Virus record (IMG/VR): IMGVR_UViG_3300050016_000385
Coordinates: 1-59,939 of that record
DNA: 59,939 bases
DNA from: a virus
Lineage: Duplodnaviria; Caudoviricetes
Direction: 5' to 3' (one strand)
The translations under genes were made by a program, and so were the position numbers. Positions within the stretch are counted from its first letter, which is position 1; each line of letters begins with the position of its first letter. Positions 1 to 59,939 of this stretch are shown here, piece by piece. A model generated the notes under the pieces. That model saw only the letters and a list, made by a program, of their open reading frames with translations. It was not told the origin of the DNA and searched no databases.

Positions 1-420
1 TTAGGCCGGGATCACTTCAACGCGATACGAGTAGGTTAATGGGGTTTCTGCCGCGATTCGAGCGGCGGCGGTTTCACCCAGTTCTTCGACGAAGAGTTTT
101 CTCCAGGCGGGATAGCGTCCAGAGGATGATTTTTCAAATTGAAATTCCGGTGCGCCGCGCTCCGGTTTCCAGTCGCCCGCTTCAAACCGCTTCGCGAAAC
201 GTTTCGAGACCTGCTCCGGCGAGAGCGCCTTGAGTTCGTCTTTCGACTTCACGCCCAGAACTTTTTCCGCGAGCTGCTGCCGGCGGAATTCCAACTCTTT
301 CTCGGCGGTCGAAACTTTCTTTTTCGCGTCGGCGTACTTGCGCTCCCAGTCGGCAAGCTCGACGAGCTCGTCCTTGGTCACGAGAGCGGTTTCAGTTTTG
401 GCGGCGGCGGTGGGCATCAC
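1..420 (-). CDS. hypothetical protein, N-terminal coiled coil
   Basis: 139-aa ORF with normal composition; TAAGCT -10-like box 5 nt before the GTG (ATG alternative at 417). Confidence 0.75.
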   Translation of the reverse strand: MMPTAAAKTETALVTKDELVELADWERKYADAKKKVSTAEKELEFRRQQLAEKVLGVKSKDELKALSPEQVSKRFAKRFEAGDWKPERGAPEFQFEKSSSGRYPAWRKLFVEELGETAAARIAAETPLTYSYRVEVIPA

Positions 421-497
421 AAGTGAGCTTATTCGCGCCCTCTGTGTACCAGCTAGATTCCCTCGGTACCCAGGTCTGGTAGAGTGGGGGAGTTCGC

Positions 498-535
498 GTT
501 TCCAAAACGGTTTCCAAAACGCGCGTTTTCCAGGA
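498..535. repeat. Tandem 12-mer GTTTCCAAAACG x2 overlapping palindrome AAAACGCGCGTTTT
   Basis: Copies at 498-509 and 510-521, palindrome 516-529, in a divergent intergenic gap. Confidence 0.85.
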
Positions 536-541
536 GGGAAT

Positions 542-973
542 ATGCCCGCTCGTCAAGCCGCTCCATGTCTCCGTTGCGGAGACATGATCGACATCAACGT
601 GGCCGCCATTGTGGCCGATATCCGGTTGCGCGTGGTCGGCTTTGAAGACGCTGTGAGGTCGGCGCAGAGGTCGGTATCGTTCTGTGTCACCTGCGCCGAA
701 CTGATCGCCAAAGGAGATGCGCCACCGGAACGAACGCAACCGCTGAACTTCATCGTCTACGAAGGGGCGCGAGAAATTATCAGCGGCGATCCCAGCTTCT
801 CGCTTCTGAGCTGGCTGCAATTGCGGAAAGAGTGCGGACTCAGCGTCCCCACTATGATCGAACCCAAAGTACTGAAGGCCTGGACCGAGTTCCGTAAAGC
901 CGTGGCGCTTCCCGCGACGCTCGAGCGGAGTGAGGGAGAGTTCGTGCCGCCCGAAAAACGGCTGGCGAGCTAA
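542..973 (+). CDS. hypothetical protein with two CxxC pairs (putative Zn-binding)
   Basis: ATG 542 after AGGAGGG; CLRC...CVTC. Confidence 0.75.
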   Translation: MPARQAAPCLRCGDMIDINVAAIVADIRLRVVGFEDAVRSAQRSVSFCVTCAELIAKGDAPPERTQPLNFIVYEGAREIISGDPSFSLLSWLQLRKECGLSVPTMIEPKVLKAWTEFRKAVALPATLERSEGEFVPPEKRLAS

Positions 974-1170
974 CGCGCACCCGGCAGAAACACCGTGCGC
1001 TCATTCGCTTCGGAGATCGCCGGGTCAAGAACCGCTTCCGAGTTTCGAGAAGACGCCGGCCGCGGCGGATTCAACCCAAAAGGATCTTGCCGCTTCAACG
1101 TCTCCCGGTAGGGACAGCGCGGACTTTGAGCGCGGTGTCCCCACGATCCGCAATCGCCGCACTGGGTCAT
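970..1170 (-). CDS. small zinc-knuckle-like protein
   Basis: CGDCGSWGHRAQSPRC (CxxC-x4-H-x6-C); ATGA-coupled to upstream gene. Confidence 0.55.
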   Translation of the reverse strand: MTQCGDCGSWGHRAQSPRCPYRETLKRQDPFGLNPPRPASSRNSEAVLDPAISEANERTVFLPGAR

Positions 1171-1538
1171 GGCTCCGGGGGAGCCGCAGCCAGGGCGGGA
1201 GCCGCATTCAGAATCGTGACTACGCTATCGATATATTTTTGTACCGCGGCGTCGTCACTCGCTCGGCCCGCATCCGCCAACCCTTGCTTGATGAGTCCGC
1301 CCGCAATCGAGAGGACCGCCGACAGTTTCGAGGCCCCGGTGCCGCTTTGTTTGCCCAGCGCGGCGAAGTTCTGCTCCGCCGTGGCGACGGCTGTTACCGT
1401 CGAATTGAAAAGCGGACCCAATTGAGGCGCAAACACGGAAACCGCCACTTCGCCCGCGCCTTGCGCCCAGGGCAGGATGAAATCCAACCCCTTCTTGAAA
1501 TCTTCCCCCACTTTAGTCAGCCACGATTTGAAGCTCAT
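1167..1538 (-). CDS. putative lysis-associated amphipathic/membrane protein
   Basis: In lysis cluster; amphipathic N-terminus MSFKSWLTKVGEDFKKGLDFIL; ATGA coupling. Confidence 0.6.
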   Translation of the reverse strand: MSFKSWLTKVGEDFKKGLDFILPWAQGAGEVAVSVFAPQLGPLFNSTVTAVATAEQNFAALGKQSGTGASKLSAVLSIAGGLIKQGLADAGRASDDAAVQKYIDSVVTILNAAPALAAAPPEP

Positions 1539-1846
1539 TTTGTTTTCTCCTCAGTTTGGAATCGGCTTAGGTTGTCCGCGTCGAGCAAGTCCTTCGGCAC
1601 GGTGAGAGTCAGAAAGTTTTTCTTTTCGAGTTCACTCAGGGACAAATATGCGGTGGTGGCTGCATCTTTCAGCGCCTGCCCTTCACCGAACCAGAGCGCA
1701 GCTTTCGATGTGCCCGAGCGCCACACAAACGTGATCCAGGCGCTGTAGGCGGCGCTCATCAGAGCGTTGATGACCTCGCGTTCGAGGCCAGCATTCTTCG
1801 CCCCCTCGAACATCGAGACCGGATCGGGAAAGTCGATGAGGCCCAT
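1535..1846 (-). CDS. hypothetical protein in lysis cluster
   Basis: 103-aa ORF coupled on both sides. Confidence 0.65.
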   Translation of the reverse strand: MGLIDFPDPVSMFEGAKNAGLEREVINALMSAAYSAWITFVWRSGTSKAALWFGEGQALKDAATTAYLSLSELEKKNFLTLTVPKDLLDADNLSRFQTEEKTK

Positions 1847-1849
1847 AAA

Positions 1850-2032
1850 TTACTGCGGTGGCTGCTGGTAGTGCGCAATCGTACCCATCGCCCACTGCGC
1901 AAAGGAAACGACGACGAGAACGGCCGGCTGATATTTTGCGGGGACGACTTTTCCGGCGAGGTTGCCGATCTGAATTGCCGTGGCCGCCGCCTGCGCGACG
2001 GTGTGCCAGTTCAACCAAGAGGGAAGTTTCAT
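1850..2032 (-). CDS. putative holin
   Basis: 60 aa, two hydrophobic segments, directly after endolysin. Confidence 0.5.
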   Translation of the reverse strand: MKLPSWLNWHTVAQAAATAIQIGNLAGKVVPAKYQPAVLVVVSFAQWAMGTIAHYQQPPQ

Positions 2033-2093
2033 AGTGAGTGTTTTCCTTTTCTACCTACTACCAGAACCCAGATTGGATAAAAACGATTAGCTA

Positions 2094-2579
2094 TTAGCTT
2101 TGGGGCACAGACGGCGGCGCTGCGGCGGGCGGAGCAGCGACATATTCCTCGTAGACTCCGAGAACTTTGAGCGCGCGGTTCGGATCGGTGGCCCAGCTCT
2201 TTGACACTTCCTCAACGAAGCTCCGCGCGTCGGTGGCCCGCAACGCCGCCGCATAATGCGGGTAGGCGTTCGAGAGCCGTTCGAGGGTCGCCAGGCGGTC
2301 GGCGAAACAGGCGCGCCAGTCGGGGTACTTCACCCAGTTCGCGCTGCACGCCACCCACTTGCCGTCGAGACATTCCTCGGTGGGCAGCGTCATCGTGCCA
2401 AACACCGGGTGCGCGTGCTGTTTCATCCCAAAAAGATTATTGTCTTCGCGCGCGAGCTGGCTGTGCCCCCAAGTGGATTCGAGAGCGGCTTCGCAGGCGG
2501 CCATCTGAGGGAAGGGATGGTTCGCCTTCGCCGCCGCGGCCGTCGCGAGATCGAGAAAAGTACGCTGTTGGCTATTCAT
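2094..2579 (-). CDS. endolysin, glucosaminidase family (GH73, FlgJ-like catalytic domain)
   Basis: AALESTWG catalytic Glu, NNLFGMK, W/YATDP motifs. Confidence 0.9.
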   Translation of the reverse strand: MNSQQRTFLDLATAAAAKANHPFPQMAACEAALESTWGHSQLAREDNNLFGMKQHAHPVFGTMTLPTEECLDGKWVACSANWVKYPDWRACFADRLATLERLSNAYPHYAAALRATDARSFVEEVSKSWATDPNRALKVLGVYEEYVAAPPAAAPPSVPQS

Positions 2580-2583
2580 TGGC

Positions 2584-5007
2584 TTATTGCAGCTTCATCA
2601 CGAACACGTCCCCGCGCGGCGCGTTGTGGGAGGAAGTGCAAGCTCCCGACGCGGAGACCGCGCAGGACGTGGTTCCATCCATGCAACCGAGAGAAGCGTT
2701 CATGGGGCTGCTCAACAGCACAAACCGGCCGTCTTGGGAGATGCTGGTCACCGTAATTTGCACGGCGAAGCAGGGCGTGGGGACGCCGTAGGTATGCCCC
2801 TGACGGGATACCGTACCGGCTAAAGCCCCAGCCGCCGGGCCAAAGATTCCCAGGATTTCGTTGACCGCGCATTTCGAGTAATCGGGCAGCACCGTTTCCG
2901 AACTGGTGGCGGTGAAAAAGGCGTGATCGTCGGCCGGATCGTCGTTGTTCCATCCCGGATGGGTGTCGTAAATCTGCGAGTAGCTGGCGCAATAGGTCGC
3001 CGGGAAGATGGTGGAAGTGAGCGGAGAGGCGAAGGTGGTGGCCCCCCAGAACGGCGTGTTGTATTGATTGACGAACGTTCCATACCCCGTGGTGAAGTGC
3101 CCACTGCACGTATTCGGACACTTGGTGTAGACGTTGGTGGTGCCCACCTGCCAAAAGTAAGGCGAGGTTCCATTACCGCACACGCTGCCGACGTCACATA
3201 TTCCAATCGACACGATGGCCCAAACCCCGTCAAGCGACGCCTTGGTGTTATGCAGCGTGAAGGTGCCGGGAGAGGGCGTGGTGTCGGTGAGGGTGCCGCC
3301 GGTGCCGGTCTGCCCCGCAAGTCCCGACGTGGTGAGCTGGATATGGGTGGAATCGGTAACGAGCAAGACCGGAAACGTCCCATTGAGCGCGCTGTTGCTA
3401 TTGCCTGCAACCAAAACCGAGTCGCCGACATTAAAGCCAAGGCTTGACGTGACCACAAAGGTGGCAAATTCCGGGTGGCCACTAGTGGGGACATTCACGC
3501 TGACCGAAGACGATGCCGTTGAAACCACGCAGTTCCGGCAAACCGCTGTGCCAGTCGTGCCCCAGTCCCCGGTAATCGTGTTGGTCTGCGTGTTCCACAC
3601 CGAGCAACCGGAACCCACTTTGTAGGAAGCGATATAGCGGCCCGTGTTCTGCGAGCCGGAGGTCGAAAAGCCGTCGATGAAAACCGTGTCCGCGCCGCCG
3701 TTCACGCCCACGTTCGGCGGGTCGGTCGAGTTGGTCACCGTATTTGGCAGGCAGTTGGGGCTGGTGGTGAAGTTGTAAACCAGGACGGGGGTTGGCAGGG
3801 TGGGGTAGTTGACGCTGACATCGTACTTATTCAGGAACGTTCCCGAAGTGGTCCCTGTCGAGTTGGTGGGGACGTACACGGTGCTATTGGTCCCCGCCGA
3901 GCGGGAAAACGAGATGGCGCACCCGCCGCCCATCTTCAGCGCGTTGAAATAGTTCGAGTACTTGAAGGTCGCCTGCATGGTGCTGGGGTTGAAAGCGTAA
4001 AAATAACTGGTGCCGCCCGCATCGCAAATATCGAAGAGCGTCGAATCCGTGCTCCAGTGGTTCACGTCTCCGCTTCCCCCGCCATCCGCAAAAAAGGAAG
4101 TGTTCTGCTTGGTGCTGGGACACGCCGGTTCGGTCTGGTTTCCGCAACCTGAAAATACGTTGGTAATCCGCACCCAGGGATTGTGATAGAGGCCGCTGGT
4201 ATTCCCGGATCCCACGGGTTCAGGATCGTTGACCAGGGTATTGTCGACTCCGGAACCCGCTGTCCCTTGTCCACTGAAAGGCACCACGACGGGCGCAAAG
4301 GCTCCCGGCTGCGTAGAAATGGTCGGAGTGCAGCTATAGGTCGGTGGTCCGCAGGTGGGGCCGCTCGAACCCACCGTCAAAGTGACCGCCAGGGTCGCCG
4401 TCAGGGGCGTGACGGGGGTTGAGTCGGTCACGGTGACCGAGAAATTCGTGGTTCCGGTCGCCGCCGTGCCGGTAATGGCCCCGGTCCCGGCATTCAGCGA
4501 CGCCCAGCCCGGTAATGATCCGGTCGAAACCGTCCAAGTGTAAGGCAAAACTCCGCCCAGGGCTGTAAGGGTATAGGAGTACGCAATGCCATTGGTCCCG
4601 ACCGCCAGAGGGCAAGGCGGGGTGCCGCAGTTCGGGGCGGTGATGGCAATCCCCCCCCCAGGGCCCACTACGAATGCGCCGGTCCCGACCAGCCCGCCGG
4701 AACTGCAAGTGATATTCGCGGAACCAGCACTCACCGCCGTCGCCAGGCCGTTCGCGTTGATCGTAGCCACGCCAGTATTTGAACTGGCCCACACGCACTG
4801 ATTGGTGATGGGGTTTGCCAGCGGCCCGCCCAAGACAGCCTGCGCGATAAATTGCACGGTAAGCCCTGGCGGACTGGTCGCCGAATTGACGAAAATCCCG
4901 GTGGTCGGGGTCGCAGGTCCGCCGAAGCTGACGGCGGGGAGCGACTGGCCCAAGGCGCTTGTCGAGAGCGCGAAAACTGCGAGGGAAAGTAGGAATGCTT
5001 TTTTCAT
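2584..5007 (-). CDS. Sec-signal protein: Big_2-like Ig domain, putative Ig domain, beta-propeller-like C-terminus
   Basis: Start 5007 by ATGA overlap; MKKAFLLSLAVFALSTSALG|Q; VWASSNTGVATINANGLATAV; GGVLPYTWTVSTGSLP; ISQDGRFVLLSS...RGDVFVMKL; 24 Cys. Confidence 0.8.
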   Translation of the reverse strand: MKKAFLLSLAVFALSTSALGQSLPAVSFGGPATPTTGIFVNSATSPPGLTVQFIAQAVLGGPLANPITNQCVWASSNTGVATINANGLATAVSAGSANITCSSGGLVGTGAFVVGPGGGIAITAPNCGTPPCPLAVGTNGIAYSYTLTALGGVLPYTWTVSTGSLPGWASLNAGTGAITGTAATGTTNFSVTVTDSTPVTPLTATLAVTLTVGSSGPTCGPPTYSCTPTISTQPGAFAPVVVPFSGQGTAGSGVDNTLVNDPEPVGSGNTSGLYHNPWVRITNVFSGCGNQTEPACPSTKQNTSFFADGGGSGDVNHWSTDSTLFDICDAGGTSYFYAFNPSTMQATFKYSNYFNALKMGGGCAISFSRSAGTNSTVYVPTNSTGTTSGTFLNKYDVSVNYPTLPTPVLVYNFTTSPNCLPNTVTNSTDPPNVGVNGGADTVFIDGFSTSGSQNTGRYIASYKVGSGCSVWNTQTNTITGDWGTTGTAVCRNCVVSTASSSVSVNVPTSGHPEFATFVVTSSLGFNVGDSVLVAGNSNSALNGTFPVLLVTDSTHIQLTTSGLAGQTGTGGTLTDTTPSPGTFTLHNTKASLDGVWAIVSIGICDVGSVCGNGTSPYFWQVGTTNVYTKCPNTCSGHFTTGYGTFVNQYNTPFWGATTFASPLTSTIFPATYCASYSQIYDTHPGWNNDDPADDHAFFTATSSETVLPDYSKCAVNEILGIFGPAAGALAGTVSRQGHTYGVPTPCFAVQITVTSISQDGRFVLLSSPMNASLGCMDGTTSCAVSASGACTSSHNAPRGDVFVMKLQ

Positions 5008-6644
5008 GGAATCACCAAGCCCCTGGGAAGTGTGAGTCCAGGCGACATCACCACGCCCGCTCCACCGCCCGCCGCCACGGGAGTCACCTGGTACGCCCCT
5101 ACATCCCAAGCCCCGACGACCGGGCGAGCTACCGCAACCCGAGCCGGATAAGAGACGGTGTGTGGTGTGGCGTTGTAGGTGACCCCATACGTCGTATCTT
5201 TTCCGCAAGCTGCGCCGGCCGCCGCATTGAGCGCGGTGATTGCGGTGCAAACGCTGGCTTGGTTTGCCCCAACGCCCACGGTCGCATTGCCGAGAAATTG
5301 CGGAGAAAAAGAATAGGTTTCACCCAGCGTGTATCCTTGGGCGTTCGCCGTAGCCAGGGTTTGATTCACGATGTTCGCGGTCGTGACCGGGCAGGCGCTC
5401 GCGCATTCCGGCGAGACGTAGTTGAGTCCGCCGCCGCTGTTGTAGATGGTGTGAAAGTTGGTTTCGGTGACTCCGGCAATCAGCACTCCGGGCTGTCCGG
5501 TGCCGATCTTGTTGCATTGGTTGGTGGGGCCGGAGTCCGGGCCGCATTCTTCCGTGTTATTGAACCAGTTACAAGTTCCGCCGCCGAGCGAACTAGCGTT
5601 GAAATACTCGCCGCACATCAGCATCGGCGTGGCCACTCCAGTGCCGCTATTGATCAGCACGTTGTTGAAGGCGTAGGCGGTCTTCGTTAGGTTCGGCGTC
5701 TGCCAGAAGGTCACCCCGCCATTGCCGTTCAGCGAGGCCACGTTGTTATAGAGAATCGACGTGTCCGTGGCGTCGATGTTTGAGATCATCTCTCCGGTGT
5801 GGGAAACGCCGCCGGTGTATACCACCGCGCCAACGTTCACCAAAGTGTTGTCGTGGAATAGCCGGATGCTGCCATTCAGCGCGTATTCGAGGTTCGCAAT
5901 GTAGTTCTGGTAGACGTCGCCAAAACCTCCGCCGCCGATGCACATCATGCTTTGCTCATCGGTATCGGCGCCGTCGCAGACGTTGTTGTAGAACAGGTTC
6001 GAGGCCGTACTTGCCGTGCCCGAACCTGCGAAGCAAGCGGCATTATTATTCTCGGCAATCGCCGCCGAATGCGTCCAGCCGTGGCAGTAGTTGTCGTGGA
6101 TGACGATCCCACTGGCATTGCCGAACGCGATATAGGACACCTGGTTTGTGAGCGCCGCGCTCCAATTCAGGCCGGTAAATTCGACAAAGCCCACGTCGAT
6201 ATAGTTCTGCGTCCCGGTTACGAGATCTAGAAACTCTGCCGGGTTGGTTGCGCCGGGGAAAGTTCCGCCGCCCGTAAGAATGGCGCGGCCTGACCCCCAG
6301 GTGGAGTCGTAAGCGCCAAGCCCGATAGTATTCGAGCTGGTGCCGCTGAACGCGAATGCAATTTTCGCGGAAAGCGTCCAGGAGTCGCCGCCCTTTAGTA
6401 CGAACGCCTCACCTGCGGTTGGAGTAGTGGAGGCGCAAGTGCTCGCGCACCCGCTCTGTCCCGGAATATGGGCGAAGGCCGCAGCCTCCGAAGTGCCGGC
6501 GTTCGTGTCCGCGCCCGAGGTCGAGACGTAAAAGCAGCTTGTGATTCCCGTGGGAACCGGGATGGCGTTACAACTTCCGCCGGCGGCCCATGCGGGCAGG
6601 GGCAGCGACGACGCCAGCAACGCGAATAGGAAGACTCGCTTCAT
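5004..6644 (-). CDS. Sec-signal right-handed beta-helix (pectin-lyase-like, depolymerase/spike-like) protein
   Basis: MKRVFLFALLASSLPLPAWA|A; FYVSTSGADTNAGTS, LKGGDSW, repeated YNN/FNN/HDN rungs, terminal WDVGAYQ; 16 Cys. Confidence 0.8.
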   Translation of the reverse strand: MKRVFLFALLASSLPLPAWAAGGSCNAIPVPTGITSCFYVSTSGADTNAGTSEAAAFAHIPGQSGCASTCASTTPTAGEAFVLKGGDSWTLSAKIAFAFSGTSSNTIGLGAYDSTWGSGRAILTGGGTFPGATNPAEFLDLVTGTQNYIDVGFVEFTGLNWSAALTNQVSYIAFGNASGIVIHDNYCHGWTHSAAIAENNNAACFAGSGTASTASNLFYNNVCDGADTDEQSMMCIGGGGFGDVYQNYIANLEYALNGSIRLFHDNTLVNVGAVVYTGGVSHTGEMISNIDATDTSILYNNVASLNGNGGVTFWQTPNLTKTAYAFNNVLINSGTGVATPMLMCGEYFNASSLGGGTCNWFNNTEECGPDSGPTNQCNKIGTGQPGVLIAGVTETNFHTIYNSGGGLNYVSPECASACPVTTANIVNQTLATANAQGYTLGETYSFSPQFLGNATVGVGANQASVCTAITALNAAAGAACGKDTTYGVTYNATPHTVSYPARVAVARPVVGAWDVGAYQVTPVAAGGGAGVVMSPGLTLPRGLVIP

Positions 6645-9600
6645 TTTCGAATGTCGCAGGAATAGCTCACCACATCGGTTGCTCCGCTGGTGGTGAAGGT
6701 GACGCTGGTTCCAGCGGTGTAGGTGACTTCGACCGCGGCAATGGCAGTTTCATCCGACCCCACGCAGGTCGGGTGCACCGCGTAGTTGGTATTCAGGAAG
6801 GTGTACGATTTTGTTCCGCCCGACATCGTAAGTTCGCCGTTGAGGTCGGTATTGGTCGAGACTCCACTACCGATGCTGCCCACGCCGCATAGCGTGCTGG
6901 TCAGGGGCGTGCAACCCACCGGGGCTGTGCCGAGCGTCACGGCCCCGGAGATTGAGGTCGATCCGCCCATGTGTGCCCCATTGATCGTCGTTCCAAACAC
7001 GTTCGCGCCGGGATTGTTGCAATCGGAATTCGTGCCCAGGCAGTTGCCCGTCCCGGCGGCGATGTTGTCGTTTTCGGTGAGGAATCCGGTGCCGATGTTT
7101 TCCGCGTTCAAAACTGCCCCGCTCGTGGCCGAAGCCGTCGCCGTCATGTGCAGTACCGCGGTATAGCACTGGTGTTTGTCTCCGATCAGGATGGCGCTGG
7201 CCTTGGCCGTGGTGGTGACGCAATCGTTGCCGCTCGATGCGTTCTGCTCAAAGTGGCTGTCGGTAAATACCGGCGCCGCCTTCTGTCCTCGCACCAGCGC
7301 CTCGCTGAACACCCCCACTCCACCTTTGGAAGACACCGACACGTTGCGGAATTCTCGCAGGGTTCCGTTTGCGATCGCGCTCGGATTCAAGGTGCCGTCA
7401 ATCACATAGTCGATGAAATTGCCTCCGGTGGTTGAGGCGGAGCACGCTCCGGTGGTCCCCATGCAATAGGCCGCTCCGGTCAGAGATCCTGTGGCCGTGG
7501 TCAGAGTGATCGAAGTCGCGCTGTTCACGCTTTGCACCTGGCAAATACTAGAGGCGCAGGAAGACCCCGTAATCTTGATAGTTGCGCCCCACCAGTTGCC
7601 GACCGGATTGCCGCTCGCAACCGTGCAGACCGCTGGCGTCGCCGAGGTGCAGTTCAGCGTCCCGGAATAGCCATTGGGTCCGCCGCCGGTGATCGAGTCG
7701 GTAAAGGCGAAATTAGGGGCATCGTTGGAAAATACGGCATAAGATTGCTGGCTGGCTCCGGTGATATCCACCGTCTTCATGTAGCTGCCTTCTTGCGCCG
7801 AGTTCACATAAATCACCGTCGCCGGGGCGTTCGCCGTGGGCACCGCCGTGGTCGCCGAGCTTCCGTTGGTCAGGTTGAGCGAAACGTCCTCGAGCGAAAC
7901 GGAGAATTCAAGTTTGGTTCCGTTCTGGTCGCCGATAACGATCAGCGGATTGCTGACATCGACCGGCAGCGGCGGCTCGCCCGTCCCCGCAAGCGTTGTC
8001 ACCGTGGTTGCCGCCGTCAGCAGGCAGCCGGTGGGGTCCATCAGCCCGATGCGGCTGGAAGCGCAGGTGCCGTTCGTTCCAATCAACACTTGCTGCCAGG
8101 CCGCAAGCGAACTGGTGTAGGTCACGCCGGATTGCGTGCCCGGGGAACTCATCAGGCTGGCAATCGTGGGGCTATAAATCTGTAATAAGTAATAAGTGAC
8201 GGAATTGATGACAATCGGAGTCCCCGCAATCAGGCTGACATCTTCGTTTTGGGAGAAGTTGCTCCCCGCGGTGACCTGCACACAGTTAGCGGGACAGGCT
8301 CCAAGCACTCCCGCCGAAGTGGTCACCGTCCCGGTAAATCCGGAAGTGGCGTAGACGTAGTATTCCGAAGCCACAAAGCTGCCGCTGCCAAGCACTGTGG
8401 GCGCGGGAACGGTAATGGATTCCGACGAACCTCCGCCATTGAGGGTGATTGAGAACTCCGAACTGTGCAGCCCGACTCCGGGTGTGCCTTGAGCGGCCGT
8501 ATAGGAGGAGTTGGTTTGCAGGTTGTTGACTTCGCTGGTGACGAAATACACCGTGCCGTCCGATAAACTTCCCCCCGAGGCGCTTTGCGTGGGCGTGGGC
8601 ACCACAGGTGACCCGAGCGGGGAGGGAAAGCTGGTCCCGTAGGTGATCATCGTGCCTTCGGAAGGGTCGTGTTCTTGCTGCACCAAGCCGGATCCTCGTA
8701 CCCGCGTTCCGTTGGGGAGAATCAGGGGCACTTCCGCCACATAACAATTCAAGTTCGCCGTGCCACAGGGATGGTTCGCCCCTCCACTGTGAATTCCCTT
8801 GCCCAGTTTGACTTCCGCGCCCATCCCGAGCTGAAACGGGTTCACGGTAATGTCTTCAGCCCCGAGGTTGTGGTCGATGCGCCCGCCGCTATTGTTGGTT
8901 GCGAAATATCCGACGCAGCCCGCCAGAGTCGAGTAGGTGACCCCATTCACATTGCAGGCCGGGTTGTTGTTGGCGGTCGGGCCGACGAACGTAGCCTGAA
9001 GCGCTCCCGTAATGGGGTCGATGAGGGTGTTCGGCGGGAGTTCCAGATCGACGTGGCCGATTCCATTGTTCCACACGTAGAACTGCCCATTCGCGGGGTT
9101 CGCTGGCTGGTAGCGTGCCGTAAGCACCGCCTGCCCCTGCCCGGTAAGGCCAAAGGGATTCCAGAACAGCGTCCCGTTGAGATCGCACATCTGGTCAAGG
9201 CCAAAGCCTTCGGGAAACACGTAAGCGCAGAAGGGGTCGGGGTCGAAGCCGATTACGGACGTGGTAGGCTCGTAGACCGTCAGGGGGCCGCCGTTCAGGT
9301 TGACTGGGCCGGAGAAGGTGGAATTCGTTCCCGAGAAGGTCAGGTTAGGGTTGCCGGCGCCGCTGCCGCCCAACGAGGCGTTGTAGGGGCCGCGCCACAC
9401 GCCATTGGCCTGAAAGTAGTAGGTGTAATTCCCCGGGGCCGCGTAGACCCCGAAGTTGCCGTTCACGTCGGCAACTGAGGAGCAAATGTTCGTCGTCGGA
9501 ATCGTGCCCTGGCCTGGAGCGCACGCCTGGCTACCGGTCATCGAGTTGTAGGTGGTGGCGAGATTAGTGCAAGGCGTTCCGCCCGTGGCGGGGGCGTTGC

Positions 9601-9745
9601 AAAAGACCACCGGGGCGAACGGGACGACGTGCAGCAGCCCCCCTCCTGGGTTGAGTTCGGCCACGCCCTGAAAAGATTGCACCTGCGCCACGAGAGGAGA
9701 GGACCACGCGAGCGCCAGCGCCACGAGCAAGAGAATGCGTTTCAT
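6641..9745 (-). CDS. Sec-signal tailspike/tail-fibre-like protein
   Basis: MKRILLLVALALAWSSPLVA|Q; N-terminal ADVNGNFGVYAAPGNY resembling particle-binding domains; LILPNGTRVRGSG beta-helix cap; fibre-tip-like C-terminus; 28 Cys. Confidence 0.75.
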   Translation of the reverse strand: MKRILLLVALALAWSSPLVAQVQSFQGVAELNPGGGLLHVVPFAPVVFCNAPATGGTPCTNLATTYNSMTGSQACAPGQGTIPTTNICSSVADVNGNFGVYAAPGNYTYYFQANGVWRGPYNASLGGSGAGNPNLTFSGTNSTFSGPVNLNGGPLTVYEPTTSVIGFDPDPFCAYVFPEGFGLDQMCDLNGTLFWNPFGLTGQGQAVLTARYQPANPANGQFYVWNNGIGHVDLELPPNTLIDPITGALQATFVGPTANNNPACNVNGVTYSTLAGCVGYFATNNSGGRIDHNLGAEDITVNPFQLGMGAEVKLGKGIHSGGANHPCGTANLNCYVAEVPLILPNGTRVRGSGLVQQEHDPSEGTMITYGTSFPSPLGSPVVPTPTQSASGGSLSDGTVYFVTSEVNNLQTNSSYTAAQGTPGVGLHSSEFSITLNGGGSSESITVPAPTVLGSGSFVASEYYVYATSGFTGTVTTSAGVLGACPANCVQVTAGSNFSQNEDVSLIAGTPIVINSVTYYLLQIYSPTIASLMSSPGTQSGVTYTSSLAAWQQVLIGTNGTCASSRIGLMDPTGCLLTAATTVTTLAGTGEPPLPVDVSNPLIVIGDQNGTKLEFSVSLEDVSLNLTNGSSATTAVPTANAPATVIYVNSAQEGSYMKTVDITGASQQSYAVFSNDAPNFAFTDSITGGGPNGYSGTLNCTSATPAVCTVASGNPVGNWWGATIKITGSSCASSICQVQSVNSATSITLTTATGSLTGAAYCMGTTGACSASTTGGNFIDYVIDGTLNPSAIANGTLREFRNVSVSSKGGVGVFSEALVRGQKAAPVFTDSHFEQNASSGNDCVTTTAKASAILIGDKHQCYTAVLHMTATASATSGAVLNAENIGTGFLTENDNIAAGTGNCLGTNSDCNNPGANVFGTTINGAHMGGSTSISGAVTLGTAPVGCTPLTSTLCGVGSIGSGVSTNTDLNGELTMSGGTKSYTFLNTNYAVHPTCVGSDETAIAAVEVTYTAGTSVTFTTSGATDVVSYSCDIRK

Positions 9746-9775
9746 GGGATTCACTGTTTAAGTTTGTGGGTTGAG

Positions 9776-10852
9776 TTAGTGGCGGCCGATCCTGATCGGC
9801 TTGCGTTTCGATTGGTCGAGACGGGAAAGCGTCTGGGCGTAGCGAATGTTGGCCGAGGTCAAATCGCCTTGTTCCACCAGTGGCGCGACGGCTTCGGCGG
9901 CCGTCTCTTTGGCGCTCTTGTAGGCTGGCTCGGGGTGCGACATGACTAGATACTTACCGGCATCGAGTGCGTGGTTGTCTTTCTGGACAATGGCTTCGGA
10001 GGTGTTCCGGCTCAGGAGTTGCTGTGCCGTCAGCTTCACCCGCCGCATCCGCATCATCTCCCACAGCAGGTTCGGGCAATCCCAGTTGTGCAGGCCGGGC
10101 TGCGGACTCTCGGAGAAGTTGCGACACACGATTTTCAATGTCGGCTGCCGGTGTTCGAGGTCGCGCCAGTGCATCAACACACGTTCTCCGAAGCTGATGT
10201 CGGAGTGGTCGCCGTGAAAGGGAGAAAAAATCTCGATGCCGTTCTCTACGTAAATCTCGTTCAGCGATTTCGCCCGCTCGTCTTTTCGCGTGGGTACGTT
10301 GGCTTGGGCGTTCAACGGGAAGATCGATGGGTCGGCATAACAAACCGAGATGCGGCGGATGTCGGCCATCTGTTTCAGCGTAATGGCGTGCTCCCAGATT
10401 TCCCGCCCCGGCTGGTAATATTCGCCGCAGAAAAACAAGTTGCCTTCGTAGTCGCAGTAGACCCGTTCCATCGACGTGGGATTCGCGCGTCCGTGGTCAA
10501 ACCCTGCTTCCACTCTCCACTTCGGATCGGGCTGCCAGCGCGGGTCTTCGATGACGATTTTCTTCCAGTGCGTGACCAGGGTGTCGGCCAACACCAGCTC
10601 GCCGCCGCCCGCGTTGTCTATAATTTCCTGCTCGCGATCCCATGACGCCTGCGAGGTATATTTGCGCCGCTCCTGCAGCTTCCACTCCGGGTTAATGTCC
10701 GGATCGCGCGCGGGATCGGCGGAGTAGTGATGACGAATCACCGGGATGCCGCCCTTGGTGCGGCGCAACGTAATCCCGCGCACAATCTCCACCTGCGTCT
10801 GCGGCGGCATCTTCTTGGTCCGCTCCAGAGCTGCGGCGACTTTGCTACTCAC
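9776..10852 (-). CDS. terL: terminase large subunit, C-terminal RNase H-like nuclease part
   Basis: GFDHGRANPT, YADPSIF, KDNHALDAGKY acidic nuclease motifs. Confidence 0.85.
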   Translation of the reverse strand: MSSKVAAALERTKKMPPQTQVEIVRGITLRRTKGGIPVIRHHYSADPARDPDINPEWKLQERRKYTSQASWDREQEIIDNAGGGELVLADTLVTHWKKIVIEDPRWQPDPKWRVEAGFDHGRANPTSMERVYCDYEGNLFFCGEYYQPGREIWEHAITLKQMADIRRISVCYADPSIFPLNAQANVPTRKDERAKSLNEIYVENGIEIFSPFHGDHSDISFGERVLMHWRDLEHRQPTLKIVCRNFSESPQPGLHNWDCPNLLWEMMRMRRVKLTAQQLLSRNTSEAIVQKDNHALDAGKYLVMSHPEPAYKSAKETAAEAVAPLVEQGDLTSANIRYAQTLSRLDQSKRKPIRIGRH

Positions 10853-11561
10853 AATTCACCACGATGTCGTGACGCGCGTCGGCAAACCAGCCGGGACCGG
10901 CCGAGGAGTTGAAAATGATTTTCTCGGGGCCCGCCGCAAGATATTCGTTGTAGCACTCGCCCGCATCCGGCTGGAACGAACTCTCGTCGCTCATCACTGC
11001 CCAGGGGTGATAGGAGCGCATCTGGTCGGCTCCGCCGGGAATGCCGACGACATAGCCTCCAGCCGCCCACTGGCAAGAGAGATCGGATTGCGAGTGCAGC
11101 GGCTTCGATAACGGGTAAGCACCCTGCAGCCACTGCGGCTGCTGCGAATACAAACATTTGACGTACTTGATGAGCTGACGGGCTTTCTCTTCCTTCTGGC
11201 ACTGCAGCACCACGCCGCGCATGGCGACGGTCATCGCATTGATCGTGAGATAGGCGACGATGGCCCAGGACTCCATCATAGTGCGGGATTTCTCGAACCA
11301 TAAAACCGGCTCGCTCGAAGCCAGCAGTTCGAAGATGGCCGGAAAATCGGGGCGCTCCGCCGCCGAGGGGAAGGATTCGTAAGGACTCGATCTGCCTTGT
11401 TTGACCCACTGCTCGTTGTAAGTCTTGGTGTATTGAGTGACCCAAGCGTAGGCGTCACGCGTGGCTTCCCTAGCGCGTTCCGCCAGTTCTTGCGAAGGCT
11501 TACTTCGCTGAATCTGGCTGAGCCGGAGGCGCGCCGTGGCCCGATAAAACTCGGGCTGCAA
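10845..11561 (-). CDS. terL: terminase large subunit, N-terminal ATPase part (start uncertain; TTG 11561 proposed, ORF open to 11645)
   Basis: EKSRTMMESW deviant Walker A, VMSDESSF Walker B, FNSSAGPGWF coupling motif. Confidence 0.8.
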   Translation of the reverse strand: MQPEFYRATARLRLSQIQRSKPSQELAERAREATRDAYAWVTQYTKTYNEQWVKQGRSSPYESFPSAAERPDFPAIFELLASSEPVLWFEKSRTMMESWAIVAYLTINAMTVAMRGVVLQCQKEEKARQLIKYVKCLYSQQPQWLQGAYPLSKPLHSQSDLSCQWAAGGYVVGIPGGADQMRSYHPWAVMSDESSFQPDAGECYNEYLAAGPEKIIFNSSAGPGWFADARHDIVVNCE

Positions 11562-12054
11562 CTGACTTCGGAACAAATCCCGTGTCGGCGAACTCCCGAA
11601 GTTCCTCTTCGCTCCAACCGGCGAACATGTCTGTGTCTCGATCATTTTTGGCGCTGAGGCCGAAAATATCCTTCAGTTCCCGCAAGGCCGCCACGCGAGC
11701 TGAGTCGCTGTCGCCCTTTCGGGCGATGTCGGCGTTCAACATGATGATTTCGTTTCTCCCAATATCCACCACCCGCGCCAGGCGTTTGCCCGATTCGTCG
11801 ATCATCGCGGCCAGCTTCTTCTCGCAGGCTTCGCGGATGTGCGGCTTCGCCATCAACTCCGAGCCCAGCACGGAAGGGTTGTTCGATTTCGGGTAGGCGA
11901 TTTTGGCGGCTTTGCTTTGATTGCCTTTGAACGCCTCAACGAAGGCCAGTTCCTTCGGCGTCCAGGTCGGCTGTTTGCGCGGACCCTTGGGGCCAGTCTT
12001 TTTCTTGGGGCCTGCCTTCTTCGGCTGAGACTTCTTAGCTGGCTTCTTCGGCAT
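11500..12054 (-). CDS. terS: terminase small subunit
   Basis: WTPKELAFVEAF-GNQSKAAKIAY-ELMAKPHIREA HTH pattern, RVAALREL; directly upstream of TerL. Confidence 0.85.
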   Translation of the reverse strand: MPKKPAKKSQPKKAGPKKKTGPKGPRKQPTWTPKELAFVEAFKGNQSKAAKIAYPKSNNPSVLGSELMAKPHIREACEKKLAAMIDESGKRLARVVDIGRNEIIMLNADIARKGDSDSARVAALRELKDIFGLSAKNDRDTDMFAGWSEEELREFADTGFVPKSVAARVLSGHGAPPAQPDSAK

Positions 12055-13414
12055 CGTCCTGAATGGGGAGGAAGAAGTGTCCTCCGAGTTTGATCGGCTC
12101 ACCCGCGCCCTTCACTCCGGCGGCGGCGAGAATGTCTTTGATCTTCTGGGAACGGCCCTGCTTGCCCGGTTGGTTGCGGGATTCGTTGCGCGCGTTGAAC
12201 TTGTCCATCGCATCGTCGTGCGCCGATTTGTTGTCGGCCATCGCTTGCTCTGCGGTCTCGTCGTTTCCCGTCGCTTCCGCTTCGCGGCCCTGCTCATAGG
12301 TCTGGTGCGTCGTGTCGTCCACGTCGTCGATGTCTTGGGGAATGACCTGCACTTCCGCGCTGGTCTCGGGAGAGACTTGTGTCTGCAGGGTGTGAGAGCG
12401 GAATCCGTAGTCGGGATCGCCGTTTTGGAAACGGTCGGATTCGTCAATCACCGGAGCCTGGTCTTTCAGGTTTTGAACGACTTGATCTTTCGCTTCCGGG
12501 GAATCGACGGCGATGCGCCCGGCGAGGAGATCGGTCTGGGTGTTCGGGGCTTTGCCTTCGGTCTGCGCTTTTTGCCGCGCGCGGCTGGCTTCTTTCTTCG
12601 AACGGACTCCGGCGACTCTCGCCCCCTTTACCCCTGTGGTTCCGGCTTCGAGCAGACGGCGGAATTTCGGGGCTTGGGCGGTAGCTGTCGCTTGAGCCCG
12701 TGCCAGATCAGCGGAGGAGTGGGTGACGACGCGGCCGCTTTGCGGATCAGACGTTCCGACTGAAGCGCCGGGACGAACAGCGGTTGGTGAACGCTCTTGT
12801 GCCGTGGCAGCAGGAGGTATCGGCTGCCGACTTTCTGTACGGTTCCCCCCGGCATTGCCAACGGATTGACGATCATCCCCTTGGGTGCCCCGAGGATTAT
12901 CGAGCGACTCTGCTTTCGCTTCTTCTCTTGCGTCATGGTCTTCCACTGTGCCGTTGACGATCTTGGCTGCTAGAGTCTGCGCCGATTTGGGATCGTGGGC
13001 AAGCTCCACCTTGCCGTGAACGATCACCTTGCCGTTGTGCGACATGATCCACTTCGAGGCCGAGTCGTGGGCTTCGGAAATCAAGCGCGCTCTCTGGGTT
13101 TCTGGATGCGCGGCAATGGCGCTGGCGATGGCGCGGGTATGCACGGCGTCGAGCTGGTTGCCGAACGTTTCTTCCGGCGTGGGCTGGGGCGGGCTGGGCG
13201 GCAATCCGTTGGCGACGCGGCTCGACATCTGCTCGACGTGATTCGCTAAACTCATGGCTCGGACGGCATCGCGAAGATCGCTGTGGGGCAAGGCTTTCGG
13301 CGGTGCTTGCGGGGGCATCTTCGGCGTGACAAGGCTCGGCAGAAAGGTGGCCACGGCCTTCTTTCCGTCTTCGTGGGCTTGCGCGAAGGGATCGAGTTGA
13401 GGAAAAGCGCTCAT
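12035..13414 (-). CDS. probable virion/ejected protein with RelA/SpoT-like nucleotidyltransferase domain
   Basis: RSKKEASRARQK, DLLAGRI, YGFRSH, AEVQV, HQTYE in synthetase order (about 12280-12670); AGGAG RBS. Confidence 0.75.
   Translation of the reverse strand: MSAFPQLDPFAQAHEDGKKAVATFLPSLVTPKMPPQAPPKALPHSDLRDAVRAMSLANHVEQMSSRVANGLPPSPPQPTPEETFGNQLDAVHTRAIASAIAAHPETQRARLISEAHDSASKWIMSHNGKVIVHGKVELAHDPKSAQTLAAKIVNGTVEDHDAREEAKAESLDNPRGTQGDDRQSVGNAGGNRTESRQPIPPAATAQERSPTAVRPGASVGTSDPQSGRVVTHSSADLARAQATATAQAPKFRRLLEAGTTGVKGARVAGVRSKKEASRARQKAQTEGKAPNTQTDLLAGRIAVDSPEAKDQVVQNLKDQAPVIDESDRFQNGDPDYGFRSHTLQTQVSPETSAEVQVIPQDIDDVDDTTHQTYEQGREAEATGNDETAEQAMADNKSAHDDAMDKFNARNESRNQPGKQGRSQKIKDILAAAGVKGAGEPIKLGGHFFLPIQDDAEEAS
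12628..12936 (-). CDS. candidate overprinted +1-frame gene inside RelA/SpoT-domain gene
   Basis: ATG after GGAAG; host frame is a low-complexity linker with many A/T-ending codons. Confidence 0.45.
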   Translation of the reverse strand: MTQEKKRKQSRSIILGAPKGMIVNPLAMPGGTVQKVGSRYLLLPRHKSVHQPLFVPALQSERLIRKAAASSPTPPLIWHGLKRQLPPKPRNSAVCSKPEPQG

Positions 13415-13504
13415 AGCTAGGGTGTTTTTGCTCCTGGTCCACCGTCCACTTGCGTAAAAGTAGTCAGGCAGAGCATCCTGTTGGGCGGGAAAAGGGGGAG
13501 TTCC

Positions 13505-13873
13505 ATGAAACGCTGGTTGCTGGTCTCGTTACTCACGCTTCCGCTCTTTGGGCAATCCTTCATCAACGACGATTGCTACCAGTTCAAAATCCATCTCACC
13601 GCATACGATAGTCAATCTTCAAACGATTCGGTAGCCGCCCGCGCTCAAGGAGCCGTCGATGCAAGCACCAGTCTCGGCTATGTGGTAGGGGTAGCAGATG
13701 CGCTCGATGGGCAAGCCTTTTGCCTGCCTGACGGCTTTCGCGCGGGAGAGCTGAAACAGGTCGTCATCAGGTACTTTGATGAGCATCCGACCATTCTGCA
13801 CGAATCGAAGGTCCGGGGTATCCGTGCTGCATTTACTGCCGCCTATCCCTGCCCCGCGCCAAGCGCTCACTGA
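13505..13873 (+). CDS. Rap1a/Tai-family immunity-like secreted protein
   Basis: Signal peptide MKRWLLVSLLTLPLFG|Q; GYVVGVAD...FCLP...VVIRYFDEHP...AFTAAYPC; GGGGGAG RBS. Confidence 0.85.
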   Translation: MKRWLLVSLLTLPLFGQSFINDDCYQFKIHLTAYDSQSSNDSVAARAQGAVDASTSLGYVVGVADALDGQAFCLPDGFRAGELKQVVIRYFDEHPTILHESKVRGIRAAFTAAYPCPAPSAH

Positions 13874-16800
13874 CCCGCCGCCTTCTTCATCTGCAGCTTC
13901 GCGGTCGTGAGTTCCTCATCGAGCGCGTCCGCCGATTGCAAGAGTTGCGAGCGTGAGGTTCTGAGGTCTTCGAGCGCCCGCTTCCGGTCAGCATACGGGA
14001 TCTCGGCGATCTTCACCCGCTCCATTTCGGTGTCGATACTCTTGAGGTCTTTCCCGAGCTCCGCAAGGTCCTTGTTGAACATCAGATACGGAGCCTTCGC
14101 CGGTTCCTGGACGAATCTCTCAGCCGCGTCCGGTTCGCGCTCCGCCAGCGTACTCAAGGTCTGTGAATATCCCATCGCCTTCGCTTCGTTCGCTTTTAAT
14201 CTTTCTTCCGCGCCGGATTTGTAATTCGTGACGCCGATGACGCTGCCCGCGACAGTGGCCCGGTCTAGGCTCTCGAAACTCGTATCAAGGAAGCGGCTCA
14301 CGGCGGGCAGGGCTTTGACCACGGAGAAGGCCAGCATCTTTTCTAGCTTACGCGTAGGCAGCACCGTACCGGGAATGTTCGCATCTTCCGGTCGCCAGAT
14401 TTCTTTTTCTCCGCCTAAGTACTGACGGTTTGAGAGTAGTTCAGTAGCAACGCCGATATCCGGACGCAGATCGCCCGCCAGTCCGCCGCCGCCGCGCAGC
14501 ATGCCTTGTCCTGCCGCACCTGCAATGTCTCGCGTGTCGCCGCCTTCGAGTGCGGCTCGTCCGGCCGCAAGGATAGGTTCGACCAGATGCAGCGCCATCG
14601 GCTCGGTGATTAACCCCGTGCGGTACTTGCGGTCGCCGTAGTGCAGATAGCTGTAGTCGTATTTGTCGGAGTCGCGGTTCTTGCCCGCTTTGTTGAGCGC
14701 GAGGTTTGCGCCCATAACAACCAGCGCAGGGAGCGCCGTCTTGATGGGGTGACGCAGGAACCATTTCAAGCTGGAGAAGTCCCAGCCGGGGAAGAGAAGT
14801 GCCCGCCCCCAACGTTTCATGCGCTCGGTCCAGTTGGCTTTGTTGTAGTTGCCGAAGCCGTCCTCGACGTTCTTGGCGGCTTCCTCTTCGTTCATCCCGG
14901 CGCGGGCATGCAGGAAGTCGTAGGCCAGCACACGGGCTTTTTGGTCGAGCCCGCCGAAGCCTCTGAGGAACTTCGGATCGAACAAAACGCCTTTCGAGAA
15001 CTTGCCGATGGTCCAGCGCGCCCAATTCCTCGGGTCCATATTGCCGAGAACGTAGTCGTGCAGGCTGCCAATATCTTTGGTGTTGGTGTAGGTGCCCCAC
15101 TTCGAGAGCGTGTCGATGGCGTCGTCGGCCAGCCCTTCGGCCATGCGCTCCCGCAGTTCCTTCGAGAAGAAAAGCCTCTGGTAGTAGGGCCATACGCGCG
15201 GGTCCCAGGCTCCGGCTCCCACCGTCGTAGCCAATCGCCGCATGATGTTCAAGACGTGGATGTTGGGGCCAAACAAGCCCACGATCTGATCCTGGAAGAA
15301 GCGCCGGATGGAGTTGCCCTCTTCCGCTCCCCGCGTCATGTCGTAGTGCTCTAAAGCGTCCACCACGTCTTTTGGCGCGAGGTAGCGGTCCAGGGCGCTG
15401 ATCCCCGGCCTGCCGGTGGTCGTCGTGCTCCAGCCGTTCTCGAAATCCCGGATCATCACCTTGTCGTCTTTGGCGGGGTCGTAAGCGCGGTATTCGAGAA
15501 TCTTCTTGGGGCGGTTCTCCGGCTTCGCCAGCTTCATCGACTTGGCGACGTCGGGAGAGTAGTAGGTCTGGCCCCGGTACTCGATCTGCGGCGGCTGGGC
15601 GGTGCCTTCCTTCCACTTCGTTGCTTCGTCGGTGAGCGAGTCGTAAATCTTCTGGTTCAGCGCGGCGTGGTAGGCCTGGGTGAAGCTCTTGACGTAGCCG
15701 GAGAAGTCCTTCGCGCCGTGCTCGTAGAAGTATTGTGCGGTGGCGATGCGCTGTTTCTTGTCGGGGCGGGGGGCTTTGATTCCACCGTAAGATGCGCCCA
15801 GCGAGGGGCCTTCGTCGGTGCGTCCCATCAGCGGTTCGCGCTTGTGCTCGGGGTAGGTGCGCTTCAGATGGTCGAGCACTTCGCCCACTTCTTCGGCGTA
15901 TTCCTGTGCGTCTTTTTGCGATTTGCCGAAGGTCTCCACTTCGTTGCCGTCGCGGTCCACCACCGACCAGTCTCCGTTTTCATCTTCAAGCGTCGAGAGG
16001 TCGCGGCGAACGTGCCAGCCGAGCGAGATGCGGATCGCCGCCAACTCGTCCTGGTACTGCTTGAACTGCTTCACGGCGTCCATCACAGCCGGATCGTCCT
16101 GCGCTTCCTGGAACTGCTCCGGGTGATTCTCCTCTAAGAATTCTCGGGAGTCGGAGTCGGCCATCATCGCGGCGAGCCGGACTTGCGACTCATTCAGTCC
16201 CTTGGCCACCTGCTCCACGTTCGATTCCGCTTTGGCGTGGAAGTAGCGCGGGGCGTTGTCTTTCTCTTTCAGCATCGTTGCGATGGCGGGGTCGTGCTCG
16301 GCGACTCGCTTGTATTTGTCGCCCAGGTCGAGGTTCCGGTCGATGATGCGGTTGATGAATTTCGCGTAGACGGCTTTGGCGGCGGAGAGGGAAGGGGTGA
16401 GGGTGCCGGATTCGCCGGTGAGAAGAGACTCGCGGTCTTCCTTCCGGTGTTCCGGCTTAAATAGCGAAGTCCCTCGGTCACGCTGCTGCGAAGGAAGTTG
16501 AATGCCGCGCTCTGCTTTGGGATTGCCGACGATCTCTCCGAGGTCGCCCGCGCCAAAGAGCGTGGGCTGCTGCTCGCGAGTTTCGCCGCCGGTGAGCGCG
16601 AACGGTTCTGTCGGTTCGGGCTTGGGTTGACTCAGTTGATCGAGCTGACTCTGATAGACGAGGCCCTTTTGCTCTTTGCCGCCGCGTCCGGCGCGGAAGA
16701 CGCGCATCACGGATTGATTGCCGCCGAAGATGTCGAGTTGTTCTCCCGCCGGTTCGACGCGGAAGCCTCTCGATTTCGACCAGTCCTCTAACTCTTCGTC

Positions 16801-19800
16801 GGTGAGGCCGATGGGCTGGGTGGAGTAGGCAGGGCCTTTAGTCGTGGAAGAAGGTCCTTTATCGGCTTTCCCTGTGTCGTCCGGTGGGCCGCTATCCTTT
16901 GCACCAGGTGCACGATTTCGTTCTTCAGTTCCGAGCTGGGCTTCGCTTTGTACTGTTGCTCCAGTTCGTCCCAATGCTTTTCCAGTCCCTCGAGCAATTG
17001 TTCGGGCGAGAGCCGCTTCCCCGGCTCGCCGGATGGCCAGAACTTCTGGGTGATGGGTGACATTGGTTTCTCTCTCGGTGTCGTTAGCATAATCCTGAAT
17101 CGCCTGTAGTTCGTTCAGGTGTTCGATGCCATAGTGTGCCAACGCGGATTCAAAATATACCTTGGCGGCTTCCAAGGCGTCAGTGATGCTGACGCCCTCA
17201 AGCGCTGCCTCACCGCGCATGATGTCCACGATGCCCTCAGCCACGATTGTGGACGCGGGGGCCGGAAGCCCAGCGGCGCGCAACTGCGGAACGATGGAAT
17301 TGGCCCCGAGTTCGGCAAACGCGGGCATTTTTAGACTCTCTTGCCACGGTACGCCGAACCCGATATTTCCTTTTCCGGCGCGGCGTTGCGCGGAGTGGAT
17401 GAGTTCTTCGTGAGCCGTCCCAATTTCTCTAGGGCCTTGGCGTACCAGATTGACGCCCGCGTTCGGGTCGCGGTCGAGTGCCTCATCGAGCGCATCCGCC
17501 AGCCCTCTTAGCTGACGGATTGCTTTTGCGTCAACCTTATTCGCCTCCGCCGATGAGGCAGCGCTTCGCAGCGCCGCGGACGCCCGCCCGACACTGGCCT
17601 TGTCGATGTTTACACCGAGAAAAGCGTGTCCCAGCGAGTGGCTGATGGCTTTTGCCGCAGCGTCATTCACGCGCAAATATGGCGCGATCCCAGCCCTGGT
17701 CTCGATCAGGTCAAAGTTGATGTCTTTGGCGGTGCGCGCAGACAGTGGAAGCGGTTCGTGGAAGACGGGCTGGGCACCGGAGAAGAGGTCTACTGAATCG
17801 TCGGGCTTGGGGGAGTGTGTAACGCCTTCTGGAGGCTCTGGTGTTCCTTCATGTCGTTCAGTACCGCTTCCTTCTCCGCCGCCGAGAGTTTTGGATACTT
17901 CGGCGCGGATGCGGCTGTAGGCTTCGGATTTGACGCTTGCGGCGTTGTCGCCGTCGGCGAGTTGCCGGGCGGATTCATCGAGGATGTTTGCAATTGGCCC
18001 TCCGCGCGCGCTCAGGCGATTATAGACTTCTTCCGCTTGCGCTGCGCCAGTTGAAAGTTGTTTCGATTTCTCCACGTCAATCTTGTTGCCGCCGCGTTCC
18101 AGTTCCGAGGCCCGGTCGCCCTTCGAGACGAAGCCGAAGAGTTTCTTATCTTTCGCCAATTGCTGTTTGATGTGGGCGGAGATCTCCGCCTTCTCTAAGG
18201 CGAGCGAGCGGTTGATCTGCTGGGTTCCGAAAAGATCAGCGGTGGTCTCGGTCGTTTGCCCGGAGCCTTTCACCAGGCGAATCAATTCCGAGAGTGTGTC
18301 GTCGGAGACTTTCTTTCCTGAACGCTCTTTGCGTTCGACTAAATCGAGAACCGCTTTTTGTTCTGCCGGGTCGCTGGTTGCTTCTCCGATGACGACGGCG
18401 CGGCCTTGCGTGAGATCACCCTGCACCACCTGGTTGAAGATGGGTTCGCTGAGATTTGCCAGTGCGACTCCCTTGGCGACCGTGGCTTCGCCGAGCGAGA
18501 TGCCCTTCTCTTTCAAGTCAGCGGGGGTAATGGCGGAATCGCGGAAGAACTTCGCCGCGTCGAGAGCCGTGCCGCGCCCGTCTGCAATGTTTTGTTCCGC
18601 TCCGATGGCGCGGGCGGCGTTGGCGGTCGGAGCAACGATATGCCGGACGACCAGAGTCTTCACTCCCAAACGCTTCGCCAGTTCGTAGCGGTGATGCCCA
18701 TTCACCACGTAGGTCTTGCCGTCGGAGAGATCGCGCCACACCGAGACCATCCCGGCCAGATCGGGATTCCAGACCTTCGTTTCCTTGAGCAACGTGCCTA
18801 CGCCTTCGGCATCGGTCGAGAGTTTGTACTGGAATTTGTTCGGCGCGACTTTCAGGTCGCGGATGTTCATCTCTCCCACGCGGCCCGGTTCGGGCGGAAG
18901 CCCTAAGGTCTGGCGTTCGCGCTCGGGCTTCGTTGGCTCGGGGGCGAGAGACTTCTTTGCGGCTGGCGCTTCCTCGACTTCATGTGCGGCAAATTCACGG
19001 ACAGGCTTCGTCTCACCTTTGGCCGCAATCGTCTCAGCTTGTGGCGCTTGTGTCTCGCTGGCCGGTTTCGATGCCGGTTCCCCCTGCCGCGACGGAATTA
19101 CGAGTGGGCCGGCCGCTGGGTTGCCTTCACGAGCGAGAGGCTTGATTTGTTCCCGGATGGAACGACCGCCACGAACAATGTCTTCGTCGCTGAGTTTCGG
19201 GAATTGTCCACGCAGCCATTCCATGTAGCGACCGTGCGCTTTGTTCGGCGTACTCTGGGCCACGGTATAGAGGGCTAGATCGCGCGGGTCTTCAAACTGC
19301 AACTGGAATAATTTGTCCTGATAGCCGTAACGCGGTTTTGCTCCTGCAAGGTCGCGTGGCAATGCCGGAGCCGCAGCGGTCGTCTCACCTTTCCCTTCGA
19401 GCTTCACCACCTGCTGATTGCCTTGTCTATCCGTGATGGCAATTTCCGACACCGGGAACTTCTGCCCGGACGTCACACTCATCCCCACATAACGGCTGGC
19501 TTTCTCCGGCTTCACGTAGGCGACAGTTGCGTGCGGCTTGTAGTCGAAGTTCGGCTCGCTGAAGTCGCCGTGCTTTTCCAGTTCCGCGTTGATCTGGTGC
19601 AACTCCGGGGCAACGATGGGGGCGTGGATCACGGCGGCGCCGTCGGAGTGTTCGCTGGGCGGGAAAGTTTCCGTTGGTCCAAGAGAGGCTTCAAACGGAG
19701 CGAGCGATGCGAGATACTTCTTTACTCCTTCAACGTCTTCACCCTTGATCCCGTAGCGGACGGTGACGTGGTTGCCGCCTACGTCGATGCCGTCTCCGGC

Positions 19801-21927
19801 GAGGTCTTCTTTCGAGATCCGCGCACGGGCAGTCGAGAGGGCTTTCGCGGCGGGAGATTCGTCGGGGATATTGGCTTGGGTGGAACCGAACTTGTACTTC
19901 TCGGCGGGAGTTGTTTCAGTAACGCGCTCACCATTTGCAGCAGGAGACGCCGGAGCCTGGTTCGTCTGCGCCGCGACAGATTCCGGTTCAGATGGAGCGT
20001 TATCTGCGCCTGCATTGGCTGATTCTACCGCCTTCAGCCCTTGAACTTCCTTCGCACCCACAAACCTTTCCGTCTTGCCATCTACCGTGACCGTGACCAC
20101 GGGAGATTTTCCTTGGGGAGAAACGTACTTCACTTCTCCCGAGCGGCCGTCGGGAAGGGTTACGGAGTCACCTTTTTGGAACGAAGACTCTTTTTCACCC
20201 TCCGGAGCACTTGCTGGAGCAACTGATTGAGGAGTTGGGGCGGGGCTTGGTCGAGCAACTGATTCAGTGCCTCCGCTTGGGCCTGTCGGTCGGGCAGCGG
20301 CCAGTGCCGCGGCGGGAGCGTTCGATACTGCTGGGGCAGTTTCACCCCTCGATTCTACCGCAGGCGCGGCTTCTTCCACTTCGTCCGCTCGGAACTCAGG
20401 AATAGCTGCTGCTTGCGTTTCTGTGGGCCGTGTGAAGACAATCCCCTTGCTATCGGTCTGAAGCACCCCCTCGCCAACCATGCGATTCAGAACGGCCTTT
20501 GCATTCTCGTAGCCCAGTTTCAGGTTGCGCTGGAGGACGGTCGGCGACACACGCCCATGCTGGTCTAAGAAGTCTTCGACGGCCGCTTTTGCATTCTCGT
20601 AGGTGAAGGCCTGAGGCGAGACTCCGGGAGGCTGGGCGACTGCTGGAGCGGGTGAAGGTCGGGGAGCTTCTACGGGGGCTTCTGGCGGCGCGGGCGCCGG
20701 TGTCTGCGCGGCTTCGCGGTCGGCTACATACATCGCTTTGGCTACGTCGGGATCGCCGAGAGGCTTGTCCGGGGATGCCGACTTCGCCATGTATTCGGCG
20801 AGTTGGGGGCGAGTCAGCTTCGATATGTCCGCCACTACATCGTCGGCATGGCTGGTTGCTGCTCGGGCGCGGGCGTTGAACTCGGCAGTTGCGGAGGCTC
20901 GTCTGGCGGCTTCTGCGGGAGAAACCTGCGGCAGTTCCGCGCCTGCTCTTTTGTAAGCACCTTTCTGACGTAGGGAGTCGATTATCCCTGGTGGATTCTG
21001 GCGGAGTATCTCTCGTGCCGCATACCGGGCCTCGGCTTCGGATGCGAACGAGACCGGGTTGCGCTGGGCGTCCCGGATGTAGCCGCGCTTCCACAGCAGA
21101 TCGGTGAGCGCGTCTTCGGGACTGGCCGCAGATCGCAACCCGCCGTGAGCAAAACCGCCAGCAAACCCTCCGGCGATGCCACCGACCTCTTGCAGCAGTG
21201 CCTTGGTGTCGGGTGAGGCTTTTACCGCGTCGGCCAGCTTTCCCGCGCCGTAACTTCCTGCCTCAGCGCCAGCACCCGCGAGGAGGGCGAGTTCCGGCTG
21301 TGCGACCGCCCCCGCGATCATCACCGGGGTTGCGACATCCGTCGCTCCTCTCAGAATCTCCGTTGTGCCTCGTTCTGCTTGCTCCTGGTAGGTTCCAGGT
21401 TTCCTGGGATCGGGCGGAAGGTCCTTCACTCCGTGGTAGAGTTCAGCGGCACCGCGATAAGGGCGCAGAAGGGGATCACTGAAACTAAGATCGTAGGCGG
21501 CTTCTTGCGGCGTAGCCTTGCCTGGGTTTGTGAATTTTGGACCCACAGGCACGGGAACGGCCCCCGGCTCCTCTACGTTGACGTTCGGCTGCGCGGGCGC
21601 GGCCAACGTTCGATTCGGCCGCGGCGTGGCGACTACTTGTTCGGGATGCGGATTCTCTAGACTTCCACTCGTGGGCTGGATCGTGAGCGGCATTCTTGCG
21701 CGGCGTTCTTCTTGCTCGGTGATTAAACCTTCAGCGACCGGACGCGGTGCGGGCGGAGTCGGGCCGAGAGAAAGACGCGGAGACACAGGCGCTACCGGGG
21801 CAGGGGACTGCGGACGCGCCACCTGATCGAGCGCAGCCGAAGATTGCTGCGTCGTGGGCGCTTCCTCTACCTGGTCCGCCGAGTAACTCGGGGCTTCTTC
21901 GACTTCGCTGAGTGCGTAGGACGACAT
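13867..21927 (-). CDS. large polyvalent internal virion (ejection) protein: FtsK-gamma-like wHTH, KOW/SH3-like, 2H phosphoesterase, ParB-like, zincin-like domains
   Basis: 2686 aa in the T7 gp16/P22 gp16 position; motifs LQRNLKLGY, HVT/HAT, VVNGHHRY, HEELIH. Confidence 0.85.
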   Translation of the reverse strand: MSSYALSEVEEAPSYSADQVEEAPTTQQSSAALDQVARPQSPAPVAPVSPRLSLGPTPPAPRPVAEGLITEQEERRARMPLTIQPTSGSLENPHPEQVVATPRPNRTLAAPAQPNVNVEEPGAVPVPVGPKFTNPGKATPQEAAYDLSFSDPLLRPYRGAAELYHGVKDLPPDPRKPGTYQEQAERGTTEILRGATDVATPVMIAGAVAQPELALLAGAGAEAGSYGAGKLADAVKASPDTKALLQEVGGIAGGFAGGFAHGGLRSAASPEDALTDLLWKRGYIRDAQRNPVSFASEAEARYAAREILRQNPPGIIDSLRQKGAYKRAGAELPQVSPAEAARRASATAEFNARARAATSHADDVVADISKLTRPQLAEYMAKSASPDKPLGDPDVAKAMYVADREAAQTPAPAPPEAPVEAPRPSPAPAVAQPPGVSPQAFTYENAKAAVEDFLDQHGRVSPTVLQRNLKLGYENAKAVLNRMVGEGVLQTDSKGIVFTRPTETQAAAIPEFRADEVEEAAPAVESRGETAPAVSNAPAAALAAARPTGPSGGTESVARPSPAPTPQSVAPASAPEGEKESSFQKGDSVTLPDGRSGEVKYVSPQGKSPVVTVTVDGKTERFVGAKEVQGLKAVESANAGADNAPSEPESVAAQTNQAPASPAANGERVTETTPAEKYKFGSTQANIPDESPAAKALSTARARISKEDLAGDGIDVGGNHVTVRYGIKGEDVEGVKKYLASLAPFEASLGPTETFPPSEHSDGAAVIHAPIVAPELHQINAELEKHGDFSEPNFDYKPHATVAYVKPEKASRYVGMSVTSGQKFPVSEIAITDRQGNQQVVKLEGKGETTAAAPALPRDLAGAKPRYGYQDKLFQLQFEDPRDLALYTVAQSTPNKAHGRYMEWLRGQFPKLSDEDIVRGGRSIREQIKPLAREGNPAAGPLVIPSRQGEPASKPASETQAPQAETIAAKGETKPVREFAAHEVEEAPAAKKSLAPEPTKPERERQTLGLPPEPGRVGEMNIRDLKVAPNKFQYKLSTDAEGVGTLLKETKVWNPDLAGMVSVWRDLSDGKTYVVNGHHRYELAKRLGVKTLVVRHIVAPTANAARAIGAEQNIADGRGTALDAAKFFRDSAITPADLKEKGISLGEATVAKGVALANLSEPIFNQVVQGDLTQGRAVVIGEATSDPAEQKAVLDLVERKERSGKKVSDDTLSELIRLVKGSGQTTETTADLFGTQQINRSLALEKAEISAHIKQQLAKDKKLFGFVSKGDRASELERGGNKIDVEKSKQLSTGAAQAEEVYNRLSARGGPIANILDESARQLADGDNAASVKSEAYSRIRAEVSKTLGGGEGSGTERHEGTPEPPEGVTHSPKPDDSVDLFSGAQPVFHEPLPLSARTAKDINFDLIETRAGIAPYLRVNDAAAKAISHSLGHAFLGVNIDKASVGRASAALRSAASSAEANKVDAKAIRQLRGLADALDEALDRDPNAGVNLVRQGPREIGTAHEELIHSAQRRAGKGNIGFGVPWQESLKMPAFAELGANSIVPQLRAAGLPAPASTIVAEGIVDIMRGEAALEGVSITDALEAAKVYFESALAHYGIEHLNELQAIQDYANDTERETNVTHHPEVLAIRRAGEAALARTIARGTGKALGRTGATVQSEAQLGTEERNRAPGAKDSGPPDDTGKADKGPSSTTKGPAYSTQPIGLTDEELEDWSKSRGFRVEPAGEQLDIFGGNQSVMRVFRAGRGGKEQKGLVYQSQLDQLSQPKPEPTEPFALTGGETREQQPTLFGAGDLGEIVGNPKAERGIQLPSQQRDRGTSLFKPEHRKEDRESLLTGESGTLTPSLSAAKAVYAKFINRIIDRNLDLGDKYKRVAEHDPAIATMLKEKDNAPRYFHAKAESNVEQVAKGLNESQVRLAAMMADSDSREFLEENHPEQFQEAQDDPAVMDAVKQFKQYQDELAAIRISLGWHVRRDLSTLEDENGDWSVVDRDGNEVETFGKSQKDAQEYAEEVGEVLDHLKRTYPEHKREPLMGRTDEGPSLGASYGGIKAPRPDKKQRIATAQYFYEHGAKDFSGYVKSFTQAYHAALNQKIYDSLTDEATKWKEGTAQPPQIEYRGQTYYSPDVAKSMKLAKPENRPKKILEYRAYDPAKDDKVMIRDFENGWSTTTTGRPGISALDRYLAPKDVVDALEHYDMTRGAEEGNSIRRFFQDQIVGLFGPNIHVLNIMRRLATTVGAGAWDPRVWPYYQRLFFSKELRERMAEGLADDAIDTLSKWGTYTNTKDIGSLHDYVLGNMDPRNWARWTIGKFSKGVLFDPKFLRGFGGLDQKARVLAYDFLHARAGMNEEEAAKNVEDGFGNYNKANWTERMKRWGRALLFPGWDFSSLKWFLRHPIKTALPALVVMGANLALNKAGKNRDSDKYDYSYLHYGDRKYRTGLITEPMALHLVEPILAAGRAALEGGDTRDIAGAAGQGMLRGGGGLAGDLRPDIGVATELLSNRQYLGGEKEIWRPEDANIPGTVLPTRKLEKMLAFSVVKALPAVSRFLDTSFESLDRATVAGSVIGVTNYKSGAEERLKANEAKAMGYSQTLSTLAEREPDAAERFVQEPAKAPYLMFNKDLAELGKDLKSIDTEMERVKIAEIPYADRKRALEDLRTSRSQLLQSADALDEELTTAKLQMKKAAGQ
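16788..17063 (-). CDS. candidate overprinted +1-frame gene (91 aa, helical)
   Basis: MSPITQKFW...LSPEQLLEGLEKHWDELEQQYK...ELKNEIVHLVQRI; GAGAGAG RBS, TATGCT upstream; genome-typical codons in +1 frame. Confidence 0.6.
   Translation of the reverse strand: MSPITQKFWPSGEPGKRLSPEQLLEGLEKHWDELEQQYKAKPSSELKNEIVHLVQRIAAHRTTQGKPIKDLLPRLKALPTPPSPSASPTKS
17790..17993 (-). CDS. candidate overprinted +1-frame gene (67 aa)
   Basis: TATAAT (18019-18024), GGAGG 5 nt before TTG; helical LSAAEKEAVLNDMKEHQSLQKAL. Confidence 0.4.
   Translation of the reverse strand: MQTSSMNPPGNSPTATTPQASNPKPTAASAPKYPKLSAAEKEAVLNDMKEHQSLQKALHTPPSPTIQ
19779..20015 (-). CDS. candidate overprinted leaderless +1-frame gene (78 aa)
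   Basis: TAGAAT (20022-20027) 6 nt before ATG; RLRRLLLQMVSALLKQL. Confidence 0.35.
   Translation of the reverse strand: MQAQITLHLNRNLSRRRRTRLRRLLLQMVSALLKQLPPRSTSSVPPKPISPTNLPPRKPSRLPVRGSRKKTSPETAST
20160..20345 (-). CDS. candidate overprinted leaderless +1-frame gene (61 aa)
   Basis: TAGAAT (20352-20357) 6 nt before GTG; AEALNQLLDQAPPQLLNQLLQQVLRRVKK. Confidence 0.45.
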   Translation of the reverse strand: MKLPQQYRTLPPRHWPLPDRQAQAEALNQLLDQAPPQLLNQLLQQVLRRVKKSLRSKKVTP

Positions 21928-21933
21928 GAACTG

Positions 21934-23313
21934 TTACTGCCCTGCGGGTGCGACGATTGGCTTCTTTGTGGTCGCGTTGAATCCTAAAACTTTGCGCGGC
22001 TTACCTGCGACCATGATTGTGTCCCCGGCTTTCGGCGGGGCTTTCGGAGCGGCATTCGGAGTTGTGTTCGGTTTCGAGGGTGAAGAAGAGGCCTGCAACT
22101 TCGCTCCCGCCTTCGTGAGGCCCAGCATTTTGTCGGCTTCGTCCGACATCTGCTGCACTTTGGGCGCGTACTTCGATTCAAGAGCGTCGTCTACTTGCTT
22201 CTTGGCTGCGCCCAGTTTCTCTGGGTCATATTTCGTGGTGACATCCTTGTCGATTTCCGCGTAGCGCTTGGTGCGCTCGGCTTCCTTCTGGCGGTCGATG
22301 GCTTCCAGTTGCCGCCTTTTGTATTCGGAAACCTGAATCGCTCTCTGAGTGTCCGCCGCCGTGGTGTCTTTCCCGGCGCGGGCCTTGTCCAATTCGTACT
22401 GCTGGATTTCTTTCGCCGTGGGGTTGCGCTTATTCTCTTGTTTGAAGGACGAATACCAGCCGGAGAATTCGCTGGTCGGAGTTTTGTCCTGGTTGGCTCG
22501 GTTGGCGCGCGCCTCGTTCAAATCCTGTTGCGACTTCACCAGTTGCGACTTCGTATCCGCGAGTTCGCCCGCCGTCGCCGCCCGGGATTCCGCCGCTTCT
22601 GCCGTCTTCGTGCGCGCCTCTCCCAGTTGCCCTTCATACGCCTGTCTGGTGGCGTCTTCGTACTGCTTTTCGTTTTCGGTGTCGAGAGTTTTTTGGGTGC
22701 CGATCTGCGTGTTGACGTTCGCTAGGTTTCCTTCCCGCATGGATTCGTCGCGGGAATAGCGGGCGTTGGTGGCTCCGGGGCCGACGTAGATGGGGTTGCC
22801 GGGGTTGCGTCCGAAGCCGCTGGCGAAGTTGACGAGGCTGCCGAGGATTTTACCTTTAGTTCCCATCTTGTAGGTGGGCTTCCCGGTCGCCGGGTCAACC
22901 GCTGAAGGGTCGAGGGGCTTACCATACATGGCCTGCTCTCTCGCCAGATCTGCGAGTTTGGGATTATTCGATCCGGTCGGCGGTGCAGGGATGGAATTCG
23001 GGGTCGTGGGTGCAAGAGCAAGTAAACCGGGCGGCATCTTGCTCGCGTCGAAGGGAATCTTGACATCAGGGGGAGCATTCGAATCTGTTGCTGGCGACTG
23101 GGCAACGGGCACAGGGGGAGCCATGCGGCGTCCAAGCGGCTGCGCTCCTACCGATGGAGCGGAGGGAACAGGAGCAGGTGTGGCCGCACTAGGCGACATC
23201 GCCGGATTCGCCGCCGCTCCCGTATCGAACTGCGCCGCACCCGCGAGCGCCTGCTGTAGCAGGTTCTCGTCTTCGGGTTGTGGGACTTGCTCGTCGTCTT
23301 CTTGGTCTGGCAT
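21934..23313 (-). CDS. probable ejection/DNA-transfer protein
   Basis: 459 aa, Pro/Ala N-terminus, GKILGSLVNFASGFG, long coiled coil; between pilot-like and giant genes. Confidence 0.7.
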   Translation of the reverse strand: MPDQEDDEQVPQPEDENLLQQALAGAAQFDTGAAANPAMSPSAATPAPVPSAPSVGAQPLGRRMAPPVPVAQSPATDSNAPPDVKIPFDASKMPPGLLALAPTTPNSIPAPPTGSNNPKLADLAREQAMYGKPLDPSAVDPATGKPTYKMGTKGKILGSLVNFASGFGRNPGNPIYVGPGATNARYSRDESMREGNLANVNTQIGTQKTLDTENEKQYEDATRQAYEGQLGEARTKTAEAAESRAATAGELADTKSQLVKSQQDLNEARANRANQDKTPTSEFSGWYSSFKQENKRNPTAKEIQQYELDKARAGKDTTAADTQRAIQVSEYKRRQLEAIDRQKEAERTKRYAEIDKDVTTKYDPEKLGAAKKQVDDALESKYAPKVQQMSDEADKMLGLTKAGAKLQASSSPSKPNTTPNAAPKAPPKAGDTIMVAGKPRKVLGFNATTKKPIVAPAGQ

Positions 23314-23315
23314 GG

Positions 23316-23699
23316 TTATCTTTCAGCCGTTACCTGTCCGCCGTTGTCGCGCATCAAACGAAGTTGCTTTATAGCCATACCCCGCGCCCATTCGATAATT
23401 GAGTGAGCAGCGTAAAGGGCAGAATTGTCGGCGGGGCCAAAAGGAACGGGTCCGTACAGCAAAAGATGGTCGTCGGCATCCGAAAGCAACGCCGCTACTA
23501 TAGCGAAGCGCTCCTCGGGTAGAGTCGCATTGTCTAGTAAGTGGTCGATGGCAGACGGCACTCCAAGTCGCAATTGAATCCGCTTCAACATGCAACCGGG
23601 CCCAAAACCAGTCATCGGGGGTAGTGAATTGTGTTTCCGGTCTATCACTGATTCACCGCCTTCTGCATCTACAGCAGCAGCTTCACTGTCAGCCATCAA
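23316..23699 (-). CDS. hypothetical protein inserted among ejection genes
   Basis: 127 aa, visibly more AT-rich, start overlaps upstream stop. Confidence 0.5.
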   Translation of the reverse strand: MMADSEAAAVDAEGGESVIDRKHNSLPPMTGFGPGCMLKRIQLRLGVPSAIDHLLDNATLPEERFAIVAALLSDADDHLLLYGPVPFGPADNSALYAAHSIIEWARGMAIKQLRLMRDNGGQVTAER

Positions 23700-24388
23700 C
23701 CGTGCGGAGTAAAGCCCTTGGCCACTTGCCCAGCCGCCCCGATGGCTGCGGTCAGATCGCCCGGCAATGTGTCCGCAAAACTCGGGTCGGCCGCCGACGC
23801 GGAACTTGCGACCCCAAGGGCCGAATTCGATGCGCCTACGCTGGTTCCATACAAGCCCGCCTGCACTTCGGCCGGCAGCGCCGAGGCTTGCACGCCGTAC
23901 TGGTTCACCGCCGTCAGTTGCGCCAGACGCGAGGCGTCCGCGCCCGCCAACTGGCTGGTGACCGCCTCTTCGCCTTGGCGTTCGGACTCCGCCGCCGTGT
24001 CGGCGTAGCCTGCGGTGTTCGCTCCCGTCTTCAGGGCATTCAGCGCAAGGTTGCCTTTAAGGTTGGTCTCTCCCGCCGCCGCCGTGGTGTTGGCGAGCGT
24101 GTTCTGGTCTTTCATGAACTCGCCGTTCGCCCCATAGGTCGAGCGGCCGAATTTCATGAAGTTGTCGAGGTTGGTGGAATACTTCGAGAGCGCCGAGTTT
24201 GTGCCCGACAACGCGGTGGTGGCGTTCGCCTGGTCTTGTTGCGAGTTGGCGATGCTTTGATTGGCAATCTTGCCGCTGGTGGAACGGTCACAGAGCGCGA
24301 GTGGCCCGGAGTAGTCGAAGCCTTCCTCGCGCAGCACGACTGGCTTTCCGTCAATCCAGATACCTTCGATACGTGTCTTGATGCGCAT
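23696..24388 (-). CDS. probable pilot/ejection protein
   Basis: FDYSGPLALC N-terminal motif, Ala/Gln/Asn-rich helices, C-terminal AAIGAAGQVA. Confidence 0.7.
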   Translation of the reverse strand: MRIKTRIEGIWIDGKPVVLREEGFDYSGPLALCDRSTSGKIANQSIANSQQDQANATTALSGTNSALSKYSTNLDNFMKFGRSTYGANGEFMKDQNTLANTTAAAGETNLKGNLALNALKTGANTAGYADTAAESERQGEEAVTSQLAGADASRLAQLTAVNQYGVQASALPAEVQAGLYGTSVGASNSALGVASSASAADPSFADTLPGDLTAAIGAAGQVAKGFTPHG

Positions 24389-24423
24389 GAGGAGGGTTAC
24401 TCGATTACGCTTTTACGCTTTTC

Positions 24424-24813
24424 TTAACGCAGATCGGCGGCGTAGAGAACGCTTGTGCTGCGGTGAATCCCGACCTTCTTCAACTTGCGGGCGATGCGCT
24501 TTTCGACTTCCGGCGGGACGCAGACATGAATGAAGCGAACCCCGGCGGCCTTGGTGTTGCGCATGATCTCCGGAGCCAGTGTCATCAGTTCTTTCAGAGC
24601 CTCGCGGTCGCAACCTGCCATGCGGAATTCGACCAGCCGCTCCAGTGCCGCAAACTGCACGATCTCGCCCGCCCGGTCCGCGACCAGCCAACTCAGGATG
24701 GCAGGCGCGTCGAAGGCTGGCAGGTCCAACTCCAGCCCGAGTTCCGCTTCGAGTGAGTGATGGCATTGTTGAATGCCGGGATAGTCTTCCGCGGTCGCCG
24801 CGCGCCACTTCAT
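24424..24813 (-). CDS. GNAT-fold-like virion assembly protein (T7 gp13/P22 gp14 position)
   Basis: WRAATAEDYPGI start, WLVADRAGEIV, AAGVRFIHV pattern and synteny. Confidence 0.55.
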   Translation of the reverse strand: MKWRAATAEDYPGIQQCHHSLEAELGLELDLPAFDAPAILSWLVADRAGEIVQFAALERLVEFRMAGCDREALKELMTLAPEIMRNTKAAGVRFIHVCVPPEVEKRIARKLKKVGIHRSTSVLYAADLR

Positions 24814-25067
24814 TTACAGCCGCAGCCTCGATCTTTCAATCCCGCCAGCCGCAGAATATGGCCCTTCGCCGCTTGCTTCTGAGCATGCAGCGTCTCCACT
24901 CTTGACTGGTGGGCTTTCACCTCCCGGTCCAGTTCTTCCGGGGAGCGATGCAGTTCGTGGATCGTCACTACGGAATCGGTTTTCTCATCCCCGCAGCAGC
25001 GCACGGTCACCGCGAGAATGCCGTCCGCCGGCTCCGACACATTCACGATCGCCGATAAGTGGGCCAT
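24810..25067 (-). CDS. hypothetical protein
   Basis: ATG 2 nt after upstream stop; ATGA overlap with next gene. Confidence 0.65.
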   Translation of the reverse strand: MAHLSAIVNVSEPADGILAVTVRCCGDEKTDSVVTIHELHRSPEELDREVKAHQSRVETLHAQKQAAKGHILRLAGLKDRGCGCK

Positions 25068-25069
25068 GG

Positions 25070-26320
25070 TTATTTGCGCAAGTTGTGCGCAATCCAGCCG
25101 TTCGCCAGGGTGTAGCACTGCTCCTCATCGGAGCCGTCTCCGTCAATTTCGAGGTTGAAGACGGAACCGACCAAGCGCGAGATGATCGTGAGAAAAATAT
25201 GCAACGCCTGTACCCAATCGCGTTGCGCCCAGAAACGATGCGGTGGCGTCACTTGCTCCTCGTTGCCCATGTCCCGCATCGGGCCGTCGTAATCGTGCTC
25301 AATCAATCGCCGCACTTGTCGCCAGCCGCGCTGGGTCAGGACTTCATCGTGGCCGCCGATCACGTCGGAAATCTTTTTGATTCCGTCCCGCGTGATGACG
25401 CGAGTGTTCCCGCTGAAGCATGGCCCATTTCCGCCTCCGCCCCCGCCTGTCCCGCCTCCGCCATAGGCCGGCGTCGTAATTGTCCCTAGGAATACTGTGG
25501 CTTCGTTTCCAGTTACTTGCGGGTTGGCGGTGGTGGCGAAGTAAGTTTGTGCGCCGCCCGCATACCTCGCATCGAGGCAGTAGACGTAGTAAACCGTCGA
25601 ATCGAGCAACGGCGTGATGGCGCCGCTGTTATAGTTCACCAGCCCAAGAGTGGCGGGCGAAATCGAGCTGGGGTATTGCACCTGGAAAGAGGCCACGTTG
25701 ATGGTGGCTTGATTCACCCCCGCCCCGGTCGAGGCTGTGAGTGGCTGCGTGGTCGGAGTATAGGCGGCGTTTACCTGGGTCAGTGCAGCCGTTCTGAGCA
25801 GCCCGGACCAGACTCCCACCGGGCCACACTGCTCGGGACTCGAGAAAAACTGCCAGTCGTTCCAGGTCTCTCCGTCATAGGAGCTTTGCAGCCGGAAGAA
25901 GCGGGTGATGTTCGGGTCTTGATCGGTCCACACCAGTTGCGAACTGATGCCGTAATCTTTCAGGTTGGAACTCTGGTCGAAGTTGAGCGTCGTGGCCGAC
26001 TGGAGATGATGGAGAATCGGCGTGTGGGTGCTGTTCGATCCGGCTTGAATCCGGGCCCGCAAGATCGAGACGCTCACCGGCACAACGCTCTGCGGGTTGG
26101 TGACGAAGACGACGAACTTCCCGTCGATGCCGACCACGGTGAACTGCGCCGTCTGCGGAGGCGCGACGGTCGAGGGATTGCCTGCGGGCGCAAGATCACT
26201 CGTTCCGGCCGCCGCCTGCAATGCGTTGATCTCCGCGACTAACGCATTCCAGCCTTGGAACATCTGCTGCGGGTCGCCACTCTTGAAGCCCCCGGCGTAA
26301 CGCGCCAAAGCGGTGCTCAT
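25070..26320 (-). CDS. tail-associated protein with C-terminal Hint (BIL-like) domain
   Basis: Gly-rich linker then CFSGNTRV (Cys 25418-25420), TPPH block B, IAHN followed by LRK-stop. Confidence 0.85.
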   Translation of the reverse strand: MSTALARYAGGFKSGDPQQMFQGWNALVAEINALQAAAGTSDLAPAGNPSTVAPPQTAQFTVVGIDGKFVVFVTNPQSVVPVSVSILRARIQAGSNSTHTPILHHLQSATTLNFDQSSNLKDYGISSQLVWTDQDPNITRFFRLQSSYDGETWNDWQFFSSPEQCGPVGVWSGLLRTAALTQVNAAYTPTTQPLTASTGAGVNQATINVASFQVQYPSSISPATLGLVNYNSGAITPLLDSTVYYVYCLDARYAGGAQTYFATTANPQVTGNEATVFLGTITTPAYGGGGTGGGGGGNGPCFSGNTRVITRDGIKKISDVIGGHDEVLTQRGWRQVRRLIEHDYDGPMRDMGNEEQVTPPHRFWAQRDWVQALHIFLTIISRLVGSVFNLEIDGDGSDEEQCYTLANGWIAHNLRK

Positions 26321-26342
26321 CGTGTCATCGTCAGAGCAGCCT

Positions 26343-29057
26343 TCACCGGCCCGGCCTCGCGCTCGATAGTGGCGTCGCATAAATGCACGCCCAGAACAGA
26401 TCGCCCCACTGTCCCGGCTTCTTGTCGTTGGTGATGCGGATGCGGAATTTCTCGTTCTGCATCCGGGCCGCGCAGGAGTAAGGCACGCCGGCGATGATCG
26501 GCTTCGGCAGCCGCTTCACCATCCCGACATTCGCTTTGGCGGTTCCGGCCAGCGGCGGCCCACCATCCTTGGGGTCTTTTCCTCGTAACGCTAAAACCTC
26601 GCAGCCCAGTTGCCCGTTGCCGTTCAGATTGACCTGCACTCCTCCGAGTTGGCTCGGCTTCAGCAGGTTGTCCTGCGGGCTGTCGTTGGGGCAGACGCTT
26701 TCGACCACCCAGTCGATGCCTTCCCCGTTGTCGTCGAAGACGTAAGGAATGACCGCGTTGACCTCTCCGTCCGGGTTCGAGGAAGCGTAAAGAATCTGCG
26801 ACTGCGTGGTGCCGGGGTCCATTGTCGCCGGCGGATTCACCAGCGGACGATAGGCGCGGATCGCCAGGTTCGCGGCGATGTCATCGACCGACCACTTGTA
26901 GCATTCCCCGGTCGCAATCTCTTTTCCGATGTAGGGCGAGAAGTGGATGGGCGGCGCGAAGTCGGGCGACTCCTCGTAGTTCACCTTGAGCACTTTGTTG
27001 GGGACCGTGCTCTGGCCGAGCGGCACGCCGATGCGAATCTCCTGGGTCTCGTCGTCGATCATCACCCAGATCGTCTGCGCCGCCGCCCAGTTGATCTGGC
27101 CCCAAGTGATCGGAACTTCTTTCGAGATACGGACGGGAAGCGTGCCTTGAAAAATATAAAGCCCGGAACGATGCACATAGGCCATGAAGCGGGTGCAGAC
27201 ATCGACCGCCCGCGGTCCGCAGGGGCCGGAGCCGTTCCATTGCGGCGCTGCGTCCCAGGTGTTCGGTTCCGTCGCCGAGGGAGCGAGTTGATAGCCGGAG
27301 CGTTCTTTCATCAGATAGACGATGCCCTGATACTCCCGCACCGCGACTCGACGCTCACCGTTATTTTGCGCGACCTGGACCAAGCCACTGTCTCCGTAGA
27401 CAGTCTCGGGATCGCCCTGCTCCGACACATACCAACCGCTCGGCAACGAATCCGGGGCGTAGATCATGCGGTCCAAGGTGGGTGAGTAATACACGTCGGA
27501 CACCGGAGGCACCTGGATATTCTGGAAATTGCCACTCACGTCGTTCAGCGTGGCTTTCAGGTAGGTGTCGTCGAAGTTGAAGAAGGCGCTGGTGGTGGTG
27601 TTGTCGTTGATCAGCGTCGAAGTCTCTTCGACGCCGTTCACCACGTCCGCGATGGTCACGCCGCCGGGAATCAAACTGAAGATGTTGGGGTTGTTGAGAT
27701 TGAAGGCGGCGGTCGGAATGTTCGGCTCGATCCAGAAGTACGGCCCCGCATTCGAGATGCCGTAGCCTGCGGTCTGGCTCAACTGCCCGGCGGGAGTGAA
27801 GGCGCAGATCCGCGCCTGCGTATTCGAAGGCCCGATGGGAAGATTCGCGACATAGAGCTGATAGCCGTTGGTCGGCGAGTTGTAGACGATGACCGAGGCC
27901 TGCGTCATGCCGGAGATGTAGCCATTCCGGTTCAAGAACAGCACGACCATGTAGCGCAGCCCGGCACAAATATTTCCCGCGGGCGCAACCAACGCCCCAT
28001 TCGACACCGGAGGCGCGGCCCCGGTTCCCGTGGTGTTGACGTTAGTCGGGGCGGCGAGCCCTGCCGGCGCGAGGTTCACCAGGGCGTAACTCGAAAGCGC
28101 CGGCGCCGGATTGCCAGTGGTCACGTCCGCCTCGTAAACGTTGTAGCCGATGGGCTTATAGGGAGCGGCCAGCGCCTGCACCCAGGCCGGAAGCACGGGC
28201 GCGGTGACCGTGAACTGATCGTTGAGTGTGGTGTTGGTGTATTTGTAGGCGAGAATCAGTTGCGCGTCGGTTTCGCCGACTCCATTCACCAGCGTGACCA
28301 TCAGGTACACGTCGCGGTTGGCAGCGAATGTTCCAGCGCCGGAGTTGCGGGCCACGGTTGGGATCGCGGGCTCGGGCAGAGCCTGCGCCATGATCGCAGT
28401 CTGCTCCTTCCAAGTCACTCCGCCATCTGCGACCGTGCCACCGGCGGTGAGGGGAAATACCGGCTGGTTCGCTCCACTGATTCCCGCCACCGTGCAGATG
28501 TAGGTGTGCCCGTTGCCTCCCACAGGCGCCGCCGGCGTCACTACTTCCCCGACGTTGTATGGAGTGGCGGCGAGCCAACCCATCCCCACGGGCTTCATGG
28601 AGAGCGGATCAAGGAAACCAGTCTGGAGGTTGAAGACGGCGGGTGCAGCCAAAGAGTTCACGAGGTTGCCGAAGGCCAGATAATCCTTCTGGTAGGCGGA
28701 GGCGACCTGCATACTGGCCCCGGCGGCCGGCGGCACCTGCGGGCTGGAGATCAGCTTCAGGACGCCCGAGCCCACGGGTTGTTCCTGATACAGATGCCCC
28801 AAACCACTAAAGGCCACCGGGATCTGCACGTCGGGGTTCCCGCTCAATTTGGAGCTAACCAATCCGGTCACGGCGCCGCCATCCGGCAGAACGAAGCCGA
28901 ACTGACTTTGGATGCCGTCGCGGGTGCGCACGCTGGTCAAATGAAAGCGCGAGTTCTTCGCCACGGCAAGAACGCCGAGAGGAAGATTGGTCGGGTCATC
29001 CTGCTCAACCAATGAACTCCAGCGCGTGATTTCGTGAGGCAGGCCGGCGAGATACAT
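26343..29057 (-). CDS. tail nozzle / tubular protein B-like (P22 gp10 / T7 gp12 position)
   Basis: 904 aa beta-rich; YVSEQGDPE, GPCGPRAV, MAYVHRSGLYIF, ISKEV propeller motifs; CBM-like WLAATPYNVGEVV...DGGVTW insertion. Confidence 0.75.
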   Translation of the reverse strand: MYLAGLPHEITRWSSLVEQDDPTNLPLGVLAVAKNSRFHLTSVRTRDGIQSQFGFVLPDGGAVTGLVSSKLSGNPDVQIPVAFSGLGHLYQEQPVGSGVLKLISSPQVPPAAGASMQVASAYQKDYLAFGNLVNSLAAPAVFNLQTGFLDPLSMKPVGMGWLAATPYNVGEVVTPAAPVGGNGHTYICTVAGISGANQPVFPLTAGGTVADGGVTWKEQTAIMAQALPEPAIPTVARNSGAGTFAANRDVYLMVTLVNGVGETDAQLILAYKYTNTTLNDQFTVTAPVLPAWVQALAAPYKPIGYNVYEADVTTGNPAPALSSYALVNLAPAGLAAPTNVNTTGTGAAPPVSNGALVAPAGNICAGLRYMVVLFLNRNGYISGMTQASVIVYNSPTNGYQLYVANLPIGPSNTQARICAFTPAGQLSQTAGYGISNAGPYFWIEPNIPTAAFNLNNPNIFSLIPGGVTIADVVNGVEETSTLINDNTTTSAFFNFDDTYLKATLNDVSGNFQNIQVPPVSDVYYSPTLDRMIYAPDSLPSGWYVSEQGDPETVYGDSGLVQVAQNNGERRVAVREYQGIVYLMKERSGYQLAPSATEPNTWDAAPQWNGSGPCGPRAVDVCTRFMAYVHRSGLYIFQGTLPVRISKEVPITWGQINWAAAQTIWVMIDDETQEIRIGVPLGQSTVPNKVLKVNYEESPDFAPPIHFSPYIGKEIATGECYKWSVDDIAANLAIRAYRPLVNPPATMDPGTTQSQILYASSNPDGEVNAVIPYVFDDNGEGIDWVVESVCPNDSPQDNLLKPSQLGGVQVNLNGNGQLGCEVLALRGKDPKDGGPPLAGTAKANVGMVKRLPKPIIAGVPYSCAARMQNEKFRIRITNDKKPGQWGDLFWACIYATPLSSARPGR

Positions 29058-29083
29058 GACAGGGAAAGGAAAAGAGGAGAGGA

Positions 29084-29111
29084 CTCGCGGAGCCAGGTTC
29101 GACTCCGCGAG
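29084..29111 (-). terminator. GC hairpin followed by pyrimidine tract (terminator-like)
   Basis: CTCGCGGAG/CTCCGCGAG arms then TCCTCTCCTCTTTTCCTTTCC. Confidence 0.5.
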
Positions 29112-29126
29112 CGAAGCAACGGCTGA

Positions 29127-29495
29127 CTATTTGAAGTCCGCGCCCCAGGCTTCGATGAAGAAGTTCAGTTCGGCGGCCAGCGCCGCTGGATACGCTCCCG
29201 CAGCCAACTCCACCCCCTCGGAACTGAAAACTTTAAGGATGGGATGCAAGGCGTCGGCTCCGGGCACGATCTGGCAGTTGTAACCGGCGGGTAGATTCGT
29301 GATGGACACGAACTTCGGCCCTTGGTAGCCCCAGTACTGATCGGGATCGTAATTGCCGGTCGCCCCGTTGAGGTTTAAGACTTCGGGCGCTACGCCGGCG
29401 GCCTGCCCGTAGTTCCCGCTCAGATCCACGTTGTAGCGCACCTTCTTTTGCTTCCAGACGTTGGCCGCCTGGACGATGGTGAGTTGGTTTGGCAT
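29127..29495 (-). CDS. putative minor structural protein
   Basis: 122 aa beta-rich, AAGGAG RBS, ELAAGAYP motif, between adaptor and nozzle. Confidence 0.65.
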   Translation of the reverse strand: MPNQLTIVQAANVWKQKKVRYNVDLSGNYGQAAGVAPEVLNLNGATGNYDPDQYWGYQGPKFVSITNLPAGYNCQIVPGADALHPILKVFSSEGVELAAGAYPAALAAELNFFIEAWGADFK

Positions 29496-29508
29496 AAGTA
29501 ATAGCTCC

Positions 29509-30210
29509 TTAACTTCCTGAAAAAGTTGGAATCGTGCCGCCGCTCCCGCAAGAGGATCGGCGACTCATACGCCCCAGCCGCCGCGACTTGCCCTGATTGG
29601 CTTTGGTCATGGCGATGGCTAAATCGTCGTAGGCTTCGTCGGCATCGTTGCCGTATTGGGTCACCCAGTCCGGGATTCTCCGGGCCTTGGCGGCTTCGCA
29701 GGCGATCTTCGAGGCCAGGCAGCGGTTGGCGGCAAGCGAAATTTGTATCTGGCTTTCCTGCGAGGTGAGCGGGTCGAAAAGAAATTCTCCCGTGACTTCC
29801 AGATCGAGCGCGGCGGAATAATTCGCCAGCTTGATTGAGTAGCGCAGCCAGGCCCAGGAATCGAGATAGTCGGCTCCATCGGGAATCGTGTTCGGCACGT
29901 CGAGAAAAGCCGCCTCTTGCCAGTAGGTTGGGTCTTGCCCTGGGAGTTTCCAGCGGATCATGCGGGGTGCAACGATCATCGCAAGCGGCTGGCCGTTAGC
30001 CTGATATTGATCGAGGTTCGGCAGTCCGGCGGGGACGGCGGGAAGCACAAGAATCTCTTCCGTGTTATCCCAGCCCACCAGACGGAGCTTGCCGAAAAGC
30101 CATTCATAGGTGTCCTGGGCGAAGCCGGTCACGTACTCCGGGGTGACGTAAGTCCCGTCGGGGTCATCGTGCTTCGCCTGGACGCGCTTGGTGATGTCAG
30201 AGAGTTGCAG
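29509..30210 (-). CDS. head-tail adaptor / tubular protein A-like, probable CTG start
   Basis: In-frame extension LQLSDITKRVQAKHDDPDGTYVTPEYV resembles adaptor N-termini; AGAGGA RBS; in-frame stop at 30238-30240. Confidence 0.7.
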   Translation of the reverse strand: MQLSDITKRVQAKHDDPDGTYVTPEYVTGFAQDTYEWLFGKLRLVGWDNTEEILVLPAVPAGLPNLDQYQANGQPLAMIVAPRMIRWKLPGQDPTYWQEAAFLDVPNTIPDGADYLDSWAWLRYSIKLANYSAALDLEVTGEFLFDPLTSQESQIQISLAANRCLASKIACEAAKARRIPDWVTQYGNDADEAYDDLAIAMTKANQGKSRRLGRMSRRSSCGSGGTIPTFSGS

Positions 30211-30214
30211 AGAG

Positions 30215-31264
30215 TTATTCCTCTTCCTTCGCTTCTTTCAGTGCCTTGGCGCGGGCCGCCCTCACCTTTTTGCGCCGCGTTTCTTCGGTTCCAACTTCTC
30301 CCCACTGTTCAGCGGTGAGCTTCTCCATCTTGGCGTGGTCGATCTTGATGAAGGAATCCATGTAGGCCTTGAAGGGGTCGATGATGTTGCCGCAGTGCTC
30401 GCAGTGATAGGCGTTGGCCTTTACGATTTGTCCGCAGGCTGAGCAGTTGTCTTCCGAGAGGCCCTGCTTGATGCGCGAACTCACCACTCCGAACGGGGTG
30501 ACGGGGATGATGCCTTCCGACACCAGTACGTCGGCCATCAGGTGATGGTTGTTGGTGACCTGGTGGCGGTACTTCTCGACCCGATACCAGCCTTCGGCTT
30601 CTTCCACGCGCTTGAAGAAAATATCGTTGCGGCGCTCGCGGTGCTGCTTGATCATCTTGTGCAGGTCGGCCCGGACCGGCGTCTGAATCACCGAGGGAAT
30701 TTCCCGCTGTTCTTCGTCGTACATCACGCCATGTTTTTCGGTGACGGTGGGGTTGCCCTGGGCGTCGTAGGTTTCCACTTCCTTGATTTTGTCGGGATGC
30801 TGGCCGCCTTCGTAGATGATGACGCCGCAGCCCATGTTGTCTTTGTTCAGGAACTCGCGGACGAATTGCCCGGCCTGCATGATGGGCGTGATGGCGGAGA
30901 AACTCCACGAGCCTTCGTCGTCCGACATCAGCGTGCGCTCGGTGCGCCAGGAGCGGACGTGGTAGTAGGCGTAGGGCATTCCGGGATGGCAGGCGGGAAC
31001 CTGCAAGCCGCGCAACAGAGGCATTCCACTGGTAAAGGAAAGCTCCCAAGGCAGCAGATTAATGACAGTCGCGTGGGGCGGCGGGGAAGACATCATCTGG
31101 CGGCGCAGATCGTCGAGCCGCTTGAGCGAGAGGGGATCAAGATAGGTAACCCTGCGCTTGGCTTTGCCTTCGATGGCGGTCGCAATTTCAGGGAAAGCTT
31201 GCGCGAAGGTGTTCGGACTCGCGGGCGGTCCTTGATAGGGAACGACGGGTGTGTTGGCGGGCAT
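30215..31264 (-). CDS. hypothetical protein with C-terminal zinc ribbon
   Basis: AGGAG RBS; CSACG...CEHCG. Confidence 0.75.
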   Translation of the reverse strand: MPANTPVVPYQGPPASPNTFAQAFPEIATAIEGKAKRRVTYLDPLSLKRLDDLRRQMMSSPPPHATVINLLPWELSFTSGMPLLRGLQVPACHPGMPYAYYHVRSWRTERTLMSDDEGSWSFSAITPIMQAGQFVREFLNKDNMGCGVIIYEGGQHPDKIKEVETYDAQGNPTVTEKHGVMYDEEQREIPSVIQTPVRADLHKMIKQHRERRNDIFFKRVEEAEGWYRVEKYRHQVTNNHHLMADVLVSEGIIPVTPFGVVSSRIKQGLSEDNCSACGQIVKANAYHCEHCGNIIDPFKAYMDSFIKIDHAKMEKLTAEQWGEVGTEETRRKKVRAARAKALKEAKEEE

Positions 31265-31334
31265 GGCTGGTTTGTTCTCCTGGCCGCGCTGAGGCGGCGG
31301 GTTCGTAAGTTGAGGTTGTGAGTTGGTTCGGCGC

Positions 31335-31502
31335 TTAGGCCGCAACGTCAGGGATGTAGTTCCACGGTGGGCCACTTAGATCGGCCCCTTGCCGCTTCAA
31401 TTCAGCTTTGGCGTGCGGGTAGCAGAACGGTTCGTACTCGCCGTTCACACTGACCACGCATTCGCGCTCTTGGCGGCACACTTTACAGAGATCGAAGTTC
31501 AT
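31335..31502 (-). CDS. small Cys/His (Zn-finger-like) ORF, not in track
   Basis: MNFDLCKVCRQERECVVSVNGEYEPFCYPHAK... 55 aa. Confidence 0.45.
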   Translation of the reverse strand: MNFDLCKVCRQERECVVSVNGEYEPFCYPHAKAELKRQGADLSGPPWNYIPDVAA

Positions 31503-31550
31503 ATTCTTTGGGGGGGGGGCGCTTAGGCCGGGGACTCGTTGACTGGGTGC

Positions 31551-31565
31551 TGTTAAAATCGTGTG
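31551..31565 (+). promoter_or_regulatory. extended -10 promoter, leaderless
   Basis: TGnTAAAAT 6 nt before ATG 31566. Confidence 0.5.
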
Positions 31566-31847
31566 ATGGCGAAGGCGGAACTAGAAATACCGTGGGTCGA
31601 GATTGAGTCCATCGTGAAAACGGCTGCCGAAAAACTAACGACGGCAATGAACGATGCCACCGCTTCTGCGAACAAAACTCCGATTCAGGATGCCGTCCTA
31701 CGGATATTAGCCAACGCCTGCAATCACGTTGCTGATGCTATTTCCGGCGAAGTGCGAGGCTCGATCAAAGATGAACTCAAAGCTGCAACCCGAAAAACCG
31801 TCATTGCCATATTGGACGACTTCGTTAATAATCGATTGAAAATCTAA
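31566..31847 (+). CDS. hypothetical protein (antisense moron)
   Basis: 93-aa helical ORF, more AT-rich than flanks. Confidence 0.65.
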   Translation: MAKAELEIPWVEIESIVKTAAEKLTTAMNDATASANKTPIQDAVLRILANACNHVADAISGEVRGSIKDELKAATRKTVIAILDDFVNNRLKI

Positions 31848-31866
31848 CCTTCTCAACGAGGCTGTG

Positions 31867-32223
31867 ATGGACCGTCGCAAATTCCTATCGGCTCTGATCG
31901 GTGGCGTTGCGGCTGCCGCTGCGGTGCGGGAGTGTCCGTTCCGAGCGTTCAGCTTTCCGAAGGAGATCAAATATCCCGACTTTGGCGGTCAAACCTTGTT
32001 TGCCGACTACGACAAGAATGGAAACCTAACCAACTGGATCTGGGAATACGACCCCGAGAGCGGCTTCGCCAAACTCCACGACTCTAGCTTTTACGATCCC
32101 ACCGGGTCATTCATGGGACTCTCGCGCCACCCTTTCGTCTCTGGATTCTCGAAGCTCATCGAGCTCAACGAACCCGCGCAGGCAGGCATGAAAGCCGGAG
32201 ACATCGTCCTCACCGATCTCTAG
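31867..32223 (+). CDS. hypothetical protein with twin-arginine-like N-terminus
   Basis: MDRRKFLSALIGGVAAAAAV; GAGG RBS. Confidence 0.7.
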   Translation: MDRRKFLSALIGGVAAAAAVRECPFRAFSFPKEIKYPDFGGQTLFADYDKNGNLTNWIWEYDPESGFAKLHDSSFYDPTGSFMGLSRHPFVSGFSKLIELNEPAQAGMKAGDIVLTDL

Positions 32224-32978
32224 GCGTGATACTGACTGCGAATTCCGATCTTCTCCTGCAACTGGTTCATCACCCGCCGCGCCCCGAGCGACAACCTGTT
32301 TCCGCAGACGGTGACCGGGCTGTCCTGCACCTGCGCATCGAGACGCGCGACTAAAGCCCGTTGTTTCTCGGCGGCGACGTTCGCTTCCGCGTCGATCATC
32401 TGCTGCAACCTGACGGCGGCAGACATCGGTCGCCGGTCGATGTCACGGAAGTTCGTTTGAATCGCCTGCTTCACGTCCGAGATCGAGGGCAAGTAGGGGC
32501 TCGGTCCGGCGACGATTTCATAATCTCCGTAGCGCGGGTAAGGCCCGAGCGCGGATTTGCCTTCCCAGTGGTACATATTCCAGTCGGCGGGCGATCCCCA
32601 AGTAGCTGCCGGTTGCCACTTCTCGACGATCCAGCCCGTGAGCCCGTACTTCGGTCGGTCGATGAAGCCTCGAATCATGTGCTCTGGGGAAACCTTCATC
32701 ACTCCGCCCAGATACTCCATAATCTCCGGTACGGGGCGGCCTTTCGTGGCCATCTTCATCGCGGCGGAGATTCCCAAGCTGCCGCGTTCGTCAGTCGTTA
32801 GATTCTCCGCCCAGATGGCCCACTCTCCGGCACAGCGGATAGTTCTGAAGTCAGCGCGCGCGACGCGGAACAAGGGTTCGCCGAACGGATTGACACCGCC
32901 GGTGCGCAGCAGATGCGATTTGAGCGAGCGCGGAACGAAGGGCATTCCCGCGCGGAGGCCGGTGCGGCGGAATCTCAT
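32220..32978 (-). CDS. hypothetical phage protein
   Basis: ATGA-coupled start; GGVNPFGEPLFRV, WIVEKW, LGPYPRYGDYE. Confidence 0.75.
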   Translation of the reverse strand: MRFRRTGLRAGMPFVPRSLKSHLLRTGGVNPFGEPLFRVARADFRTIRCAGEWAIWAENLTTDERGSLGISAAMKMATKGRPVPEIMEYLGGVMKVSPEHMIRGFIDRPKYGLTGWIVEKWQPAATWGSPADWNMYHWEGKSALGPYPRYGDYEIVAGPSPYLPSISDVKQAIQTNFRDIDRRPMSAAVRLQQMIDAEANVAAEKQRALVARLDAQVQDSPVTVCGNRLSLGARRVMNQLQEKIGIRSQYHA

Positions 32979-33151
32979 CGGGTAAACTCGGGAATACGAA
33001 TCGTTCGCTCGGCGTAGCCCGGCCGAAAGTGCGAAAGAAAATAATCCACCAGCCCGCTGCCATACTCCCGCCCTTCGTCCGAGAATTCTGGGTGGCAGTG
33101 AGCACTGCGCTGCACGAGCATGGGAAGCGGGATTGCGGCGAGGTTGCTCAT
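32975..33151 (-). CDS. small hypothetical protein
   Basis: AAGGTG RBS, coupled to next gene. Confidence 0.45.
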   Translation of the reverse strand: MSNLAAIPLPMLVQRSAHCHPEFSDEGREYGSGLVDYFLSHFRPGYAERTIRIPEFTR

Positions 33152-33159
33152 GCGGCACC

Positions 33160-33321
33160 TTAGAACCAGCGCATATCTTTCTGGCTGACGGAAATTGTTT
33201 TGGCGCAGATGCAGCACTGAAACATCACGGCCTTGTCGCCCGTTCCGGCGGTGAGTGCTCCCAGCGGTTCCATGGAGTGACGAAACAAAAACCAGCAGCG
33301 AAGCTCACGAAACCAGCTCAT
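33160..33321 (-). CDS. small Cys/His protein, not in track
   Basis: MSWFRELRCWFLFRHSM...FQCCICAKT; ATGA coupling. Confidence 0.55.
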   Translation of the reverse strand: MSWFRELRCWFLFRHSMEPLGALTAGTGDKAVMFQCCICAKTISVSQKDMRWF

Positions 33322-33533
33322 CCCAGCTTGCCGCAAGTATGCGGGATTCCATTCAGATGGGGATTACAGCAGGCATTGCACTGTTCTTCTGGAGTTGCCC
33401 ACCGCATCTTTCCGTCGTGAGGTACGTCTGTGTCTTGACACACCGAACAAGTTCCCGGATCGTCGCCGGTACGGTACGAATAGTCGCAGCAGCAATCACA
33501 GACCACCATTCGAGATGCAGCTACGTGGCTCAC
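33318..33533 (-). CDS. small Cys-rich protein
   Basis: Several CxxC motifs; GTGA coupling. Confidence 0.55.
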   Translation of the reverse strand: MSHVAASRMVVCDCCCDYSYRTGDDPGTCSVCQDTDVPHDGKMRWATPEEQCNACCNPHLNGIPHTCGKLG

Positions 33534-34093
33534 CCCACCTGCGCCGCGGTAACCGGCGGCTTCGCGTTCGCCTCTATAATGGCCGCTTGTTCTTTCGTGG
33601 CGACGATCCCCAACACTTCATCTTCGTGCAGAATCAGTTGTGGCTCGTCGTTGATCGCGCCCAGCGGAGCTTCGGAGCCGGCATACTTGCCGAACAGGAC
33701 GACGCACCCGACGGGGATGCGCAAGGGAATCAAGCGGCCTTCTTCGGTAATCCGCCCCTGTCCGCAACTGAGGACGACTCCGGCGTTCGGCTGGTCGCGG
33801 TCGGTCTCGCGCAGGAAGATTCCATGCTTCGAGTATTCGGCCTCGGGAACTCGGCGGACCAGCAAACGGTCTCCGATGGCAATGAACGTGGTGCCTTCGC
33901 GCAGGGCGTTGGTCCCCGGCTCGAAGATTTCGCGGGTGATGGCGAGGGCTTCTTCTTCAGTGACGCGCTTGCGCTCGAAAGCGTGCGGGAAGGCAAGGTT
34001 TTTCGCCAACGGTTGCTCGGCGGCTGGAAGGTCGGAGGTTTTCTCCAGCGCCAGCTCGACGGATGTCTTGGTGCGTTCTGCGGTTTCGTTCAT
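33530..34093 (-). CDS. groES: phage co-chaperonin (GroES/Cpn10 family) with N-terminal extension
   Basis: IGDRLLVRR, GIFL loop, GVVLSCGQGR, VGCVVLFGKYAGSE, LILHEDEVLGIV. Confidence 0.9.
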   Translation of the reverse strand: MNETAERTKTSVELALEKTSDLPAAEQPLAKNLAFPHAFERKRVTEEEALAITREIFEPGTNALREGTTFIAIGDRLLVRRVPEAEYSKHGIFLRETDRDQPNAGVVLSCGQGRITEEGRLIPLRIPVGCVVLFGKYAGSEAPLGAINDEPQLILHEDEVLGIVATKEQAAIIEANAKPPVTAAQVG

Positions 34094-34308
34094 GACGGTC
34101 TCTCGATCTTGTGTGGACTGAATTTACTTTCCGCTGCCATGCGCTCCTGCTCTTTCTGCGCGTTCTCCACTTCCTGCGTGGTGCGGTACTGCACGCACTG
34201 CAAGAGGATGTTCGCCAGCATCACCTGCGAGTTCAGCGGCAACTCGGCAATCTCTTTGTCGAGTTTCTTGGCGATGCCCATGATCAGGGCTGGGTCGGGA
34301 GAATTCAT
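34090..34308 (-). CDS. hypothetical protein
   Basis: 72-aa helical ORF coupled to groES. Confidence 0.65.
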   Translation of the reverse strand: MNSPDPALIMGIAKKLDKEIAELPLNSQVMLANILLQCVQYRTTQEVENAQKEQERMAAESKFSPHKIERPS

Positions 34309-34326
34309 AGTCGGTTTCGCTTTCTG

Positions 34327-34366
34327 AAAAACGATGTGGGCCAGCCGCTGAGGGCCAGCCCCATCT
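34327..34366 (-). terminator. intrinsic terminator after capsid gene
   Basis: GGGCTGGCC-loop-GGCTGGCCC stem followed by ACATCGTTTTT. Confidence 0.7.
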
Positions 34367-34384
34367 TCAGTTTAACTCACAGGC

Positions 34385-35671
34385 TCAATTCCCTTGGGGA
34401 ACTTTTGCTTGCGTGGCTCCGCCCTGGCAGATTGGGTTGTCGATCCAGGTCTGCTCCGCCACCACGAAGTACATCAACTCCATCGCGGTGGGCGTGCCGG
34501 TGGTCGGGTCGGTCATCTGAAACACCATCTGCCCGCCCCGGTTCTTGAACCAGAACATCCCCGGACCCCACTTGATGTGGTTCCAGGACTTCTTCCTGAG
34601 GAAGTCCCAGCGGGTGTAGTCGGCATGGGGATTGATCATGATGCGCCGGCCGTTGATCGACTTGGTCTTGATGAACGGGTCGTACTTCGCCACGCTTCCG
34701 CCGGCCAGAGGCAGCAGTTGATCGTTGAACGCGAGTTCGTCGAGCGACTGCACCTGCGCCAGGTGGGTGTGCCAGAAGTAGTCGTCATTCAACGCCTGCA
34801 TTCCCAGGCGCTGCATGATTTGGTTTTCCGCGATCACAAAGACGGGCTTCGTGACCTGGGCGGTGTTCGACAGATTCACGCCGTTCGCGAACACGTAGGG
34901 CAAGCTGCGGGCTAAGCCGTAGAGGTTGCCGAGAGTCTGGGTGTTCACGAACACCGGAATGCCGTTGATTCCCTGGGGGGCGCCAGCGGGCAAACCCGCG
35001 GCGATCACCAAGTCTCCGGCGACCGAGCCGGGAGGAACCTGGTCTACTTGGATCTGCTGGGTGATGCCGAGACTCTTGTAGACGTTGACGATGTTGCAGG
35101 TTCCCCGGAGCACGTAGCCGGGGGACATGACTTGCACGGGTTGCTGTTCCTGCATCAGGTGGGCGGCGCGGCCGTCGATGACCGCGGTCGTGGCCGAACG
35201 GAGGTTGATGAAGTTAGCGCCCGTAAACGAATCAATAGACCCGAGCGAACCGTCGCCGGGGGTTTGCAGGAAGATGTCGCGGGTGCGGGTACACTCGGTG
35301 ACGATCTTGGCGAGGGTCTGGGTCACCGGATTGGTGACGGAAATGTCCTTGCCTTCGCCGGTGAGCTGCATCAACTGGCTGTACTGCACGGGCAGGCACC
35401 AGGAGACTGGAGAAAGCAGGAACTGGTTGTACTGGTTGGCAACGCCCGACGGCATGGTCCCGGTGTCGAGACCGATGAAGGTCGGTGCGCTGGCGTAGGC
35501 GTAGAGCAGTTGGGCGCGGAAGCTGCGCAACGACGCGCGCACCGCCCCTCCGTCTGAGCCACTGCCGATCTCCTTGGCGAAAATCCCTTCACTCTCAACC
35601 GCGTCGGCGATTGTGGGGGCAAAGGTTTCGAGCTGGAGGGGCAGATTCGATAATGCTGTACCTGCGGGCAT
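34385..35671 (-). CDS. major capsid protein (HK97 fold, P22-coat-like)
   Basis: 428 aa after scaffold; strong AGGAGAGG RBS, strong codon bias, terminator; GINGIP..GNLYGLAR, C-terminal IDNPICQGG. Confidence 0.8.
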   Translation of the reverse strand: MPAGTALSNLPLQLETFAPTIADAVESEGIFAKEIGSGSDGGAVRASLRSFRAQLLYAYASAPTFIGLDTGTMPSGVANQYNQFLLSPVSWCLPVQYSQLMQLTGEGKDISVTNPVTQTLAKIVTECTRTRDIFLQTPGDGSLGSIDSFTGANFINLRSATTAVIDGRAAHLMQEQQPVQVMSPGYVLRGTCNIVNVYKSLGITQQIQVDQVPPGSVAGDLVIAAGLPAGAPQGINGIPVFVNTQTLGNLYGLARSLPYVFANGVNLSNTAQVTKPVFVIAENQIMQRLGMQALNDDYFWHTHLAQVQSLDELAFNDQLLPLAGGSVAKYDPFIKTKSINGRRIMINPHADYTRWDFLRKKSWNHIKWGPGMFWFKNRGGQMVFQMTDPTTGTPTAMELMYFVVAEQTWIDNPICQGGATQAKVPQGN

Positions 35672-35712
35672 GATCCTCTCCTATGAGGTGCCGTGAACGC
35701 CGCTTAACAAAA

Positions 35713-37434
35713 TCAGATACGCTCGGGCGGCGCGTTCGCGCGCTTGAACTGTTCCGCCAAAAGCTCGGTGAGGGGCATCTTCCGCCCGTCGTGGGTCTTG
35801 GCGTACTCCGCCTGAATGTCTTCCCGTTGCTGGCTTACAGATTTGGTCTGCGGCCCACTGGGGTTGACGGAGGTTCCATGCGGCTCGGTGCGGCTGGCGC
35901 GGGTCTGCGCGTCCACGGTGGCTTGCCGGGAGTTCTGGCGTTCGAGCGCCCCGCCCTTGGCCATACGCAACACTTCCCCGGCGACCGGGCCGAGGATTTC
36001 GTTGGTGTAGGTCAGGATGTGTTTGGTCAGCGCCTGCTCTCTCTTCTCGCTCGGAGCTTGACGAAGAATGCTGTCGTAAACCGACTGGAACAGGGGCGCA
36101 CGGGAATCCGTGGCTTGAGTCCAAGTTCCATCTTCGTTCTTAACTCCGAGTTTCTGATCGATCAGGTCGCCGATCCGCGACATCGCGGCGGTGGCCTCGA
36201 ACTCGCTGAGTCCGGCCTTGTCGAATGCGGGTTTCAATTGGGCTTGGGCGTTGTCCGCTGCTTTGGACTCGGCCCGCTCGATTGACTGCAGGTGGGCGGT
36301 GCGTGTGGATTCCTGCTGCTGGCGGGCAGCCGCGGCGTCGCGATCGTTCGCTGCCGTCTCTCTCGCCTTGAGAGAATCCGCAAGGGGCTTCAACTGGTCG
36401 GGTATTTCTCCTGACGCTGGAGAGGACAGCGCACTTACCTCTCGGAGAATGTTCACGCCAGCTAAGAGCCGCTCGCCGTCTTCACCTTGGGCTTTCGCGG
36501 TGGTGGTAAAGAAATCGAGAATACTGGAAAGGGTTTTCTGCAGGGGCGCGGGCAGTTTTCCGCCCTGCGTCATCTGCTGCAAATACACGTCCTGCTTGTT
36601 GCCGTAGATGGTGTCGAAGATGGAGTAGATCGCGGGATGGAGTTGGTACTTTCCGTTCGCGTCCATCAGCGGCTTGCCGTCGTCGCCGACCATCATCGCT
36701 TCTTTCACCCAGGAACCCAGGAAGGCTCTCGCGCCGTCGGGGTTCGGAGTGCCGTCATCGTTCGCCGCGGAGAGGAAGTGATTGTCGATGGACTGGAACG
36801 TCGCTGCGGCTTTCGCGATGGTGGGGGCGTTGTCAGGGTAGATGCCGTGCTCGGCGATCTTTAGCGCGTCTCCGCTTCGACGGAGAGCCGCCGAGATGGC
36901 GTGCTTCTCTTCGGGGTGTGTGTCGTAGTAGGCTTTCGCCGCCGCGTCTTTGGTGATGGCGTCGTTGAATTCCTTGGGACCGAAGACAGGGCCGCCACCC
37001 AGATCGAGTTCCTGTACAGCTTCGGCGGGCACAGCGTCGGCAGGCTTTGCGTCCCCGGGCTTGGCTTCTCCGGGTTTTGCCTCGTCGACGGCCGCAGCGG
37101 GAACTTCCGCAGGCGCGTCTCCGGGTTTCGGCGCTCCCGCTCCAGCAGCTTCCGCGGCTTCCGCTTCCAGTTCCTCCGGCGTTTTGGAAACGACTTCTTT
37201 CCAGCCTTGTTCGATCTTCTCGCGTAATGTGGTTGGTTCTTTGGGAGCGGCAGGCGCGAGGCCGGAATCTGGAGCAGCTCCGGGTGTTCCAGAAGCGGGA
37301 GCAGGCGAAGACGATGGCGCTGGCGATGACGACGGTGCGGGCGCCGTCGCAGGAGCGGGCGTTGCCGCTGGTGCGGGTGCGCTAGGGGCTGCGGGTGCCG
37401 GCGCTGAGGCCGGGGCTGCTAGTTCGGCTGGCAT
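35713..37434 (-). CDS. putative scaffolding protein
   Basis: Ala/Pro-rich N-terminus, coiled coils, between portal and capsid; GAGGAG RBS. Confidence 0.7.
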   Translation of the reverse strand: MPAELAAPASAPAPAAPSAPAPAATPAPATAPAPSSSPAPSSSPAPASGTPGAAPDSGLAPAAPKEPTTLREKIEQGWKEVVSKTPEELEAEAAEAAGAGAPKPGDAPAEVPAAAVDEAKPGEAKPGDAKPADAVPAEAVQELDLGGGPVFGPKEFNDAITKDAAAKAYYDTHPEEKHAISAALRRSGDALKIAEHGIYPDNAPTIAKAAATFQSIDNHFLSAANDDGTPNPDGARAFLGSWVKEAMMVGDDGKPLMDANGKYQLHPAIYSIFDTIYGNKQDVYLQQMTQGGKLPAPLQKTLSSILDFFTTTAKAQGEDGERLLAGVNILREVSALSSPASGEIPDQLKPLADSLKARETAANDRDAAAARQQQESTRTAHLQSIERAESKAADNAQAQLKPAFDKAGLSEFEATAAMSRIGDLIDQKLGVKNEDGTWTQATDSRAPLFQSVYDSILRQAPSEKREQALTKHILTYTNEILGPVAGEVLRMAKGGALERQNSRQATVDAQTRASRTEPHGTSVNPSGPQTKSVSQQREDIQAEYAKTHDGRKMPLTELLAEQFKRANAPPERI

Positions 37435-37466
37435 GGAATCTCCTCTTGAGTGAGCTCAGGAAATAT

Positions 37467-37494
37467 GAGAGAAGCCCGGTTAGGGGCTTCCCTC
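37467..37494 (-). terminator. hairpin (terminator or processing site)
   Basis: GAGGGAAGCCC-CTAACC-GGGCTTCTCTC, weak U tract. Confidence 0.5.
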
Positions 37495-37506
37495 GTGATC
37501 GCGTGT

Positions 37507-38106
37507 TTACTCGGCTGGTTCCGGCTCGGATGCGGCTTGGGGCGCGGCCGGAGCTTGGTCGAGCAGGGTTGTCACATCCGGCTCTGGCGCGGCTTTCGCG
37601 GTGTCTTGTTGTGCGGGCGATTGATCGGGCAGCGGCGCAGGGCCAGTCGCGTTTGATCCGTCGGTGTACCGCTTAGTCTCGATTCTCAGTCCACTCGTCC
37701 CAGCGCCGGGCAGTTTCGTCTCGACGGGCTTCCTGGCTCCCGCGTCCAGATGCTCCGCGACTACAGCGTCCAGCAGAGGCCGCGGCTTGGGCACGATTCG
37801 CCCGTCGTTGTCTTTCGTCGGCGGCGCGAACCGATGATCGAACATGGGATGATCTTTCGGCGCGACGTTGTGATCTTCGTCCGGGTACTTCCAGCAGTTG
37901 ATGTGGAAGGTGGGAAGATCGGGGTTCGGTTCCTGCCGCGATTCGTGGTCCATGTGGGGCACGTCGTACACGTCGATGGTGCGCCCCTCGGCGTCCTGAT
38001 AGGAGACGGAGACGAAGCCGTCGTGCAATTGGTTGAGCGATTTCACCAGTGCGTTGTGGGGCACGCCTTTGGCATCGAGGTAGACTACGACTTCGTTGAC
38101 GTTCAT
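37507..38106 (-). CDS. hypothetical protein
   Basis: AGGAG RBS; MNVNEVVVYLDAKGVPHNALV SH3-like start. Confidence 0.75.
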   Translation of the reverse strand: MNVNEVVVYLDAKGVPHNALVKSLNQLHDGFVSVSYQDAEGRTIDVYDVPHMDHESRQEPNPDLPTFHINCWKYPDEDHNVAPKDHPMFDHRFAPPTKDNDGRIVPKPRPLLDAVVAEHLDAGARKPVETKLPGAGTSGLRIETKRYTDGSNATGPAPLPDQSPAQQDTAKAAPEPDVTTLLDQAPAAPQAASEPEPAE

Positions 38107-38140
38107 GGGGTTCTCCTGAAGTAAGATCGGTGCATGGAAT

Positions 38141-38242
38141 TCAAAGAGGCTCTGAAGGTTTTCCCGGCGCGGCGAACACTTCGACGGCGATCCAGAGCAA
38201 TAGAATAAAAAGAAAGGCACGCAACTCCTTCACTCCGCTCAC
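38141..38242 (-). CDS. 33-aa hydrophobic micro-ORF
   Basis: GTGA overlap with portal stop; ELRAFLFILLLWIAVEVFA. Confidence 0.45.
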   Translation of the reverse strand: MSGVKELRAFLFILLLWIAVEVFAAPGKPSEPL

Positions 38243-40671
38243 GCCGACGCTCCCGCTGCCTGGGGTTGCGCTCCCGGTCCCGCTGGCGCTCCACCCGTCA
38301 ACTGCCGTTCCGCTGCGAGTTCCTTCTGGTACACCACACAGAGTTTGTAGTAAGCGACGAGCGAGTCGAGCGCGGGCTGGTTGTCTTTCACTTTGTCCCA
38401 GTGCGCCTGCGTCCAGGATTCCAAAATCTTCTGCGAGGCTGCGAGATCGTCGAGATATTTGTTCGGCTGCACGGCCGGGATCATCACCGTCTCGCCCGGC
38501 TTCATGGGGTCGGGCTGCTCGGTCGCGGGCGATTTGACCAGGATGTTGATCACCTGCAACATCTTCTCGCGCATAGAAGCGCCGGGCGCCACCAGCCCTG
38601 GCACGCCGATGTAGCGGATGGCGTTGTCCATGTTCTCCGGCTCCGCCATCAGCCACTGCACCATTTCGGTGTTGGCGCTCTGGAAAAGCTGCTGATACCA
38701 CCCCTTGATGTCGGCGTAGGTCATAGGGAAGCCTTGATCGGTCTCTGGCTCCGCGTGCACGCTGCCTTTCATCTGGTCGAGATGGACGTATTCCGCGTAG
38801 AACTCTTTGGCCTCGTCGGCGACCGTCAACTGCCAGTCTTCGGTCATATTTTTGGCGGCGCATTTGATGGCGTTCTCGGCGGCCCTCGCGTGCTCTTTGC
38901 GGATCGTCAGCCAGTGCAGCCCGAGCTTCACCATGCCGGTGTTCAACTGTTGCGCCTGTCCGGAGGCGGTTTCGATGCCTTCCTGGGTTCCGGCGCCAAA
39001 AACCTGCGGCGGCGTTCCCACCAGCAGTTCCATGTCCGACTTGAGGCTCGCGGCGTACTGGAAGATCATGGCGTCGATCTCGGCCCGCACCTGAAAAACG
39101 AGTTCCTGAATGTTCGAGAGCGGCGCGCCTTTGCGCAGGTGGATCTCGTTTAGGATGCCCGGCAGGATGGGCTTGTTGTTCATCGCCTGGGCGTCGAGAT
39201 ACTCCGCATTGATCAACAGCAGCCCACAGGCCAGCCGGTCCATATATTCGTCGATCTTCGAGATGCAGTCATTCAACCGCTCCTGCACCGGCACGGCAGG
39301 ATTCCCCGCGGGTTCTGGCATCAGGCCAAATCCCGCCACTTCCGTGCCGTTCCAGGTCCACTCGTCGGTGAGCTTACAAGCGCGAATCTGCAACGGGAGC
39401 TCGTTGACCCAGGCCAACATACAGCCATCGGGGAAGGCTTTACTCAGTTCGTCGCACTCCGCTTTCGTGATGCCATCTGCCTCTGCAAAGAGCATCGGCT
39501 GAATCCAGGTGCGGTTGTAGGTGGGCTTCGACTGGTTCGAGAAGGCAAAATACGCCGAGCCCTGCGGAGCCGCCGTTAACATGTCCCGCCACTGCCGTTC
39601 GAGCGTAGTCGCGCTCGATCCGCCGGATTCCCCAGACTGTAATTGCTCCCACTTCTCGTTGAAGGTCCGGCGCAACCAACCGAGCGATACTTCCTCAGCC
39701 ACATTCAGCAGGCAGGTATTCAGTAGATCGGGCGCATCGGGATCGACGTCGACGTGCATCGGCCCGTAGACGGTTTGCAGCACCATACCGTTCGGCACAT
39801 CGGCACGCTCGTCGGCAACCGGGACGGTTTCGGTGTGGGGCTCAAAGAAGTTCTGCGGCCCGAACGGACTGCCGCAATTGGGGCAAGCGAAACTGGTTTG
39901 GCCGGCCAGTGCGTCCTCTGGCGTAGTTGCTCCGCAGTGAAAGCAGGTATAGCGCGCGGGCAGAATGTCGGTCTTCAGCAGTCGGAGGACGGTCTGCTTG
40001 TGGGTTCCGGTGCGGTCTTTGTCCACCACGTAGCGGGTGAATTTGAAATAACACCCAGAGGTGAAAAGCTCCATCAACTCGATGAGCAGCAGAATGTCGG
40101 GGTCGTTCGCCCGCTCGATGATGGTTTCGACCCGGCTCGCAACCAACGCCGTGGCCCGGTCCTCTTCGACGTTCGGATTCACGGGCAGCCACCGCGATTT
40201 CGGAATCTGCGCGCTCAAGGCCGCTACAAAAGCCTTTTCGAGCATCTGGTAGAAGTTGTGCGGCCGCTTGTCCATGGTCTGATCGGCATTGCGGTCGTCC
40301 GACGCCCCCATGTAGTTCCAGTATTCCTCGAAGGCGTCGAAAGTTTGATAGGTGCCGGGCAGCACCCCGATGTTGTGGTTGCCCTTCAGCATCTCCTTGT
40401 TTTTGAGGATGGTCAGGATTTTCGGACGGCGCTTCCATTCCCATTGCGTTCGCTTCTCGGTGACCACATCGATCAGCCGCTTGCCCCACTTTTGCAGCAA
40501 GGCTTCCATTTCGTCATCTGGCTCGGCGGGAGACTGTGGATTCGGTTCTTCCGAGGGTGGAGTCTTCGGCGGCGTGACCACGGCAGAGAGCGTGGAGTCC
40601 TGGCCAGGAATCGGCGGGGCCTGGCCTACAGCGGGGGCTTGCCCGAGGTGTTGGGTGGGAGCGGTGGCCAT
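38239..40671 (-). CDS. portal protein with zinc-ribbon insertion
   Basis: 810 aa first in head cluster; NFYQML..FVAALS, VQERLNDCISKIDE, ETASGQAQQLN; CFHC-x16-CPNC insertion. Confidence 0.8.
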   Translation of the reverse strand: MATAPTQHLGQAPAVGQAPPIPGQDSTLSAVVTPPKTPPSEEPNPQSPAEPDDEMEALLQKWGKRLIDVVTEKRTQWEWKRRPKILTILKNKEMLKGNHNIGVLPGTYQTFDAFEEYWNYMGASDDRNADQTMDKRPHNFYQMLEKAFVAALSAQIPKSRWLPVNPNVEEDRATALVASRVETIIERANDPDILLLIELMELFTSGCYFKFTRYVVDKDRTGTHKQTVLRLLKTDILPARYTCFHCGATTPEDALAGQTSFACPNCGSPFGPQNFFEPHTETVPVADERADVPNGMVLQTVYGPMHVDVDPDAPDLLNTCLLNVAEEVSLGWLRRTFNEKWEQLQSGESGGSSATTLERQWRDMLTAAPQGSAYFAFSNQSKPTYNRTWIQPMLFAEADGITKAECDELSKAFPDGCMLAWVNELPLQIRACKLTDEWTWNGTEVAGFGLMPEPAGNPAVPVQERLNDCISKIDEYMDRLACGLLLINAEYLDAQAMNNKPILPGILNEIHLRKGAPLSNIQELVFQVRAEIDAMIFQYAASLKSDMELLVGTPPQVFGAGTQEGIETASGQAQQLNTGMVKLGLHWLTIRKEHARAAENAIKCAAKNMTEDWQLTVADEAKEFYAEYVHLDQMKGSVHAEPETDQGFPMTYADIKGWYQQLFQSANTEMVQWLMAEPENMDNAIRYIGVPGLVAPGASMREKMLQVINILVKSPATEQPDPMKPGETVMIPAVQPNKYLDDLAASQKILESWTQAHWDKVKDNQPALDSLVAYYKLCVVYQKELAAERQLTGGAPAGPGAQPQAAGASA

Positions 40672-40675
40672 GAAG

Positions 40676-40993
40676 TTAAGTCGTTACCGCTTCGTAAGTC
40701 GCCGCGAAGATGTCCGGCTTGCAGGGATAGAATTCGCCGTTCACACCCTTGATGATCCAGTCGTCTCCTCGCGCGAGAAACTCTTCACTCTCTAGCGTGT
40801 GCATGAGCAGCCCGAGTCCGGAGTTACCTCCCGCGATCATGTTCGTCTTGTTTTCTGGCAGCGGGAGGCCGTCCCCATCCAGCCACACGCCTCGCACGAA
40901 CCACGGCTTCGGAACGAAATCGCAAATCTCATTCCATGTCGCCCAAGTCAATTGAACGGCCTCGACGACGACGGGCTTTTTACGAAACTTCAA
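40676..40993 (-). CDS. conserved phage protein (KKPVVVEA...GEFYPCKPDIF family)
   Basis: Widespread motif FRKKPVVVEAVQ...DWIIKGVNGEFYPCKPDIFAATYE; TTG start 1 nt after upstream stop. Confidence 0.8.
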   Translation of the reverse strand: MKFRKKPVVVEAVQLTWATWNEICDFVPKPWFVRGVWLDGDGLPLPENKTNMIAGGNSGLGLLMHTLESEEFLARGDDWIIKGVNGEFYPCKPDIFAATYEAVTT

Positions 40994-40994
40994 T

Positions 40995-41327
40995 CTAGGA
41001 AACCCCTTGCTTCGCCGCCTCAAACATCACCTGCGCCGGGTGGGTGCCGTGCGCCCGTCTCCGCTTCTCCATCTCGTCTTCGACTTTCACCCGCTGCATT
41101 TCCCGTCCCAGTAAGGAGGGACGAGTACGCATGACTGAGCGCAATCTGGCTTTGGTTGCGGCCCTTGCGGCTTCGAACTCATCGAGGGAAGGCACAGGTC
41201 TTTCGGGTTGTGGTTGCGCTTCTGGTGGCGCCGGCGGATGAAGCCGCGTTTTCAACTCCACGATCTGCTCGCGCAGCTCCGCCACCATCTCTTCGTGGTC
41301 GGAGCGAAACATGAGACGCAAGTCCAT
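40995..41327 (-). CDS. hypothetical protein
   Basis: 110-aa coiled-coil ORF. Confidence 0.65.
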   Translation of the reverse strand: MDLRLMFRSDHEEMVAELREQIVELKTRLHPPAPPEAQPQPERPVPSLDEFEAARAATKARLRSVMRTRPSLLGREMQRVKVEDEMEKRRRAHGTHPAQVMFEAAKQGVS

Positions 41328-41341
41328 GGAGTTTTGCGAAG

Positions 41342-42676
41342 TTAGTTGACGATGAAGTAGCTCACGCAGGCCGGATTGCTCGCAATGACCGCGCCGATGG
41401 TGAAGGTGAAAGACGTCCCCCCGGTTCGCGCCGTGACCACTGGATTCAGGAGCGTGGAAAGTGTGGTGTTACAGGTGACGCTTAATTTCGTTCCTAGACT
41501 CTCATCCACGCTTAACAGGATCTGACTGTTGGCCGTGACTGCGGTCGTGTTGACTACCAATGTCGGATTGGTTCCGGTTGGCAGGGCCACGCTACCTGCT
41601 GCCGCCGCCGCACACACGGCGGGAGAGGCGCTGCTGGAACAATTTGTAGTCGTTAAGAGCGCCGGAGTTGTGATTGAGGTTAGGAATGTCGGGGCGGTTT
41701 GCAAGGGGATTCTTCCGGTGCCGGTAATGGCCTGCGGATTCAGTAGGTCGAAATTCGCCCCGTCATAAATCATGCAGGCGGGTTCGTTGGTCCCGATGTC
41801 TCCCGGAGCGATAAGGCCGCCAGCGAACCGAACAATCGTTTTCGCACCCAACCCGCTAAAGTTCACGGTGGGGTTTGTGGTCGTGCTTGCAGCGGAAGCC
41901 TTGAAGCAGCCATAGCTCCCGGTGGCTGGGCCGGTCATGGGCGGCGCTAAGGTAACGACGTAGGCGTTGACCGCCCCGGTATCGGCGGCGTAGAGATTCT
42001 GCGGTAATGTTTGCCCGAGAACAAATGCCGTGGTTGCGACTTGCGTCGTGTTAGTGTTCGCCGCCGCGGTCGGCGCGGTCGGGGTGCCAGTCAGTCCAGG
42101 CGAAGCCACGGGCGCAATCGACGAATCCACATACGCCGAGGTGATTGTCGTGCAGGTGGGAACCGCCGAAGCGCTCACTGCGGTCACGGCCTGATTCGTA
42201 CACGTCCCGCCCGGAGTCGTGCCCCCGATCTTGGTGCAGGTGATGACGCCCGCGGACGTCGCCGTGCAATCGCTGCTTAAATTCGCAAGGACATTGCCCA
42301 GAGCGAACGTCGAGCTGCTGGTCCCACTGGGGCATTCCAGACTGACATTCGTGGTCGAGGTCTGGAAAGTGCAATTCAGAAAGTTCGATTGCGCGGCCGG
42401 AGTAGCGGCGTTGAAATTCGCCGTCGCCAGATTGCTGCCTCCGGCTACGGTCACGTTGCTACCAGAACCCGCGCCGGTACAGGTGAGGGCGAAAATACTG
42501 CCACTCTGCGTGGCGGTGCATCCCGAGACCAGATTGAGCGTCACTCCGCCGCTGGCTGTGCCTACGGCGCTGCCGTTGTTTTGTACGGTAATCGAGCCGC
42601 GGGAGCCATTACTGGACTGGCTGAAGGCAGCCAGCGTGAGCAACAGGAAGACGGCAATAAGGAGCCTGGGTCTCAT
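41342..42676 (-). CDS. tail fibre protein with Sec signal peptide
   Basis: MRPRLLIAVFLLLTLAAFS|Q; fibre motifs ASPGLTGTPTAPTAAANTNTTQVATTAFV and YAADTGAVNAYVVTL...GLGAKTI...YDGANFDLLNP; 14 Cys. Confidence 0.85.
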   Translation of the reverse strand: MRPRLLIAVFLLLTLAAFSQSSNGSRGSITVQNNGSAVGTASGGVTLNLVSGCTATQSGSIFALTCTGAGSGSNVTVAGGSNLATANFNAATPAAQSNFLNCTFQTSTTNVSLECPSGTSSSTFALGNVLANLSSDCTATSAGVITCTKIGGTTPGGTCTNQAVTAVSASAVPTCTTITSAYVDSSIAPVASPGLTGTPTAPTAAANTNTTQVATTAFVLGQTLPQNLYAADTGAVNAYVVTLAPPMTGPATGSYGCFKASAASTTTNPTVNFSGLGAKTIVRFAGGLIAPGDIGTNEPACMIYDGANFDLLNPQAITGTGRIPLQTAPTFLTSITTPALLTTTNCSSSASPAVCAAAAAGSVALPTGTNPTLVVNTTAVTANSQILLSVDESLGTKLSVTCNTTLSTLLNPVVTARTGGTSFTFTIGAVIASNPACVSYFIVN

Positions 42677-42678
42677 AT

Positions 42679-43032
42679 TTAGTCGTACTCGATGAAGCGC
42701 AACGTGGTTGCGGTGGCGGTGTTCGAGCGGGCTTTGATCAGGTTGTCGGCCGCCCGGTAGTTGGGCGTGCCCACCGTATTCTGGGCATTCATTCCGAGCA
42801 GCGGCCCGCGATCCCCTACCCTGTGGAAGTTCGGGATCTGAATCGGCTCCGAGCCAAACGACACTGTGTTCAAAGCGACGAAGTTGTCCACAAAGCTCGA
42901 AAACTGGATGCCTTGGGGCGCGGTGCCTTCGTCTTCCATGAACTCTATGCCTCGAGTCGGCCCGGTGGCTGCGATGGTGACAAACGCTCCAGCATTGCCG
43001 TTGAGCGCGATCAAACGTTCGCGTTGCGCCAT
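42679..43032 (-). CDS. hypothetical beta-rich protein (possible structural)
   Basis: 117 aa, tight spacing. Confidence 0.7.
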   Translation of the reverse strand: MAQRERLIALNGNAGAFVTIAATGPTRGIEFMEDEGTAPQGIQFSSFVDNFVALNTVSFGSEPIQIPNFHRVGDRGPLLGMNAQNTVGTPNYRAADNLIKARSNTATATTLRFIEYD

Positions 43033-43037
43033 TTCCC

Positions 43038-43229
43038 CTACCCCCTCTCCGCGATGCGCTGGCCAATCGACTTCCGCTTCGGCGGCGCTTCGCCCGTGGG
43101 CAACATGTCGGGATTCTTGTTGGCGGTGGCGTGGAACACGGATTCGCCTTTTTTCTCGCCGTAGTGGTCCTGCATCTTTTGCATGACCTCGCGGCCCTTG
43201 CCTTTGAAATACTTTCCGATTGGGCTCAT
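43038..43229 (-). CDS. small basic phage protein
   Basis: KGREVMQKMQDHYGEKKGESVFHATANK; ATGA coupling. Confidence 0.7.
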   Translation of the reverse strand: MSPIGKYFKGKGREVMQKMQDHYGEKKGESVFHATANKNPDMLPTGEAPPKRKSIGQRIAERG

Positions 43230-43609
43230 TTCGTGGCTCCCATCAGTTCAGTCACCGACACTCCGGTGTTCGGAATCACTTGGTCGGCGCGGTCGTCGTG
43301 GATGACGCTGAAGCGTTTACTCTTCTCGTGGGTGATGGGGAGGATTTCCCCCAAATGCGCCTTACACCAGGCCGCGATCGCGAGATAGGACAGCGTGGCG
43401 TTCATCCCTTCCTTGAAAGTGTCATCGCCCGGATTGACCCGCGCCGTAAAGATGAAGACTTCCTCGCCCGCCGCGCGCCAGGCTTTCACTTTCTTGACCA
43501 TCTCCTCGACGGCAGAGCCGATCTTCTGCGGGCCATACTTCTCCAGGTCACCCGTTTGGTAGTGGGCCAGAGTGCAGTCCAGATCGACGGCGTGAACTTC
43601 TTTTGACAT
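43226..43609 (-). CDS. HAD-superfamily phosphatase-like protein
   Basis: AVDLDCTLA, IFTAR, THEK, IHDDRA = HAD motifs I-IV. Confidence 0.8.
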   Translation of the reverse strand: MSKEVHAVDLDCTLAHYQTGDLEKYGPQKIGSAVEEMVKKVKAWRAAGEEVFIFTARVNPGDDTFKEGMNATLSYLAIAAWCKAHLGEILPITHEKSKRFSVIHDDRADQVIPNTGVSVTELMGATK

Positions 43610-43763
43610 GAAGGAAAGGGAGTGGGGCCGCTTTGGACCACAGCGCCATCTCACGCCGAAAGGGGTCGCGGAAATCGGCGCTAAAGGCAAACTGGCTGGA
43701 GCCGGCCCCGCACTCCAGCTCTTCCCGTGGCCCAAAGGAAAGCCTGCTTGTTAGTGATTGAAG

Positions 43764-45422
43764 CTAGTTGTTGAGCACTTCGATTTTCAGATCCTGCATT
43801 TGCGGTGGGGTCGTGCTTTCAGCGCCGCTGGTCTGCAGGAATACGAAGAACACAGCGTCCTGATCGAGCACGTCCGCGGTGATGGCTGCGGTCGAGCCTT
43901 CGATGTAGGGGTTGCCGATGGTCCCCTGAGCGCTCACCTGCTCAATGCCAAAGCCGCCCGGCATGATGGTGCCGGTTGTGCCAATGGCGTTTACGGTCCA
44001 GTCGCATTCCTCGTGGTACTTGATCGCAGCCGTGCCAGTGGCGGTGATGTCGCCGGCAAGTTTGCAGATGATCAAAGGCGTTCCGGTAGAGAAGTCGGTG
44101 ATGTCGCCGATTTCCACGTCGATGCCGGTAGCGGTGCCGCCCGTCGAAGGTGTGGCCGTCACGTCGAAGGAGAAGCGGACGGTGCCGCCGATTCCCAGGT
44201 TCTGCAGGAAGCCAGTGGGCAACTGCACGGTTCCTACTACGCCAAGCTGCCCAGCAGTCAAGGCGGGAGTCGCCGTAAACGGCCCGTAGTTCAACTGAAA
44301 CCCATAGCCTGGCCGCTGGCTCGGTCGATAGGCAAAGGTGGTGTGGCTTTGCGGGTTGGGATTGTAGGCCGCCGCGATTCCGCCAGATTGGGGGATCAGC
44401 GAGGTCGTAGTCACCGGGCCCAACATGGTGGCCGCGGATCCAATCGCGCAAACCGGATAGGCGGTGAAGGTGGTCGAGAGCGTGCAGTTTGAAGCCGTTA
44501 CTGGCAGGACATAGGCGGCGCTGTTGTAGGTCAACCCTCCCCAAGGGAGCCACCCATAGGCGCCGGTCGAAGCTGCTGGCGAGTTGTACTGCAGCACGTT
44601 GGTGCCGGAAGCGCTGGGAGTCAGGGTGTGAGTAACGGAAGCCACACTCCAACCGCCGAGCGCGTCGATGTAGATGTCGCCTGCAACCTCCGCGCTGTTC
44701 GGCCAGGTGCCGCCGGTGGTGGCCGACTGACAAACCAAGCCTGCGGTCGCGGCGCAAGTCAGGTTCGCGCTGGCCGTCGGTACGGCCAAAGCCGTGAGCG
44801 TCGAGGGCTGCAGGTTATACCACGCTGGGCCAGTCCCTGAAATATCGTTAATGAGCTGGTTGGCTTGCAGCGTGCCGCCCACAGTGGCCGCCGTCGTGAT
44901 GGTCGCAGCGGTGCAGCCATCGTCATAGAACTTTTGGTCAACGATCACCGTGCCCGCTTTTCCGCCGAGATCGTTCAACGCCTCGCGCAGTCCGCACGTG
45001 CCGGAACGCAGATTGAAGCTGTAGTGCGAGTTCGCCGGGCTCATGTTGATGGTGCAGGTTGAGCTGGTGAGGGTCGGCGCCGTCTCAGTCACGGTTTCCG
45101 TGTTCGCCGAAACTGCATCGATGATGTTGACGCTGGCATTGGCGTTGAACGGCTGGACGCCGCGCACTCCGGCATGGACCGCCTCGAAGCAGGCTTCCGC
45201 CGGGAAGGTGTAAGTCCCGCCCATTCCCGAATTGAAGGTGGAAGGGATGTTGTAGTTGAACTGGCTGGCGACGCGCTGGTTGTCGATGGCCCACGCGCTT
45301 AGCCCGTAGTTTCCGGCGCTCGAGTTCGCGTTGTAGCCGCCGCCGCTTTGCGAGAATGCCAGAGCCGTCGAGAGTACGATGACGAGCGCCAGCAGTGAGG
45401 TTACGATCCGACGTGGTTTCAT
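43764..45422 (-). CDS. Sec-signal beta-rich fibre/appendage-like protein
   Basis: MKPRRIVTSLLALVIVLSTALAFS|Q; SGTCGLREALND; AGGAG RBS; 10 Cys. Confidence 0.75.
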   Translation of the reverse strand: MKPRRIVTSLLALVIVLSTALAFSQSGGGYNANSSAGNYGLSAWAIDNQRVASQFNYNIPSTFNSGMGGTYTFPAEACFEAVHAGVRGVQPFNANASVNIIDAVSANTETVTETAPTLTSSTCTINMSPANSHYSFNLRSGTCGLREALNDLGGKAGTVIVDQKFYDDGCTAATITTAATVGGTLQANQLINDISGTGPAWYNLQPSTLTALAVPTASANLTCAATAGLVCQSATTGGTWPNSAEVAGDIYIDALGGWSVASVTHTLTPSASGTNVLQYNSPAASTGAYGWLPWGGLTYNSAAYVLPVTASNCTLSTTFTAYPVCAIGSAATMLGPVTTTSLIPQSGGIAAAYNPNPQSHTTFAYRPSQRPGYGFQLNYGPFTATPALTAGQLGVVGTVQLPTGFLQNLGIGGTVRFSFDVTATPSTGGTATGIDVEIGDITDFSTGTPLIICKLAGDITATGTAAIKYHEECDWTVNAIGTTGTIMPGGFGIEQVSAQGTIGNPYIEGSTAAITADVLDQDAVFFVFLQTSGAESTTPPQMQDLKIEVLNN

Positions 45423-45534
45423 TGGGTGTTTGCTCCTGAGTTGGAAGTAATGAATTCCGGAATCTAGTTGCACAGTGCGAACGGAAGAAACGCGACGGAA
45501 ATCCATTGGACCCTGATCGTCGCTGATTTGACCA

Positions 45535-47325
45535 TCACTGATAGACGCAAAAACTGTTGCGCTCGGCGGTGAGAGTGCCCGCACCATTCGCGGCGGCTTG
45601 CAGCACTACGCTGCCAGCGGTAGTGGACGTCGTCACACCGGCAGTGACAATGGCTGGAAAGTCGGTCGCGGCGGTAACCGTGCCCGTGTTAGCGACCGAC
45701 TGAGAACCAGTCCCGACGCTGGACTTCCAGGTTCCTGTGGTCGCCGTGACTGCGCTGGTCATGTTGAGACTGACGGTCGCGCCCGCGGGCACTAGCACCT
45801 TGAACTGAGGGCCAGCCGTTGCTGCAGATGCCTGCCACGTGATTTGACACGTCAGCGTGTAGGTGTTCGAGGCGGCAGCGTAAAAGAACACCGGAGGAAT
45901 GTTTGAGAACGATGTGGTCGCGTTCGTGTAAGTGGGACTGACGGCAATCGTGACCGGGATCTGCTGCACCCCCGAGAACGCGTGCAGCCCTTGATGCAAC
46001 ATGAAATCATTGGGCGATCCGTAGATGATATCGGTCGCGACGAAAGGAGGGGGAGCCGAGGTTTCCGTGAAAGACAGTGCTCCAAGTCCCAAGGTTGCAG
46101 GCGCGCTCTGGTCGGCCAGTTTGAGGTTTAACTGAGTTCCGGAACCAAACAAACCGGTATAACCGCTAGTGACGCCGCCGAACAAAAGATTGGGACTCGC
46201 TCCCGTCAACACCACGCCCCCGGCATGGGAGATATTCAGCCGGTCGGAGAAATCCACGCTGAAGCCTTCATCCGCGCTGTGGGCGACGTTCCGCCAGTTG
46301 AGTTGATCGGTTTGCGCCAGCCGCAGGAAGCCGCTGGCGGCTGGGTTCGCGGCGGTAGAGACAATGGAACCAGAATTAATGAAAAGGAAAAAGCCGGTGC
46401 CCCCGAGGAAGTTGGCGTTGCCGTTGAAGGTGGCGTTGCCCTGCACATTCAGTGTCCCGCCGATATTCAGCCCGCTTGCGATCGACTGCACCAAAGTGTT
46501 CGGGGGGTTGGTGAAAATCGGAGTCGGGTAGAAGACGCCACTGGTCGAACAGTTCCCGGTGGGCGCACCGTTTGAGATGTTGATCGTGGCCGCAGCCCCG
46601 CCATACATACACCAAGTCTGCGGGAAGCCGGAGATTTGGCTGCCGTTCTTGTTGACCAAGTTAACGGTGTAATAAGTTCCGGTGGGTACGAGCTGGTCGC
46701 TGAGATAAACCGAGCAGAAGCTAGTATTGAGGGCTTGCGGCGTCGCTCCGGTCACGAGCGGCACGCTTTGCGCGTACTGCGTCCAGCCGGTCACCGTGCC
46801 TTGGATGGTTTCCCCGCCCGAGGTGGTGCTGATGGCCACTCCGTAACCCGTGGCGGAATTCGGCTGCACCCCGGGCGCATTGACGTAGACCGTGCCCATG
46901 CCGCTGAGGTTGATCTTGGCCTCCGGCGAGACCGCGCCCACTCCGCCGGCTCCGATGTAGTAGAGAACGACGTAGTAGGTGCCGGCCGCAAGCGTCCCGG
47001 CGCTGCTGTAGCCGAGGGAAAGGACGGGACTCGCAAGGGCGTCAGGAACCCCCACCACGTTGCCCTGGGCGCTGGTGTAGCAGGCGCTTTGCTCGGTGGC
47101 GATGGTCGCGGTTCCCGCGATGATGGCGGGCTGGCTGAGACTGAAAGTTAACGCGCCGTAGTTGACCGGGCCGCCGGTCGCCGTCTGCACCTGCCCCAAG
47201 ATGACACTCGAAGGGCCGGCTGAGGATCCGGGACCGGGGACGACCTGAGCGCAGATTTGCGGGGTTAGAAGCCCGCAGAGGGCCAAAACCGCCAAGCGGA
47301 AGTTATGCGGGAATTTGCGCAGCAT
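45535..47325 (-). CDS. Sec-signal fibre-like protein with FN3-like module
   Basis: MLRKFPHNFRLAVLALCGLLTPQICA|Q; GTLAAGTYYVVL..SPEA; GGTLNVQGNATF fibre-shaft repeat; 6 Cys in mature part. Confidence 0.75.
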   Translation of the reverse strand: MLRKFPHNFRLAVLALCGLLTPQICAQVVPGPGSSAGPSSVILGQVQTATGGPVNYGALTFSLSQPAIIAGTATIATEQSACYTSAQGNVVGVPDALASPVLSLGYSSAGTLAAGTYYVVLYYIGAGGVGAVSPEAKINLSGMGTVYVNAPGVQPNSATGYGVAISTTSGGETIQGTVTGWTQYAQSVPLVTGATPQALNTSFCSVYLSDQLVPTGTYYTVNLVNKNGSQISGFPQTWCMYGGAAATINISNGAPTGNCSTSGVFYPTPIFTNPPNTLVQSIASGLNIGGTLNVQGNATFNGNANFLGGTGFFLFINSGSIVSTAANPAASGFLRLAQTDQLNWRNVAHSADEGFSVDFSDRLNISHAGGVVLTGASPNLLFGGVTSGYTGLFGSGTQLNLKLADQSAPATLGLGALSFTETSAPPPFVATDIIYGSPNDFMLHQGLHAFSGVQQIPVTIAVSPTYTNATTSFSNIPPVFFYAAASNTYTLTCQITWQASAATAGPQFKVLVPAGATVSLNMTSAVTATTGTWKSSVGTGSQSVANTGTVTAATDFPAIVTAGVTTSTTAGSVVLQAAANGAGTLTAERNSFCVYQ

Positions 47326-47536
47326 TTTGCTCAGTGGATGATGCAACTGGCGTGGAAGCCGCCACGGGCGCGGCTTGCGGCGTTTGTTTCTGAATTTGTC
47401 GCAGCAGTTTCCGCCGTTCGCGGCGCGTAGCGAGAGGAAGCGCGCGGGCCAGCCGCGACACGATGGGTGCGCCGTGGTTGTGGTAGAGCTTGCGGCGCAG
47501 TTCGATATGCTCCGGGTTGAGGCTTTCTGGGTTCAT
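47303..47536 (-). CDS. small basic hypothetical protein
   Basis: GAGGA RBS, ATGA coupling. Confidence 0.55.
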   Translation of the reverse strand: MNPESLNPEHIELRRKLYHNHGAPIVSRLARALPLATRRERRKLLRQIQKQTPQAAPVAASTPVASSTEQNAAQIPA

Positions 47537-47628
47537 CCGTTCCTCGCGGTCAGAATGGAGGCGGCGAGGAGAAGGGCGGCGAACAAGAGAGGCCCCCAGG
47601 CGGGACGGTTGTCGAAGAAGCGGGTCAT
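47533..47628 (-). CDS. 31-aa hydrophobic micro-ORF
   Basis: MTRFFDNRPAWGPLLFAALLLAASILTARNG, coupled both sides. Confidence 0.5.
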   Translation of the reverse strand: MTRFFDNRPAWGPLLFAALLLAASILTARNG

Positions 47629-47951
47629 CAGAATTGCGGCGGTTGTCGCATCTCGCCATCCGCAAGAGCGGGACTCCATGGCGTCGGCAGGCCGCGCAAC
47701 TCGCGTTCTGCGTTGGTGCGCTCTTGGTGGATCGTGCCGTCGCGGTGATCTTGAACGCATTTGTTGTAGGGGTTCCACATGACGGGATCGTTGTCGTCCC
47801 AACGCTTCAGTGCTTCGAGCGCCGTCAGTTCCGGAACTACTTGGTTGGAATAGCGTCCCACCGTCGCATGAGCCATGAGGCGGATGGCGCACCAGTAGAC
47901 CAGCCCCCTCGGCATCCGCCATGCAAGCCAGATTAAGATTCGTTCCCTCAT
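47628..47951 (-). CDS. hypothetical phage protein
   Basis: WLAWRMPRGLVYWCAIRLMAHAT...ALEALKRW. Confidence 0.7.
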   Translation of the reverse strand: MRERILIWLAWRMPRGLVYWCAIRLMAHATVGRYSNQVVPELTALEALKRWDDNDPVMWNPYNKCVQDHRDGTIHQERTNAERELRGLPTPWSPALADGEMRQPPQF

Positions 47952-47964
47952 CGCTTAACCCCTT

Positions 47965-48109
47965 ATGAAACCAACGACTTGCGCTGACTCGGCGTGTGTT
48001 TTCAAGACTTTACGGTGTTTCCAATGCCTCGTAAGTCGTTGATGTTTCCTTACGACCGAATGGAAACGGCCAGAGCGATGCGGGTTTCCAAAGGTATGGG
48101 TTGGGAACC
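47965..48109. promoter_or_regulatory. candidate res-like recombination site with IHF-like boxes
   Basis: CAACGACTTGCG/CGTAAGTCGTTG inverted pair plus several GTTTCC half-sites next to recombinase stop. Confidence 0.5.
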
Positions 48110-48751
48110 TCATCCGAGCAGCTTTCCGAGCCTCACGATGATCACGGCGCAGGCCAGGACCGCCGCCAGGGCTCGGGCGCCGACATGCTGGCGCCACAGC
48201 GTCGTCTTCGAAGGACCTTTCACCGGATCGATCTTGCGGCCCGGGATATGGCCCTCGGTGCGGGCTTTCTTCAGGCCATCCTTGGTGCGCTCGGCGATGA
48301 CGTTGCGCTCGAACTCGGCGAACACCGCCAGGATGCCGAACAAAAGCTTTCCCATGGGAGTGGTGAGATCGAAGTTGTCTTTGACGCTAACGAAATCCAC
48401 CTTGGCCGAGAGCAGGTCGCCGACGGTCTTGTGCAGGTGCTGCACGCTGCGACCGAAACGATCGAGGCGCAGGACGGCGACCGCCTGGATATCGCGCAAG
48501 CCCTTGGTCGCATCCGCCATCAATTCATCGAGCTGGGGACGGGAGGCTTTGGTGCCGGAAACGCCGCGGTCCACGTACTCGCGGATGATGGTGTGCTTCT
48601 GGGCTACGCACCAGGCTCGCAGCTCCAGCAACTGCACTTCTGGATCCTGGCCGCGGAACTGGTGTCCGCCGGCTTCGTGGTGCGAGGAGGGATTCTTGCC
48701 GCAGATCTCACATTTGTCGGTGGAAACGCGGGCATAGAGGGCGACGTTCAT
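48110..48751 (-). CDS. small serine recombinase (resolvase/invertase family)
   Basis: YARVST, YVDRGVSG, RPQLDELM, RLDRFGRS, FAEFERNVIAERTKDGL. Confidence 0.95.
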   Translation of the reverse strand: MNVALYARVSTDKCEICGKNPSSHHEAGGHQFRGQDPEVQLLELRAWCVAQKHTIIREYVDRGVSGTKASRPQLDELMADATKGLRDIQAVAVLRLDRFGRSVQHLHKTVGDLLSAKVDFVSVKDNFDLTTPMGKLLFGILAVFAEFERNVIAERTKDGLKKARTEGHIPGRKIDPVKGPSKTTLWRQHVGARALAAVLACAVIIVRLGKLLG

Positions 48752-48815
48752 GCTGCCGCCTCGTCGGAGATATATTTCCAAGGCAAAAGGTTTTTAGTAG
48801 AGTTGCACGCGCAGC

Positions 48816-48992
48816 CTAGCTCGCCAGGCTATTCACGTCCCCGTCGCTCTCGGTCCACTCCCTGAACTTGCGCTCCAAGGCGGCGAAGATTCTTCGCTCG
48901 CTGGCCGCTCGTTGCGCCTGCTTCAGCCAGAACCCGGCCGCGCCGATCACATACACTTCCTCGGGATTCAGCGCCACTAAGGCTTTAGCCAT
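48816..48992 (-). CDS. small hypothetical protein, not in track
   Basis: MAKALVALNPEEVYVIGAAGFWLKQAQ... 58 aa. Confidence 0.45.
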   Translation of the reverse strand: MAKALVALNPEEVYVIGAAGFWLKQAQRAASERRIFAALERKFREWTESDGDVNSLAS

Positions 48993-49004
48993 CCCATCCG
49001 TCTT

Positions 49005-49292
49005 TCATCGGTACGCCAGGTAGGTAACCAGAGCCTTTGCGCCTTCCCAGGCCAGGCCGGTCAGGATCGAGGTGAGGGCGATGTTGGCGATGCGGTACCG
49101 ACTGACGGCCTTCGTCAAGCTGTCGATTTCTTTATCTTTCAAGCCCATGGCCCGCTCGTGGCGCCGGATCCGGGTCCAACTCTCGTTGACCGCACGCACC
49201 AGTTCGGAGTTGTCGACCGATTCATACTGCCGGGACCGGTCCATCGCGTTGTAGGTGCCGACGGCTTTGGCGTGGTCTATGGCGTTGTGCAT
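49005..49292 (-). CDS. coiled-coil protein with C-terminal membrane anchor
   Basis: IANIALTSILTGLAWEGAKALV tail. Confidence 0.65.
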   Translation of the reverse strand: MHNAIDHAKAVGTYNAMDRSRQYESVDNSELVRAVNESWTRIRRHERAMGLKDKEIDSLTKAVSRYRIANIALTSILTGLAWEGAKALVTYLAYR

Positions 49293-49332
49293 GGAGTCGA
49301 TGCGTGAGATTAAAGGCTTGATGAAGTGCACA

Positions 49333-49722
49333 TCAGGCGATGGCGGGTCGGATGTAATTCCGCCACTGCATCCCGGGCTGGGAAAACAGGACGCGGGAGG
49401 AAACTTGGATGTTGCGCGATCGGCTCCGGGCAAATGCCGTTTTATCGCCCGCCATGGGGATCTGGTAGTGGAGTTTGTCCCCGTAGTTGTGGACTTTGGC
49501 GAAGGGAAGCACGTTGCCCGTCCCGAGGGGCCCGTCGAAGAACCGCTGCATCTTCTGTGTAATCGCTTTGAAAAACAGGAAGATTTTCCCGTGCTGGTCG
49601 AACCTGCCGAGTTTCAATGTTTTGAGCCGGTGGAGTTCGGCGCGCGGGCGGAATTCAGTCGGACGCTCCCAGCGAAAATCCTGCCCTGTGTAGAAGCAGG
49701 GAACTAGATCAGTTGCAGCCAT
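49333..49722 (-). CDS. hypothetical protein
   Basis: 129 aa from MAATDLVPCFY. Confidence 0.65.
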   Translation of the reverse strand: MAATDLVPCFYTGQDFRWERPTEFRPRAELHRLKTLKLGRFDQHGKIFLFFKAITQKMQRFFDGPLGTGNVLPFAKVHNYGDKLHYQIPMAGDKTAFARSRSRNIQVSSRVLFSQPGMQWRNYIRPAIA

Positions 49723-49846
49723 GATGGGAAGGATTTGGGGCGCACTTGTCCCCGCTAAGGAAGGATCTTTGAAAAGCGCCGGGCATCGACCGGGTATGCA
49801 GTTGCCGCGCTCTTGGGGAAAGAGCATGGGGTTCGTATCCGGAACC

Positions 49847-49875
49847 ACTGTAGGGCAAACGGGCAGGGAAGCGAA
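49847..49875 (-). promoter_or_regulatory. candidate sigma70-type promoter for long leftward operon
   Basis: TTCGCT-17 nt-TACAGT. Confidence 0.4.
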
Positions 49876-49895
49876 GTTACCGATGGGCCGTATCG

Positions 49896-50180
49896 TTAGA
49901 ATTCTGAGGCTGAGCGCTCGGAGGCGGAGGCAGGTTCCGAGGGGGAAGGCGGAGACGGAGACGGAGACAGAAACGACGGGCGCGTTGCGGAGGCGACGAT
50001 GTTGTAGCGGCGGCACAATCCGGCCTCGGCATATTCGAGCAGACCGCTCATGGTCGGTTCGCAGCCGTCTTTCCAGAAGAGTTCGAGTACGAAGTCCCCG
50101 AGGCGACGCACGGGCGCGGCGGCGGCGACCGACCCGGCGGAATCGAGAAGACGTTGCTTCCAGTCGTTAAAAGCGGCCAC
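49896..50180 (-). CDS. hypothetical protein
   Basis: GGAGG RBS, GTG start. Confidence 0.6.
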   Translation of the reverse strand: MAAFNDWKQRLLDSAGSVAAAAPVRRLGDFVLELFWKDGCEPTMSGLLEYAEAGLCRRYNIVASATRPSFLSPSPSPPSPSEPASASERSASEF

Positions 50181-50309
50181 GCTACACCTCCCCCGAGGTT
50201 AAAGAAAGAATGCGCCTTCTGGTGCACTGGAATCTGTGCACTTTTGAACATTTTTGAAACAGGGAAGAGGGTGGGTCTTGAATGGCCGCTTGGGTGGCCG
50301 CGATGAGTC

Positions 50310-50340
50310 GGAAGGCCCGCCCCGGTTGAGCGGGCCTTCC
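50310..50340. terminator. perfect 11-bp hairpin
   Basis: GGAAGGCCCGC-N9-GCGGGCCTTCC; no U tract. Confidence 0.45.
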
Positions 50341-50373
50341 GCTACTAGCACGCGCGTGTCTGACGCCCGCTTT

Positions 50374-50586
50374 CTAGGCGGCGACGTTCGCCCAGCTTGG
50401 GCTGATCCCACACTCCTTCAAGAATTCTTCATGGAAGCCGGGTGACCCATTGGGAATGGCCGTCCCCAAGGCCTCGGCGATCTCGTAGAGGTACTTCTTT
50501 TCCGTCGCCGTGGTCGCGCGTTTGGCATAGCGGGAGAGGGTGGTGGTGACGGTTGAGAGTGGGACTTTCAGGTTAACGTCGAACAT
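50374..50586 (-). CDS. hypothetical protein
   Basis: AGGAGG RBS, 70 aa. Confidence 0.7.
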   Translation of the reverse strand: MFDVNLKVPLSTVTTTLSRYAKRATTATEKKYLYEIAEALGTAIPNGSPGFHEEFLKECGISPSWANVAA

Positions 50587-50675
50587 GAGTGTGGCCTCCT
50601 AGTGGTTCTCCCTCACAGATACATCTAGGGGAGGGAGGGAGCAAGGGCGGGGGAATCAGGGAAGTAAACAGGAGG

Positions 50676-51131
50676 CTAGTTCTGCGGTTTGTGGCACCAG
50701 TGCTTCCCGTCCTCGGCGGTGAGTAGGATGCGGGATTTGTCGGTGCAAGTCCATCGTTGTTTTAACGGGTAGCACATCAGTTCTGCGTAACACAAGCTCT
50801 GGTCAGGGGAGTACAGGCACGCGTCCCGGTTGTAGTTCCAATCGGCCTCATATCCCGCAGGACACTGCGCGTGGTCGGCGGCGATAATCTTAAGGTCGGA
50901 AGGCTCCCCCTTGATTGCCGGTACGTCTATCGGCTCGGACGGTGCGAGCAACTTCTTTAGGTCAACGAGAAAGTCGCCCGCGTTATCTTCAAGGTGCCAG
51001 CGGCCTTCGGGGTCTTGCCAGAGACATACATTATCTTGTGGACAGCGCGGGACAAAGCCTATCGCATCCTGTCCCCAACCCATCCCCACCATCCCCAAGA
51101 TTGCCAGCAATAGGCAGAGCAGCCGTTTCAT
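50676..51131 (-). CDS. secreted Cys-rich protein
   Basis: MKRLLCLLLAILGMVGMGWG|Q; 8 Cys in mature part; CTDKSRILLTAEDGKHWC. Confidence 0.75.
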   Translation of the reverse strand: MKRLLCLLLAILGMVGMGWGQDAIGFVPRCPQDNVCLWQDPEGRWHLEDNAGDFLVDLKKLLAPSEPIDVPAIKGEPSDLKIIAADHAQCPAGYEADWNYNRDACLYSPDQSLCYAELMCYPLKQRWTCTDKSRILLTAEDGKHWCHKPQN

Positions 51132-51144
51132 GTCTTCACCTTCT

Positions 51145-51621
51145 TCACCTTGGACCAGCGGCGGGCTTGGGGAGGCTTGCGATAAAAGCGGCTCCGGCCA
51201 GAGCGCTGGCGGCGATAATACGGAACGAAAACAACGTCAGGTCTGGAATGGCAAATCGCGACATGGAATCCCATTCGCGGTGCTGGTCTCCCACAGGATC
51301 ACCTTCCTCCACCTCCCAAGATTCGTATGAAGCCACAGGTTGATCGGCTTTCTCTGGCGTTGTAGTAGGAACGGCAAGTGGGGCAGGCGGTTTAGGGTAC
51401 CGAGGCCCAGCCCAAACCCAACCATAACCCATGCGCTGACCACCAAGATCGTTTGTCCCCTTCCAAGGAATCCAGGCACAGCAGTACGCGAGCATAAAGA
51501 AATAGAGAATGAGGGTAACGCGTTGCGCTTTTCTCATAAGTAGGTACTCACGCCGCATCATCGCCATCGCCGCCCCGAAGCCGAATTCGGCACCCGCCGA
51601 AGCCGGCGAATCGCTAGCCAC
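51145..51621 (-). CDS. two-TM membrane protein (possible superinfection exclusion)
   Basis: Hydrophobic VTLILYFFMLAYCCAWIPW and IIAASALAGAAFIASL; GTG directly after upstream stop. Confidence 0.6.
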   Translation of the reverse strand: MASDSPASAGAEFGFGAAMAMMRREYLLMRKAQRVTLILYFFMLAYCCAWIPWKGTNDLGGQRMGYGWVWAGPRYPKPPAPLAVPTTTPEKADQPVASYESWEVEEGDPVGDQHREWDSMSRFAIPDLTLFSFRIIAASALAGAAFIASLPKPAAGPR

Positions 51622-51768
51622 TTATTTCACCTTCTTCTGTTTGGCCCGTTTCGTGCGGGCGGCAGCAGCGGCCTTTGCAGCTTTCTTTGCGATTTCTTGT
51701 CGCCGCTTCGCCGTAAGACCCTCTGCACGGGCCAATCCACCGAGCCGAGCCATTTCGCTGACTTCCAT
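51622..51768 (-). CDS. 48-aa basic protein (GGxARA...RRxEIAKKAA motif), candidate regulator; not in track
   Basis: MEVSEMARLGGLARAEGLTAKRRQEIAKKAAKAAAAARTKRAKQKKVK; leaderless promoter. Confidence 0.75.
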   Translation of the reverse strand: MEVSEMARLGGLARAEGLTAKRRQEIAKKAAKAAAAARTKRAKQKKVK

Positions 51769-51774
51769 GTAGGC

Positions 51775-51803
51775 AAGGTACCACCTTGCAGGCAAGAACA
51801 CAA
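51775..51803 (-). promoter_or_regulatory. leftward promoter with operator in spacer
   Basis: TTGTGT-17-TACCTT with extended TG; CTTGCAGGCAAG at 51785-51796. Confidence 0.7.
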
Positions 51804-51822
51804 GAACTTTCTATTTTAGTGC

Positions 51823-51851
51823 TTGACAGCTTGCAAGCAAGGTGAGAGAAT
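51823..51851 (+). promoter_or_regulatory. rightward promoter with operator in spacer
   Basis: TTGACA-17-GAGAAT with extended TG; CTTGCAAGCAAG at 51830-51841. Confidence 0.8.
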
Positions 51852-51928
51852 ACATGGTGTAAACGGGCAGACCGAGTGTTAGTAGCACCCGATCCGCCCT
51901 AACCGAAACGACCTAAATGGGAGGCCGC

Positions 51929-52138
51929 ATGGCTCACAGCACTCTACCAGTTCTCCCCCACCCGCAATTTCCACAGGTGGTTCCCGAACAAACTCTTTCT
52001 CTCTGCTGCTACGAGTCCCCGGAATCCGTCTGGGGCGCGTGCGACGGCCAGCCCTGCCTAGAAATCGCCCGCGTGCATGACGTAGCCCGCGAAATGGACT
52101 ACTGCGCCCGGCACTGGCGGGAGGTGAGCCGTGGCTGA
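51929..52138 (+). CDS. small Cys/His protein
   Basis: GGGAGG RBS; C...C...YCARH. Confidence 0.7.
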   Translation: MAHSTLPVLPHPQFPQVVPEQTLSLCCYESPESVWGACDGQPCLEIARVHDVAREMDYCARHWREVSRG

Positions 52139-52418
52139 ACTCATTCATGCAAACGGAGACCAGTCCACAGTGCAACCGCGAATTCCTCAGCGAGGATTCA
52201 GTCTCAGCGAACTTTACGCCATCATCGGCTGCAAAACGGTACAGGCGATCGCTCTCGCCGATGGACGCACGATGTGGATGGACGAGGAAGGCAAGCTGCA
52301 AGGCGGACTTCTCATCGTCAACGAGAAAGCGACGAAGCTGCTAGTCGAAGCGGGAGGCATTCCGGGCGACGAAGTTGTGGGCAACGTCCTGATCACGGAG
52401 CCGGGGGAAGTGAAATGA
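52131..52418 (+). CDS. DUF3846-like protein
   Basis: LSELYAIIG, MWMDEEGKL, NEKAT, VVGNVLI. Confidence 0.75.
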   Translation: MAELIHANGDQSTVQPRIPQRGFSLSELYAIIGCKTVQAIALADGRTMWMDEEGKLQGGLLIVNEKATKLLVEAGGIPGDEVVGNVLITEPGEVK

Positions 52419-52678
52419 GAAACACTCCCTCCGAATTCTCTCTCCTCTGCCGCGACCGTGACCATGCCGCCTATGGAGTGGTCGGCGCGGCAACTGTCGC
52501 TCTGGCCTTCCTCAACCTGAAAGAAGTCCCGTCCGCCGTCCGAACTTTACTCGAAGCCCTCACGATGTACCGCGAGGCCGACGAACGCATCACCGCATTC
52601 CACAAATCCCAAACTCAGAAAAAGGAGAATCAACATGTCAGCGCAAGCACAACCGATCACCAATCCAACGCAGCCTAG
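52415..52678 (+). CDS. hypothetical protein
   Basis: ATGA coupling. Confidence 0.6.
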   Translation: MRNTPSEFSLLCRDRDHAAYGVVGAATVALAFLNLKEVPSAVRTLLEALTMYREADERITAFHKSQTQKKENQHVSASTTDHQSNAA

Positions 52679-53855
52679 TGTTCAACCGCACTTGATTCAC
52701 AACCTAGAGAAGAAGCCCATCCAGATCATCCCTACCAAACTCGCCATCTTCGGCGAACAGGGAGTGGGGAAAACCGCGACCGCCTGCCTCTACGCCGCGG
52801 CAATCTCGAAAGAGTTCTACGGCGGCGCTCCGGTCTGGGGCACCGATCCTGAGCTGGGGATGCAGTTCCCCAGGCGCACCATCTTCGCGCCGGAGAAGAT
52901 CGACTTCCAGATTCGCACCGTGCCCACGTTTCAAGGGATGATGACCGATCTGCGGGACGCCGAACGCGCCGGGGCTTGTGTCTGGATGGTCGAGTTGCAG
53001 AAAATCTGGATCGAGCTGCTGAAAACCGTCCGCAAGAAATCGCCGAACAATTGGGGCAACGAACTGAACGCCATGTGGACCGACTACGTGGCCCACTTCC
53101 TTAACTCGAAACTGCACTGCATCGGCTTGGGCCGCGTTGGGGACGTGACCGATGATCTGATCGACGAAAAAGGCGCGATCACGAAAGTCAAGACGGGCGA
53201 AAAGATGAAGGCCGGCGGGTCCAATAACTTCGGGTACGAGCCCCACTTGGTCTTGCGGATGAAGCTCGAAATCAAGCCGCGCCGCAAGGACGGGAAGATC
53301 ACCGATGGCGAAGGCCGTATGAACCACGTCGCCTATGTGCTCAAGGATCGGACTTGGGCCTTGAACGGAAAAGAGTTCCGCTGGTCCGACAAAGCAGGCT
53401 ACAAACCGGGCGGCTACGCGCAAGTCTGGCAGAGCCTTCGCGGACACTTCGCCGCCGTCCAGGAGACGATGGGATTCACCACGCTCGACACCACCGCAAA
53501 CTCGGAAGCCATGATCGACAACGAGGGCAACGGCGAGTTCTACGCCAAGCGCCAGCGCCGGGAAGTGATGTCGGCCGAGATCAAAGGCTGTCTCGATCTT
53601 CACTTCGCCGGACAGGGCAAAGAGGACAAGCAAGTGCGGATCGCCATCTCGGAACTGATCTTCGGAGTGAAGTCGAAGGAAGCCGCAGACGCGCTGCCCG
53701 TCGAACAACTGGAGCGCGGCCTCCGCATCCTGCACGCCTACGAGAAAATCGCGGTCCACGACATGACCTCAAAAGACACGGTGCTGATCCAGATGCACGA
53801 CTGCATCGCCGAGTACGACCGGGGCGAATCGGAGGAGTGGGAGTTGCCGTTCTAG
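52635..53855 (+). CDS. AAA_24 / Sak4-like P-loop ATPase (recombination)
   Basis: IFGEQGVGKT Walker A, FGYEPHLVL, VLKDRT; AAGGAG RBS. Confidence 0.8.
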   Translation: MSAQAQPITNPTQPSVQPHLIHNLEKKPIQIIPTKLAIFGEQGVGKTATACLYAAAISKEFYGGAPVWGTDPELGMQFPRRTIFAPEKIDFQIRTVPTFQGMMTDLRDAERAGACVWMVELQKIWIELLKTVRKKSPNNWGNELNAMWTDYVAHFLNSKLHCIGLGRVGDVTDDLIDEKGAITKVKTGEKMKAGGSNNFGYEPHLVLRMKLEIKPRRKDGKITDGEGRMNHVAYVLKDRTWALNGKEFRWSDKAGYKPGGYAQVWQSLRGHFAAVQETMGFTTLDTTANSEAMIDNEGNGEFYAKRQRREVMSAEIKGCLDLHFAGQGKEDKQVRIAISELIFGVKSKEAADALPVEQLERGLRILHAYEKIAVHDMTSKDTVLIQMHDCIAEYDRGESEEWELPF

Positions 53856-54011
53856 CCTTTCATCTTCTCGGCCCTCCGTCTGCTTGCGACACCGAGAACA
53901 AACCCGAAGGCCCGAGGGAGGAAAGGGCCATCGAAAATCAGGTCGAAACCGGGTATAACAATTTCCTTATATCCGGTCTGCCGAGTGAGGCTCGGCACTG
54001 AGGAGACCAAC

Positions 54012-54308
54012 ATGGAGCAGAACGAACTTTTGCAGGACTTGGCGCTGAAATTGGACTTAGCGAATATGGAACTCCAGACAATCGACGAAGTTCTCGCTCG
54101 ACGGCCCGCTCTGGACGGATTGAAGCATCGCACCGAAAAAATCGAACGCGCGTGTCAGGCTAACGGCGACCTACTGAAGGTTCTCGAAGCGGCGCGACAC
54201 TGCATCAAGAGCTACCAGCACGGGAACGCCGCCACCGACCTAGCGAAGGAGATGGCCGAAAAGATCGAGGAAGTTCTGAAGAAAAACGGTGTCGAGATTC
54301 AATTTTGA
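54012..54308 (+). CDS. hypothetical coiled-coil protein
   Basis: GAGGAG RBS. Confidence 0.75.
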   Translation: MEQNELLQDLALKLDLANMELQTIDEVLARRPALDGLKHRTEKIERACQANGDLLKVLEAARHCIKSYQHGNAATDLAKEMAEKIEEVLKKNGVEIQF

Positions 54309-54350
54309 TCCGCCGCCGCCCCATCCCGCGCTCCCGAGGAAGGAGGAGTC

Positions 54351-54728
54351 ATGGCACTGCTGAATATTGACGAAAAGACGGTCGGCATCTGGTTCCTCGC
54401 TCTCACCGACGATTGCGATTGGATGTGCGGGGTGAGCGAAACCGAGCCGGAGAAAAAGTACCAGATCAATTACCGCTTCCGCTACCACAAAGACGACAAG
54501 GTGTTCGATTCCGCAGACGAGAAAAGCAGTTATGGCGTGAAGGCGTCCTGCACTCGCAGTTTTGCCATTGCGACGGTCCGGCACATCGCCTCAGAGATGA
54601 AAGCGAAAGGGGCAATCGGGGAGATCGACGAACTGTTGATGCAGGACGGCGATGTAGACCGCTTCCTGAAAGAATTCCGAGACAAGCCCTACGTCTACAT
54701 CCGCGTCGAGGGAAGAATCAAACCGTGA
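54351..54728 (+). CDS. hypothetical protein
   Basis: AAGGAGG RBS; YRFRYHKDDKVFDSADEK. Confidence 0.75.
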   Translation: MALLNIDEKTVGIWFLALTDDCDWMCGVSETEPEKKYQINYRFRYHKDDKVFDSADEKSSYGVKASCTRSFAIATVRHIASEMKAKGAIGEIDELLMQDGDVDRFLKEFRDKPYVYIRVEGRIKP

Positions 54729-55072
54729 CCTTTCGACGAAGGCCCATCCCGCGCTCCCATGACTATCCCGAATCCTCCCTGCGCTACACCGCCATCCTCG
54801 CCGGGTCCGTGCGTGTCTACCCGGACGGAAGGGAAGTCTGCGTGGATTCTCTAGCGGGATGGAGGGAATACAAACGCCGCGTAAAGGTGATGCTAGAGCG
54901 TCAGGGAGGCCACTGCAGCCTCTGCGGGAAGAAATTGGCCCTAAACCATGCCACCTTTGAACATCAGCGACGTAGAGGCATGGGAGCAGCGTGGCGGGAC
55001 GACCGGATCGTTAAGGACGGTCAGGATTGGAACAGGGCGGCGCACTGGGTGTGCAATTCAGCGAAGGGCTAG
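54725..55072 (+). CDS. HNH endonuclease-like protein
   Basis: RQGGHCSLCG, ATFEH, NRAAHWVCNSAKG; GTGA coupling. Confidence 0.8.
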   Translation: MTFRRRPIPRSHDYPESSLRYTAILAGSVRVYPDGREVCVDSLAGWREYKRRVKVMLERQGGHCSLCGKKLALNHATFEHQRRRGMGAAWRDDRIVKDGQDWNRAAHWVCNSAKG

Positions 55073-55292
55073 GCGGGATTTTTCCGAGCGCCGCTGCCTG
55101 ACGAAGAATATCGCGGGACGCATTTTCTCGGTAAACACTCAGGCCGATTTCGCATCCCCAAGCTATCGCCGCGCCGATGACACAGGAGAACAAGCGCTCC
55201 TTCTCGGGACTCCATTCCCGCGTCTTTCGGAAATCGAGGAAATCCTTTTCGGCTTCCATGAAACTTGCCTTCATTGAATCGACGCCTTTCAC
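55011..55292 (-). CDS. hypothetical protein
   Basis: Coupled ORF ending convergent operon. Confidence 0.5.
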   Translation of the reverse strand: MKGVDSMKASFMEAEKDFLDFRKTREWSPEKERLFSCVIGAAIAWGCEIGLSVYRENASRDILRQAAALGKIPPSPSLNCTPSAPPCSNPDRP

Positions 55293-55489
55293 TTCTTCTG
55301 CTCTACCTGGTACGGAGTGTAGTTCGGGTTGCCCTCGTTGAGACGGTTCAGTAGCGAAACAACTTTCACGTGTTCGCCGCCGTTTTTCCAGATCATCGCG
55401 GTAAAGGAACCGAGAGCCATCAAGATCATTTCGTAATCTTGCCGGCTCATGGTCAGTACCACCTGCCCGTTCTCTTCGCGGTAGCTCAC
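55289..55489 (-). CDS. hypothetical protein
   Basis: GGAGG RBS; LNRLNEGNPNYTPY. Confidence 0.7.
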   Translation of the reverse strand: MSYREENGQVVLTMSRQDYEMILMALGSFTAMIWKNGGEHVKVVSLLNRLNEGNPNYTPYQVEQKK

Positions 55490-55786
55490 TCAGCCTCCAA
55501 ACTTTTCGAGCTTCTCGGGCAGCACGTTGTTTTTGATCGGGCCACCGAAAGGTATTGGCCCGTTAACTTTAAGCGAGATCGCCATGCACTTCGCGCGGCA
55601 CAGAATGTGCAACCGGGGATTCGCAGCCCTCTTATTGGCGACGACAGGCCAGACGGAACATGCTCTGCCACACGCTTCACACTGGCATCGCACTCCACGC
55701 GAAAACGGGTTCCAATCATGCGCCCAGACAATCGCATGGTAAGCGGAATCATCGGCCCACGATTTAATCAACTGTTCCGGGTTCAC
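55490..55786 (-). CDS. zinc-ribbon-like hypothetical protein
   Basis: CEAC...CRAKC; GTGA coupling. Confidence 0.65.
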   Translation of the reverse strand: MNPEQLIKSWADDSAYHAIVWAHDWNPFSRGVRCQCEACGRACSVWPVVANKRAANPRLHILCRAKCMAISLKVNGPIPFGGPIKNNVLPEKLEKFGG

Positions 55787-56160
55787 GCCACCACCGCCCT
55801 TTCGCACCGGCACTTCCGTCCCCCGCCGATCGGGAAGCCGCACTCCTCGTCGTCGGCATGAATGTGGCCGCAGTCGGGGCACCAGTCCGCTTCGCCGTAG
55901 CGTTTCTGTGGGGCGGGCGGGAACACCTTCAGTCCGGTTGTGACATCTTGAGACAAGTTGCCGATCTTGCGCACTTCCTCGGCCAGTTCCCGCAGCCAGG
56001 CTTTGAAATCGGTGGCGTCGCAGAGCCGCTGTCTCTCGCCGAGGCGCGCTTCCTCGACGTGGTCGGCCAGATAGCGGAAGATGAGCCGGGCTTGCAACAA
56101 GGCTGCGCGGCGGTCGCCGGGGCCGAGCGGGAGATCGGAGATCAAGTCGCGGGAGTTCAT
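55783..56160 (-). CDS. hypothetical protein, C-terminal Cys/His cluster
   Basis: CPDCGHIH...C...CRC. Confidence 0.7.
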   Translation of the reverse strand: MNSRDLISDLPLGPGDRRAALLQARLIFRYLADHVEEARLGERQRLCDATDFKAWLRELAEEVRKIGNLSQDVTTGLKVFPPAPQKRYGEADWCPDCGHIHADDEECGFPIGGGRKCRCERAVVA

Positions 56161-56387
56161 CGCTCTCTCTCCCGAATTTCGCGCTTCACTTCGTCGCTCG
56201 GCTCGTAGACTAGATACTTCGCACGCATCTGGATCAGCAGTGGACGGATCAGCGGGTAGTTCTCCAAGTCTGCGACTAACCCGGCGCGGGCAATCGCTCT
56301 CACGAAGCCGCCGCCATACTCATCCGCTGCCGCAAGCCATTCCAGCAATTCCGGGTCGTCGTTCTGTGCGATCAGAAACTCTGTCAT
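56157..56387 (-). CDS. hypothetical protein
   Basis: GGAGG RBS; YGGGFVRAIARA...ADLEN. Confidence 0.7.
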   Translation of the reverse strand: MTEFLIAQNDDPELLEWLAAADEYGGGFVRAIARAGLVADLENYPLIRPLLIQMRAKYLVYEPSDEVKREIRERER

Positions 56388-56746
56388 GGTGCCTCCATGT
56401 TCGGCGCGAAGCGCAGGCTCCACGGCCAGCGCATAGCGCGGCTTTCAAATCGGATGGCGTTATGCACGCTCAACTCGTGCGGGTAAGGACGTTGGGCGCA
56501 GGTGCAAGCGACGGGAGCTAGAATCTGCGGACGCGGCCCGGTCAGATATGCAAACGTCGCATCAGTGCACCGGACGTAGAGGTCGCCGTTCTTGCGCTTC
56601 GTGGAAATTCCAGCTTCGCGGAAATGTTTCTCGACAACTTCGACACCGATAACGTGATCGCCGTCATGGAACAAATCGAGGACGCAACCGGGGAAGTCGC
56701 AGGGAACTGGATCGCCGGAAAAATCGAGTGCGAAGTCGGCGCTCAT
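56384..56746 (-). CDS. Cys/His-rich hypothetical protein
   Basis: CVLDLFHDGDH, CTCAQRPYPH; ATGA coupling. Confidence 0.65.
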   Translation of the reverse strand: MSADFALDFSGDPVPCDFPGCVLDLFHDGDHVIGVEVVEKHFREAGISTKRKNGDLYVRCTDATFAYLTGPRPQILAPVACTCAQRPYPHELSVHNAIRFESRAMRWPWSLRFAPNMEAP

Positions 56747-56931
56747 GCGAACAAACTCCACTGCCGCTCCACTTCCGGTTTCACCAATTCGCCGTGCTGC
56801 CGCTCCAGTCTAGCGATGCACTCCAGACACGGCCCTTTGCGGCGGTCGTCGATGCGGTGCGGCGTCGGCTTCCCGCACTTGTTGCAGTAGAAGGTTGCGG
56901 ATATCGTGTTGCGGGTGAAGTGCTCGGTCAT
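56743..56931 (-). CDS. zinc-ribbon protein ending in QWSLF
   Basis: CNKC...CLEC; terminal clamp-binding-like motif. Confidence 0.7.
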   Translation of the reverse strand: MTEHFTRNTISATFYCNKCGKPTPHRIDDRRKGPCLECIARLERQHGELVKPEVERQWSLFA

Positions 56932-57188
56932 GCAGCCCTCACGTCGTCGCCAATTAGTCCGGCAGCTTCAGGAGTTCCGCAGCGAAACTTCAGGAGACGC
57001 CCGCCCGCGACGAATCCCCTCTGAGAGATGGCAACCCAGCAGCAACCGAAACAACGCTCACATGACGCCATTTTGAGTTGCCCGGTGTAGCTGAGATAAC
57101 CGCGCTCAAAGGGGCCGAGTTTATGGCCGAGCGACTCAGCAGCCTTGACCGCCCTTTGCTTAATCGGCGTCCAATTCAACCGGCTCAC
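56928..57188 (-). CDS. hypothetical protein
   Basis: GAGGAG RBS before GTG; GHKLGPF...CERC. Confidence 0.6.
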   Translation of the reverse strand: MSRLNWTPIKQRAVKAAESLGHKLGPFERGYLSYTGQLKMASCERCFGCCWVAISQRGFVAGGRLLKFRCGTPEAAGLIGDDVRAA

Positions 57189-57214
57189 GCTCTCCTCACT
57201 TTCCGGGGCGGGCT

Positions 57215-57547
57215 TCAGTTGTACCCCGTAGAAATTTGGCATGGCAGAGCCGCTCCGGATTCCGCTAATTTCCGCCATGTGGTCGTCGCCTTTTCGCCGT
57301 CATCGTCGAACTCGAATTCTTCGTCGAGGTTTTCGACCTCCTCGAAGTGATGAATCAAATCGTCTTCGGCGGTCTCTCGGTCACGCGGTCCCAACACATT
57401 GCGGTAGTACCGCTTCATCTCCTCTTCGGAATGCGCGGCGTAGTACTCGGTTCCGTCCGGGCCGATCTGCCAAACGCGAATCGGTCGATCATCTTCGACG
57501 GTCTGCGTATTGCCTGTATCCGTCTCCAGTTCAATTCTCTTGCTCAT
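57215..57547 (-). CDS. acidic hypothetical protein
   Basis: GGAGG RBS; strongly acidic. Confidence 0.75.
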   Translation of the reverse strand: MSKRIELETDTGNTQTVEDDRPIRVWQIGPDGTEYYAAHSEEEMKRYYRNVLGPRDRETAEDDLIHHFEEVENLDEEFEFDDDGEKATTTWRKLAESGAALPCQISTGYN

Positions 57548-57586
57548 GCTGTCCTCCTTTGCCTGACTTTCCGGGCCGGGCTTCCC

Positions 57587-57823
57587 CTACACGTCCCGCA
57601 GCTTCAATTCCAGTTCGACCTTGCGGACTTGCACCAGTCGATATTCGCCGATGTAGACAGTTTCGCCCTTCTCCGCCAGCTCCTCCACGCCTTCCGCCGA
57701 AGTGAGCCACGGGTCTTCATTGTTCCCAAAGTCCCACTTAACGAACACCCGCTTCGGTAAAAGATTCCCCCGCACCCTGACGATCTTCTCTGACTTCGTA
57801 CCCTTTATGTCTCGTGCTTTCAT
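57587..57823 (-). CDS. hypothetical protein
   Basis: GGAGG RBS; LPKRVFVKW...VYIGEYRLV. Confidence 0.7.
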   Translation of the reverse strand: MKARDIKGTKSEKIVRVRGNLLPKRVFVKWDFGNNEDPWLTSAEGVEELAEKGETVYIGEYRLVQVRKVELELKLRDV

Positions 57824-57905
57824 GCTGTCCTCCACGTTTGTTCTTTCCGGGGCGGGCTTGTTGCCCCGAATCTGACTTCACTGGAATCAAATTCGAGTAC
57901 AGGGG

Positions 57906-58199
57906 CTAACTGCCCGCCCCCGGAACTGGTATTTCTGAATTCTTCGCCCGCTTCTCTTCCGCCAGTGTAGCGAGATTCGCCACAAACTTGCGCCGCACTT
58001 CGGTCGAATAAGTGTTTTCCGTGTTGGCCGCATCCAGCAGCGCCCAAACCATGTCGTTTATTTCTATCTGCGGGACGCGCAAATCCAAAAACTGAAAATC
58101 CTCCGGCCTCTGCGTGTGAATGGCGATCACGCCTTGAGCGTCGAGCTTCGCGATCTGTTCTGCGGTTAGCGGCTGTTTGTGAAGCAAAATTTGCGGCAT
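57906..58199 (-). CDS. hypothetical protein
   Basis: GGAGG RBS. Confidence 0.7.
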   Translation of the reverse strand: MPQILLHKQPLTAEQIAKLDAQGVIAIHTQRPEDFQFLDLRVPQIEINDMVWALLDAANTENTYSTEVRRKFVANLATLAEEKRAKNSEIPVPGAGS

Positions 58200-58312
58200 A
58201 AATTACCTCCAAAGAAAACACGAGCACAATTCCCGGCCCCAGCCCGGTCATCAGCAGAACTTTGGCGATTGCCAGGACGAAGCGCCAGAGGTTGAAGAGT
58301 TCGGAGTGCATC

Positions 58313-58921
58313 TCAGGCGCTCCTTTCCGCGATATCCGTTTGCGCGATCGGTTCGGTTTGCGATGGCCACTTCGGAAAGGGAAGCGGCATTTCTCCCGCG
58401 AGCCAGCGGTTGTATTTCATGGCCGGACCTCGCGTGAAGTGTTTCAGCGGCGTGACGACACGGCTCGTGCGGAGGAATTGCTGAAGCACGCGCACGTAAT
58501 GGTTATCTCCGACGCGGATCATCCAGTAATACTGAAGCCTCAGCCCGAATTGCGAGGGCGCCCAAAGCTGATGCAGCCAGAGAACCTGAAAACGCGCGAC
58601 ATAAGCTGCGGCCGCCGCAAGTTGCCCAAGCATCTCCCGGTCCATCGTGAAGTACGGCGGGTCCACGATCACCGTGTCGAAGCTGGCCATCGCAAACGGC
58701 GGCAGCCAGGCGTCGCCGATTACGTGCGGATCCGTCGCAATATCCACGTCAAGCCGGGTTCCGAATGTGGCGCGGCCGCCGAAAAGATGCACCACGCTGC
58801 CCGCGCCACAGATATCGCGCATTTTCGCTTCAACGACGGGAGGGAAGGACCAGCCCGCACGCTTCTCGACGTTCTTATCGTTCGGGCACCAGAGGATCTC
58901 GCCTTGTGGTCGACGTCGCAT
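58313..58921 (-). CDS. amino-type (N6-A/N4-C) methyltransferase
   Basis: VVHLFGG motif I, GDAWLPPF, FDTVIVDPPY; TGATG coupling. Confidence 0.8.
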   Translation of the reverse strand: MRRRPQGEILWCPNDKNVEKRAGWSFPPVVEAKMRDICGAGSVVHLFGGRATFGTRLDVDIATDPHVIGDAWLPPFAMASFDTVIVDPPYFTMDREMLGQLAAAAAYVARFQVLWLHQLWAPSQFGLRLQYYWMIRVGDNHYVRVLQQFLRTSRVVTPLKHFTRGPAMKYNRWLAGEMPLPFPKWPSQTEPIAQTDIAERSA

Positions 58922-59172
58922 CAGGCCGCCTCCGAGTTCATCCGCGTGAAGGCTTCCGCCCTTGGCCTTCCACATCCCAGACAACAGCCGATTCTTCCTT
59001 CGGCGCACTCCCACGCGAAGATGCAAATCTCCCAGCCGCCGCAACGTTCGCAGTAGCGCATCTCCTGCACCCAGGGATCGAGGACGGCGACGGTGTGCTC
59101 AACGTCGCCGCCTCCCTCTCCCTCCATGCCGACTGAGGAGATCGGTGCGGGATTCTCAGGCAGCAAGGTCAC
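58921..59172 (-). CDS. zinc-ribbon hypothetical protein
   Basis: CERCGG...CLGCG. Confidence 0.65.
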   Translation of the reverse strand: MTLLPENPAPISSVGMEGEGGGDVEHTVAVLDPWVQEMRYCERCGGWEICIFAWECAEGRIGCCLGCGRPRAEAFTRMNSEAA

Positions 59173-59387
59173 AGAAGTTTCTCCGTAGGCCGGAATCGAG
59201 GCACGCCTTTCTCGTCCACCACTTCCTCGATAAGTCCCATCCGGTACAAATCGAGGATGGCCCGCGCCAGTTGCAGCTTCGGAATTGGAATCTTCCGGCA
59301 GGGACTGCGCTCCTGCCGCACTTCGAGCGAGAGTGTGGGAGCGTACGAGTCGTTGTAGTTACCGCGCGTGGTTGCGGTTGAAGCCAT
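59169..59387 (-). CDS. small protein with winged-helix-like C-terminus
   Basis: AAGGAG RBS; AILDLYRMGLIEEV. Confidence 0.65.
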   Translation of the reverse strand: MASTATTRGNYNDSYAPTLSLEVRQERSPCRKIPIPKLQLARAILDLYRMGLIEEVVDEKGVPRFRPTEKLL

Positions 59388-59408
59388 GGTGTTCTCCTTC
59401 AAACCTTG

Positions 59409-59939
59409 TCAGCGATTCAGACGAACGGCTTTTCCATTTTTCGAGAGAGCGCCCGCTTTCAGAAGTTTTGCGGCCGCGCCCTTGATCGTGTCGTAGCTGT
59501 GCTTCAGCAGTGCGCTCAGTTGCACGTAGTTCATTTCGTCGTGAGCCAAGAGCGCGTCAATGATTTTCGCGGCCACACCGGGGAAGCCGTTTTTGTACGA
59601 TTCCCAGCGCGGATCGTTTCCGTTCGAGGCGGCGGCGGTTGCGGCTCCCGTTGCTGATGGGGCGGGAACCGCGTCTTCTTCACCCACGGCCAGCTCGATC
59701 TCTCCGAAGAGCGCGCGCAGATATCTGTGTAGCGGAGCCAGTTGCGTCCGCAACGCGCGGATCGAGCGCTCGATATTTTTTTTATCCGCGAGCGCCTGCC
59801 CGAGTTCATTGCGAACCCCTCTCAGGGTTTCATCGAGCTTCCGGTTCTCCTGCCGCAACTGGCGCAGTTCTTCGGCGCTCGCCTTCTCGCTCACGTCGAT
59901 GACGTTTTCGTATTCGCCCTCAAGCAACCGTTGCGCCAT
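59409..59939 (-). CDS. coiled-coil protein with C-terminal winged HTH
   Basis: KIIDALL-MNYVQLSALL-SYDTIKGAAAKLLKAGAL. Confidence 0.75.
   Translation of the reverse strand: MAQRLLEGEYENVIDVSEKASAEELRQLRQENRKLDETLRGVRNELGQALADKKNIERSIRALRTQLAPLHRYLRALFGEIELAVGEEDAVPAPSATGAATAAASNGNDPRWESYKNGFPGVAAKIIDALLAHDEMNYVQLSALLKHSYDTIKGAAAKLLKAGALSKNGKAVRLNR

Follow-up and report, generated by a model that had tools for sequence, protein, structure and literature searches.

Podovirus tailspikes and fibres that carry an N-terminal particle-binding module, such as P22 gp9 and T7 gp17, are signal-less and fold in the cytoplasm. Filamentous phages assemble at the membrane by extrusion; their virion proteins pIII and pVIII are made with signal peptides, and pIII is disulfide-bonded in the periplasm. 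In tailed phages, the host Sec machinery is used before lysis by Sec-exported and SAR endolysins, for example Lys44 of fOg44 (PMC6116005). The MAT fibres of Bdellovibrio bacteriovorus combine a signal peptide, a conserved beta-rich N-domain, a phage-fibre-like trimer and variable tips (PMC10769870). Our literature search returned no described route by which exported, periplasm-folded fibres are added to tailed-phage particles.

We analysed a viral DNA stretch of 59,939 nucleotides (the window; IMG/VR record IMGVR_UViG_3300050016_000385), which encodes six leader-bearing proteins, A to F. They resemble podovirus tailspikes and fibres in being late gene products whose N-terminal module is conserved and whose C-terminus is exchangeable, in the modelled beta-helix glycanase fold of B (matching the HK620 tailspike, 2vji), in the predicted intertwined trimer of F and in the company of a hub-type tail protein in the same genome, but differ from them in carrying leaders. 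Signal peptides are shared with pIII and pVIII, whereas this phage is tailed, packages its DNA and lyses the host. Like Lys44, A to F would be late tailed-phage proteins that use host Sec; those endolysins, however, are lysis enzymes and not receptor-binding or particle proteins (PMC6116005), and the endolysin of this prophage is leaderless. The likeness to MAT fibres is one of layout, from signal peptide through conserved beta-rich N-terminal domain to fibre-like trimer with variable tip; as described there, MAT fibres are encoded by chromosomal genes of a predatory bacterium and displayed on its surface (PMC10769870), whereas A to F lie in a phage late operon. B and a host paralogue are leader-bearing beta-helix proteins like exopolysaccharide-locus glycanases such as Vibrio cholerae RbmB (PDB 9ozd), but B, whose activity is putative, belongs to the late genes of the phage and overlaps the genes on either side.

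No sequence match to B, D, F or the portal-like protein was found among 50,697 GenBank phage records. The cultured Acidobacteriaceae podovirus Tunturi_3 (PP885686; PMC11924767) shares its host family with this prophage, and the N-terminus of its gp15 is weakly similar to residues 44-149 of F (BLASTP E 0.009; hhalign probability 21%, E 0.0011). A leader is present in 0 of the 15 Tunturi_3 structural proteins examined, and its annotated fibres contain 0-0.85% Cys. The export route is therefore not imposed by the host.

Genomic setting of the six genes

The source is a prophage in a peat-soil Acidobacteriaceae genome, with host housekeeping genes on both sides of an element of at most ~68 kb. All six ORFs are on the minus strand within one co-directional late unit of 36 ORFs. 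The relevant features are:

2094-2579, minus strand: leaderless endolysin with a glucosaminidase domain (PF01832, E 1e-18), 4 nt downstream of A
2584-5007, minus strand: A, 807 aa; leader of ~20 aa, Big_2 and He_PIG Ig-like domains, Cys-rich C-terminal part of 590 aa; 24 mature Cys
5004-6644, minus strand: B, 546 aa; leader of 20 aa, then a modelled right-handed beta-helix of the polysaccharide lyase/hydrolase type; 16 Cys
6641-9745, minus strand: C, 1034 aa; leader of 20 aa, conserved N-terminal module of ~115 aa, variable body; 28 Cys arranged as 14 close sequential pairs
11500-12102, minus strand: small terminase subunit (PF03592 and phrog_51)
26343-29057, minus strand: probable tail hub/nozzle, 904 aa, signal-less
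34385-35671, minus strand: capsid-like protein, 428 aa, named by position only; the query used to find relatives
38239-40671, minus strand: portal-like protein, 810 aa, named by position only; adjoins the fibre genes in relatives
41342-42676, minus strand: D, 444 aa; leader of 19 aa, tail-fibre 'collar' motif at residues 188-219; 14 Cys
42679-43032, minus strand: 117-aa protein, signal-less and Cys-free; in relatives it always separates the portal-like gene from the leader-bearing fibre genes
43764-45422, minus strand: E, 552 aa; leader of ~24 aa; 10 Cys
45535-47325, minus strand: F, 596 aa; leader of 26 aa, conserved all-beta N-terminal module (~40-290), variable shaft and tip; 6 mature Cys

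The late genes are tightly packed, with 4-nt overlaps between C and B and between B and A; D starts 2 nt past the stop of the ORF at 42679-43032. Around A to F, no promoter-like sites were found in the late unit, and terminator-like sites showed no excess over chance. The genes are thus placed in packed late genes between terminase and endolysin, and not in moron-like cassettes. An earlier note on this DNA had described two trios; all six ORFs are present, but the second trio is broken by two small signal-less ORFs (43226-43735 and 42679-43032).

The tail hub looks P22-like, judging from the 904-aa protein that the note had called a nozzle: in the ESM Atlas it falls with viral clusters (0.97) and a Phage_stabilise (PF11134) cluster (0.93), a likeness to the P22 gp10-type family that lies in language-model features only. 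Homologues of this protein are present in sister-family elements. The proteins named portal, capsid and ejection proteins in the note have no leader by our rule, as claimed, but these names are positional, without a sequence match in Pfam, PHROG or PDB; the portal-like protein also had no match in GenBank phage records, and the capsid-like protein had no family or PDB match. Wholly or partly, the order F-like, E-like, 117-aa protein, portal-like is found again in 23 IMG/VR loci with leaders retained, and F-like and E-like genes stay beside the portal-like gene even in small sister-family elements. Among late proteins other than A to F, many of which are unannotated, the Pfam and PHROG searches gave no tail-fibre family, in line with the note's failure to recognise a signal-less classical fibre; such a fibre could be hidden among the unannotated proteins.

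Conservation of leaders and cysteine pairs

Each of the six N-termini has a basic, then a hydrophobic, then a small-residue segment. Leader calls were made with a home-made rule (positive n-region, uncharged hydrophobic window, small residues at -1 and -3; not SignalP) and by reading the sequences. The rule flags 6 of the 36 late-unit ORFs, exactly the six ORFs to which signals had been ascribed before, but the cleavage sites that it gave for A and C were wrong. The sites below, marked with a slash, and the resulting leader-coding segments were therefore placed by eye with the -3/-1 rule:

4948-5007, minus strand: leader of A, MKKAFLLSLAVFALSTSALG/Q
6585-6644, minus strand: leader of B, MKRVFLFALLASSLPLPAWA/AGG
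9686-9745, minus strand: leader of C, MKRILLLVALALAWSSPLVA/QVQ
42620-42676, minus strand: leader of D, MRPRLLIAVFLLLTLAAFS/QSS
45351-45422, minus strand: leader of E, MKPRRIVTSLLALVIVLSTALAFS/QSG
47248-47325, minus strand: leader of F, MLRKFPHNFRLAVLALCGLLTPQICA/QVV

Retention of the signal was surveyed in the F family (n=183). By the rule, a leader is present at the called start in 133 members, and in 16 others when an in-frame start ahead of the domain is used; reading the N-termini of the remaining 34 gave 20 leaders, 13 truncated or partial sequences and one unclear case. Leader features are therefore retained in at least 169 of 183 members, and no leaderless member with a clearly complete N-terminus was found among the 183. 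The leader sequences vary freely, yet end at the start of the conserved mature sequence, at an A-x-A-type site (A, G or S at -1 in 144 of 167; small or aliphatic at -3 in 160 of 167).

The mature parts of A to F contain 24, 16, 28, 14, 10 and 6 Cys, so the even counts reported earlier were reproduced on recount; the leader of F holds two further Cys. Close pairing, also remarked upon before, was seen in a permutation test: the spacing within sequential pairs (Cys 1-2, 3-4, etc.) is much tighter than that from one pair to the next (combined p 5e-5; A 0.011, B 0.011, C 0.0001, D 0.13, E 0.07, F 0.38). Cys density is 1.05-3.3%, against a mean of 0.64% in host ORFs that this leader rule classes as exported, and reaches at least 1.8% in only 8 of 295 such ORFs of at least 400 aa. 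Of 138 F-family members, 111 have an even number of mature Cys, as do 99 of the 134 variable C-terminal parts that hold any Cys; the members are kin, so binomial figures overstate their independence. C82 and C204 are invariant (74 of 74 members); the pair C239/C259 is complete in 62, missing altogether in 11 and mixed in one. The host genome has two VKOR and four DsbA-like (Thioredoxin_4) genes above Pfam cut-offs. Because both traits, the leaders and the Cys pairs, persist throughout large families, the data support the view that the leaders are real, selected Sec signals, and likewise that the cysteines behave like disulfide pairs.

Fibre- and enzyme-like architecture

Homologues match only the N-terminal 40-50% of F, and their C-termini carry SGNH esterase, pectate-lyase and other domains. 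The N-terminus of F is common to F and the IMG/VR relative G061 (capsid 96% identical), after which the sequences diverge; similarly, the N-terminal module of C recurs in a 1251-aa protein of G061, followed by divergence. Three members of the C family were found. Language-model features of C resemble P22-type tailspikes at 0.85, which is a lead only, and Head_binding (PF09008) was not found in C by Pfam. D matches the PHROG tail-fibre families phrog_454 (4.4e-8), phrog_2631 and phrog_7032, and has a leader-bearing 243-aa counterpart in G061. E has no Pfam or PHROG match; its N-terminal region is common to related-phage proteins of 233-1580 aa. The S74 chaperone domain was not found in A to F by Pfam.

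Trimer modelling, which the note had proposed, was done for F. Residues 270-596 as three copies scored 0.92, against 0.00 for the best of three controls, with at least 97% contact agreement between runs and a partner pLDDT of at least 91; as a monomer this region has a pLDDT below 50. Among proteins solved as one-chain pairs, 20 of 30 attained the score mark, as did 1 of 23 with single-chain structures; these counts are only rough for F, for which we used our own alignment and three copies. The shaft of F is thus predicted to be an intertwined homotrimer.

B models as a beta-helix glycanase (AF2 pLDDT 78, pTM 0.84), with the helix directly after the leader and no separate N-terminal anchor module. 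Foldseek gave 39 PDB matches at E<=1e-3, including GH136 lacto-N-biosidases, Pel9A, rhamnogalacturonan lyases, PL6 alginate lyases, the HK620 tailspike and RbmB. Its family (48 members, 35 with a leader by our rule) is conserved over the full length. The C-terminal part of A (residues 218-807) shares 38% identity with the C-terminal end of a leader-bearing host protein of 1334 aa (G000:C48:35133-39137). By comparison, leaders and Cys pairs are shown to be conserved, selected features, and A to F to have fibre/spike architecture; they look like the receptor-binding or depolymerase gear of a tailed phage.

Proposed route and alternative explanations

We consider it about an even chance (roughly 0.5) that A to F are late, Sec-exported, disulfide-folded fibres and enzymes that join the particle at lysis. 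In this model, A to F belong to the late genes of a tailed prophage whose short tail is of the hub type and whose host is a member of the Acidobacteriaceae. Each product would carry a cleavable Sec signal peptide and would enter the periplasm late in infection, where VKOR/DsbA-type host machinery would close many local disulfide loops. A to F would probably fold there, and not in the cytoplasm, which is the compartment of tailed-phage particle assembly and in which head, hub and ejection proteins would be put together. Holin and leaderless endolysin would open the envelope, the particle would first meet the exported parts, and the fibres would dock on the hub or an adaptor. C, D, E and F would be receptor-binding fibres or spikes whose N-terminal docking module is conserved in the lineage and whose shaft and tip are exchanged freely; B, and possibly A, would be exopolysaccharide-degrading enzymes akin to the host's own exported enzymes, and would ride on the fibres or act freely. 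The earlier note's export interpretation is supported in part, as regards Sec signals, disulfide-like cysteines and receptor-binding appearance. Export, cleavage and disulfide bonding are inferred, with good support for export and disulfide folding, and attachment to particles at lysis is conjecture.

Prophages often carry exported morons, and this element is an integrated prophage; A to F could accordingly be lysogenic-conversion factors, at the surface or secreted, expressed in the lysogen, as the note had offered as its alternative. We regard this as very improbable and the least likely reading because of the operon layout: the genes are packed between terminase and endolysin with 4-nt overlaps, co-directional with structural genes and lacking detected promoter-like sites, and they occupy the same places on IMG/VR phage contigs. 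It is also unlikely, if less so, that the leaders do not export the functional form, either serving as uncleaved inner-membrane anchors for tail assembly or being absent from a cytoplasmic isoform that is assembled. Two gene callers, of this genome and of G061, begin F just past the leader (P0001, P0006), some F-family members have long N-terminal extensions ahead of the hydrophobic segment, as in signal anchors, and an E-like protein of L044 combines an acidic n-region with an extended hydrophobic segment. However, a clear ribosome-binding site was seen neither at the leader start nor at the internal start of F, and the widely retained leader features and A-x-A-type junction argue against this reading, and the even-Cys bias and co-loss of a Cys pair fit an oxidising compartment.

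A possible but doubtful alternative is that A to F are exported and never become particle parts, being late, disulfide-bonded free enzymes or adhesins. Acting from the periplasm and, once the cell has lysed, from outside, they would cut or bind the exopolysaccharide and surface of the host, freeing progeny from matrix or destroying receptors on debris, or would be displayed on the cell like MAT fibres, whose layout they share exactly as far as signal peptide, conserved beta-rich N-domain and variable tip are concerned (PMC10769870). In that case the receptor-binding protein borne by the particle would be an unrecognised one without a signal, for which the unannotated late proteins leave room. 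Against this, the C-, E- and F-type N-terminal modules are three distinct units, each conserved and joined to swapped C-termini, a pattern that points to a conserved phage-encoded docking partner. Further points against it are the upkeep of F-like and E-like genes beside the portal-like gene, the tail-fibre motif in D and the lack of another fibre candidate in the Pfam/PHROG search. Even with C to F as particle-borne fibres, at least B may act as a free enzyme, because it has no anchor module and its host paralogue belongs to an exopolysaccharide cluster. A and B may indeed be captured exoenzymes that never touch the particle, since B is anchorless and both B, whose fold matches secreted matrix lyases such as RbmB, and the C-terminus of A have leader-bearing host homologues. 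The neighbours of the B paralogue in this biosynthesis cluster are glycosyltransferases, a flippase-like gene and a polysaccharide deacetylase.

Prophage context and the leaders of six late proteins

The window is the reverse strand of positions 49418-109356 on C29, a 119-kb contig of the host assembly G000 (3.9 Mb, 96% complete, 59% G+C). Host housekeeping genes flank the element on both sides of the contig, which makes it an integrated prophage no longer than about 68 kb; its IMG/VR relatives are 62-71 kb contigs. Almost every long, codon-biased ORF from about 1100 to 48800 lies on the minus strand, including those of six fibre/spike-like proteins, here named A to F.

Genes of the element and its flanks
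2094-2579, minus strand: endolysin, glucosaminidase-type, without a leader (putative Sec signal peptide)
2584-5007, minus strand: protein A
5004-6644, minus strand: protein B
6641-9745, minus strand: protein C
9776-10852 and 10845-11645, minus strand: overlapping pair of ORFs that weakly match the large terminase
11500-12102, minus strand: small terminase (PF03592, phrog_51)
41342-42676, minus strand: protein D
43764-45422, minus strand: protein E
45535-47325, minus strand: protein F
48110-48781, minus strand: small serine recombinase (Resolvase domain), upstream of F
C29:41215-42204, one flank: isocitrate dehydrogenase, SdhA, P-type ATPase and TruB
C29:111626-113335, other flank: MiaB-like enzyme

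An earlier note had described six ORFs with basic-hydrophobic-cleavage leaders and even cysteine counts, and both observations hold. Each of the six ORFs opens with between one and three basic residues, followed by a hydrophobic stretch free of charges and a site of small residues, which together give the positive n-region, the uncharged h-region and the small residues at -1 and -3 of a Sec (signal peptidase I) substrate. Leader calls were made by a home-made, rule-based test, not SignalP, or by reading the sequences, and the test flags exactly A-F among the 36 late ORFs; applied laxly, the same rule flags 731 of 2613 ORFs of the host genome (28%), and a single hit therefore means little. The open frame upstream of the start of D is non-coding, and a separate ORF (42679-43032) stops 2 nt before its ATG. 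For F, two possible starts were inspected to choose between them, and a clear ribosome-binding site precedes neither. A Tat signal in E, with 'RR' in its n-region, was ruled out because RR is missing from most E-like leaders, and a lipobox in F (LALC) because the residue at -1 is Leu.

As far as sequence can tell, the comparative data are the strongest evidence that the leaders are real. A word-indexed search returned 74 homologues of F, and a profile of its N-terminal module returned 1794 cluster representatives at E<=1e-3 (346 at E<=1e-30); the genomes with F homologues are titled Acidobacteriaceae or Terriglobales. The survey of signal retention that the earlier note had called for took in 183 of the profile-found proteins and came out in favour of the leaders. 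The rule finds one at the called start in 133 proteins and, in 16 more, from an in-frame start that lies upstream of the domain (149 of 183 by rule); the other 34 comprise 20 with a leader visible by eye, 13 truncated or partial entries and one unclear case. The truncated or partial entries include those of the window itself (P0001) and of a near relative (P0006), the DNA of which encodes a leader. In the B family (n=48), 35 members have a leader by rule, and the other 13 comprise eight with a leader by eye, four fragments and one truncated entry. The F-family leaders have the n-h-c pattern alone in common, and in both families the trait is retained while its sequence drifts, as expected for Sec signals. 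B, C, D, E and F each have a leader-bearing counterpart in G061, a close IMG/VR relative with a 96% identical capsid-like protein. A search with the N-terminal region of C found three proteins only, too few for a survey.

The mature parts of A, B, C, D, E and F hold 24, 16, 28, 14, 10 and 6 cysteines, all even on recount. In C the 28 cysteines fall into 14 sequential pairs; the median gap is 9 residues inside a pair and 50 from one pair to the next. Permutation of the pair spacing gave p values of 0.011 (A), 0.011 (B), 0.0001 (C), 0.13 (D), 0.07 (E) and 0.38 (F), combined 5e-5; the cysteine pattern is non-random. Cysteine density is 1.05-3.3% in A-F compared with a mean of 0.64% in host ORFs flagged as exported, of which just 8 of the 295 with >=400 aa reach 1.8%. 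In the F family the mature count is even in 111 of 138 members, and in 99 of the 134 variable C-terminal parts that hold any cysteine, although p-values for such counts overstate independence because the members are relatives. C82 and C204 occur in all 74 aligned members; for C239 and C259, 62 members have both residues, 11 have neither and one is mixed. Disulfide-bonded extracytoplasmic proteins are marked by even cysteine counts, by close pairing along the sequence, and by joint gain or loss of the two members of a pair. The comparison of homologues shows the leaders and the cysteine pairs to be conserved and under selection. With two VKOR and four DsbA-like genes over the Pfam cut-offs, the host has an extracytoplasmic disulfide pathway.

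Fibre/spike architecture and host relatives

A-F have a fibre/spike architecture. C, E and F lie in the late structural operon and join a conserved N-terminal module to an exchangeable C-terminus, the layout of receptor-binding proteins; D has this layout only in part, and A and B are without such an N-terminal anchor module. Homologues of F share the first 40-50% alone, and their C-termini include SGNH esterase (PF13472) and pectate-lyase-type (PF12708) domains. C and F have their N-terminal modules in common with G061, the sequences diverging after them, and the C-B-A region is otherwise replaced there as a whole. The order F-like, E-like, 117-aa protein and portal-like protein recurs, whole or in part, in 23 IMG/VR loci, the leader-bearing proteins of which range from 233 to 1586 aa and from 4 to 34 cysteines.

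Likeness to known fibres and spikes comes from D (PHROG match), B (fold) and F (trimeric build). A motif of about 30 residues links D to three PHROG tail-fibre families. The model of F has all-beta N-terminal domains (residues about 40-260, pLDDT near 90), and the remainder falls below pLDDT 50 as a monomer. The earlier note had proposed AlphaFold modelling of trimers, and for the shaft of F this turned out well: three copies of residues 270-596 scored 0.92 against 0.00 for the best of three controls, with contact agreement of >=97% between runs and partner pLDDT of >=91. The score mark is reached by 20 of 30 same-chain-pair structures and by 1 of 23 single-chain ones, a calibration that is only rough for the own alignment and three copies used here; the model supports, but does not show, an intertwined trimer. 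Foldseek searches of the F model, N-domain included, gave no PDB match at E<=1e-3, and the N-domain has 31 matches at that threshold in BFVD, all of them generic Ig/FN3-like phage proteins.

B is predicted to form the right-handed parallel beta-helix of polysaccharide lyases and hydrolases (pLDDT 78, pTM 0.84), and its 39 PDB matches at E<=1e-3 are such enzymes and the HK620 tailspike, with modest TM-scores of 0.2-0.47. For C, language-model features gave a likeness of 0.85 to P22-type tailspikes, which is under the tool's line of 0.9 and a lead only; a Pfam search found no family in C, and hence no P22-type Head_binding domain (PF09008). A contains Big_2 and He_PIG Ig-like domains (Pfam), and E has no match in Pfam or PHROG.

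B and A look like relatives of exported glycan-active proteins that the host itself encodes. A paralogue of B on another host contig (C28:111072-112808) has 578 aa, a leader, 16 cysteines and 30% identity. It lies in a host exopolysaccharide biosynthesis cluster (G000:C28:99900-117959, L071), next to two GT2 glycosyltransferases, methyltransferases, a MatE-type flippase-like protein, a polysaccharide deacetylase, an asparagine synthase and a FemAB-like acyltransferase. B-like genes are sporadic, occurring in 13 of 301 genomes of the order, the window's genome included. Over its C-terminal 590 residues, A shares 38% identity with the end of a leader-bearing host protein of 1334 aa. Given these resemblances, the leaders of B and A may have been acquired along with the domain. 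In the region G000:C48:35133-54136 (L072), the 1334-aa protein joins a beta-helix-type N-terminus to the A-like C-terminus; potential phage-like ORFs, one of 780 aa, lie about 8-15 kb downstream of its gene, and this region of C48 may be a second mobile element.

Proposed export, docking at lysis and the alternatives

Tailed-phage assembly is, in the textbook view, wholly cytoplasmic, and the joining of spikes to heads in vitro is classical for P22 and T4. We hypothesize, with a probability of roughly one half, that A-F are exported, folded with disulfides and docked onto particles at lysis. By what is known of Sec and of Dsb/VKOR, the proteins would be exported to the periplasm, cleaved before Q or G and oxidized there; the exported trimers would then dock on the cytoplasm-built particle once holin and the leaderless endolysin open the envelope. 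More generally, and tentatively, tailed-phage assembly may here be split between compartments, with head, hub and ejection proteins made in the cytoplasm and all host-recognition parts passing through Sec, periplasmic oxidative folding and docking at lysis.

Export of A-F that never ends in attachment to the particle seems unlikely to us, if a serious contender. The host-like B and A fit either reading, as free enzymes or as fibre tips foldable only outside the cytoplasm; the layout of C, E and F is that of receptor-binding proteins. Particles might instead carry a signal-less fibre: no other late protein matches a fibre family in Pfam or PHROG, and many have no match at all, so that such a fibre may be hidden among them. 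Factors expressed by the lysogen are a very improbable identity for A-F. The genes are late and embedded in the operon, with 4-nt overlaps and gaps between genes, and they do not stand apart from it with their own promoter and terminator as morons do: promoter-like sites number zero and terminator-like sites are at or below the shuffled expectation, with a consensus that may not fit Acidobacteria.

We also regard it as improbable that the leaders are uncleaved anchors, or that leaderless isoforms are the ones assembled. In the F family, the leaders stop at the start of the conserved mature sequence (Q-V-V/I-P-G or G-T-V/I-T-G), with A, G or S at -1 in 144 of 167 members and a small or aliphatic residue at -3 in 160 of 167; among the 183 proteins surveyed, none whose N-terminus is clearly complete is leaderless.

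Tunturi_3, a cultured podovirus whose host, Tunturiibacter, is a member of the same family, serves as a leaderless control (record PP885686; excerpt of PMC11924767). A leader is missing from all 15 of its structural proteins that were examined, and its annotated tail fibres contain 0-0.85% cysteine; the leader trait is thus a property of phage lineages and not of the host as such. The N-terminus of its gp15 weakly resembles residues 44-149 of F (BLASTP E 0.009; hhalign probability 21%, E 0.0011), a lead only. The late tailed-phage Sec users described in PMC6116005 are endolysins, whereas the endolysin of the window is leaderless. The nearest architecture to A-F is the MAT fibre family of Bdellovibrio, which is cellular (excerpt of PMC10769870); the S74 domain of one MAT subfamily was not found in A-F by Pfam. 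Absence of signal peptides was counted in favour of phage origin in one paper (excerpt of PMC6199706). The listings and abstract openings returned by a full-text literature search did not describe tail fibres with leaders, or parts of tailed phages that fold in the periplasm.

If split assembly is real, it would allow host disulfide-rich periplasmic or extracellular glycanase domains, unfoldable in the cytoplasm, to serve as fibre tips, and the 1794 cluster representatives of the F-type module would make the route common in acidic soils. A large uncultured lineage with conserved export signals on all recognition proteins would add a step to phage morphogenesis. Study of such proteins would need periplasmic expression with Dsb, and prophage or AMG pipelines that take 'signal peptide + glycanase' as a secreted host-benefit enzyme would be affected. 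What the window newly contributes is the direct host link through integration between host genes, the host paralogue of one enzyme in an exopolysaccharide locus, the leaderless control that a cultured phage of that host family provides, and the host VKOR/DsbA genes together with family-wide counts.

Other late genes and related elements

The proteins that we name from their position as portal-like (810 aa, 38239-40671), capsid-like (428 aa, 34385-35671) and hub-like (904 aa, 26343-29057) have no sequence match in Pfam, PHROG or PDB, and 50,697 GenBank phage records searched by tblastn with the portal-like protein, F, D and B gave none either. By language-model features the hub-like protein has a likeness of 0.97 to viral clusters, including 0.93 for the Phage_stabilise family, which we take to be the P22 gp10 hub type.

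The large-terminase-like region (9776-11645, minus strand) consists of ORFs of 266 and 358 aa with an 8-nt overlap. G061 keeps the split (277 and 362 aa; L019 5939-7850), which may reflect a two-part terminase or a programmed frameshift. The small serine recombinase is also retained in G061, at 61% identity; an invertible segment near it was considered and rejected, the inverted repeats there being only weak and short.

Four large late proteins (459, 2686, 459 and 573 aa; 4177 aa in total), encoded on the minus strand at 12035-23313 and 35713-37434, contain no cysteine at all, against an average of about 1% in host ORFs; one possibility is that they are ejected and pass through the oxidising periplasm. 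The 2686-aa protein combines a 2'-5' RNA ligase-like domain with an FtsK-gamma-like stretch, and it strongly matches the end of phrog_21. Two weak matches fall under the Pfam cut-off: a RelA_SpoT region (E 0.0041) in the 459-aa protein at 12035-13414 (minus strand), and Hint/Vint (E 0.0046) at residues 320-412 of a 436-aa protein at 25070-26380 (minus strand). Between E and D, a small HAD-like protein (43226-43735, minus strand) that is kept in relatives matches phrog_1238 (E 2.7e-6), annotated as phosphoheptose isomerase; its gene may have an accessory role in sugar modification.

Among the genomes of a sister family, the capsid-like protein has homologues in 16 of 24, or in 11 of 19 without five unpublished ones (G046, G048, G050, G052, G055). 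Small elements in this family (G039:C19 about 191-206 kb, L022-L023; G038:C8; G045:C3) have portal-, capsid-, hub- and adaptor-like genes of about 30% identity; terminase or ejection genes were not seen nearby. These elements, which may be decayed or domesticated prophages, also carry a leader-bearing F-like gene and another leader-bearing protein of 945-984 aa.

What the first reader, a model, noticed from the sequence alone, without database searches (positions are those of the whole stretch)
16788..20357. Series of small +1-frame genes overprinted in linkers of the 8-kb polyvalent gene
Seen: four same-strand ORFs, all in the +1 frame (20345-20160, 20015-19779, 17993-17790, 17063-16788). Each lies at a linker next to an effector-like domain, encodes an amphipathic helix and has expression signals (TAGAAT, TAGAAT, TATAAT plus GGAGG, TATGCT plus GAGAGAG). 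In 17063-16788 the host frame uses atypical CGA/ACA/GGA/GCA codons while the +1 frame uses genome-typical CTG/GAG/AAG/ATC. Inference: each toxic module carries an internally promoted antidote or regulator and moves as a dual-coded cassette. I know no description of this. Caveats: -35 boxes are poor and short +1 ORFs arise by chance.
Basis: partly seen in the sequence, partly recalled or inferred. Interest (0 to 1): 0.8.

Follow-up and report, generated by a model that had tools for sequence, protein, structure and literature searches.

The report
Small genes hidden inside phage gene
An 8-kb prophage gene for a giant multi-domain protein also encodes, in a second reading frame within the floppy linkers between its domains, at least two small conserved proteins, an unusual layer of hidden genes.

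Summary
Within the window alone they are not more than chance: the +1 frame holds 16 ORFs of 40 aa or more, and a synonymous-codon shuffle gives as many and longer ones.

Relatives change the verdict for two of them. ORF4 (17063-16788) is open in 7 of 7 loci with an intact host frame, each with an ATG and a GGAG-type ribosome site. Its +1 peptides are far better conserved than the host-frame peptides over the same bases (mean z 6.3 against 1.9). ORF3 (17993-17790) is open in 21 of 21 loci, and codon-position conservation flips to the +1 frame.

ORF1 and ORF2 share a nucleotide-level start module, TAGAAT-N6-ATG/GTG. Their coding status is unproven.

A census of 51 related giant genes finds 10 +1 families better conserved than the host frame, and none in the +2 frame.

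The antidote or regulator function is untested. Expression is not shown. Four literature searches found no prior description.

The parts
13867..21927 (-). Host gene: a 2686-aa multi-domain ('polyvalent') protein of an Acidobacteria prophage. It is one open frame through all linkers.
   Evidence: ORF list and translation. Pfam 2_5_RNA_ligase2 at aa 720-837 and a weak FtsK_gamma match at 453-490. PHROG phrog_21 at aa 1011-1325. Relatives of 1520-3422 aa carry source names such as ParB-like, 2'-5' RNA ligase and phosphatase. Related loci lie in IMG/VR viral contigs and Acidobacteria MAGs.
16788..17063 (-). ORF4: an embedded +1 gene of 91 aa counted from the conserved ATG at 17063. An upstream ATG at 17090 would give 100 aa. 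The product is predicted to be a three-helix protein.
   Evidence: The +1 frame is open 73-150 codons in 7 of 7 loci with an intact host frame, ending at the same stop. Smith-Waterman z over the same bases for 21 pairs: +1 6.3, host 1.9, +2 1.2. ORF position 3 is the least conserved in nucleotide alignments made without regard to frame. phmmer finds called small proteins P0027, P0028 and P0031. AlphaFold2 gives pLDDT 75 with helices 20-40, 44-64 and 71-76.
17070..17076 (-). GAGAGAG, a weak Shine-Dalgarno-like site 6 nt before the ATG at 17063. Relatives have AGGAG, GGGAG or GGAG at 6-10 nt.
   Evidence: Upstream sequences of the seven loci.
17790..17993 (-). ORF3: an embedded +1 gene of 67 aa from the TTG at 17993, or 62 aa from the ATG at 17978. 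The product is a coil followed by one helix.
   Evidence: The +1 frame is open 51-99 codons in 21 of 21 non-redundant loci. There is no +1 stop in codons -20..+14 in any of them. AlphaFold2 gives a helix at residues 33-54 with pLDDT 91-94.
17839..17898 (-). Conserved core of ORF3 (+1 motif Y-P-K-L-S-x-x-x-K-x-x-V-L-x-x-x-K), over the host linker just after ...EVSKTL.
   Evidence: Nucleotide identity by host position 1/2/3 flips from 0.55/0.60/0.41 upstream to 0.42/0.55/0.59 here. The +1 Leu is identical in 21 of 21 loci. Mann-Whitney p = 1e-4. BLOSUM62 per column is 0.70 for host against 1.50 for +1, p = 6e-4. GC by host position is 0.71/0.63/0.33.
17999..18003 (-). GGAGG, 5 nt before the TTG at 17993.
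   Evidence: Sequence read directly.
18019..18024 (-). TATAAT, formed by host codons Tyr-Asn of the conserved EEVYN. A possible -10 box for ORF3.
   Evidence: Sequence. The same site in relatives reads TATAAT in 6 of 21 loci, and mostly TAYRAT otherwise, by my reading of the printed codons. Suggestive only.
19779..20015 (-). ORF2: a +1 ORF of 78 aa with an Arg-rich N-terminal helix-like part. Coding status is uncertain.
   Evidence: One relative at L049:1976-2209, 41% identity. Mismatches by host position 1/2/3 are 20/14/14 of 47 each, not significant.
20016..20028 (-). Start module of ORF2: G-TAGAAT followed by a 6-nt spacer that ends just before the ATG at 20015. Host frame reads V-E-S-A-N-A.
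20160..20345 (-). ORF1: a +1 ORF of 61 aa with a GTG start, Gln/Leu-rich. Coding status is uncertain and no relative was found.
   Evidence: No tblastn hit in any fetched locus. No word-sharing protein of 33-107 aa in the 5.8-billion-protein set. Host GC3 here is 0.38-0.42.
20346..20358 (-). Start module of ORF1: G-TAGAAT followed by a 6-nt spacer that ends just before the GTG at 20345. Host frame reads V-E-S-R-G-E.
17395..17412 (-). HEELIH (HExxH-like motif) in the host module upstream of ORF4. A possible embedded metallopeptidase, with no family match.
   Evidence: Seen in the translation. E127, E128, H131 and R135 are invariant in alignment A1. The first His is replaced in P0019 and P0023. 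No Pfam hit.
16528..16830 (-). Conserved host module STQPIGLTDEELEDWSKSRGFRVEPAGEQL..., directly after ORF4. The ORF4 stop lies inside its first codons.

Best explanation
The 8-kb gene encodes a phage polyvalent protein whose domains are joined by disordered linkers. Because those linkers tolerate almost any hydrophilic sequence and automatically lack +1 stops, they serve as coding space for small proteins read in the +1 frame (overprinting).

ORF4 and ORF3. In this window ORF4 (17063-16788, 91 aa, three helices) and ORF3 (17993/17978-17790, about 62-67 aa, one helix) are genuine genes of this kind. Each is translated from its own start codon behind its own ribosome-binding site. Each is kept under purifying selection in the +1 frame, while the host frame over the same bases drifts as a low-complexity linker. 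The forced A-rich third positions of the host codons there are at least partly a consequence.

ORF1 and ORF2. They start at a second, recurrent start module, TAGAAT-N6-ATG/GTG. Its geometry fits a -10 box that would place the transcript's first base on the start codon (a leaderless mRNA). They are probably expressed, but their products are not shown to be conserved proteins.

What is shown and what is inferred. Conservation of frame, start signals and position is shown. Independent initiation is inferred from sequence. I also infer that the small proteins act together with the module they travel with (ParB-like for ORF3; the HExxH-bearing and STQPIGL modules for ORF4), for example as an inhibitor, chaperone or regulator in the producing cell. 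I give that last step about 0.3.
For: ORF4 family:
- The +1 frame is open 73-150 codons in 7 of 7 loci with an intact host frame.
- The ATG lies 3-8 codons after the previous +1 stop in 5 of 7 loci. In the window the conserved second ATG lies 17 codons after it and in L011 53.
- A GGAG, AGGAG, GGGAG or GAGAG site lies 6-10 nt upstream of the ATG in 7 of 7.
- Over identical bases, mean Smith-Waterman z of 21 pairs is 6.3 for +1, 1.9 for host and 1.2 for +2. Examples: L010-L012 18.2 against 2.6, and L011-L024 17.8 against -0.9.
- In nucleotide alignments made without regard to frame, ORF position 3 is the least conserved: pooled 0.52/0.53/0.45, and 0.66/0.66/0.44 for L010-L012.
- P(open | host protein) is 0.09-0.28 per locus, product 4e-6 if the loci were independent.
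- The host frame is the ancestral one at the ORF's 5' end (VLAIRRAGEAALARTIA is shared with P0007, P0008 and P0011). So this is dual coding, not a compensated frameshift.

ORF3 family:
- 21 of 21 loci are open.
- The conservation pattern flips to +1 with p = 1e-4, and +1 BLOSUM exceeds host with p = 6e-4.
- A start with GGAGG, AAGGA or AAGGAGG at 7-9 nt upstream is present in most loci.

Start module TAGAAT-N6:
- 10 of 44 distinct TAGAAT sites on the coding strand have ATG or GTG exactly 6 nt on, followed by an ORF of 53-104 aa. On the other strand it is 0 of 45.
- Of 46 V-E-S tripeptides in 51 genes, 11 are spelled GTAGAATC, and 9 of those 11 carry the start. Only 3 of the 35 spelled otherwise do. 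GTA is 16% of Val codons.

Generality:
- In 51 non-redundant giant genes, 100 of 178 similar +1 ORF pairs are better conserved in +1 than in the host frame by more than 3 z. They form 10 families, one of them in 17 loci.
- In the +2 frame it is 0 of 3 pairs.
- SD-like 4-mers precede 25 of 40 (62%) family members, against 46 of 265 (17%) other +1 ORFs and 7 of 43 (16%) +2 ORFs.
Against: - No expression evidence of any kind. No RNA run holds the stretch, so promoters, transcripts and translation are all inferred.
- Within the window the ORFs are no longer or more numerous than a synonymous shuffle gives.
- Low host GC3 is common to linkers whether or not +1 is open, so the codon argument alone is worthless.
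- The related loci share ancestry, so products of per-locus probabilities overstate significance.
- No embedded peptide matches any Pfam or PHROG family. The ORF4 model has no structural match at E <= 0.001.
- Helical predictions for amphipathic sequences are cheap.
- The window has lost the canonical ORF3 start: AAC GCC stands where relatives have AAT G. It must use the TTG at 17993 or the ATG at 17978, as L026 does.
- ORF1 has no relative. In the single ORF2 relative both frames are about equally conserved.
- For whole ORF3, the z of +1 and of host are similar, because its 5' half overlies a conserved host helix.
Confidence: 0.8

Rival explanations
1. All four ORFs are chance by-products. 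Linkers lack hydrophobic residues, so they lack +1 stops. The similarity of +1 peptides between relatives merely mirrors nucleotide homology.
For: The shuffle null is not exceeded in the window. All 85 +1 stops need a T at host position 2. Alternative-frame peptides over conserved host domains give tblastn hits as by-products, for example the +2 ORFs at host aa 1063-1136 and 2104-2495. Low GC3 is general in linkers.
Against: This does not explain why the +1 frame is much better conserved than the host frame over the same bases. It does not explain the 3-periodic conservation with host position 1 most variable. It does not explain the ATG plus SD in 7 of 7 ORF4-family loci, nor the SD enrichment of 62% against 17%. 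The +2 frame shows no such families. The rival remains viable for ORF1, and partly for ORF2.
Confidence: 0.08
2. The +1 regions are reached by programmed +1 ribosomal frameshifting from the host frame. This would give truncated polyvalent isoforms with alternative C-terminal tails rather than free small proteins. The internal GGAG would act as a frameshift stimulator, as in prfB (recalled).
For: The ORFs are in the frame a +1 shift would reach. SD-like sequences inside genes are known stimulators of frameshifting (recalled; the review PMC5009743 appeared in the listing but was not read). A shift would end the protein exactly at a module boundary.
Against: A +1-frame stop lies 3-8 codons before the conserved ATG in 5 of 7 ORF4-family loci (17 codons before it in the window). 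In all ten TAGAAT-N6 sites it lies exactly 4 codons before. That leaves only a tiny window for a shift. An ATG or GTG is conserved at a fixed place, which a shift would not need. SD-to-ATG spacing is 6-10 nt, as for initiation. No conserved slippery motif was seen.
Confidence: 0.06
3. The conserved stretches are nucleotide-level elements at module junctions, not proteins. They could be recombination 'boundary' sequences that shuffle modules, internal promoters for downstream parts of the host gene, or peptide motifs such as V-E-S cleavage sites for an embedded peptidase.
For: The elements sit exactly at module boundaries of a mosaic gene. Polyvalent proteins are proposed to be processed by embedded peptidases (PMC5512222, passage seen). 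V-E-S is also conserved as a peptide.
Against: Conservation is 3-periodic and follows +1 amino-acid similarity, with conservative K/R and V/I/L/M changes. V-E-S is constrained at the codon level (GTA GAA TCN, then NAT G..), not at the peptide level: residue 5 varies among N, D, H and G, yet a start codon is always formed. ORFs after the module are 53-104 aa in 10 of 10 cases. A junction element could coexist with coding.
Confidence: 0.06

Closest known systems
Overprinted (same-strand embedded) virus genes, e.g. lambda Rz1 inside Rz in the +1 frame (recalled; PMC5295617 and PMC6139136 seen as listings)
   Same: A small gene lies wholly inside a larger phage gene on the same strand in the +1 frame. 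It has its own start, and both frames are kept.
   Different: Here several embedded ORFs lie in series in one 8-kb gene, each in an inter-domain linker. The products have no Cys or lipobox, so they are not o-spanins. The host is a virion-type multi-domain protein, not a lysis gene.
Polyvalent proteins of phages and conjugative elements (Iyer et al. 2017, PMC5512222)
   Same: The host gene fits the class: a giant protein stringing together ParB-like, 2H phosphoesterase, peptidase-like and other modules in a phage context.
   Different: The terms 'overlap', 'frameshift' and 'linker' do not occur in that paper's main text. 'Embedded', 'nested' and 'reading frame' occur only in other senses. A second coding layer is not described there.
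General rule that one partner of a viral overlapping gene pair is disordered or compositionally biased (overprinting literature; PMC3494269 and PMC8227390 seen as listings and abstracts)
   Same: The host-frame partner over ORF3 and ORF4 is a low-complexity, poorly conserved linker. The embedded frame carries the constraint.
   Different: In the classic view the de novo frame is the disordered one. Here the pre-existing giant gene supplies the disordered partner, and the folded or helical product lies in the embedded frame. Which frame is older was not determined.
Leaderless mRNAs with a TANNNT -10 box about 6-7 nt before an A/GTG start, as in high-GC bacteria (recalled from work on mycobacteria and Streptomyces; no paper read)
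   Same: TAGAAT stands exactly 6 nt before ATG or GTG in 10 of 10 module instances.
   Different: No transcription start has been mapped. No -35 box was found: the promoter scan gave one unrelated site. Promoter rules for Acidobacteria are not known to me.

Membership tests
Embedded same-strand overlapping (overprinted) gene | ORF lies wholly inside another coding sequence in a different frame of the same strand | tested here: met
   All four ORFs lie at offset +1 inside 13867-21927.
Embedded same-strand overlapping (overprinted) gene | Purifying selection acts on the embedded frame: better conserved than the host frame over the same bases, with 3-periodic conservation in the embedded phase | tested here: met
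   Met for ORF4 and ORF3. Inconclusive for ORF2. Not testable for ORF1, which has no relatives.
Embedded same-strand overlapping (overprinted) gene | Own translation start signals, conserved in relatives | tested here: met
   ATG plus GGAG-type site in 7 of 7 ORF4-family loci. Starts with an SD-like site in most of the 21 ORF3-family loci. TAGAAT-N6-start for ORF1 and ORF2.
Embedded same-strand overlapping (overprinted) gene | Product shown to be made (RNA, ribosome footprints, peptide) | not testable with these tools
   No RNA holder was listed.
Two-component spanin, embedded o-spanin (Rz1 type) | Signal peptide with a lipobox Cys; host gene is an i-spanin in a lysis cassette | tested here: not met
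   P0002-P0005 contain no Cys. The host gene is a multi-domain protein with 2H and ParB-like parts.
   No family match for any embedded peptide. Toxicity of the modules is unknown. Only co-inheritance with the module is shown.
Programmed +1 ribosomal frameshift product | Conserved shift site, with no need for an independent start codon | tested here: inconclusive
   Conserved ATG and SD, and a +1 stop just upstream, argue against it. No shift site was sought beyond inspection.
Polyvalent protein (host gene) | Many unrelated effector-type domains in one polypeptide of a phage or conjugative element | tested here: met
   Pfam 2H match at E = 2.7e-9, above the cut-off. phrog_21 match at E = 7e-63. 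Relatives also carry His_Phos_1, Zeta toxin, GGDEF and ParB Pfam entries. Homologues lie in IMG/VR contigs.
Leaderless-mRNA promoter | A -10 hexamer TANNNT ending 6-7 nt before the start codon, with the transcript starting at the A or G of the start codon | tested here: inconclusive
   The geometry is met in 10 of 10 module instances. The transcription start is not testable.

The most novel reading that the evidence does not exclude
Phage polyvalent proteins carry a systematic second coding layer. Each module ships with its own small +1-frame partner protein, an inhibitor, chaperone or immunity factor, written into the adjacent linker. The partner is expressed from a compact internal start module: either SD-ATG, or a TAGAAT-N6-ATG promoter for a leaderless transcript. 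Module and partner therefore recombine as one dual-coded cassette. The conserved 'linker motifs' of these proteins (V-E-S-G-N-G; ...TL-G-x-E...) would then be shadows of the hidden genes.
Probability: 0.3. Interest if true: 0.9.

Novelty: new variant of a known kind. Interest (0 to 1): 0.8.

Why it matters
Gene callers forbid long same-strand overlaps. These small proteins are therefore invisible in annotation except by accident: P0027, P0028 and P0031 were called on public contigs.

If they are real, giant phage counter-defence proteins hide a family-rich set of small proteins: at least 10 families in 51 genes, one of them in 17 loci. That changes the gene count and the functional reading of such phages.

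It also gives a clean natural system for studying how disordered linkers serve as a nursery or shelter for overlapping genes.

It explains puzzling conserved linker motifs and rare-codon use at the nucleotide level.

The strict linkage of each small ORF to one module gives directly testable partner hypotheses for modules of unknown function.

Tried and rejected
Compensated frameshift for ORF4 (the ancestral protein read in +1). Rejected: relatives conserve the host frame across the ORF's 5' end.

The 391-aa +2 ORF at 15616-14441 as an embedded gene. It exceeds the whole-gene shuffle. However, the region has GC3 of 0.8-0.9, the frame is broken in the 76%-identical G018 relative, and the host frame is far better conserved. 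Rejected.

Family and fold searches.
- Pfam and PHROG searches of all window peptides and of 17 embedded ORFs from other loci gave nothing above cut-off.
- I had recalled a likeness of the MPxKSxAQ family to a Pfam DUF. That likeness was not confirmed and is withdrawn.
- Foldseek of the ORF4 model against the PDB gave no match at E <= 0.001, only generic helical hairpins.
- ESM Atlas on the HExxH module gave scores of 0.84 or less, leads only.

Complex prediction. ORF4 family against host aa 1381-1800 gave no verdict.

RNA evidence. No RNA holder was listed.

Searches that found little.
- Megablast of the gene against the phage collection: no match.
- The first related-loci runs with the whole protein: one distant viral locus, and none in genomes.
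- 299 genus genomes have no relative of host aa 1381-1800.
- 400 family genomes gave one more ORF4-type locus, G473/L090. By my reading of its translation it is a near-copy of L012 inside a 243-aa remnant, so it was not counted.

GC3 dip as a marker of dual coding. Rejected as a general test.

Neighbouring genes. No PHROG or Pfam hits, apart from one weak head-decoration match.

Rows set aside before counts.
- L015 is the same contig as L008.
- By the identical translations and figures printed for them, L025 repeats L016 and L033 repeats L032.
- L030 is close to L028.
- L013 and L014 have the host frame broken by stops. In L013 the +1 frame also has stops. In L014 a different +1 ORF of about 80 aa from its first ATG is open.

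Supplements of papers were not consulted.
Full report
WHAT IS THERE. The window lies in a 3.9-Mb bacterial assembly. Related loci carry record titles from Acidobacteria MAGs (Candidatus Sulfotelmatobacter, Granulicella and others) and lie in IMG/VR viral contigs of 13-80 kb. The setting is therefore an Acidobacteria prophage or phage.

The host gene runs 13867-21927 on the minus strand and encodes 2686 aa. Its recognisable parts are:
- a Pfam 2'-5' RNA ligase-superfamily domain at aa 720-837, and a weak FtsK-gamma match at aa 453-490;
- a strong match to phrog_21 at aa 1011-1325, which sources call ParB-like in relatives;
- a module with an HEELIH motif at aa 1506-1511;
- a very conserved module beginning STQPIGLTDEELEDWSK at about aa 1700;
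- a C-terminal 900 aa with GC3 of 0.8-0.9.
It fits the polyvalent proteins of Iyer et al. 2017 (PMC5512222; I saw the abstract and the passages).

THE OBSERVATION. All four ORFs exist at the stated coordinates, and all sit at offset +1. All lie in hydrophobic-poor linkers. The stated signals are present, and the host GC3 dips are real.

Taken alone, however, the window gives no excess:
- In 1000 synonymous shuffles the longest +1 ORF averages 150 aa against 100 observed. The count of ORFs of 60 aa or more averages 7.7 against 7 observed.
- Every +1 stop needs a T at host codon position 2, so linkers are open by construction.
- Linker-like windows of 51 related genes have low GC3 (0.53) whether or not +1 is open.

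ORF4.
- phmmer of the 100-aa peptide against 1.84 billion representatives found six proteins at E <= 0.001. Three were called small proteins of 82-89 aa with 43-59% identity. One was a chimera that begins in +1 and continues in the host frame.
- Relatives of the host module exist at 36-51% identity. They conserve the host frame over the ORF's first 25 codons or so, which excludes a compensated frameshift.
- DNA of relatives gave eight loci with the downstream motif. Two (L013, L014) have a broken host frame and were set aside. With the window, that leaves seven loci with an intact host frame.
- In all seven, the +1 frame is open for 73-150 codons and ends at the same stop inside the codons for ..TDEEL. 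It has an ATG preceded at 6-10 nt by AGGAG, GGGAG, GGAG or (in the window) GAGAGAG. In five of the seven that ATG is 3-8 codons after the previous +1 stop (17 in the window, 53 in L011).
- Over exactly the same bases, local-alignment z-scores against shuffles for the 21 pairs average 6.3 in +1, 1.9 in the host frame and 1.2 in +2.
- Nucleotide alignments made without regard to frame show the ORF's third position, which is host position 1, as the least conserved.
- The host protein over this stretch is a variable Gly/Ser/Thr/Pro/Glu/Arg linker.
- AlphaFold2 on ten sequences predicts three helices with pLDDT 83-88 in the core. Foldseek finds nothing specific.

ORF3.
- Twenty-five loci hold the end of the ParB-like module. 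Four redundant ones were dropped, leaving 21.
- All 21 have an open +1 stretch of 51-99 codons, and none has a +1 stop in codons -20..+14 around the host ...SKTL.
- Upstream of that point, nucleotide identity by host position is 0.55/0.60/0.41, the normal pattern. In the next 19 codons it is 0.42/0.55/0.59, the pattern of the +1 frame. The +1 residues K-L-S-x-x-x-K-x-x-V-L-x-x-x-K are conserved: Leu in 21 of 21, Ser in 81% of locus pairs.
- The flip is significant (Mann-Whitney p = 1e-4). BLOSUM62 per column is 1.50 for +1 against 0.70 for host (p = 6e-4). GC by host position is 0.71/0.63/0.33.
- Most loci start 17-23 codons before K-L-S at an ATG behind GGAGG, AAGGA or AAGGAGG. The window and L026 lack that ATG. 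They have instead GGAGG-5 nt-TTG (17993) and an ATG at 17978.
- The product is predicted as a coil plus one confident helix.
- The family stays with the ParB-like module although the following module differs between loci.

ORF1 AND ORF2.
- Both begin 6 nt after G-TAGAAT-C. These are the only two copies of that 8-mer in the window (14 of 100 shuffles give two or more, so the count alone means little).
- Across the fetched loci, 10 of 44 distinct coding-strand TAGAAT sites are followed at exactly 6 nt by ATG or GTG and an ORF of 53-104 aa, against 0 of 45 on the other strand.
- In the host frame the module reads V(or L)-E-S-x-[N/D/H/G]-x. It is constrained as nucleotides: 11 of 46 V-E-S are spelled GTAGAATC although GTA is 16% of Val codons. 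Nine of those 11 carry the start, against 3 of the other 35.
- The TAG is a +1 stop four codons before the start. TAGAAT-N6-A/GTG also has the geometry of a -10 box placing the first transcribed base on the start codon. That reading is recalled knowledge and untested.
- One pair of such ORFs (L023:3999, L046:2000) is better conserved in +1 (z 12.2 against 3.3).
- The window's ORF2 has one relative (L049), with 20/14/14 mismatches at host positions 1/2/3. That leans the right way but is not significant.
- ORF1 has no relative.
- My odds that they encode functional products are about 0.5 for ORF2 and 0.4 for ORF1.

GENERALITY.
- In 51 non-redundant giant genes (104,793 codons) there are 305 ATG-started +1 ORFs of 45 aa or more, and 43 in +2.
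- Of 178 similar +1 pairs, 100 are better conserved in +1 by more than 3 z, and 43 the other way. All 3 +2 pairs favour the host frame.
- The +1 pairs form 10 families. These include one in 17 loci (MPxKSxAQ..., mean z 18.5 against 6.0), one in 5 loci, the ORF4 family and the ORF3 family.
- Family members carry SD-like 4-mers in 62% of cases, against 17% and 16% in the two control sets. This is a line of evidence independent of how the families were defined.

MECHANISM AND FUNCTION.
- Shown: conserved +1 coding, start signals and cassette linkage.
- Inferred: independent initiation.
- Speculative: a function with the linked module. Nothing bears on toxicity or on the antidote idea.
- Rivals: chance (still viable for ORF1 and ORF2), programmed +1 frameshifting (disfavoured by the stop-then-ATG arrangement), and junction or cleavage-site elements (disfavoured by periodicity and codon-level constraint).

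NOVELTY.
- Embedded +1 genes in phages are known (Rz1 in Rz; recalled, with listings).
- The disordered-partner rule of overprinting is known (abstracts).
- I found no description of serial +1 genes in linkers of polyvalent proteins in four full-text searches or in a term search of PMC5512222.
- Those searches cover only the held open-access library.

LIMITS.
- There are no expression data.
- The loci are related by descent.
- The contexts of the called small proteins could not be inspected.

Noticed in passing
window 14441-15616 (-), +2 frame of the host gene: A 391-aa ORF (512 codons from stop to stop), far beyond the whole-gene synonymous shuffle (null maximum 82 +/- 35). It lies in the part of the gene with GC3 of 0.8-0.9. 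It is broken in the G018 relative, and its host frame is much better conserved, so it is a composition by-product.
   Followed up: yes
L019, L021, L026, L027, L029, L035 and 11 further loci (e.g. L029:9750-9905): The largest embedded +1 family (17 loci) encodes a protein of about 50 aa, MP[YF]xSxAQxxFxxAHxKKLExQGVxVxEWxxASxGxxLP, behind an AGGAG site. Mean z is 18.5 in +1 against 6.0 in the host frame. It is not present in this window. No Pfam or PHROG match. Five called proteins of 47-60 aa exist in public sets.
   Followed up: partly
window host protein aa 8-13, 19-24, 515-521 and 985-990 (within 21927-18955): A short acidic motif [DE]-V-E-E-A-(A)-P recurs four times in the host protein, twice at the extreme N-terminus. 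Relatives have other short acidic repeats at the N-terminus (P0017, P0008, P0011). It may be a short linear docking motif.
   Followed up: no
window 13867-16500 against 16500-21927: There is strong GC3 heterogeneity within one gene: 0.8-0.9 in the C-terminal 900 aa against 0.4-0.7 elsewhere. The only relative found among the sampled genomes of the genus (G018) shares just four blocks. This is a mosaic gene assembled from modules of different history.
   Followed up: partly
L014:1000-1410 and L090 (G473:C54): These are decayed remnants of the ORF4-bearing junction in other genomes. In L014 the host frame is broken but a different +1 ORF of about 80 aa from its first ATG is open. In L090 only a 243-aa host-frame remnant is left, and the 87-aa embedded ORF is intact.
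   Followed up: partly
window 1-13400 and 21934-47346: Almost all large neighbouring ORFs (358-1037 aa) have no Pfam or PHROG match. The one exception is a weak head-decoration match in 26343-29057. This is a very poorly charted phage lineage.
   Followed up: partly
L046:4835-5125, L049:4421, L066:3959, L075:4472; and L019:12024, L027:3217, L029:13092: Two further embedded +1 families, of about 90 aa and about 63 aa, have mean z of 24.8 against 6.3 and 21.1 against 4.3. They sit in other linkers of related giant genes.
   Followed up: no

Follow-up and report, generated by a model that had tools for sequence, protein, structure and literature searches.

A putative trimeric phage fibre with a Sec-type leader and paired cysteines, encoded by a soil acidobacterial prophage

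By the usual teaching, tailed phages make the whole particle, with its fibres, in the cytoplasm, and the question raised by the locus considered here is why a protein assembled from recognisable fibre modules should begin with a bacterial secretion signal and carry 14 cysteines. The minus-strand gene for this protein occupies positions 41342-42676 of a 59,939-nucleotide viral sequence (IMG/VR record IMGVR_UViG_3300050016_000385; the whole of this stretch is called the window below) and encodes a protein of 444 amino acids, with its ATG at 42674-42676 and its stop codon at 41342-41344. The element is a prophage in the Acidobacteriaceae genome of a soil acidobacterium; a flanking gene on its contig shares 74-86% identity with Acidobacteriaceae and Sulfotelmatobacter MAG genes, and among host markers RecA gave a partial match only and RpoB gave none. 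The explanation that we favour, with somewhat more confidence than doubt, is that this is the gene of a modular, trimeric fibre with which the prophage binds its receptor and which, unlike classical fibres, is made as a secretory precursor. A search of openly accessible main texts found no description of tail fibres with signal peptides. Coordinates of the relevant features are collected in Table 1.

Table 1. Modules of the fibre protein and neighbouring genes, with positions in the window
Feature	Position	Strand	Basis or remark
Sec-type signal peptide, aa 1-19 (MRPRLLIAVFLLLTLAAFS)	42620..42676	-	sequence; predicted cut before Gln20
Mature N-terminal region, aa 20-185, with pairs 53-66/102-115/137-147/159-175	42122..42619	-	Cys positions; hairpins low pLDDT
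One phage tail-fibre repeat, aa 186-223 (SPGLTGTPTAPTAAANTNTTQVATTAFV)	42008..42121	-	PHROG tail-fibre families
Fibre-shaft bead, aa 226-318, with Cys257-Cys301	41723..42001	-	pLDDT >90; fold match; phrog_4900
C-terminal beta-sandwich knob, aa 342-444, with Cys346-355 and Cys402-437	41345..41653	-	conservation; fold matches
Leaderless 117-aa gene, candidate adaptor	42679..43032	-	ends 2 nt before fibre ATG; conserved companion
P22/SU10-type portal, 810 aa	38239..40671	-	Atlas features 0.97 to P22_portal clusters; structure TM 0.66-0.81
552-aa leader-bearing neighbour, core gene of lineage	43764..45422	-	just upstream of portal by synteny
~600-aa leader-bearing neighbour, exact start uncertain, 6 mature Cys	45535..47346	-	homologue 75% identical in close relative

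The leader has the layout expected of a Sec signal cleaved by signal peptidase I, with an n-region of MRPR, an h-region of LLIAVFLLLTLAAF and the residues A-F-S preceding a glutamine. The cleavage site was placed by eye from the -3/-1 rule. Judged by a crude hydrophobicity rule, 88 of the 116 relatives in the fetched loci have hydrophobic N-termini, and 67 of 77 strict-knob database relatives have leaders. The tripartite layout and the small residues at -3 and -1 recur in most relatives even though the mature N-termini are unrelated, and this conservation, together with the layout itself, bears out the suggestion of a sequence-only reading of the locus that a Sec signal precedes the fibre repeat. 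The same reading held that the start was fixed by a stop codon 2 nt upstream, which does not stand: that stop (TAA, 42679-42681) belongs to the upstream gene and lies in a different frame, and the fibre gene's own frame contains no stop upstream until 43066. The start call draws not on an in-frame stop but on coupling to the stop of the upstream gene, on the arginine-rich junk upstream of the ATG, and on conservation of the leader. The ATG is without a strong Shine-Dalgarno sequence; a GTG occurs at codon 45, and the next in-frame ATG is found only at codon 247. Because it combines an ordinary bacterial secretion signal with paired cysteines, its probable place of folding is the periplasm rather than the compartment in which the virion is built.

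The central part of the protein consists of modules known from phage fibres. The stretch SPGLTGTPTAPTAAANTNTTQVATTAFV at aa 192-219, followed by the ADTG/NAY/GLGAKTI/YDG block at aa 229-306, had been recognised as tail-fibre repeats from sequence alone, and a profile check agrees, since the PHROG tail-fibre families phrog_454, 2631 and 7032 match aa 188-219 with E values from 4.4e-8 to 3.4e-6, in a single copy; Pfam returned no repeat family for aa 179-219 at E<=10. In long fibres without a leader, an exhaustive search found the same ~40 residues in 5 to 23 copies; P0005 and P0121, two database proteins of this kind, gave 10 and 23 matched stretches, respectively. These classical fibres (SPxLTGxPTAPTA..NxTQ[IV]ATTAFV) share the repeat and carry the same bead in tandem, but they have no signal peptide, mostly 0-3 cysteines and many repeats, whereas the protein described here has one repeat, a leader and 14 cysteines. 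Those relatives of the repeat and the bead that have no leader are classical fibres, in which the density of cysteines is 0.40 per 100 aa as against 1.91 in the leader-bearing relatives. The bead matches the tail protein family phrog_4900 (E 8e-5) and, in structure, residues 244-339 of the Pseudomonas phage Pa193 tail fibre gp47 (PDB 9b45 chain 2; VIA Z 10.3, rmsd 2.4, 91 aa aligned, 31% identity). In its published description, gp47 forms a beads-on-a-string trimeric shaft, with beads of three four-stranded sheets; it shares the bead fold with aa 226-318 and differs in being leaderless and in docking on the baseplate by its N-terminus, a part that in 9b45 is itself a fitted AlphaFold model. 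At E<=1e-3, BFVD gave 75 matches, and those listed include proteins named as tail fibre and as K1-lyase_C. Searches with the whole protein found no Pfam family at E<=0.01, nothing meaningful in NCBIfam and no match by sequence profile in the PDB, and tblastn of P0001 against 50,697 cultured-phage records gave no match.

The most conserved and most informative part of the protein is the C-terminal knob rather than the repeat, and the sequence-only reading had overlooked it. Across relatives that are otherwise unrelated within the compared loci, the knob is 45-91% identical; 114 of 116 fetched relatives end in it, and it is present in 124 viral contigs with host labels from several phyla. Its fold is that of the C-termini of tailspikes and fibre tips, with the closest matches to the Klebsiella phage K64-1 depolymerase S2-4 (9k4a residues 803-888, VIA Z 10.2) and the K1 lyase (7w1c/7w1d; residues 559-651 of 7w1d, VIA Z 7.7), followed by the tailspikes of Sf6, LKA1 and Pam1 (Z 6.0-6.5) and the foot of the R2 pyocin fibre (Z 5.9). 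PF24146 (K1-lyase_C) scores 24.9 bits on the knob (E 2.8e-5), under its gathering cut-off of 27 bits. Like the knob, the tailspike domains sit at the extreme C-terminus of a trimer; the knob differs in its two near-invariant cysteine pairs and in lying mostly behind a leader. No partner family co-occurs with it, the next most widespread family being found in 11 of 116 loci, and seven seemingly leaderless knob proteins had no match in PHROGs. At one locus (L051), a baseplate wedge gene and a leaderless stub of a fibre are followed by a protein with both leader and knob.

An intertwined homotrimer is predicted for residues 185-444. The modelled complex scores an ipSAE of 0.91, as against 0.00 for the best of three controls, on a scale whose calibration (20 of 30 solved pairs vs 1 of 23 single chains) is only rough for three copies and a custom alignment, and trimeric tailspike C-termini of solved structure that the model has memorised may account for part of the score. 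Partner pLDDT does not fall below 94, the runs share at least 96% of contacts, and the interface runs along aa 185-444, with the tail-fibre repeat inside it.

The cysteines, at positions 53, 66, 102, 115, 137, 147, 159, 175, 257, 301, 346, 355, 402 and 437, had been described as seven sequential pairs, a description that holds to differing degrees along the chain. In the knob, the cysteines of 346-355 and 402-437 are near-invariant together across the aligned relatives, which supports sequential pairing, as does the co-occurrence of Cys257 and Cys301 in the bead. Further towards the N-terminus, pairs 53-66, 102-115 and 137-147 appear as predicted hairpins only, in a low-confidence part of the model, and pair 159-175 is simply assumed; this region is too variable for the alignment test to be informative on its four pairs. 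Even numbers of mature cysteines are the rule among leader-bearing relatives (64 of 67 strict-knob proteins) and hold for all seven leader-bearing proteins of the window (24, 16, 28, 14, 10, 6 and 8). The cysteine pair of the bead likewise tracks the leader, being present in 10 of 12 bead copies in leader-bearing proteins vs 1 of 50 in the leaderless proteins, where the bead occurs as tandem copies. A few seemingly genuinely leaderless relatives of the knob protein (L002, L056, L059 and L102, the last a prophage locus of Terriglobus albidus DSM 26559) are also rich in cysteine, so paired cysteines do not strictly require a leader. The host genome holds three DsbA-family and two VKOR matches above cut-off.

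The surroundings of the gene are those of a phage. Besides the portal, which has no Pfam, PHROG or PDB match by sequence, the window encodes a small terminase (Pfam, PHROG), an endolysin, Cpn10 and a serine recombinase. The fibre gene lies between the recombinase and the portal gene, upstream of the latter and with no recognisable tail genes adjoining, in a run of same-strand genes that are spaced by 2-28 nt or overlap and that leads into the portal gene. With the portal close by, the fibre gene is assigned to the block of virion genes, and the P22 type of that portal is the one ground for guessing that the prophage is probably short-tailed. A scan for promoters and terminators across 38-52 kb performed at chance level and is thus uninformative on transcription units. 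PDB sequence searches with a capsid candidate and a 459-aa protein yielded nothing useful.

Two leader-bearing neighbours lie further upstream. The 552-aa protein has full-length homologues with leaders in 108 of 113 cases and with even mature cysteine counts in 106 of 108, and in fold resembles lectin and glycosidase jelly-rolls only weakly, at low TM. Of the five leader-bearing proteins besides the fibre and the 552-aa protein, the one at 2584-5007 is the sole one with Pfam Ig-type domains, and none of the six leader-bearing proteins of the window other than the fibre matches PHROGs. The proposal that the exported set is fibre-derived is sustained for the fibre gene, by its modules, and not for the set as a whole, in which the 552-aa protein has the weak fold matches just given and the others are without PHROG matches.

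The N-terminal part of the protein appears to travel with the phage lineage. In a relative whose portal is 91% identical, the protein at the syntenic position has 243 aa, of which aa 2-70 are 64% identical and the remainder unrelated; the leader and the first hairpin (to aa 70) thus constitute a lineage-conserved module, and the distal part has been swapped. Pfam, PHROG and PDB profile searches of the mature N-terminus found no known virion-docking domain. The conserved mature N-terminal motif VQNNG was considered as a general docking peptide and rejected as lineage-specific: of 208 database relatives only 3 have it, and the scanned locus ORFs of at least 150 aa all lack it. The 117-aa protein encoded just upstream has no Pfam, PHROG or PDB match and is 80% identical in the close relative, and in five of five distinct related phages the gene for its homologue is followed by a variable leader-bearing gene, with stop and start overlapping or adjacent.

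Phage proteins comparable in design come from rather different phages. The g3p of filamentous phages binds the receptor, and it passes through Sec and acquires its disulfides before joining the particle; these phages are extruded and assembled at the membrane, whereas the element described here packages its DNA in the cytoplasm via a portal, as tailed phages do. Closer to hand are the cultured Cellulophaga phages phi18:3 (gp085-087) and phi46:3 (gp079-083) of the Pachyviridae, which encode consecutive large leader-bearing proteins in a late-gene block that includes a Cpn10 gene, with homologues annotated as pectate lyase of the tailspike type. The phi18:3 proteins have Sec-type leaders and are noted in GenBank as structural, with 'experimental MS/MS proteomics' as the evidence. 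These proteins differ from the one described here in having 0-4 cysteines, a Bacteroidota host and no knob domain, and tblastn of the window's proteins against the Cellulophaga phages (L118, L119) gave no match at E<=1e-2. They are thus the closest precedent for virion membership by analogy, the likeness being one of design only.

How such a fibre might be made can be outlined from these observations. The gene sits in a tight run into the portal gene, and its layout suggests probable translational coupling to the 117-aa gene and hence co-expression. Sec would export the chain and signal peptidase I would cleave it after Ser19, as the sequence and the conservation of the leader suggest, whereupon the host DsbA/VKOR system, to judge from the host genes and the even-count rule, would close seven disulfides in the periplasm. 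The knob, last out of the translocon, would set the register of the three chains, by comparison with the known folding of fibres, and the bead and repeat would then zip into the predicted intertwined trimer. Given its lectin-like fold, that of tailspike and pyocin-fibre tips, the knob may additionally bind a surface glycan. Docking would probably fall to the lineage-conserved mature hairpin (aa 20-70), and the fibre would not meet the cytoplasm-built particle until lysis breaches the envelope, perhaps by way of the 117-aa protein.

The main competitor is a protein that is exported but never enters the virion, a phage-made trimeric lectin or adhesin, either free or on the cell surface, for which possible roles include receptor masking (in superinfection exclusion, or to protect progeny from debris), host-surface remodelling and host-cell aggregation. 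It would draw on exactly the same export evidence, that is, the leaders, the even cysteine counts and the bead pair that tracks the leader, and it would sit well with the lack of a virion-docking domain in the searches made, with the position of the gene away from recognisable tail genes, with a knob whose conservation is unusual in a receptor tip and with which no phage partner co-occurs, and with a slot that varies among close relatives as accessory (moron) genes do. We nevertheless consider it less likely than the virion fibre, because the gene belongs to a tightly spaced, same-strand run into the portal gene, because retention of an N-terminal module with the phage lineage and exchange of the distal part is the layout of virion fibres, because the L051 homologue occupies the tail-fibre position behind the baseplate, and because a cultured phage has leader-bearing proteins annotated as structural from MS/MS. 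Moreover, no leaderless protein of the window matches a fibre or spike family, so that an off-virion role would leave the phage without a recognisable receptor-binding protein.

Export itself might be illusory, if the N-terminus were an uncleaved anchor or a helix of a cytoplasmic fibre, or if translation started downstream, with disulfides formed only after release. Leaderless knob relatives that retain cysteines, the missing strong Shine-Dalgarno sequence and the available GTG at codon 45 are in keeping with such a protein, but the recurrence of the leader layout in front of unrelated mature N-termini, the 64% conservation of leader and following hairpin in the close relative, the distance to the next in-frame ATG and the statistical association of even cysteine counts and the bead pair with the leader make it quite improbable. 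Hardly credible, and rejected here, is the reading of the knob as a host secretion sorting or anchoring signal, like the C-terminal domain of T9SS substrates, on a host surface cargo protein: although a ~105-aa domain conserved at the extreme C-terminus of diverse leader-bearing passengers would suit such a signal, the 3.93-Mb host genome contains a single copy, the knob occurs in 124 viral contigs, host labels range across several phyla, its fold is that of tailspike and fibre C-termini, no NCBIfam sorting-domain model matches it, and it occurs on leaderless proteins as well.

If phage receptor-binding proteins with secretion signals and strictly paired cysteines do form a large, widespread class, one assembly step would take place across a membrane, or only at lysis, and host Sec and Dsb functions would become factors relevant to host range and defence; pipelines that count a signal peptide against a virion protein would misfile such genes. 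As a tentative extension, to which we give distinctly less credence than to the fibre itself, many soil phages, this acidobacterial prophage among them, may assemble all of their host-recognition apparatus outside the cytoplasm, with fibres and lectin-like proteins that are exported by Sec, oxidised by the host Dsb/VKOR system, trimerised from a conserved, mobile, disulfide-stapled knob that replaces cytoplasmic fibre chaperones, and attached to the cytoplasm-built particle only at lysis, in this prophage via the lineage-specific N-terminal hairpin and possibly the 117-aa protein. The knob may also be a compact, periplasm-competent trimerisation unit of use in protein engineering, and at ~105 aa it is a handy marker for finding leader-bearing fibre genes.

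The fibre protein, the 444-aa product of a prophage gene in a soil acidobacterium, is read here with high confidence, from sequence comparison and structural modelling, as a fibre-type receptor-binding protein that is trimeric, exported by Sec and stapled by disulfides; the chief alternative is that it is exported but works off the virion. Its start codon (ATG) comes 2 nt past the TAA of the gene for a 117-aa protein in another frame, while its own frame is open upstream as far as 43066, the extension being Arg-rich off-frame junk. Thus, the sequence-only reading correctly placed a stop 2 nt upstream, but that stop is not in frame, and the start rests instead on coupling and conservation. The N-terminus, MRPRLLIAVFLLLTLAAFS|QSS, has the layout of a Sec leader, as proposed, and the SPGLTGTPTAPTAAANTNTTQVATTAFV repeat occupies aa 192-219, followed by the ADTG/NAY/GLGAKTI/YDG block.

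Coordinates of the fibre gene and of other features in the window (mature Cys, cysteines after leader removal)
Coordinates	Strand	Feature	Length (aa)	Mature Cys	Remarks
2094-2579	-	Endolysin, glucosaminidase-type			E 1e-18
2584-5007	-	Leader protein	807	24	
5004-6644	-	Leader protein	546	16	
6641-9754	-	Leader protein	1,037	28	
13867-21927	-	Polyvalent protein	2,686		
33530-34093	-	Cpn10 (GroES-like) homologue			Phage-encoded
41342-42676	-	Fibre gene, leader protein	444	14	Single gene, 444 codons
42679-43032	-	117-aa protein	117		Leaderless, no known family
43764-45422	-	Leader protein	552	10	
45535-47346	-	Leader protein		6	
48110-48781	-	Serine recombinase			Resolvase N-terminal domain, E 7.6e-40
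50676-51131	-	Leader protein	151	8	No assigned function

Pfam gave no match on the whole fibre protein, and PHROG tail-fibre families match aa 188-219 (E 4.4e-8 to 3.4e-6), bearing out the proposed tail-fibre repeat. An exhaustive HMMER search returned 9,454 relatives at E<=1e-3, in which three parts match independently: the repeat (aa 183-223), which long proteins carry in 5-23 copies; aa 228-325, tandemly copied in some relatives; and aa 335-444. An AlphaFold2 model built from 60 sequences has pLDDT above 90 at aa 228-315 and 340-444, with a poor N-terminal third. Residues 226-318, the bead, superpose on residues 244-339 of Pseudomonas phage Pa193 tail fibre gp47 (VIA-align; Z 10.3, rmsd 2.4, 91 residues, 31% identity), a region that is itself a fitted AlphaFold model within the structure entry; the Pa193 paper describes the gp47 shaft as trimeric beads on a string. 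The C-terminal knob (aa 342-444) resembles the C-terminal beta-sandwiches of Klebsiella phage K64-1 depolymerase S2-4 (Z 10.2) and K1 lyase (Z 7.7), the Pam1, LKA1 and Sf6 tailspikes (Z 6.0-6.5), the R2 pyocin fibre foot (Z 5.9) and a snail lectin (Z 5.7), and Pfam K1-lyase_C scores 24.9 bits on it, slightly under the 27-bit cut-off. For residues 185-444 the prediction is an intertwined homotrimer, scoring 0.91 versus 0.00 for the best of 3 controls; partner pLDDT is 94 or more, and separate runs have 96% or more of their contacts in common. Calibration (20 of 30 solved pairs versus 1 of 23 single chains) is only rough for three copies and a custom alignment, and the pass may be partly owed to solved trimeric tailspikes.

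Export is argued from leaders and paired cysteines. Leaders were called by a hydrophobicity rule rather than SignalP: a positive charge had to be followed by a stretch of 10 uncharged residues whose mean hydropathy was 2.0 or more. By this rule 67 of 77 database relatives with the strict knob signature carry a leader, and 64 of the 67 have an even mature Cys count, at 1.91 Cys per 100 aa as against 0.40 in 23 leaderless proteins without that signature. Among 116 fetched knob-bearing loci, 88 have a knob ORF that starts with a hydrophobic segment; of the remaining 28 ORFs, about half are cut at contig ends or over-extended, yet a few (L002, L056, L059 and L102) are seemingly genuinely leaderless and still rich in cysteines, a caveat to the leader-Cys link. 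L102 lies in Terriglobus albidus DSM 26559, a cultured strain that could serve as a starting point for experiments. In leader-bearing proteins, 10 of 12 bead copies have the Cys257/Cys301 pair, versus 1 of 50 in proteins scored leaderless, that one copy probably lying in a truncated ORF; the knob pairs 346-355 and 402-437 are conserved together almost without exception. Of the seven sequential pairs once proposed, the 14 cysteines are present, and these three pairs are backed by co-occurrence. Mature Cys counts are even in all seven leader-bearing proteins tabulated. Searches of the host genome gave three DsbA-family proteins and two VKOR proteins scoring above cut-off, and one gene of the contig that carries the window shares 74-86% identity with genes from Acidobacteriaceae and Sulfotelmatobacter MAGs, which we take to be diderms. 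A small leader protein with no assigned function (13481-13873, plus strand; 130 aa) has 3 mature Cys.

The knob is the part that is both conserved and mobile. Among the best 120 database matches, leader-bearing ones share mainly aa 334-444, at 60-91% identity. The knob was found on 124 viral contigs (80 of them kept) and on 36 genome contigs, by label 22 Acidobacteriota/Terriglobia, 10 Patescibacteria-type and 4 other. The ten (L081, L087, L088, L091-L093, L095, L096, L098 and L107, in MAGs labelled Patescibacteria, Saccharibacteria or Parcubacteria) reflect either a knob common to phages of very different hosts or mis-binned phage contigs. The knob is the extreme C-terminus in 114 of 116 loci; no other window feature is common to more than 5 of these, and no protein family co-occurs with it, the next cluster reaching 11 of 116. 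This distribution, with a single copy in the host genome, rules out a host sorting signal, and fits a horizontally exchanged module acting alone or on the host.

The fibre gene's modularity, for its part, points to docking on something particular to the phage. One relative has a portal 91% identical and a 117-aa protein 80% identical to those here; its syntenic gene encodes 243 aa that share aa 2-70 (leader and first disulfide hairpin, 64% identity) with the fibre protein; the remainder is unrelated, with repeat, bead and knob all absent. Homologues of the 117-aa protein occur in five distinct but related phages, each followed, with stop and start overlapping or adjacent, by a leader-bearing protein of differing sequence (444, 243, 537, about 309 and 389 aa), making it a candidate adaptor for exported fibres. 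At another knob locus, L051, a protein of 1,934 aa with both leader and knob is encoded after a baseplate wedge gene and a leaderless fibre N-terminal stub of 259 aa, and many knob genes are flanked by arrays of large leader-bearing proteins (152 of the 639 neighbours that reach 150 aa have a leader). On the receptor-binding reading, the fibre protein would join the virion late, and its knob would nucleate trimerisation in a way that can operate in the periplasm and might also be a lectin.

In the literature searched, which left most subscription journals outside its scope, no account of tail fibres bearing secretion signals was found. A precedent comes from two cultured Cellulophaga phages, phi46:3 (gp079-083) and phi18:3 (gp085-087), which have no detectable sequence similarity to the window: all these proteins start with Sec-type leaders, and the phi18:3 record labels gp085-087 structural from experimental MS/MS proteomics analysis. 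Homologues are annotated pectate lyase. Cellulophaga Pachyviridae phages with leader-bearing structural proteins encode Cpn10, as the window does.

The sequence-only reading derived the whole exported set from fibres, which holds for the fibre protein itself; for the set it is not established, because the 552-aa protein (model pLDDT 81.5, with jelly-roll or lectin-like parts) has only weak, low-TM PDB matches to lectin/glycosidase jelly-rolls. This protein is a core gene product of the phage lineage: 108 of 113 full-length homologues have leaders, 106 of the 108 have even Cys counts, and in most of 26 related loci the gene immediately precedes that of the portal. The three large leader proteins adjoining the endolysin form a second cluster, at the usual fibre/spike position, and the 807-aa member has He_PIG and Big_2 Ig-like domains.

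The window spans 49,418-109,356 of a 119-kb contig in a 3.93-Mb genome, and its portal (P22/SU10-type; Atlas 0.97, TM 0.66-0.81), small terminase, polyvalent protein, endolysin, Cpn10 and recombinase within a bacterial genome contig identify a prophage, whose approximate ends are suggested by the recombinase and endolysin. From portal type, we guess that it is short-tailed. Minus-strand genes from 47346 down to the portal overlap or are spaced 2-28 nt apart, with a single wider gap of about 110 nt; scanning for promoter and terminator consensus sequences gave hits at chance level. The polyvalent protein matches the C-terminal part of phrog_21 (annotated portal protein) as well as 2'-5' RNA ligase and FtsK-gamma-like domains, and could belong inside the virion or be ejected from it. 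Weak, sub-threshold Pfam matches to Hint (Vint) and RelA_SpoT domains fall at 25070-26380 and 12035-13414, respectively, both on the minus strand.
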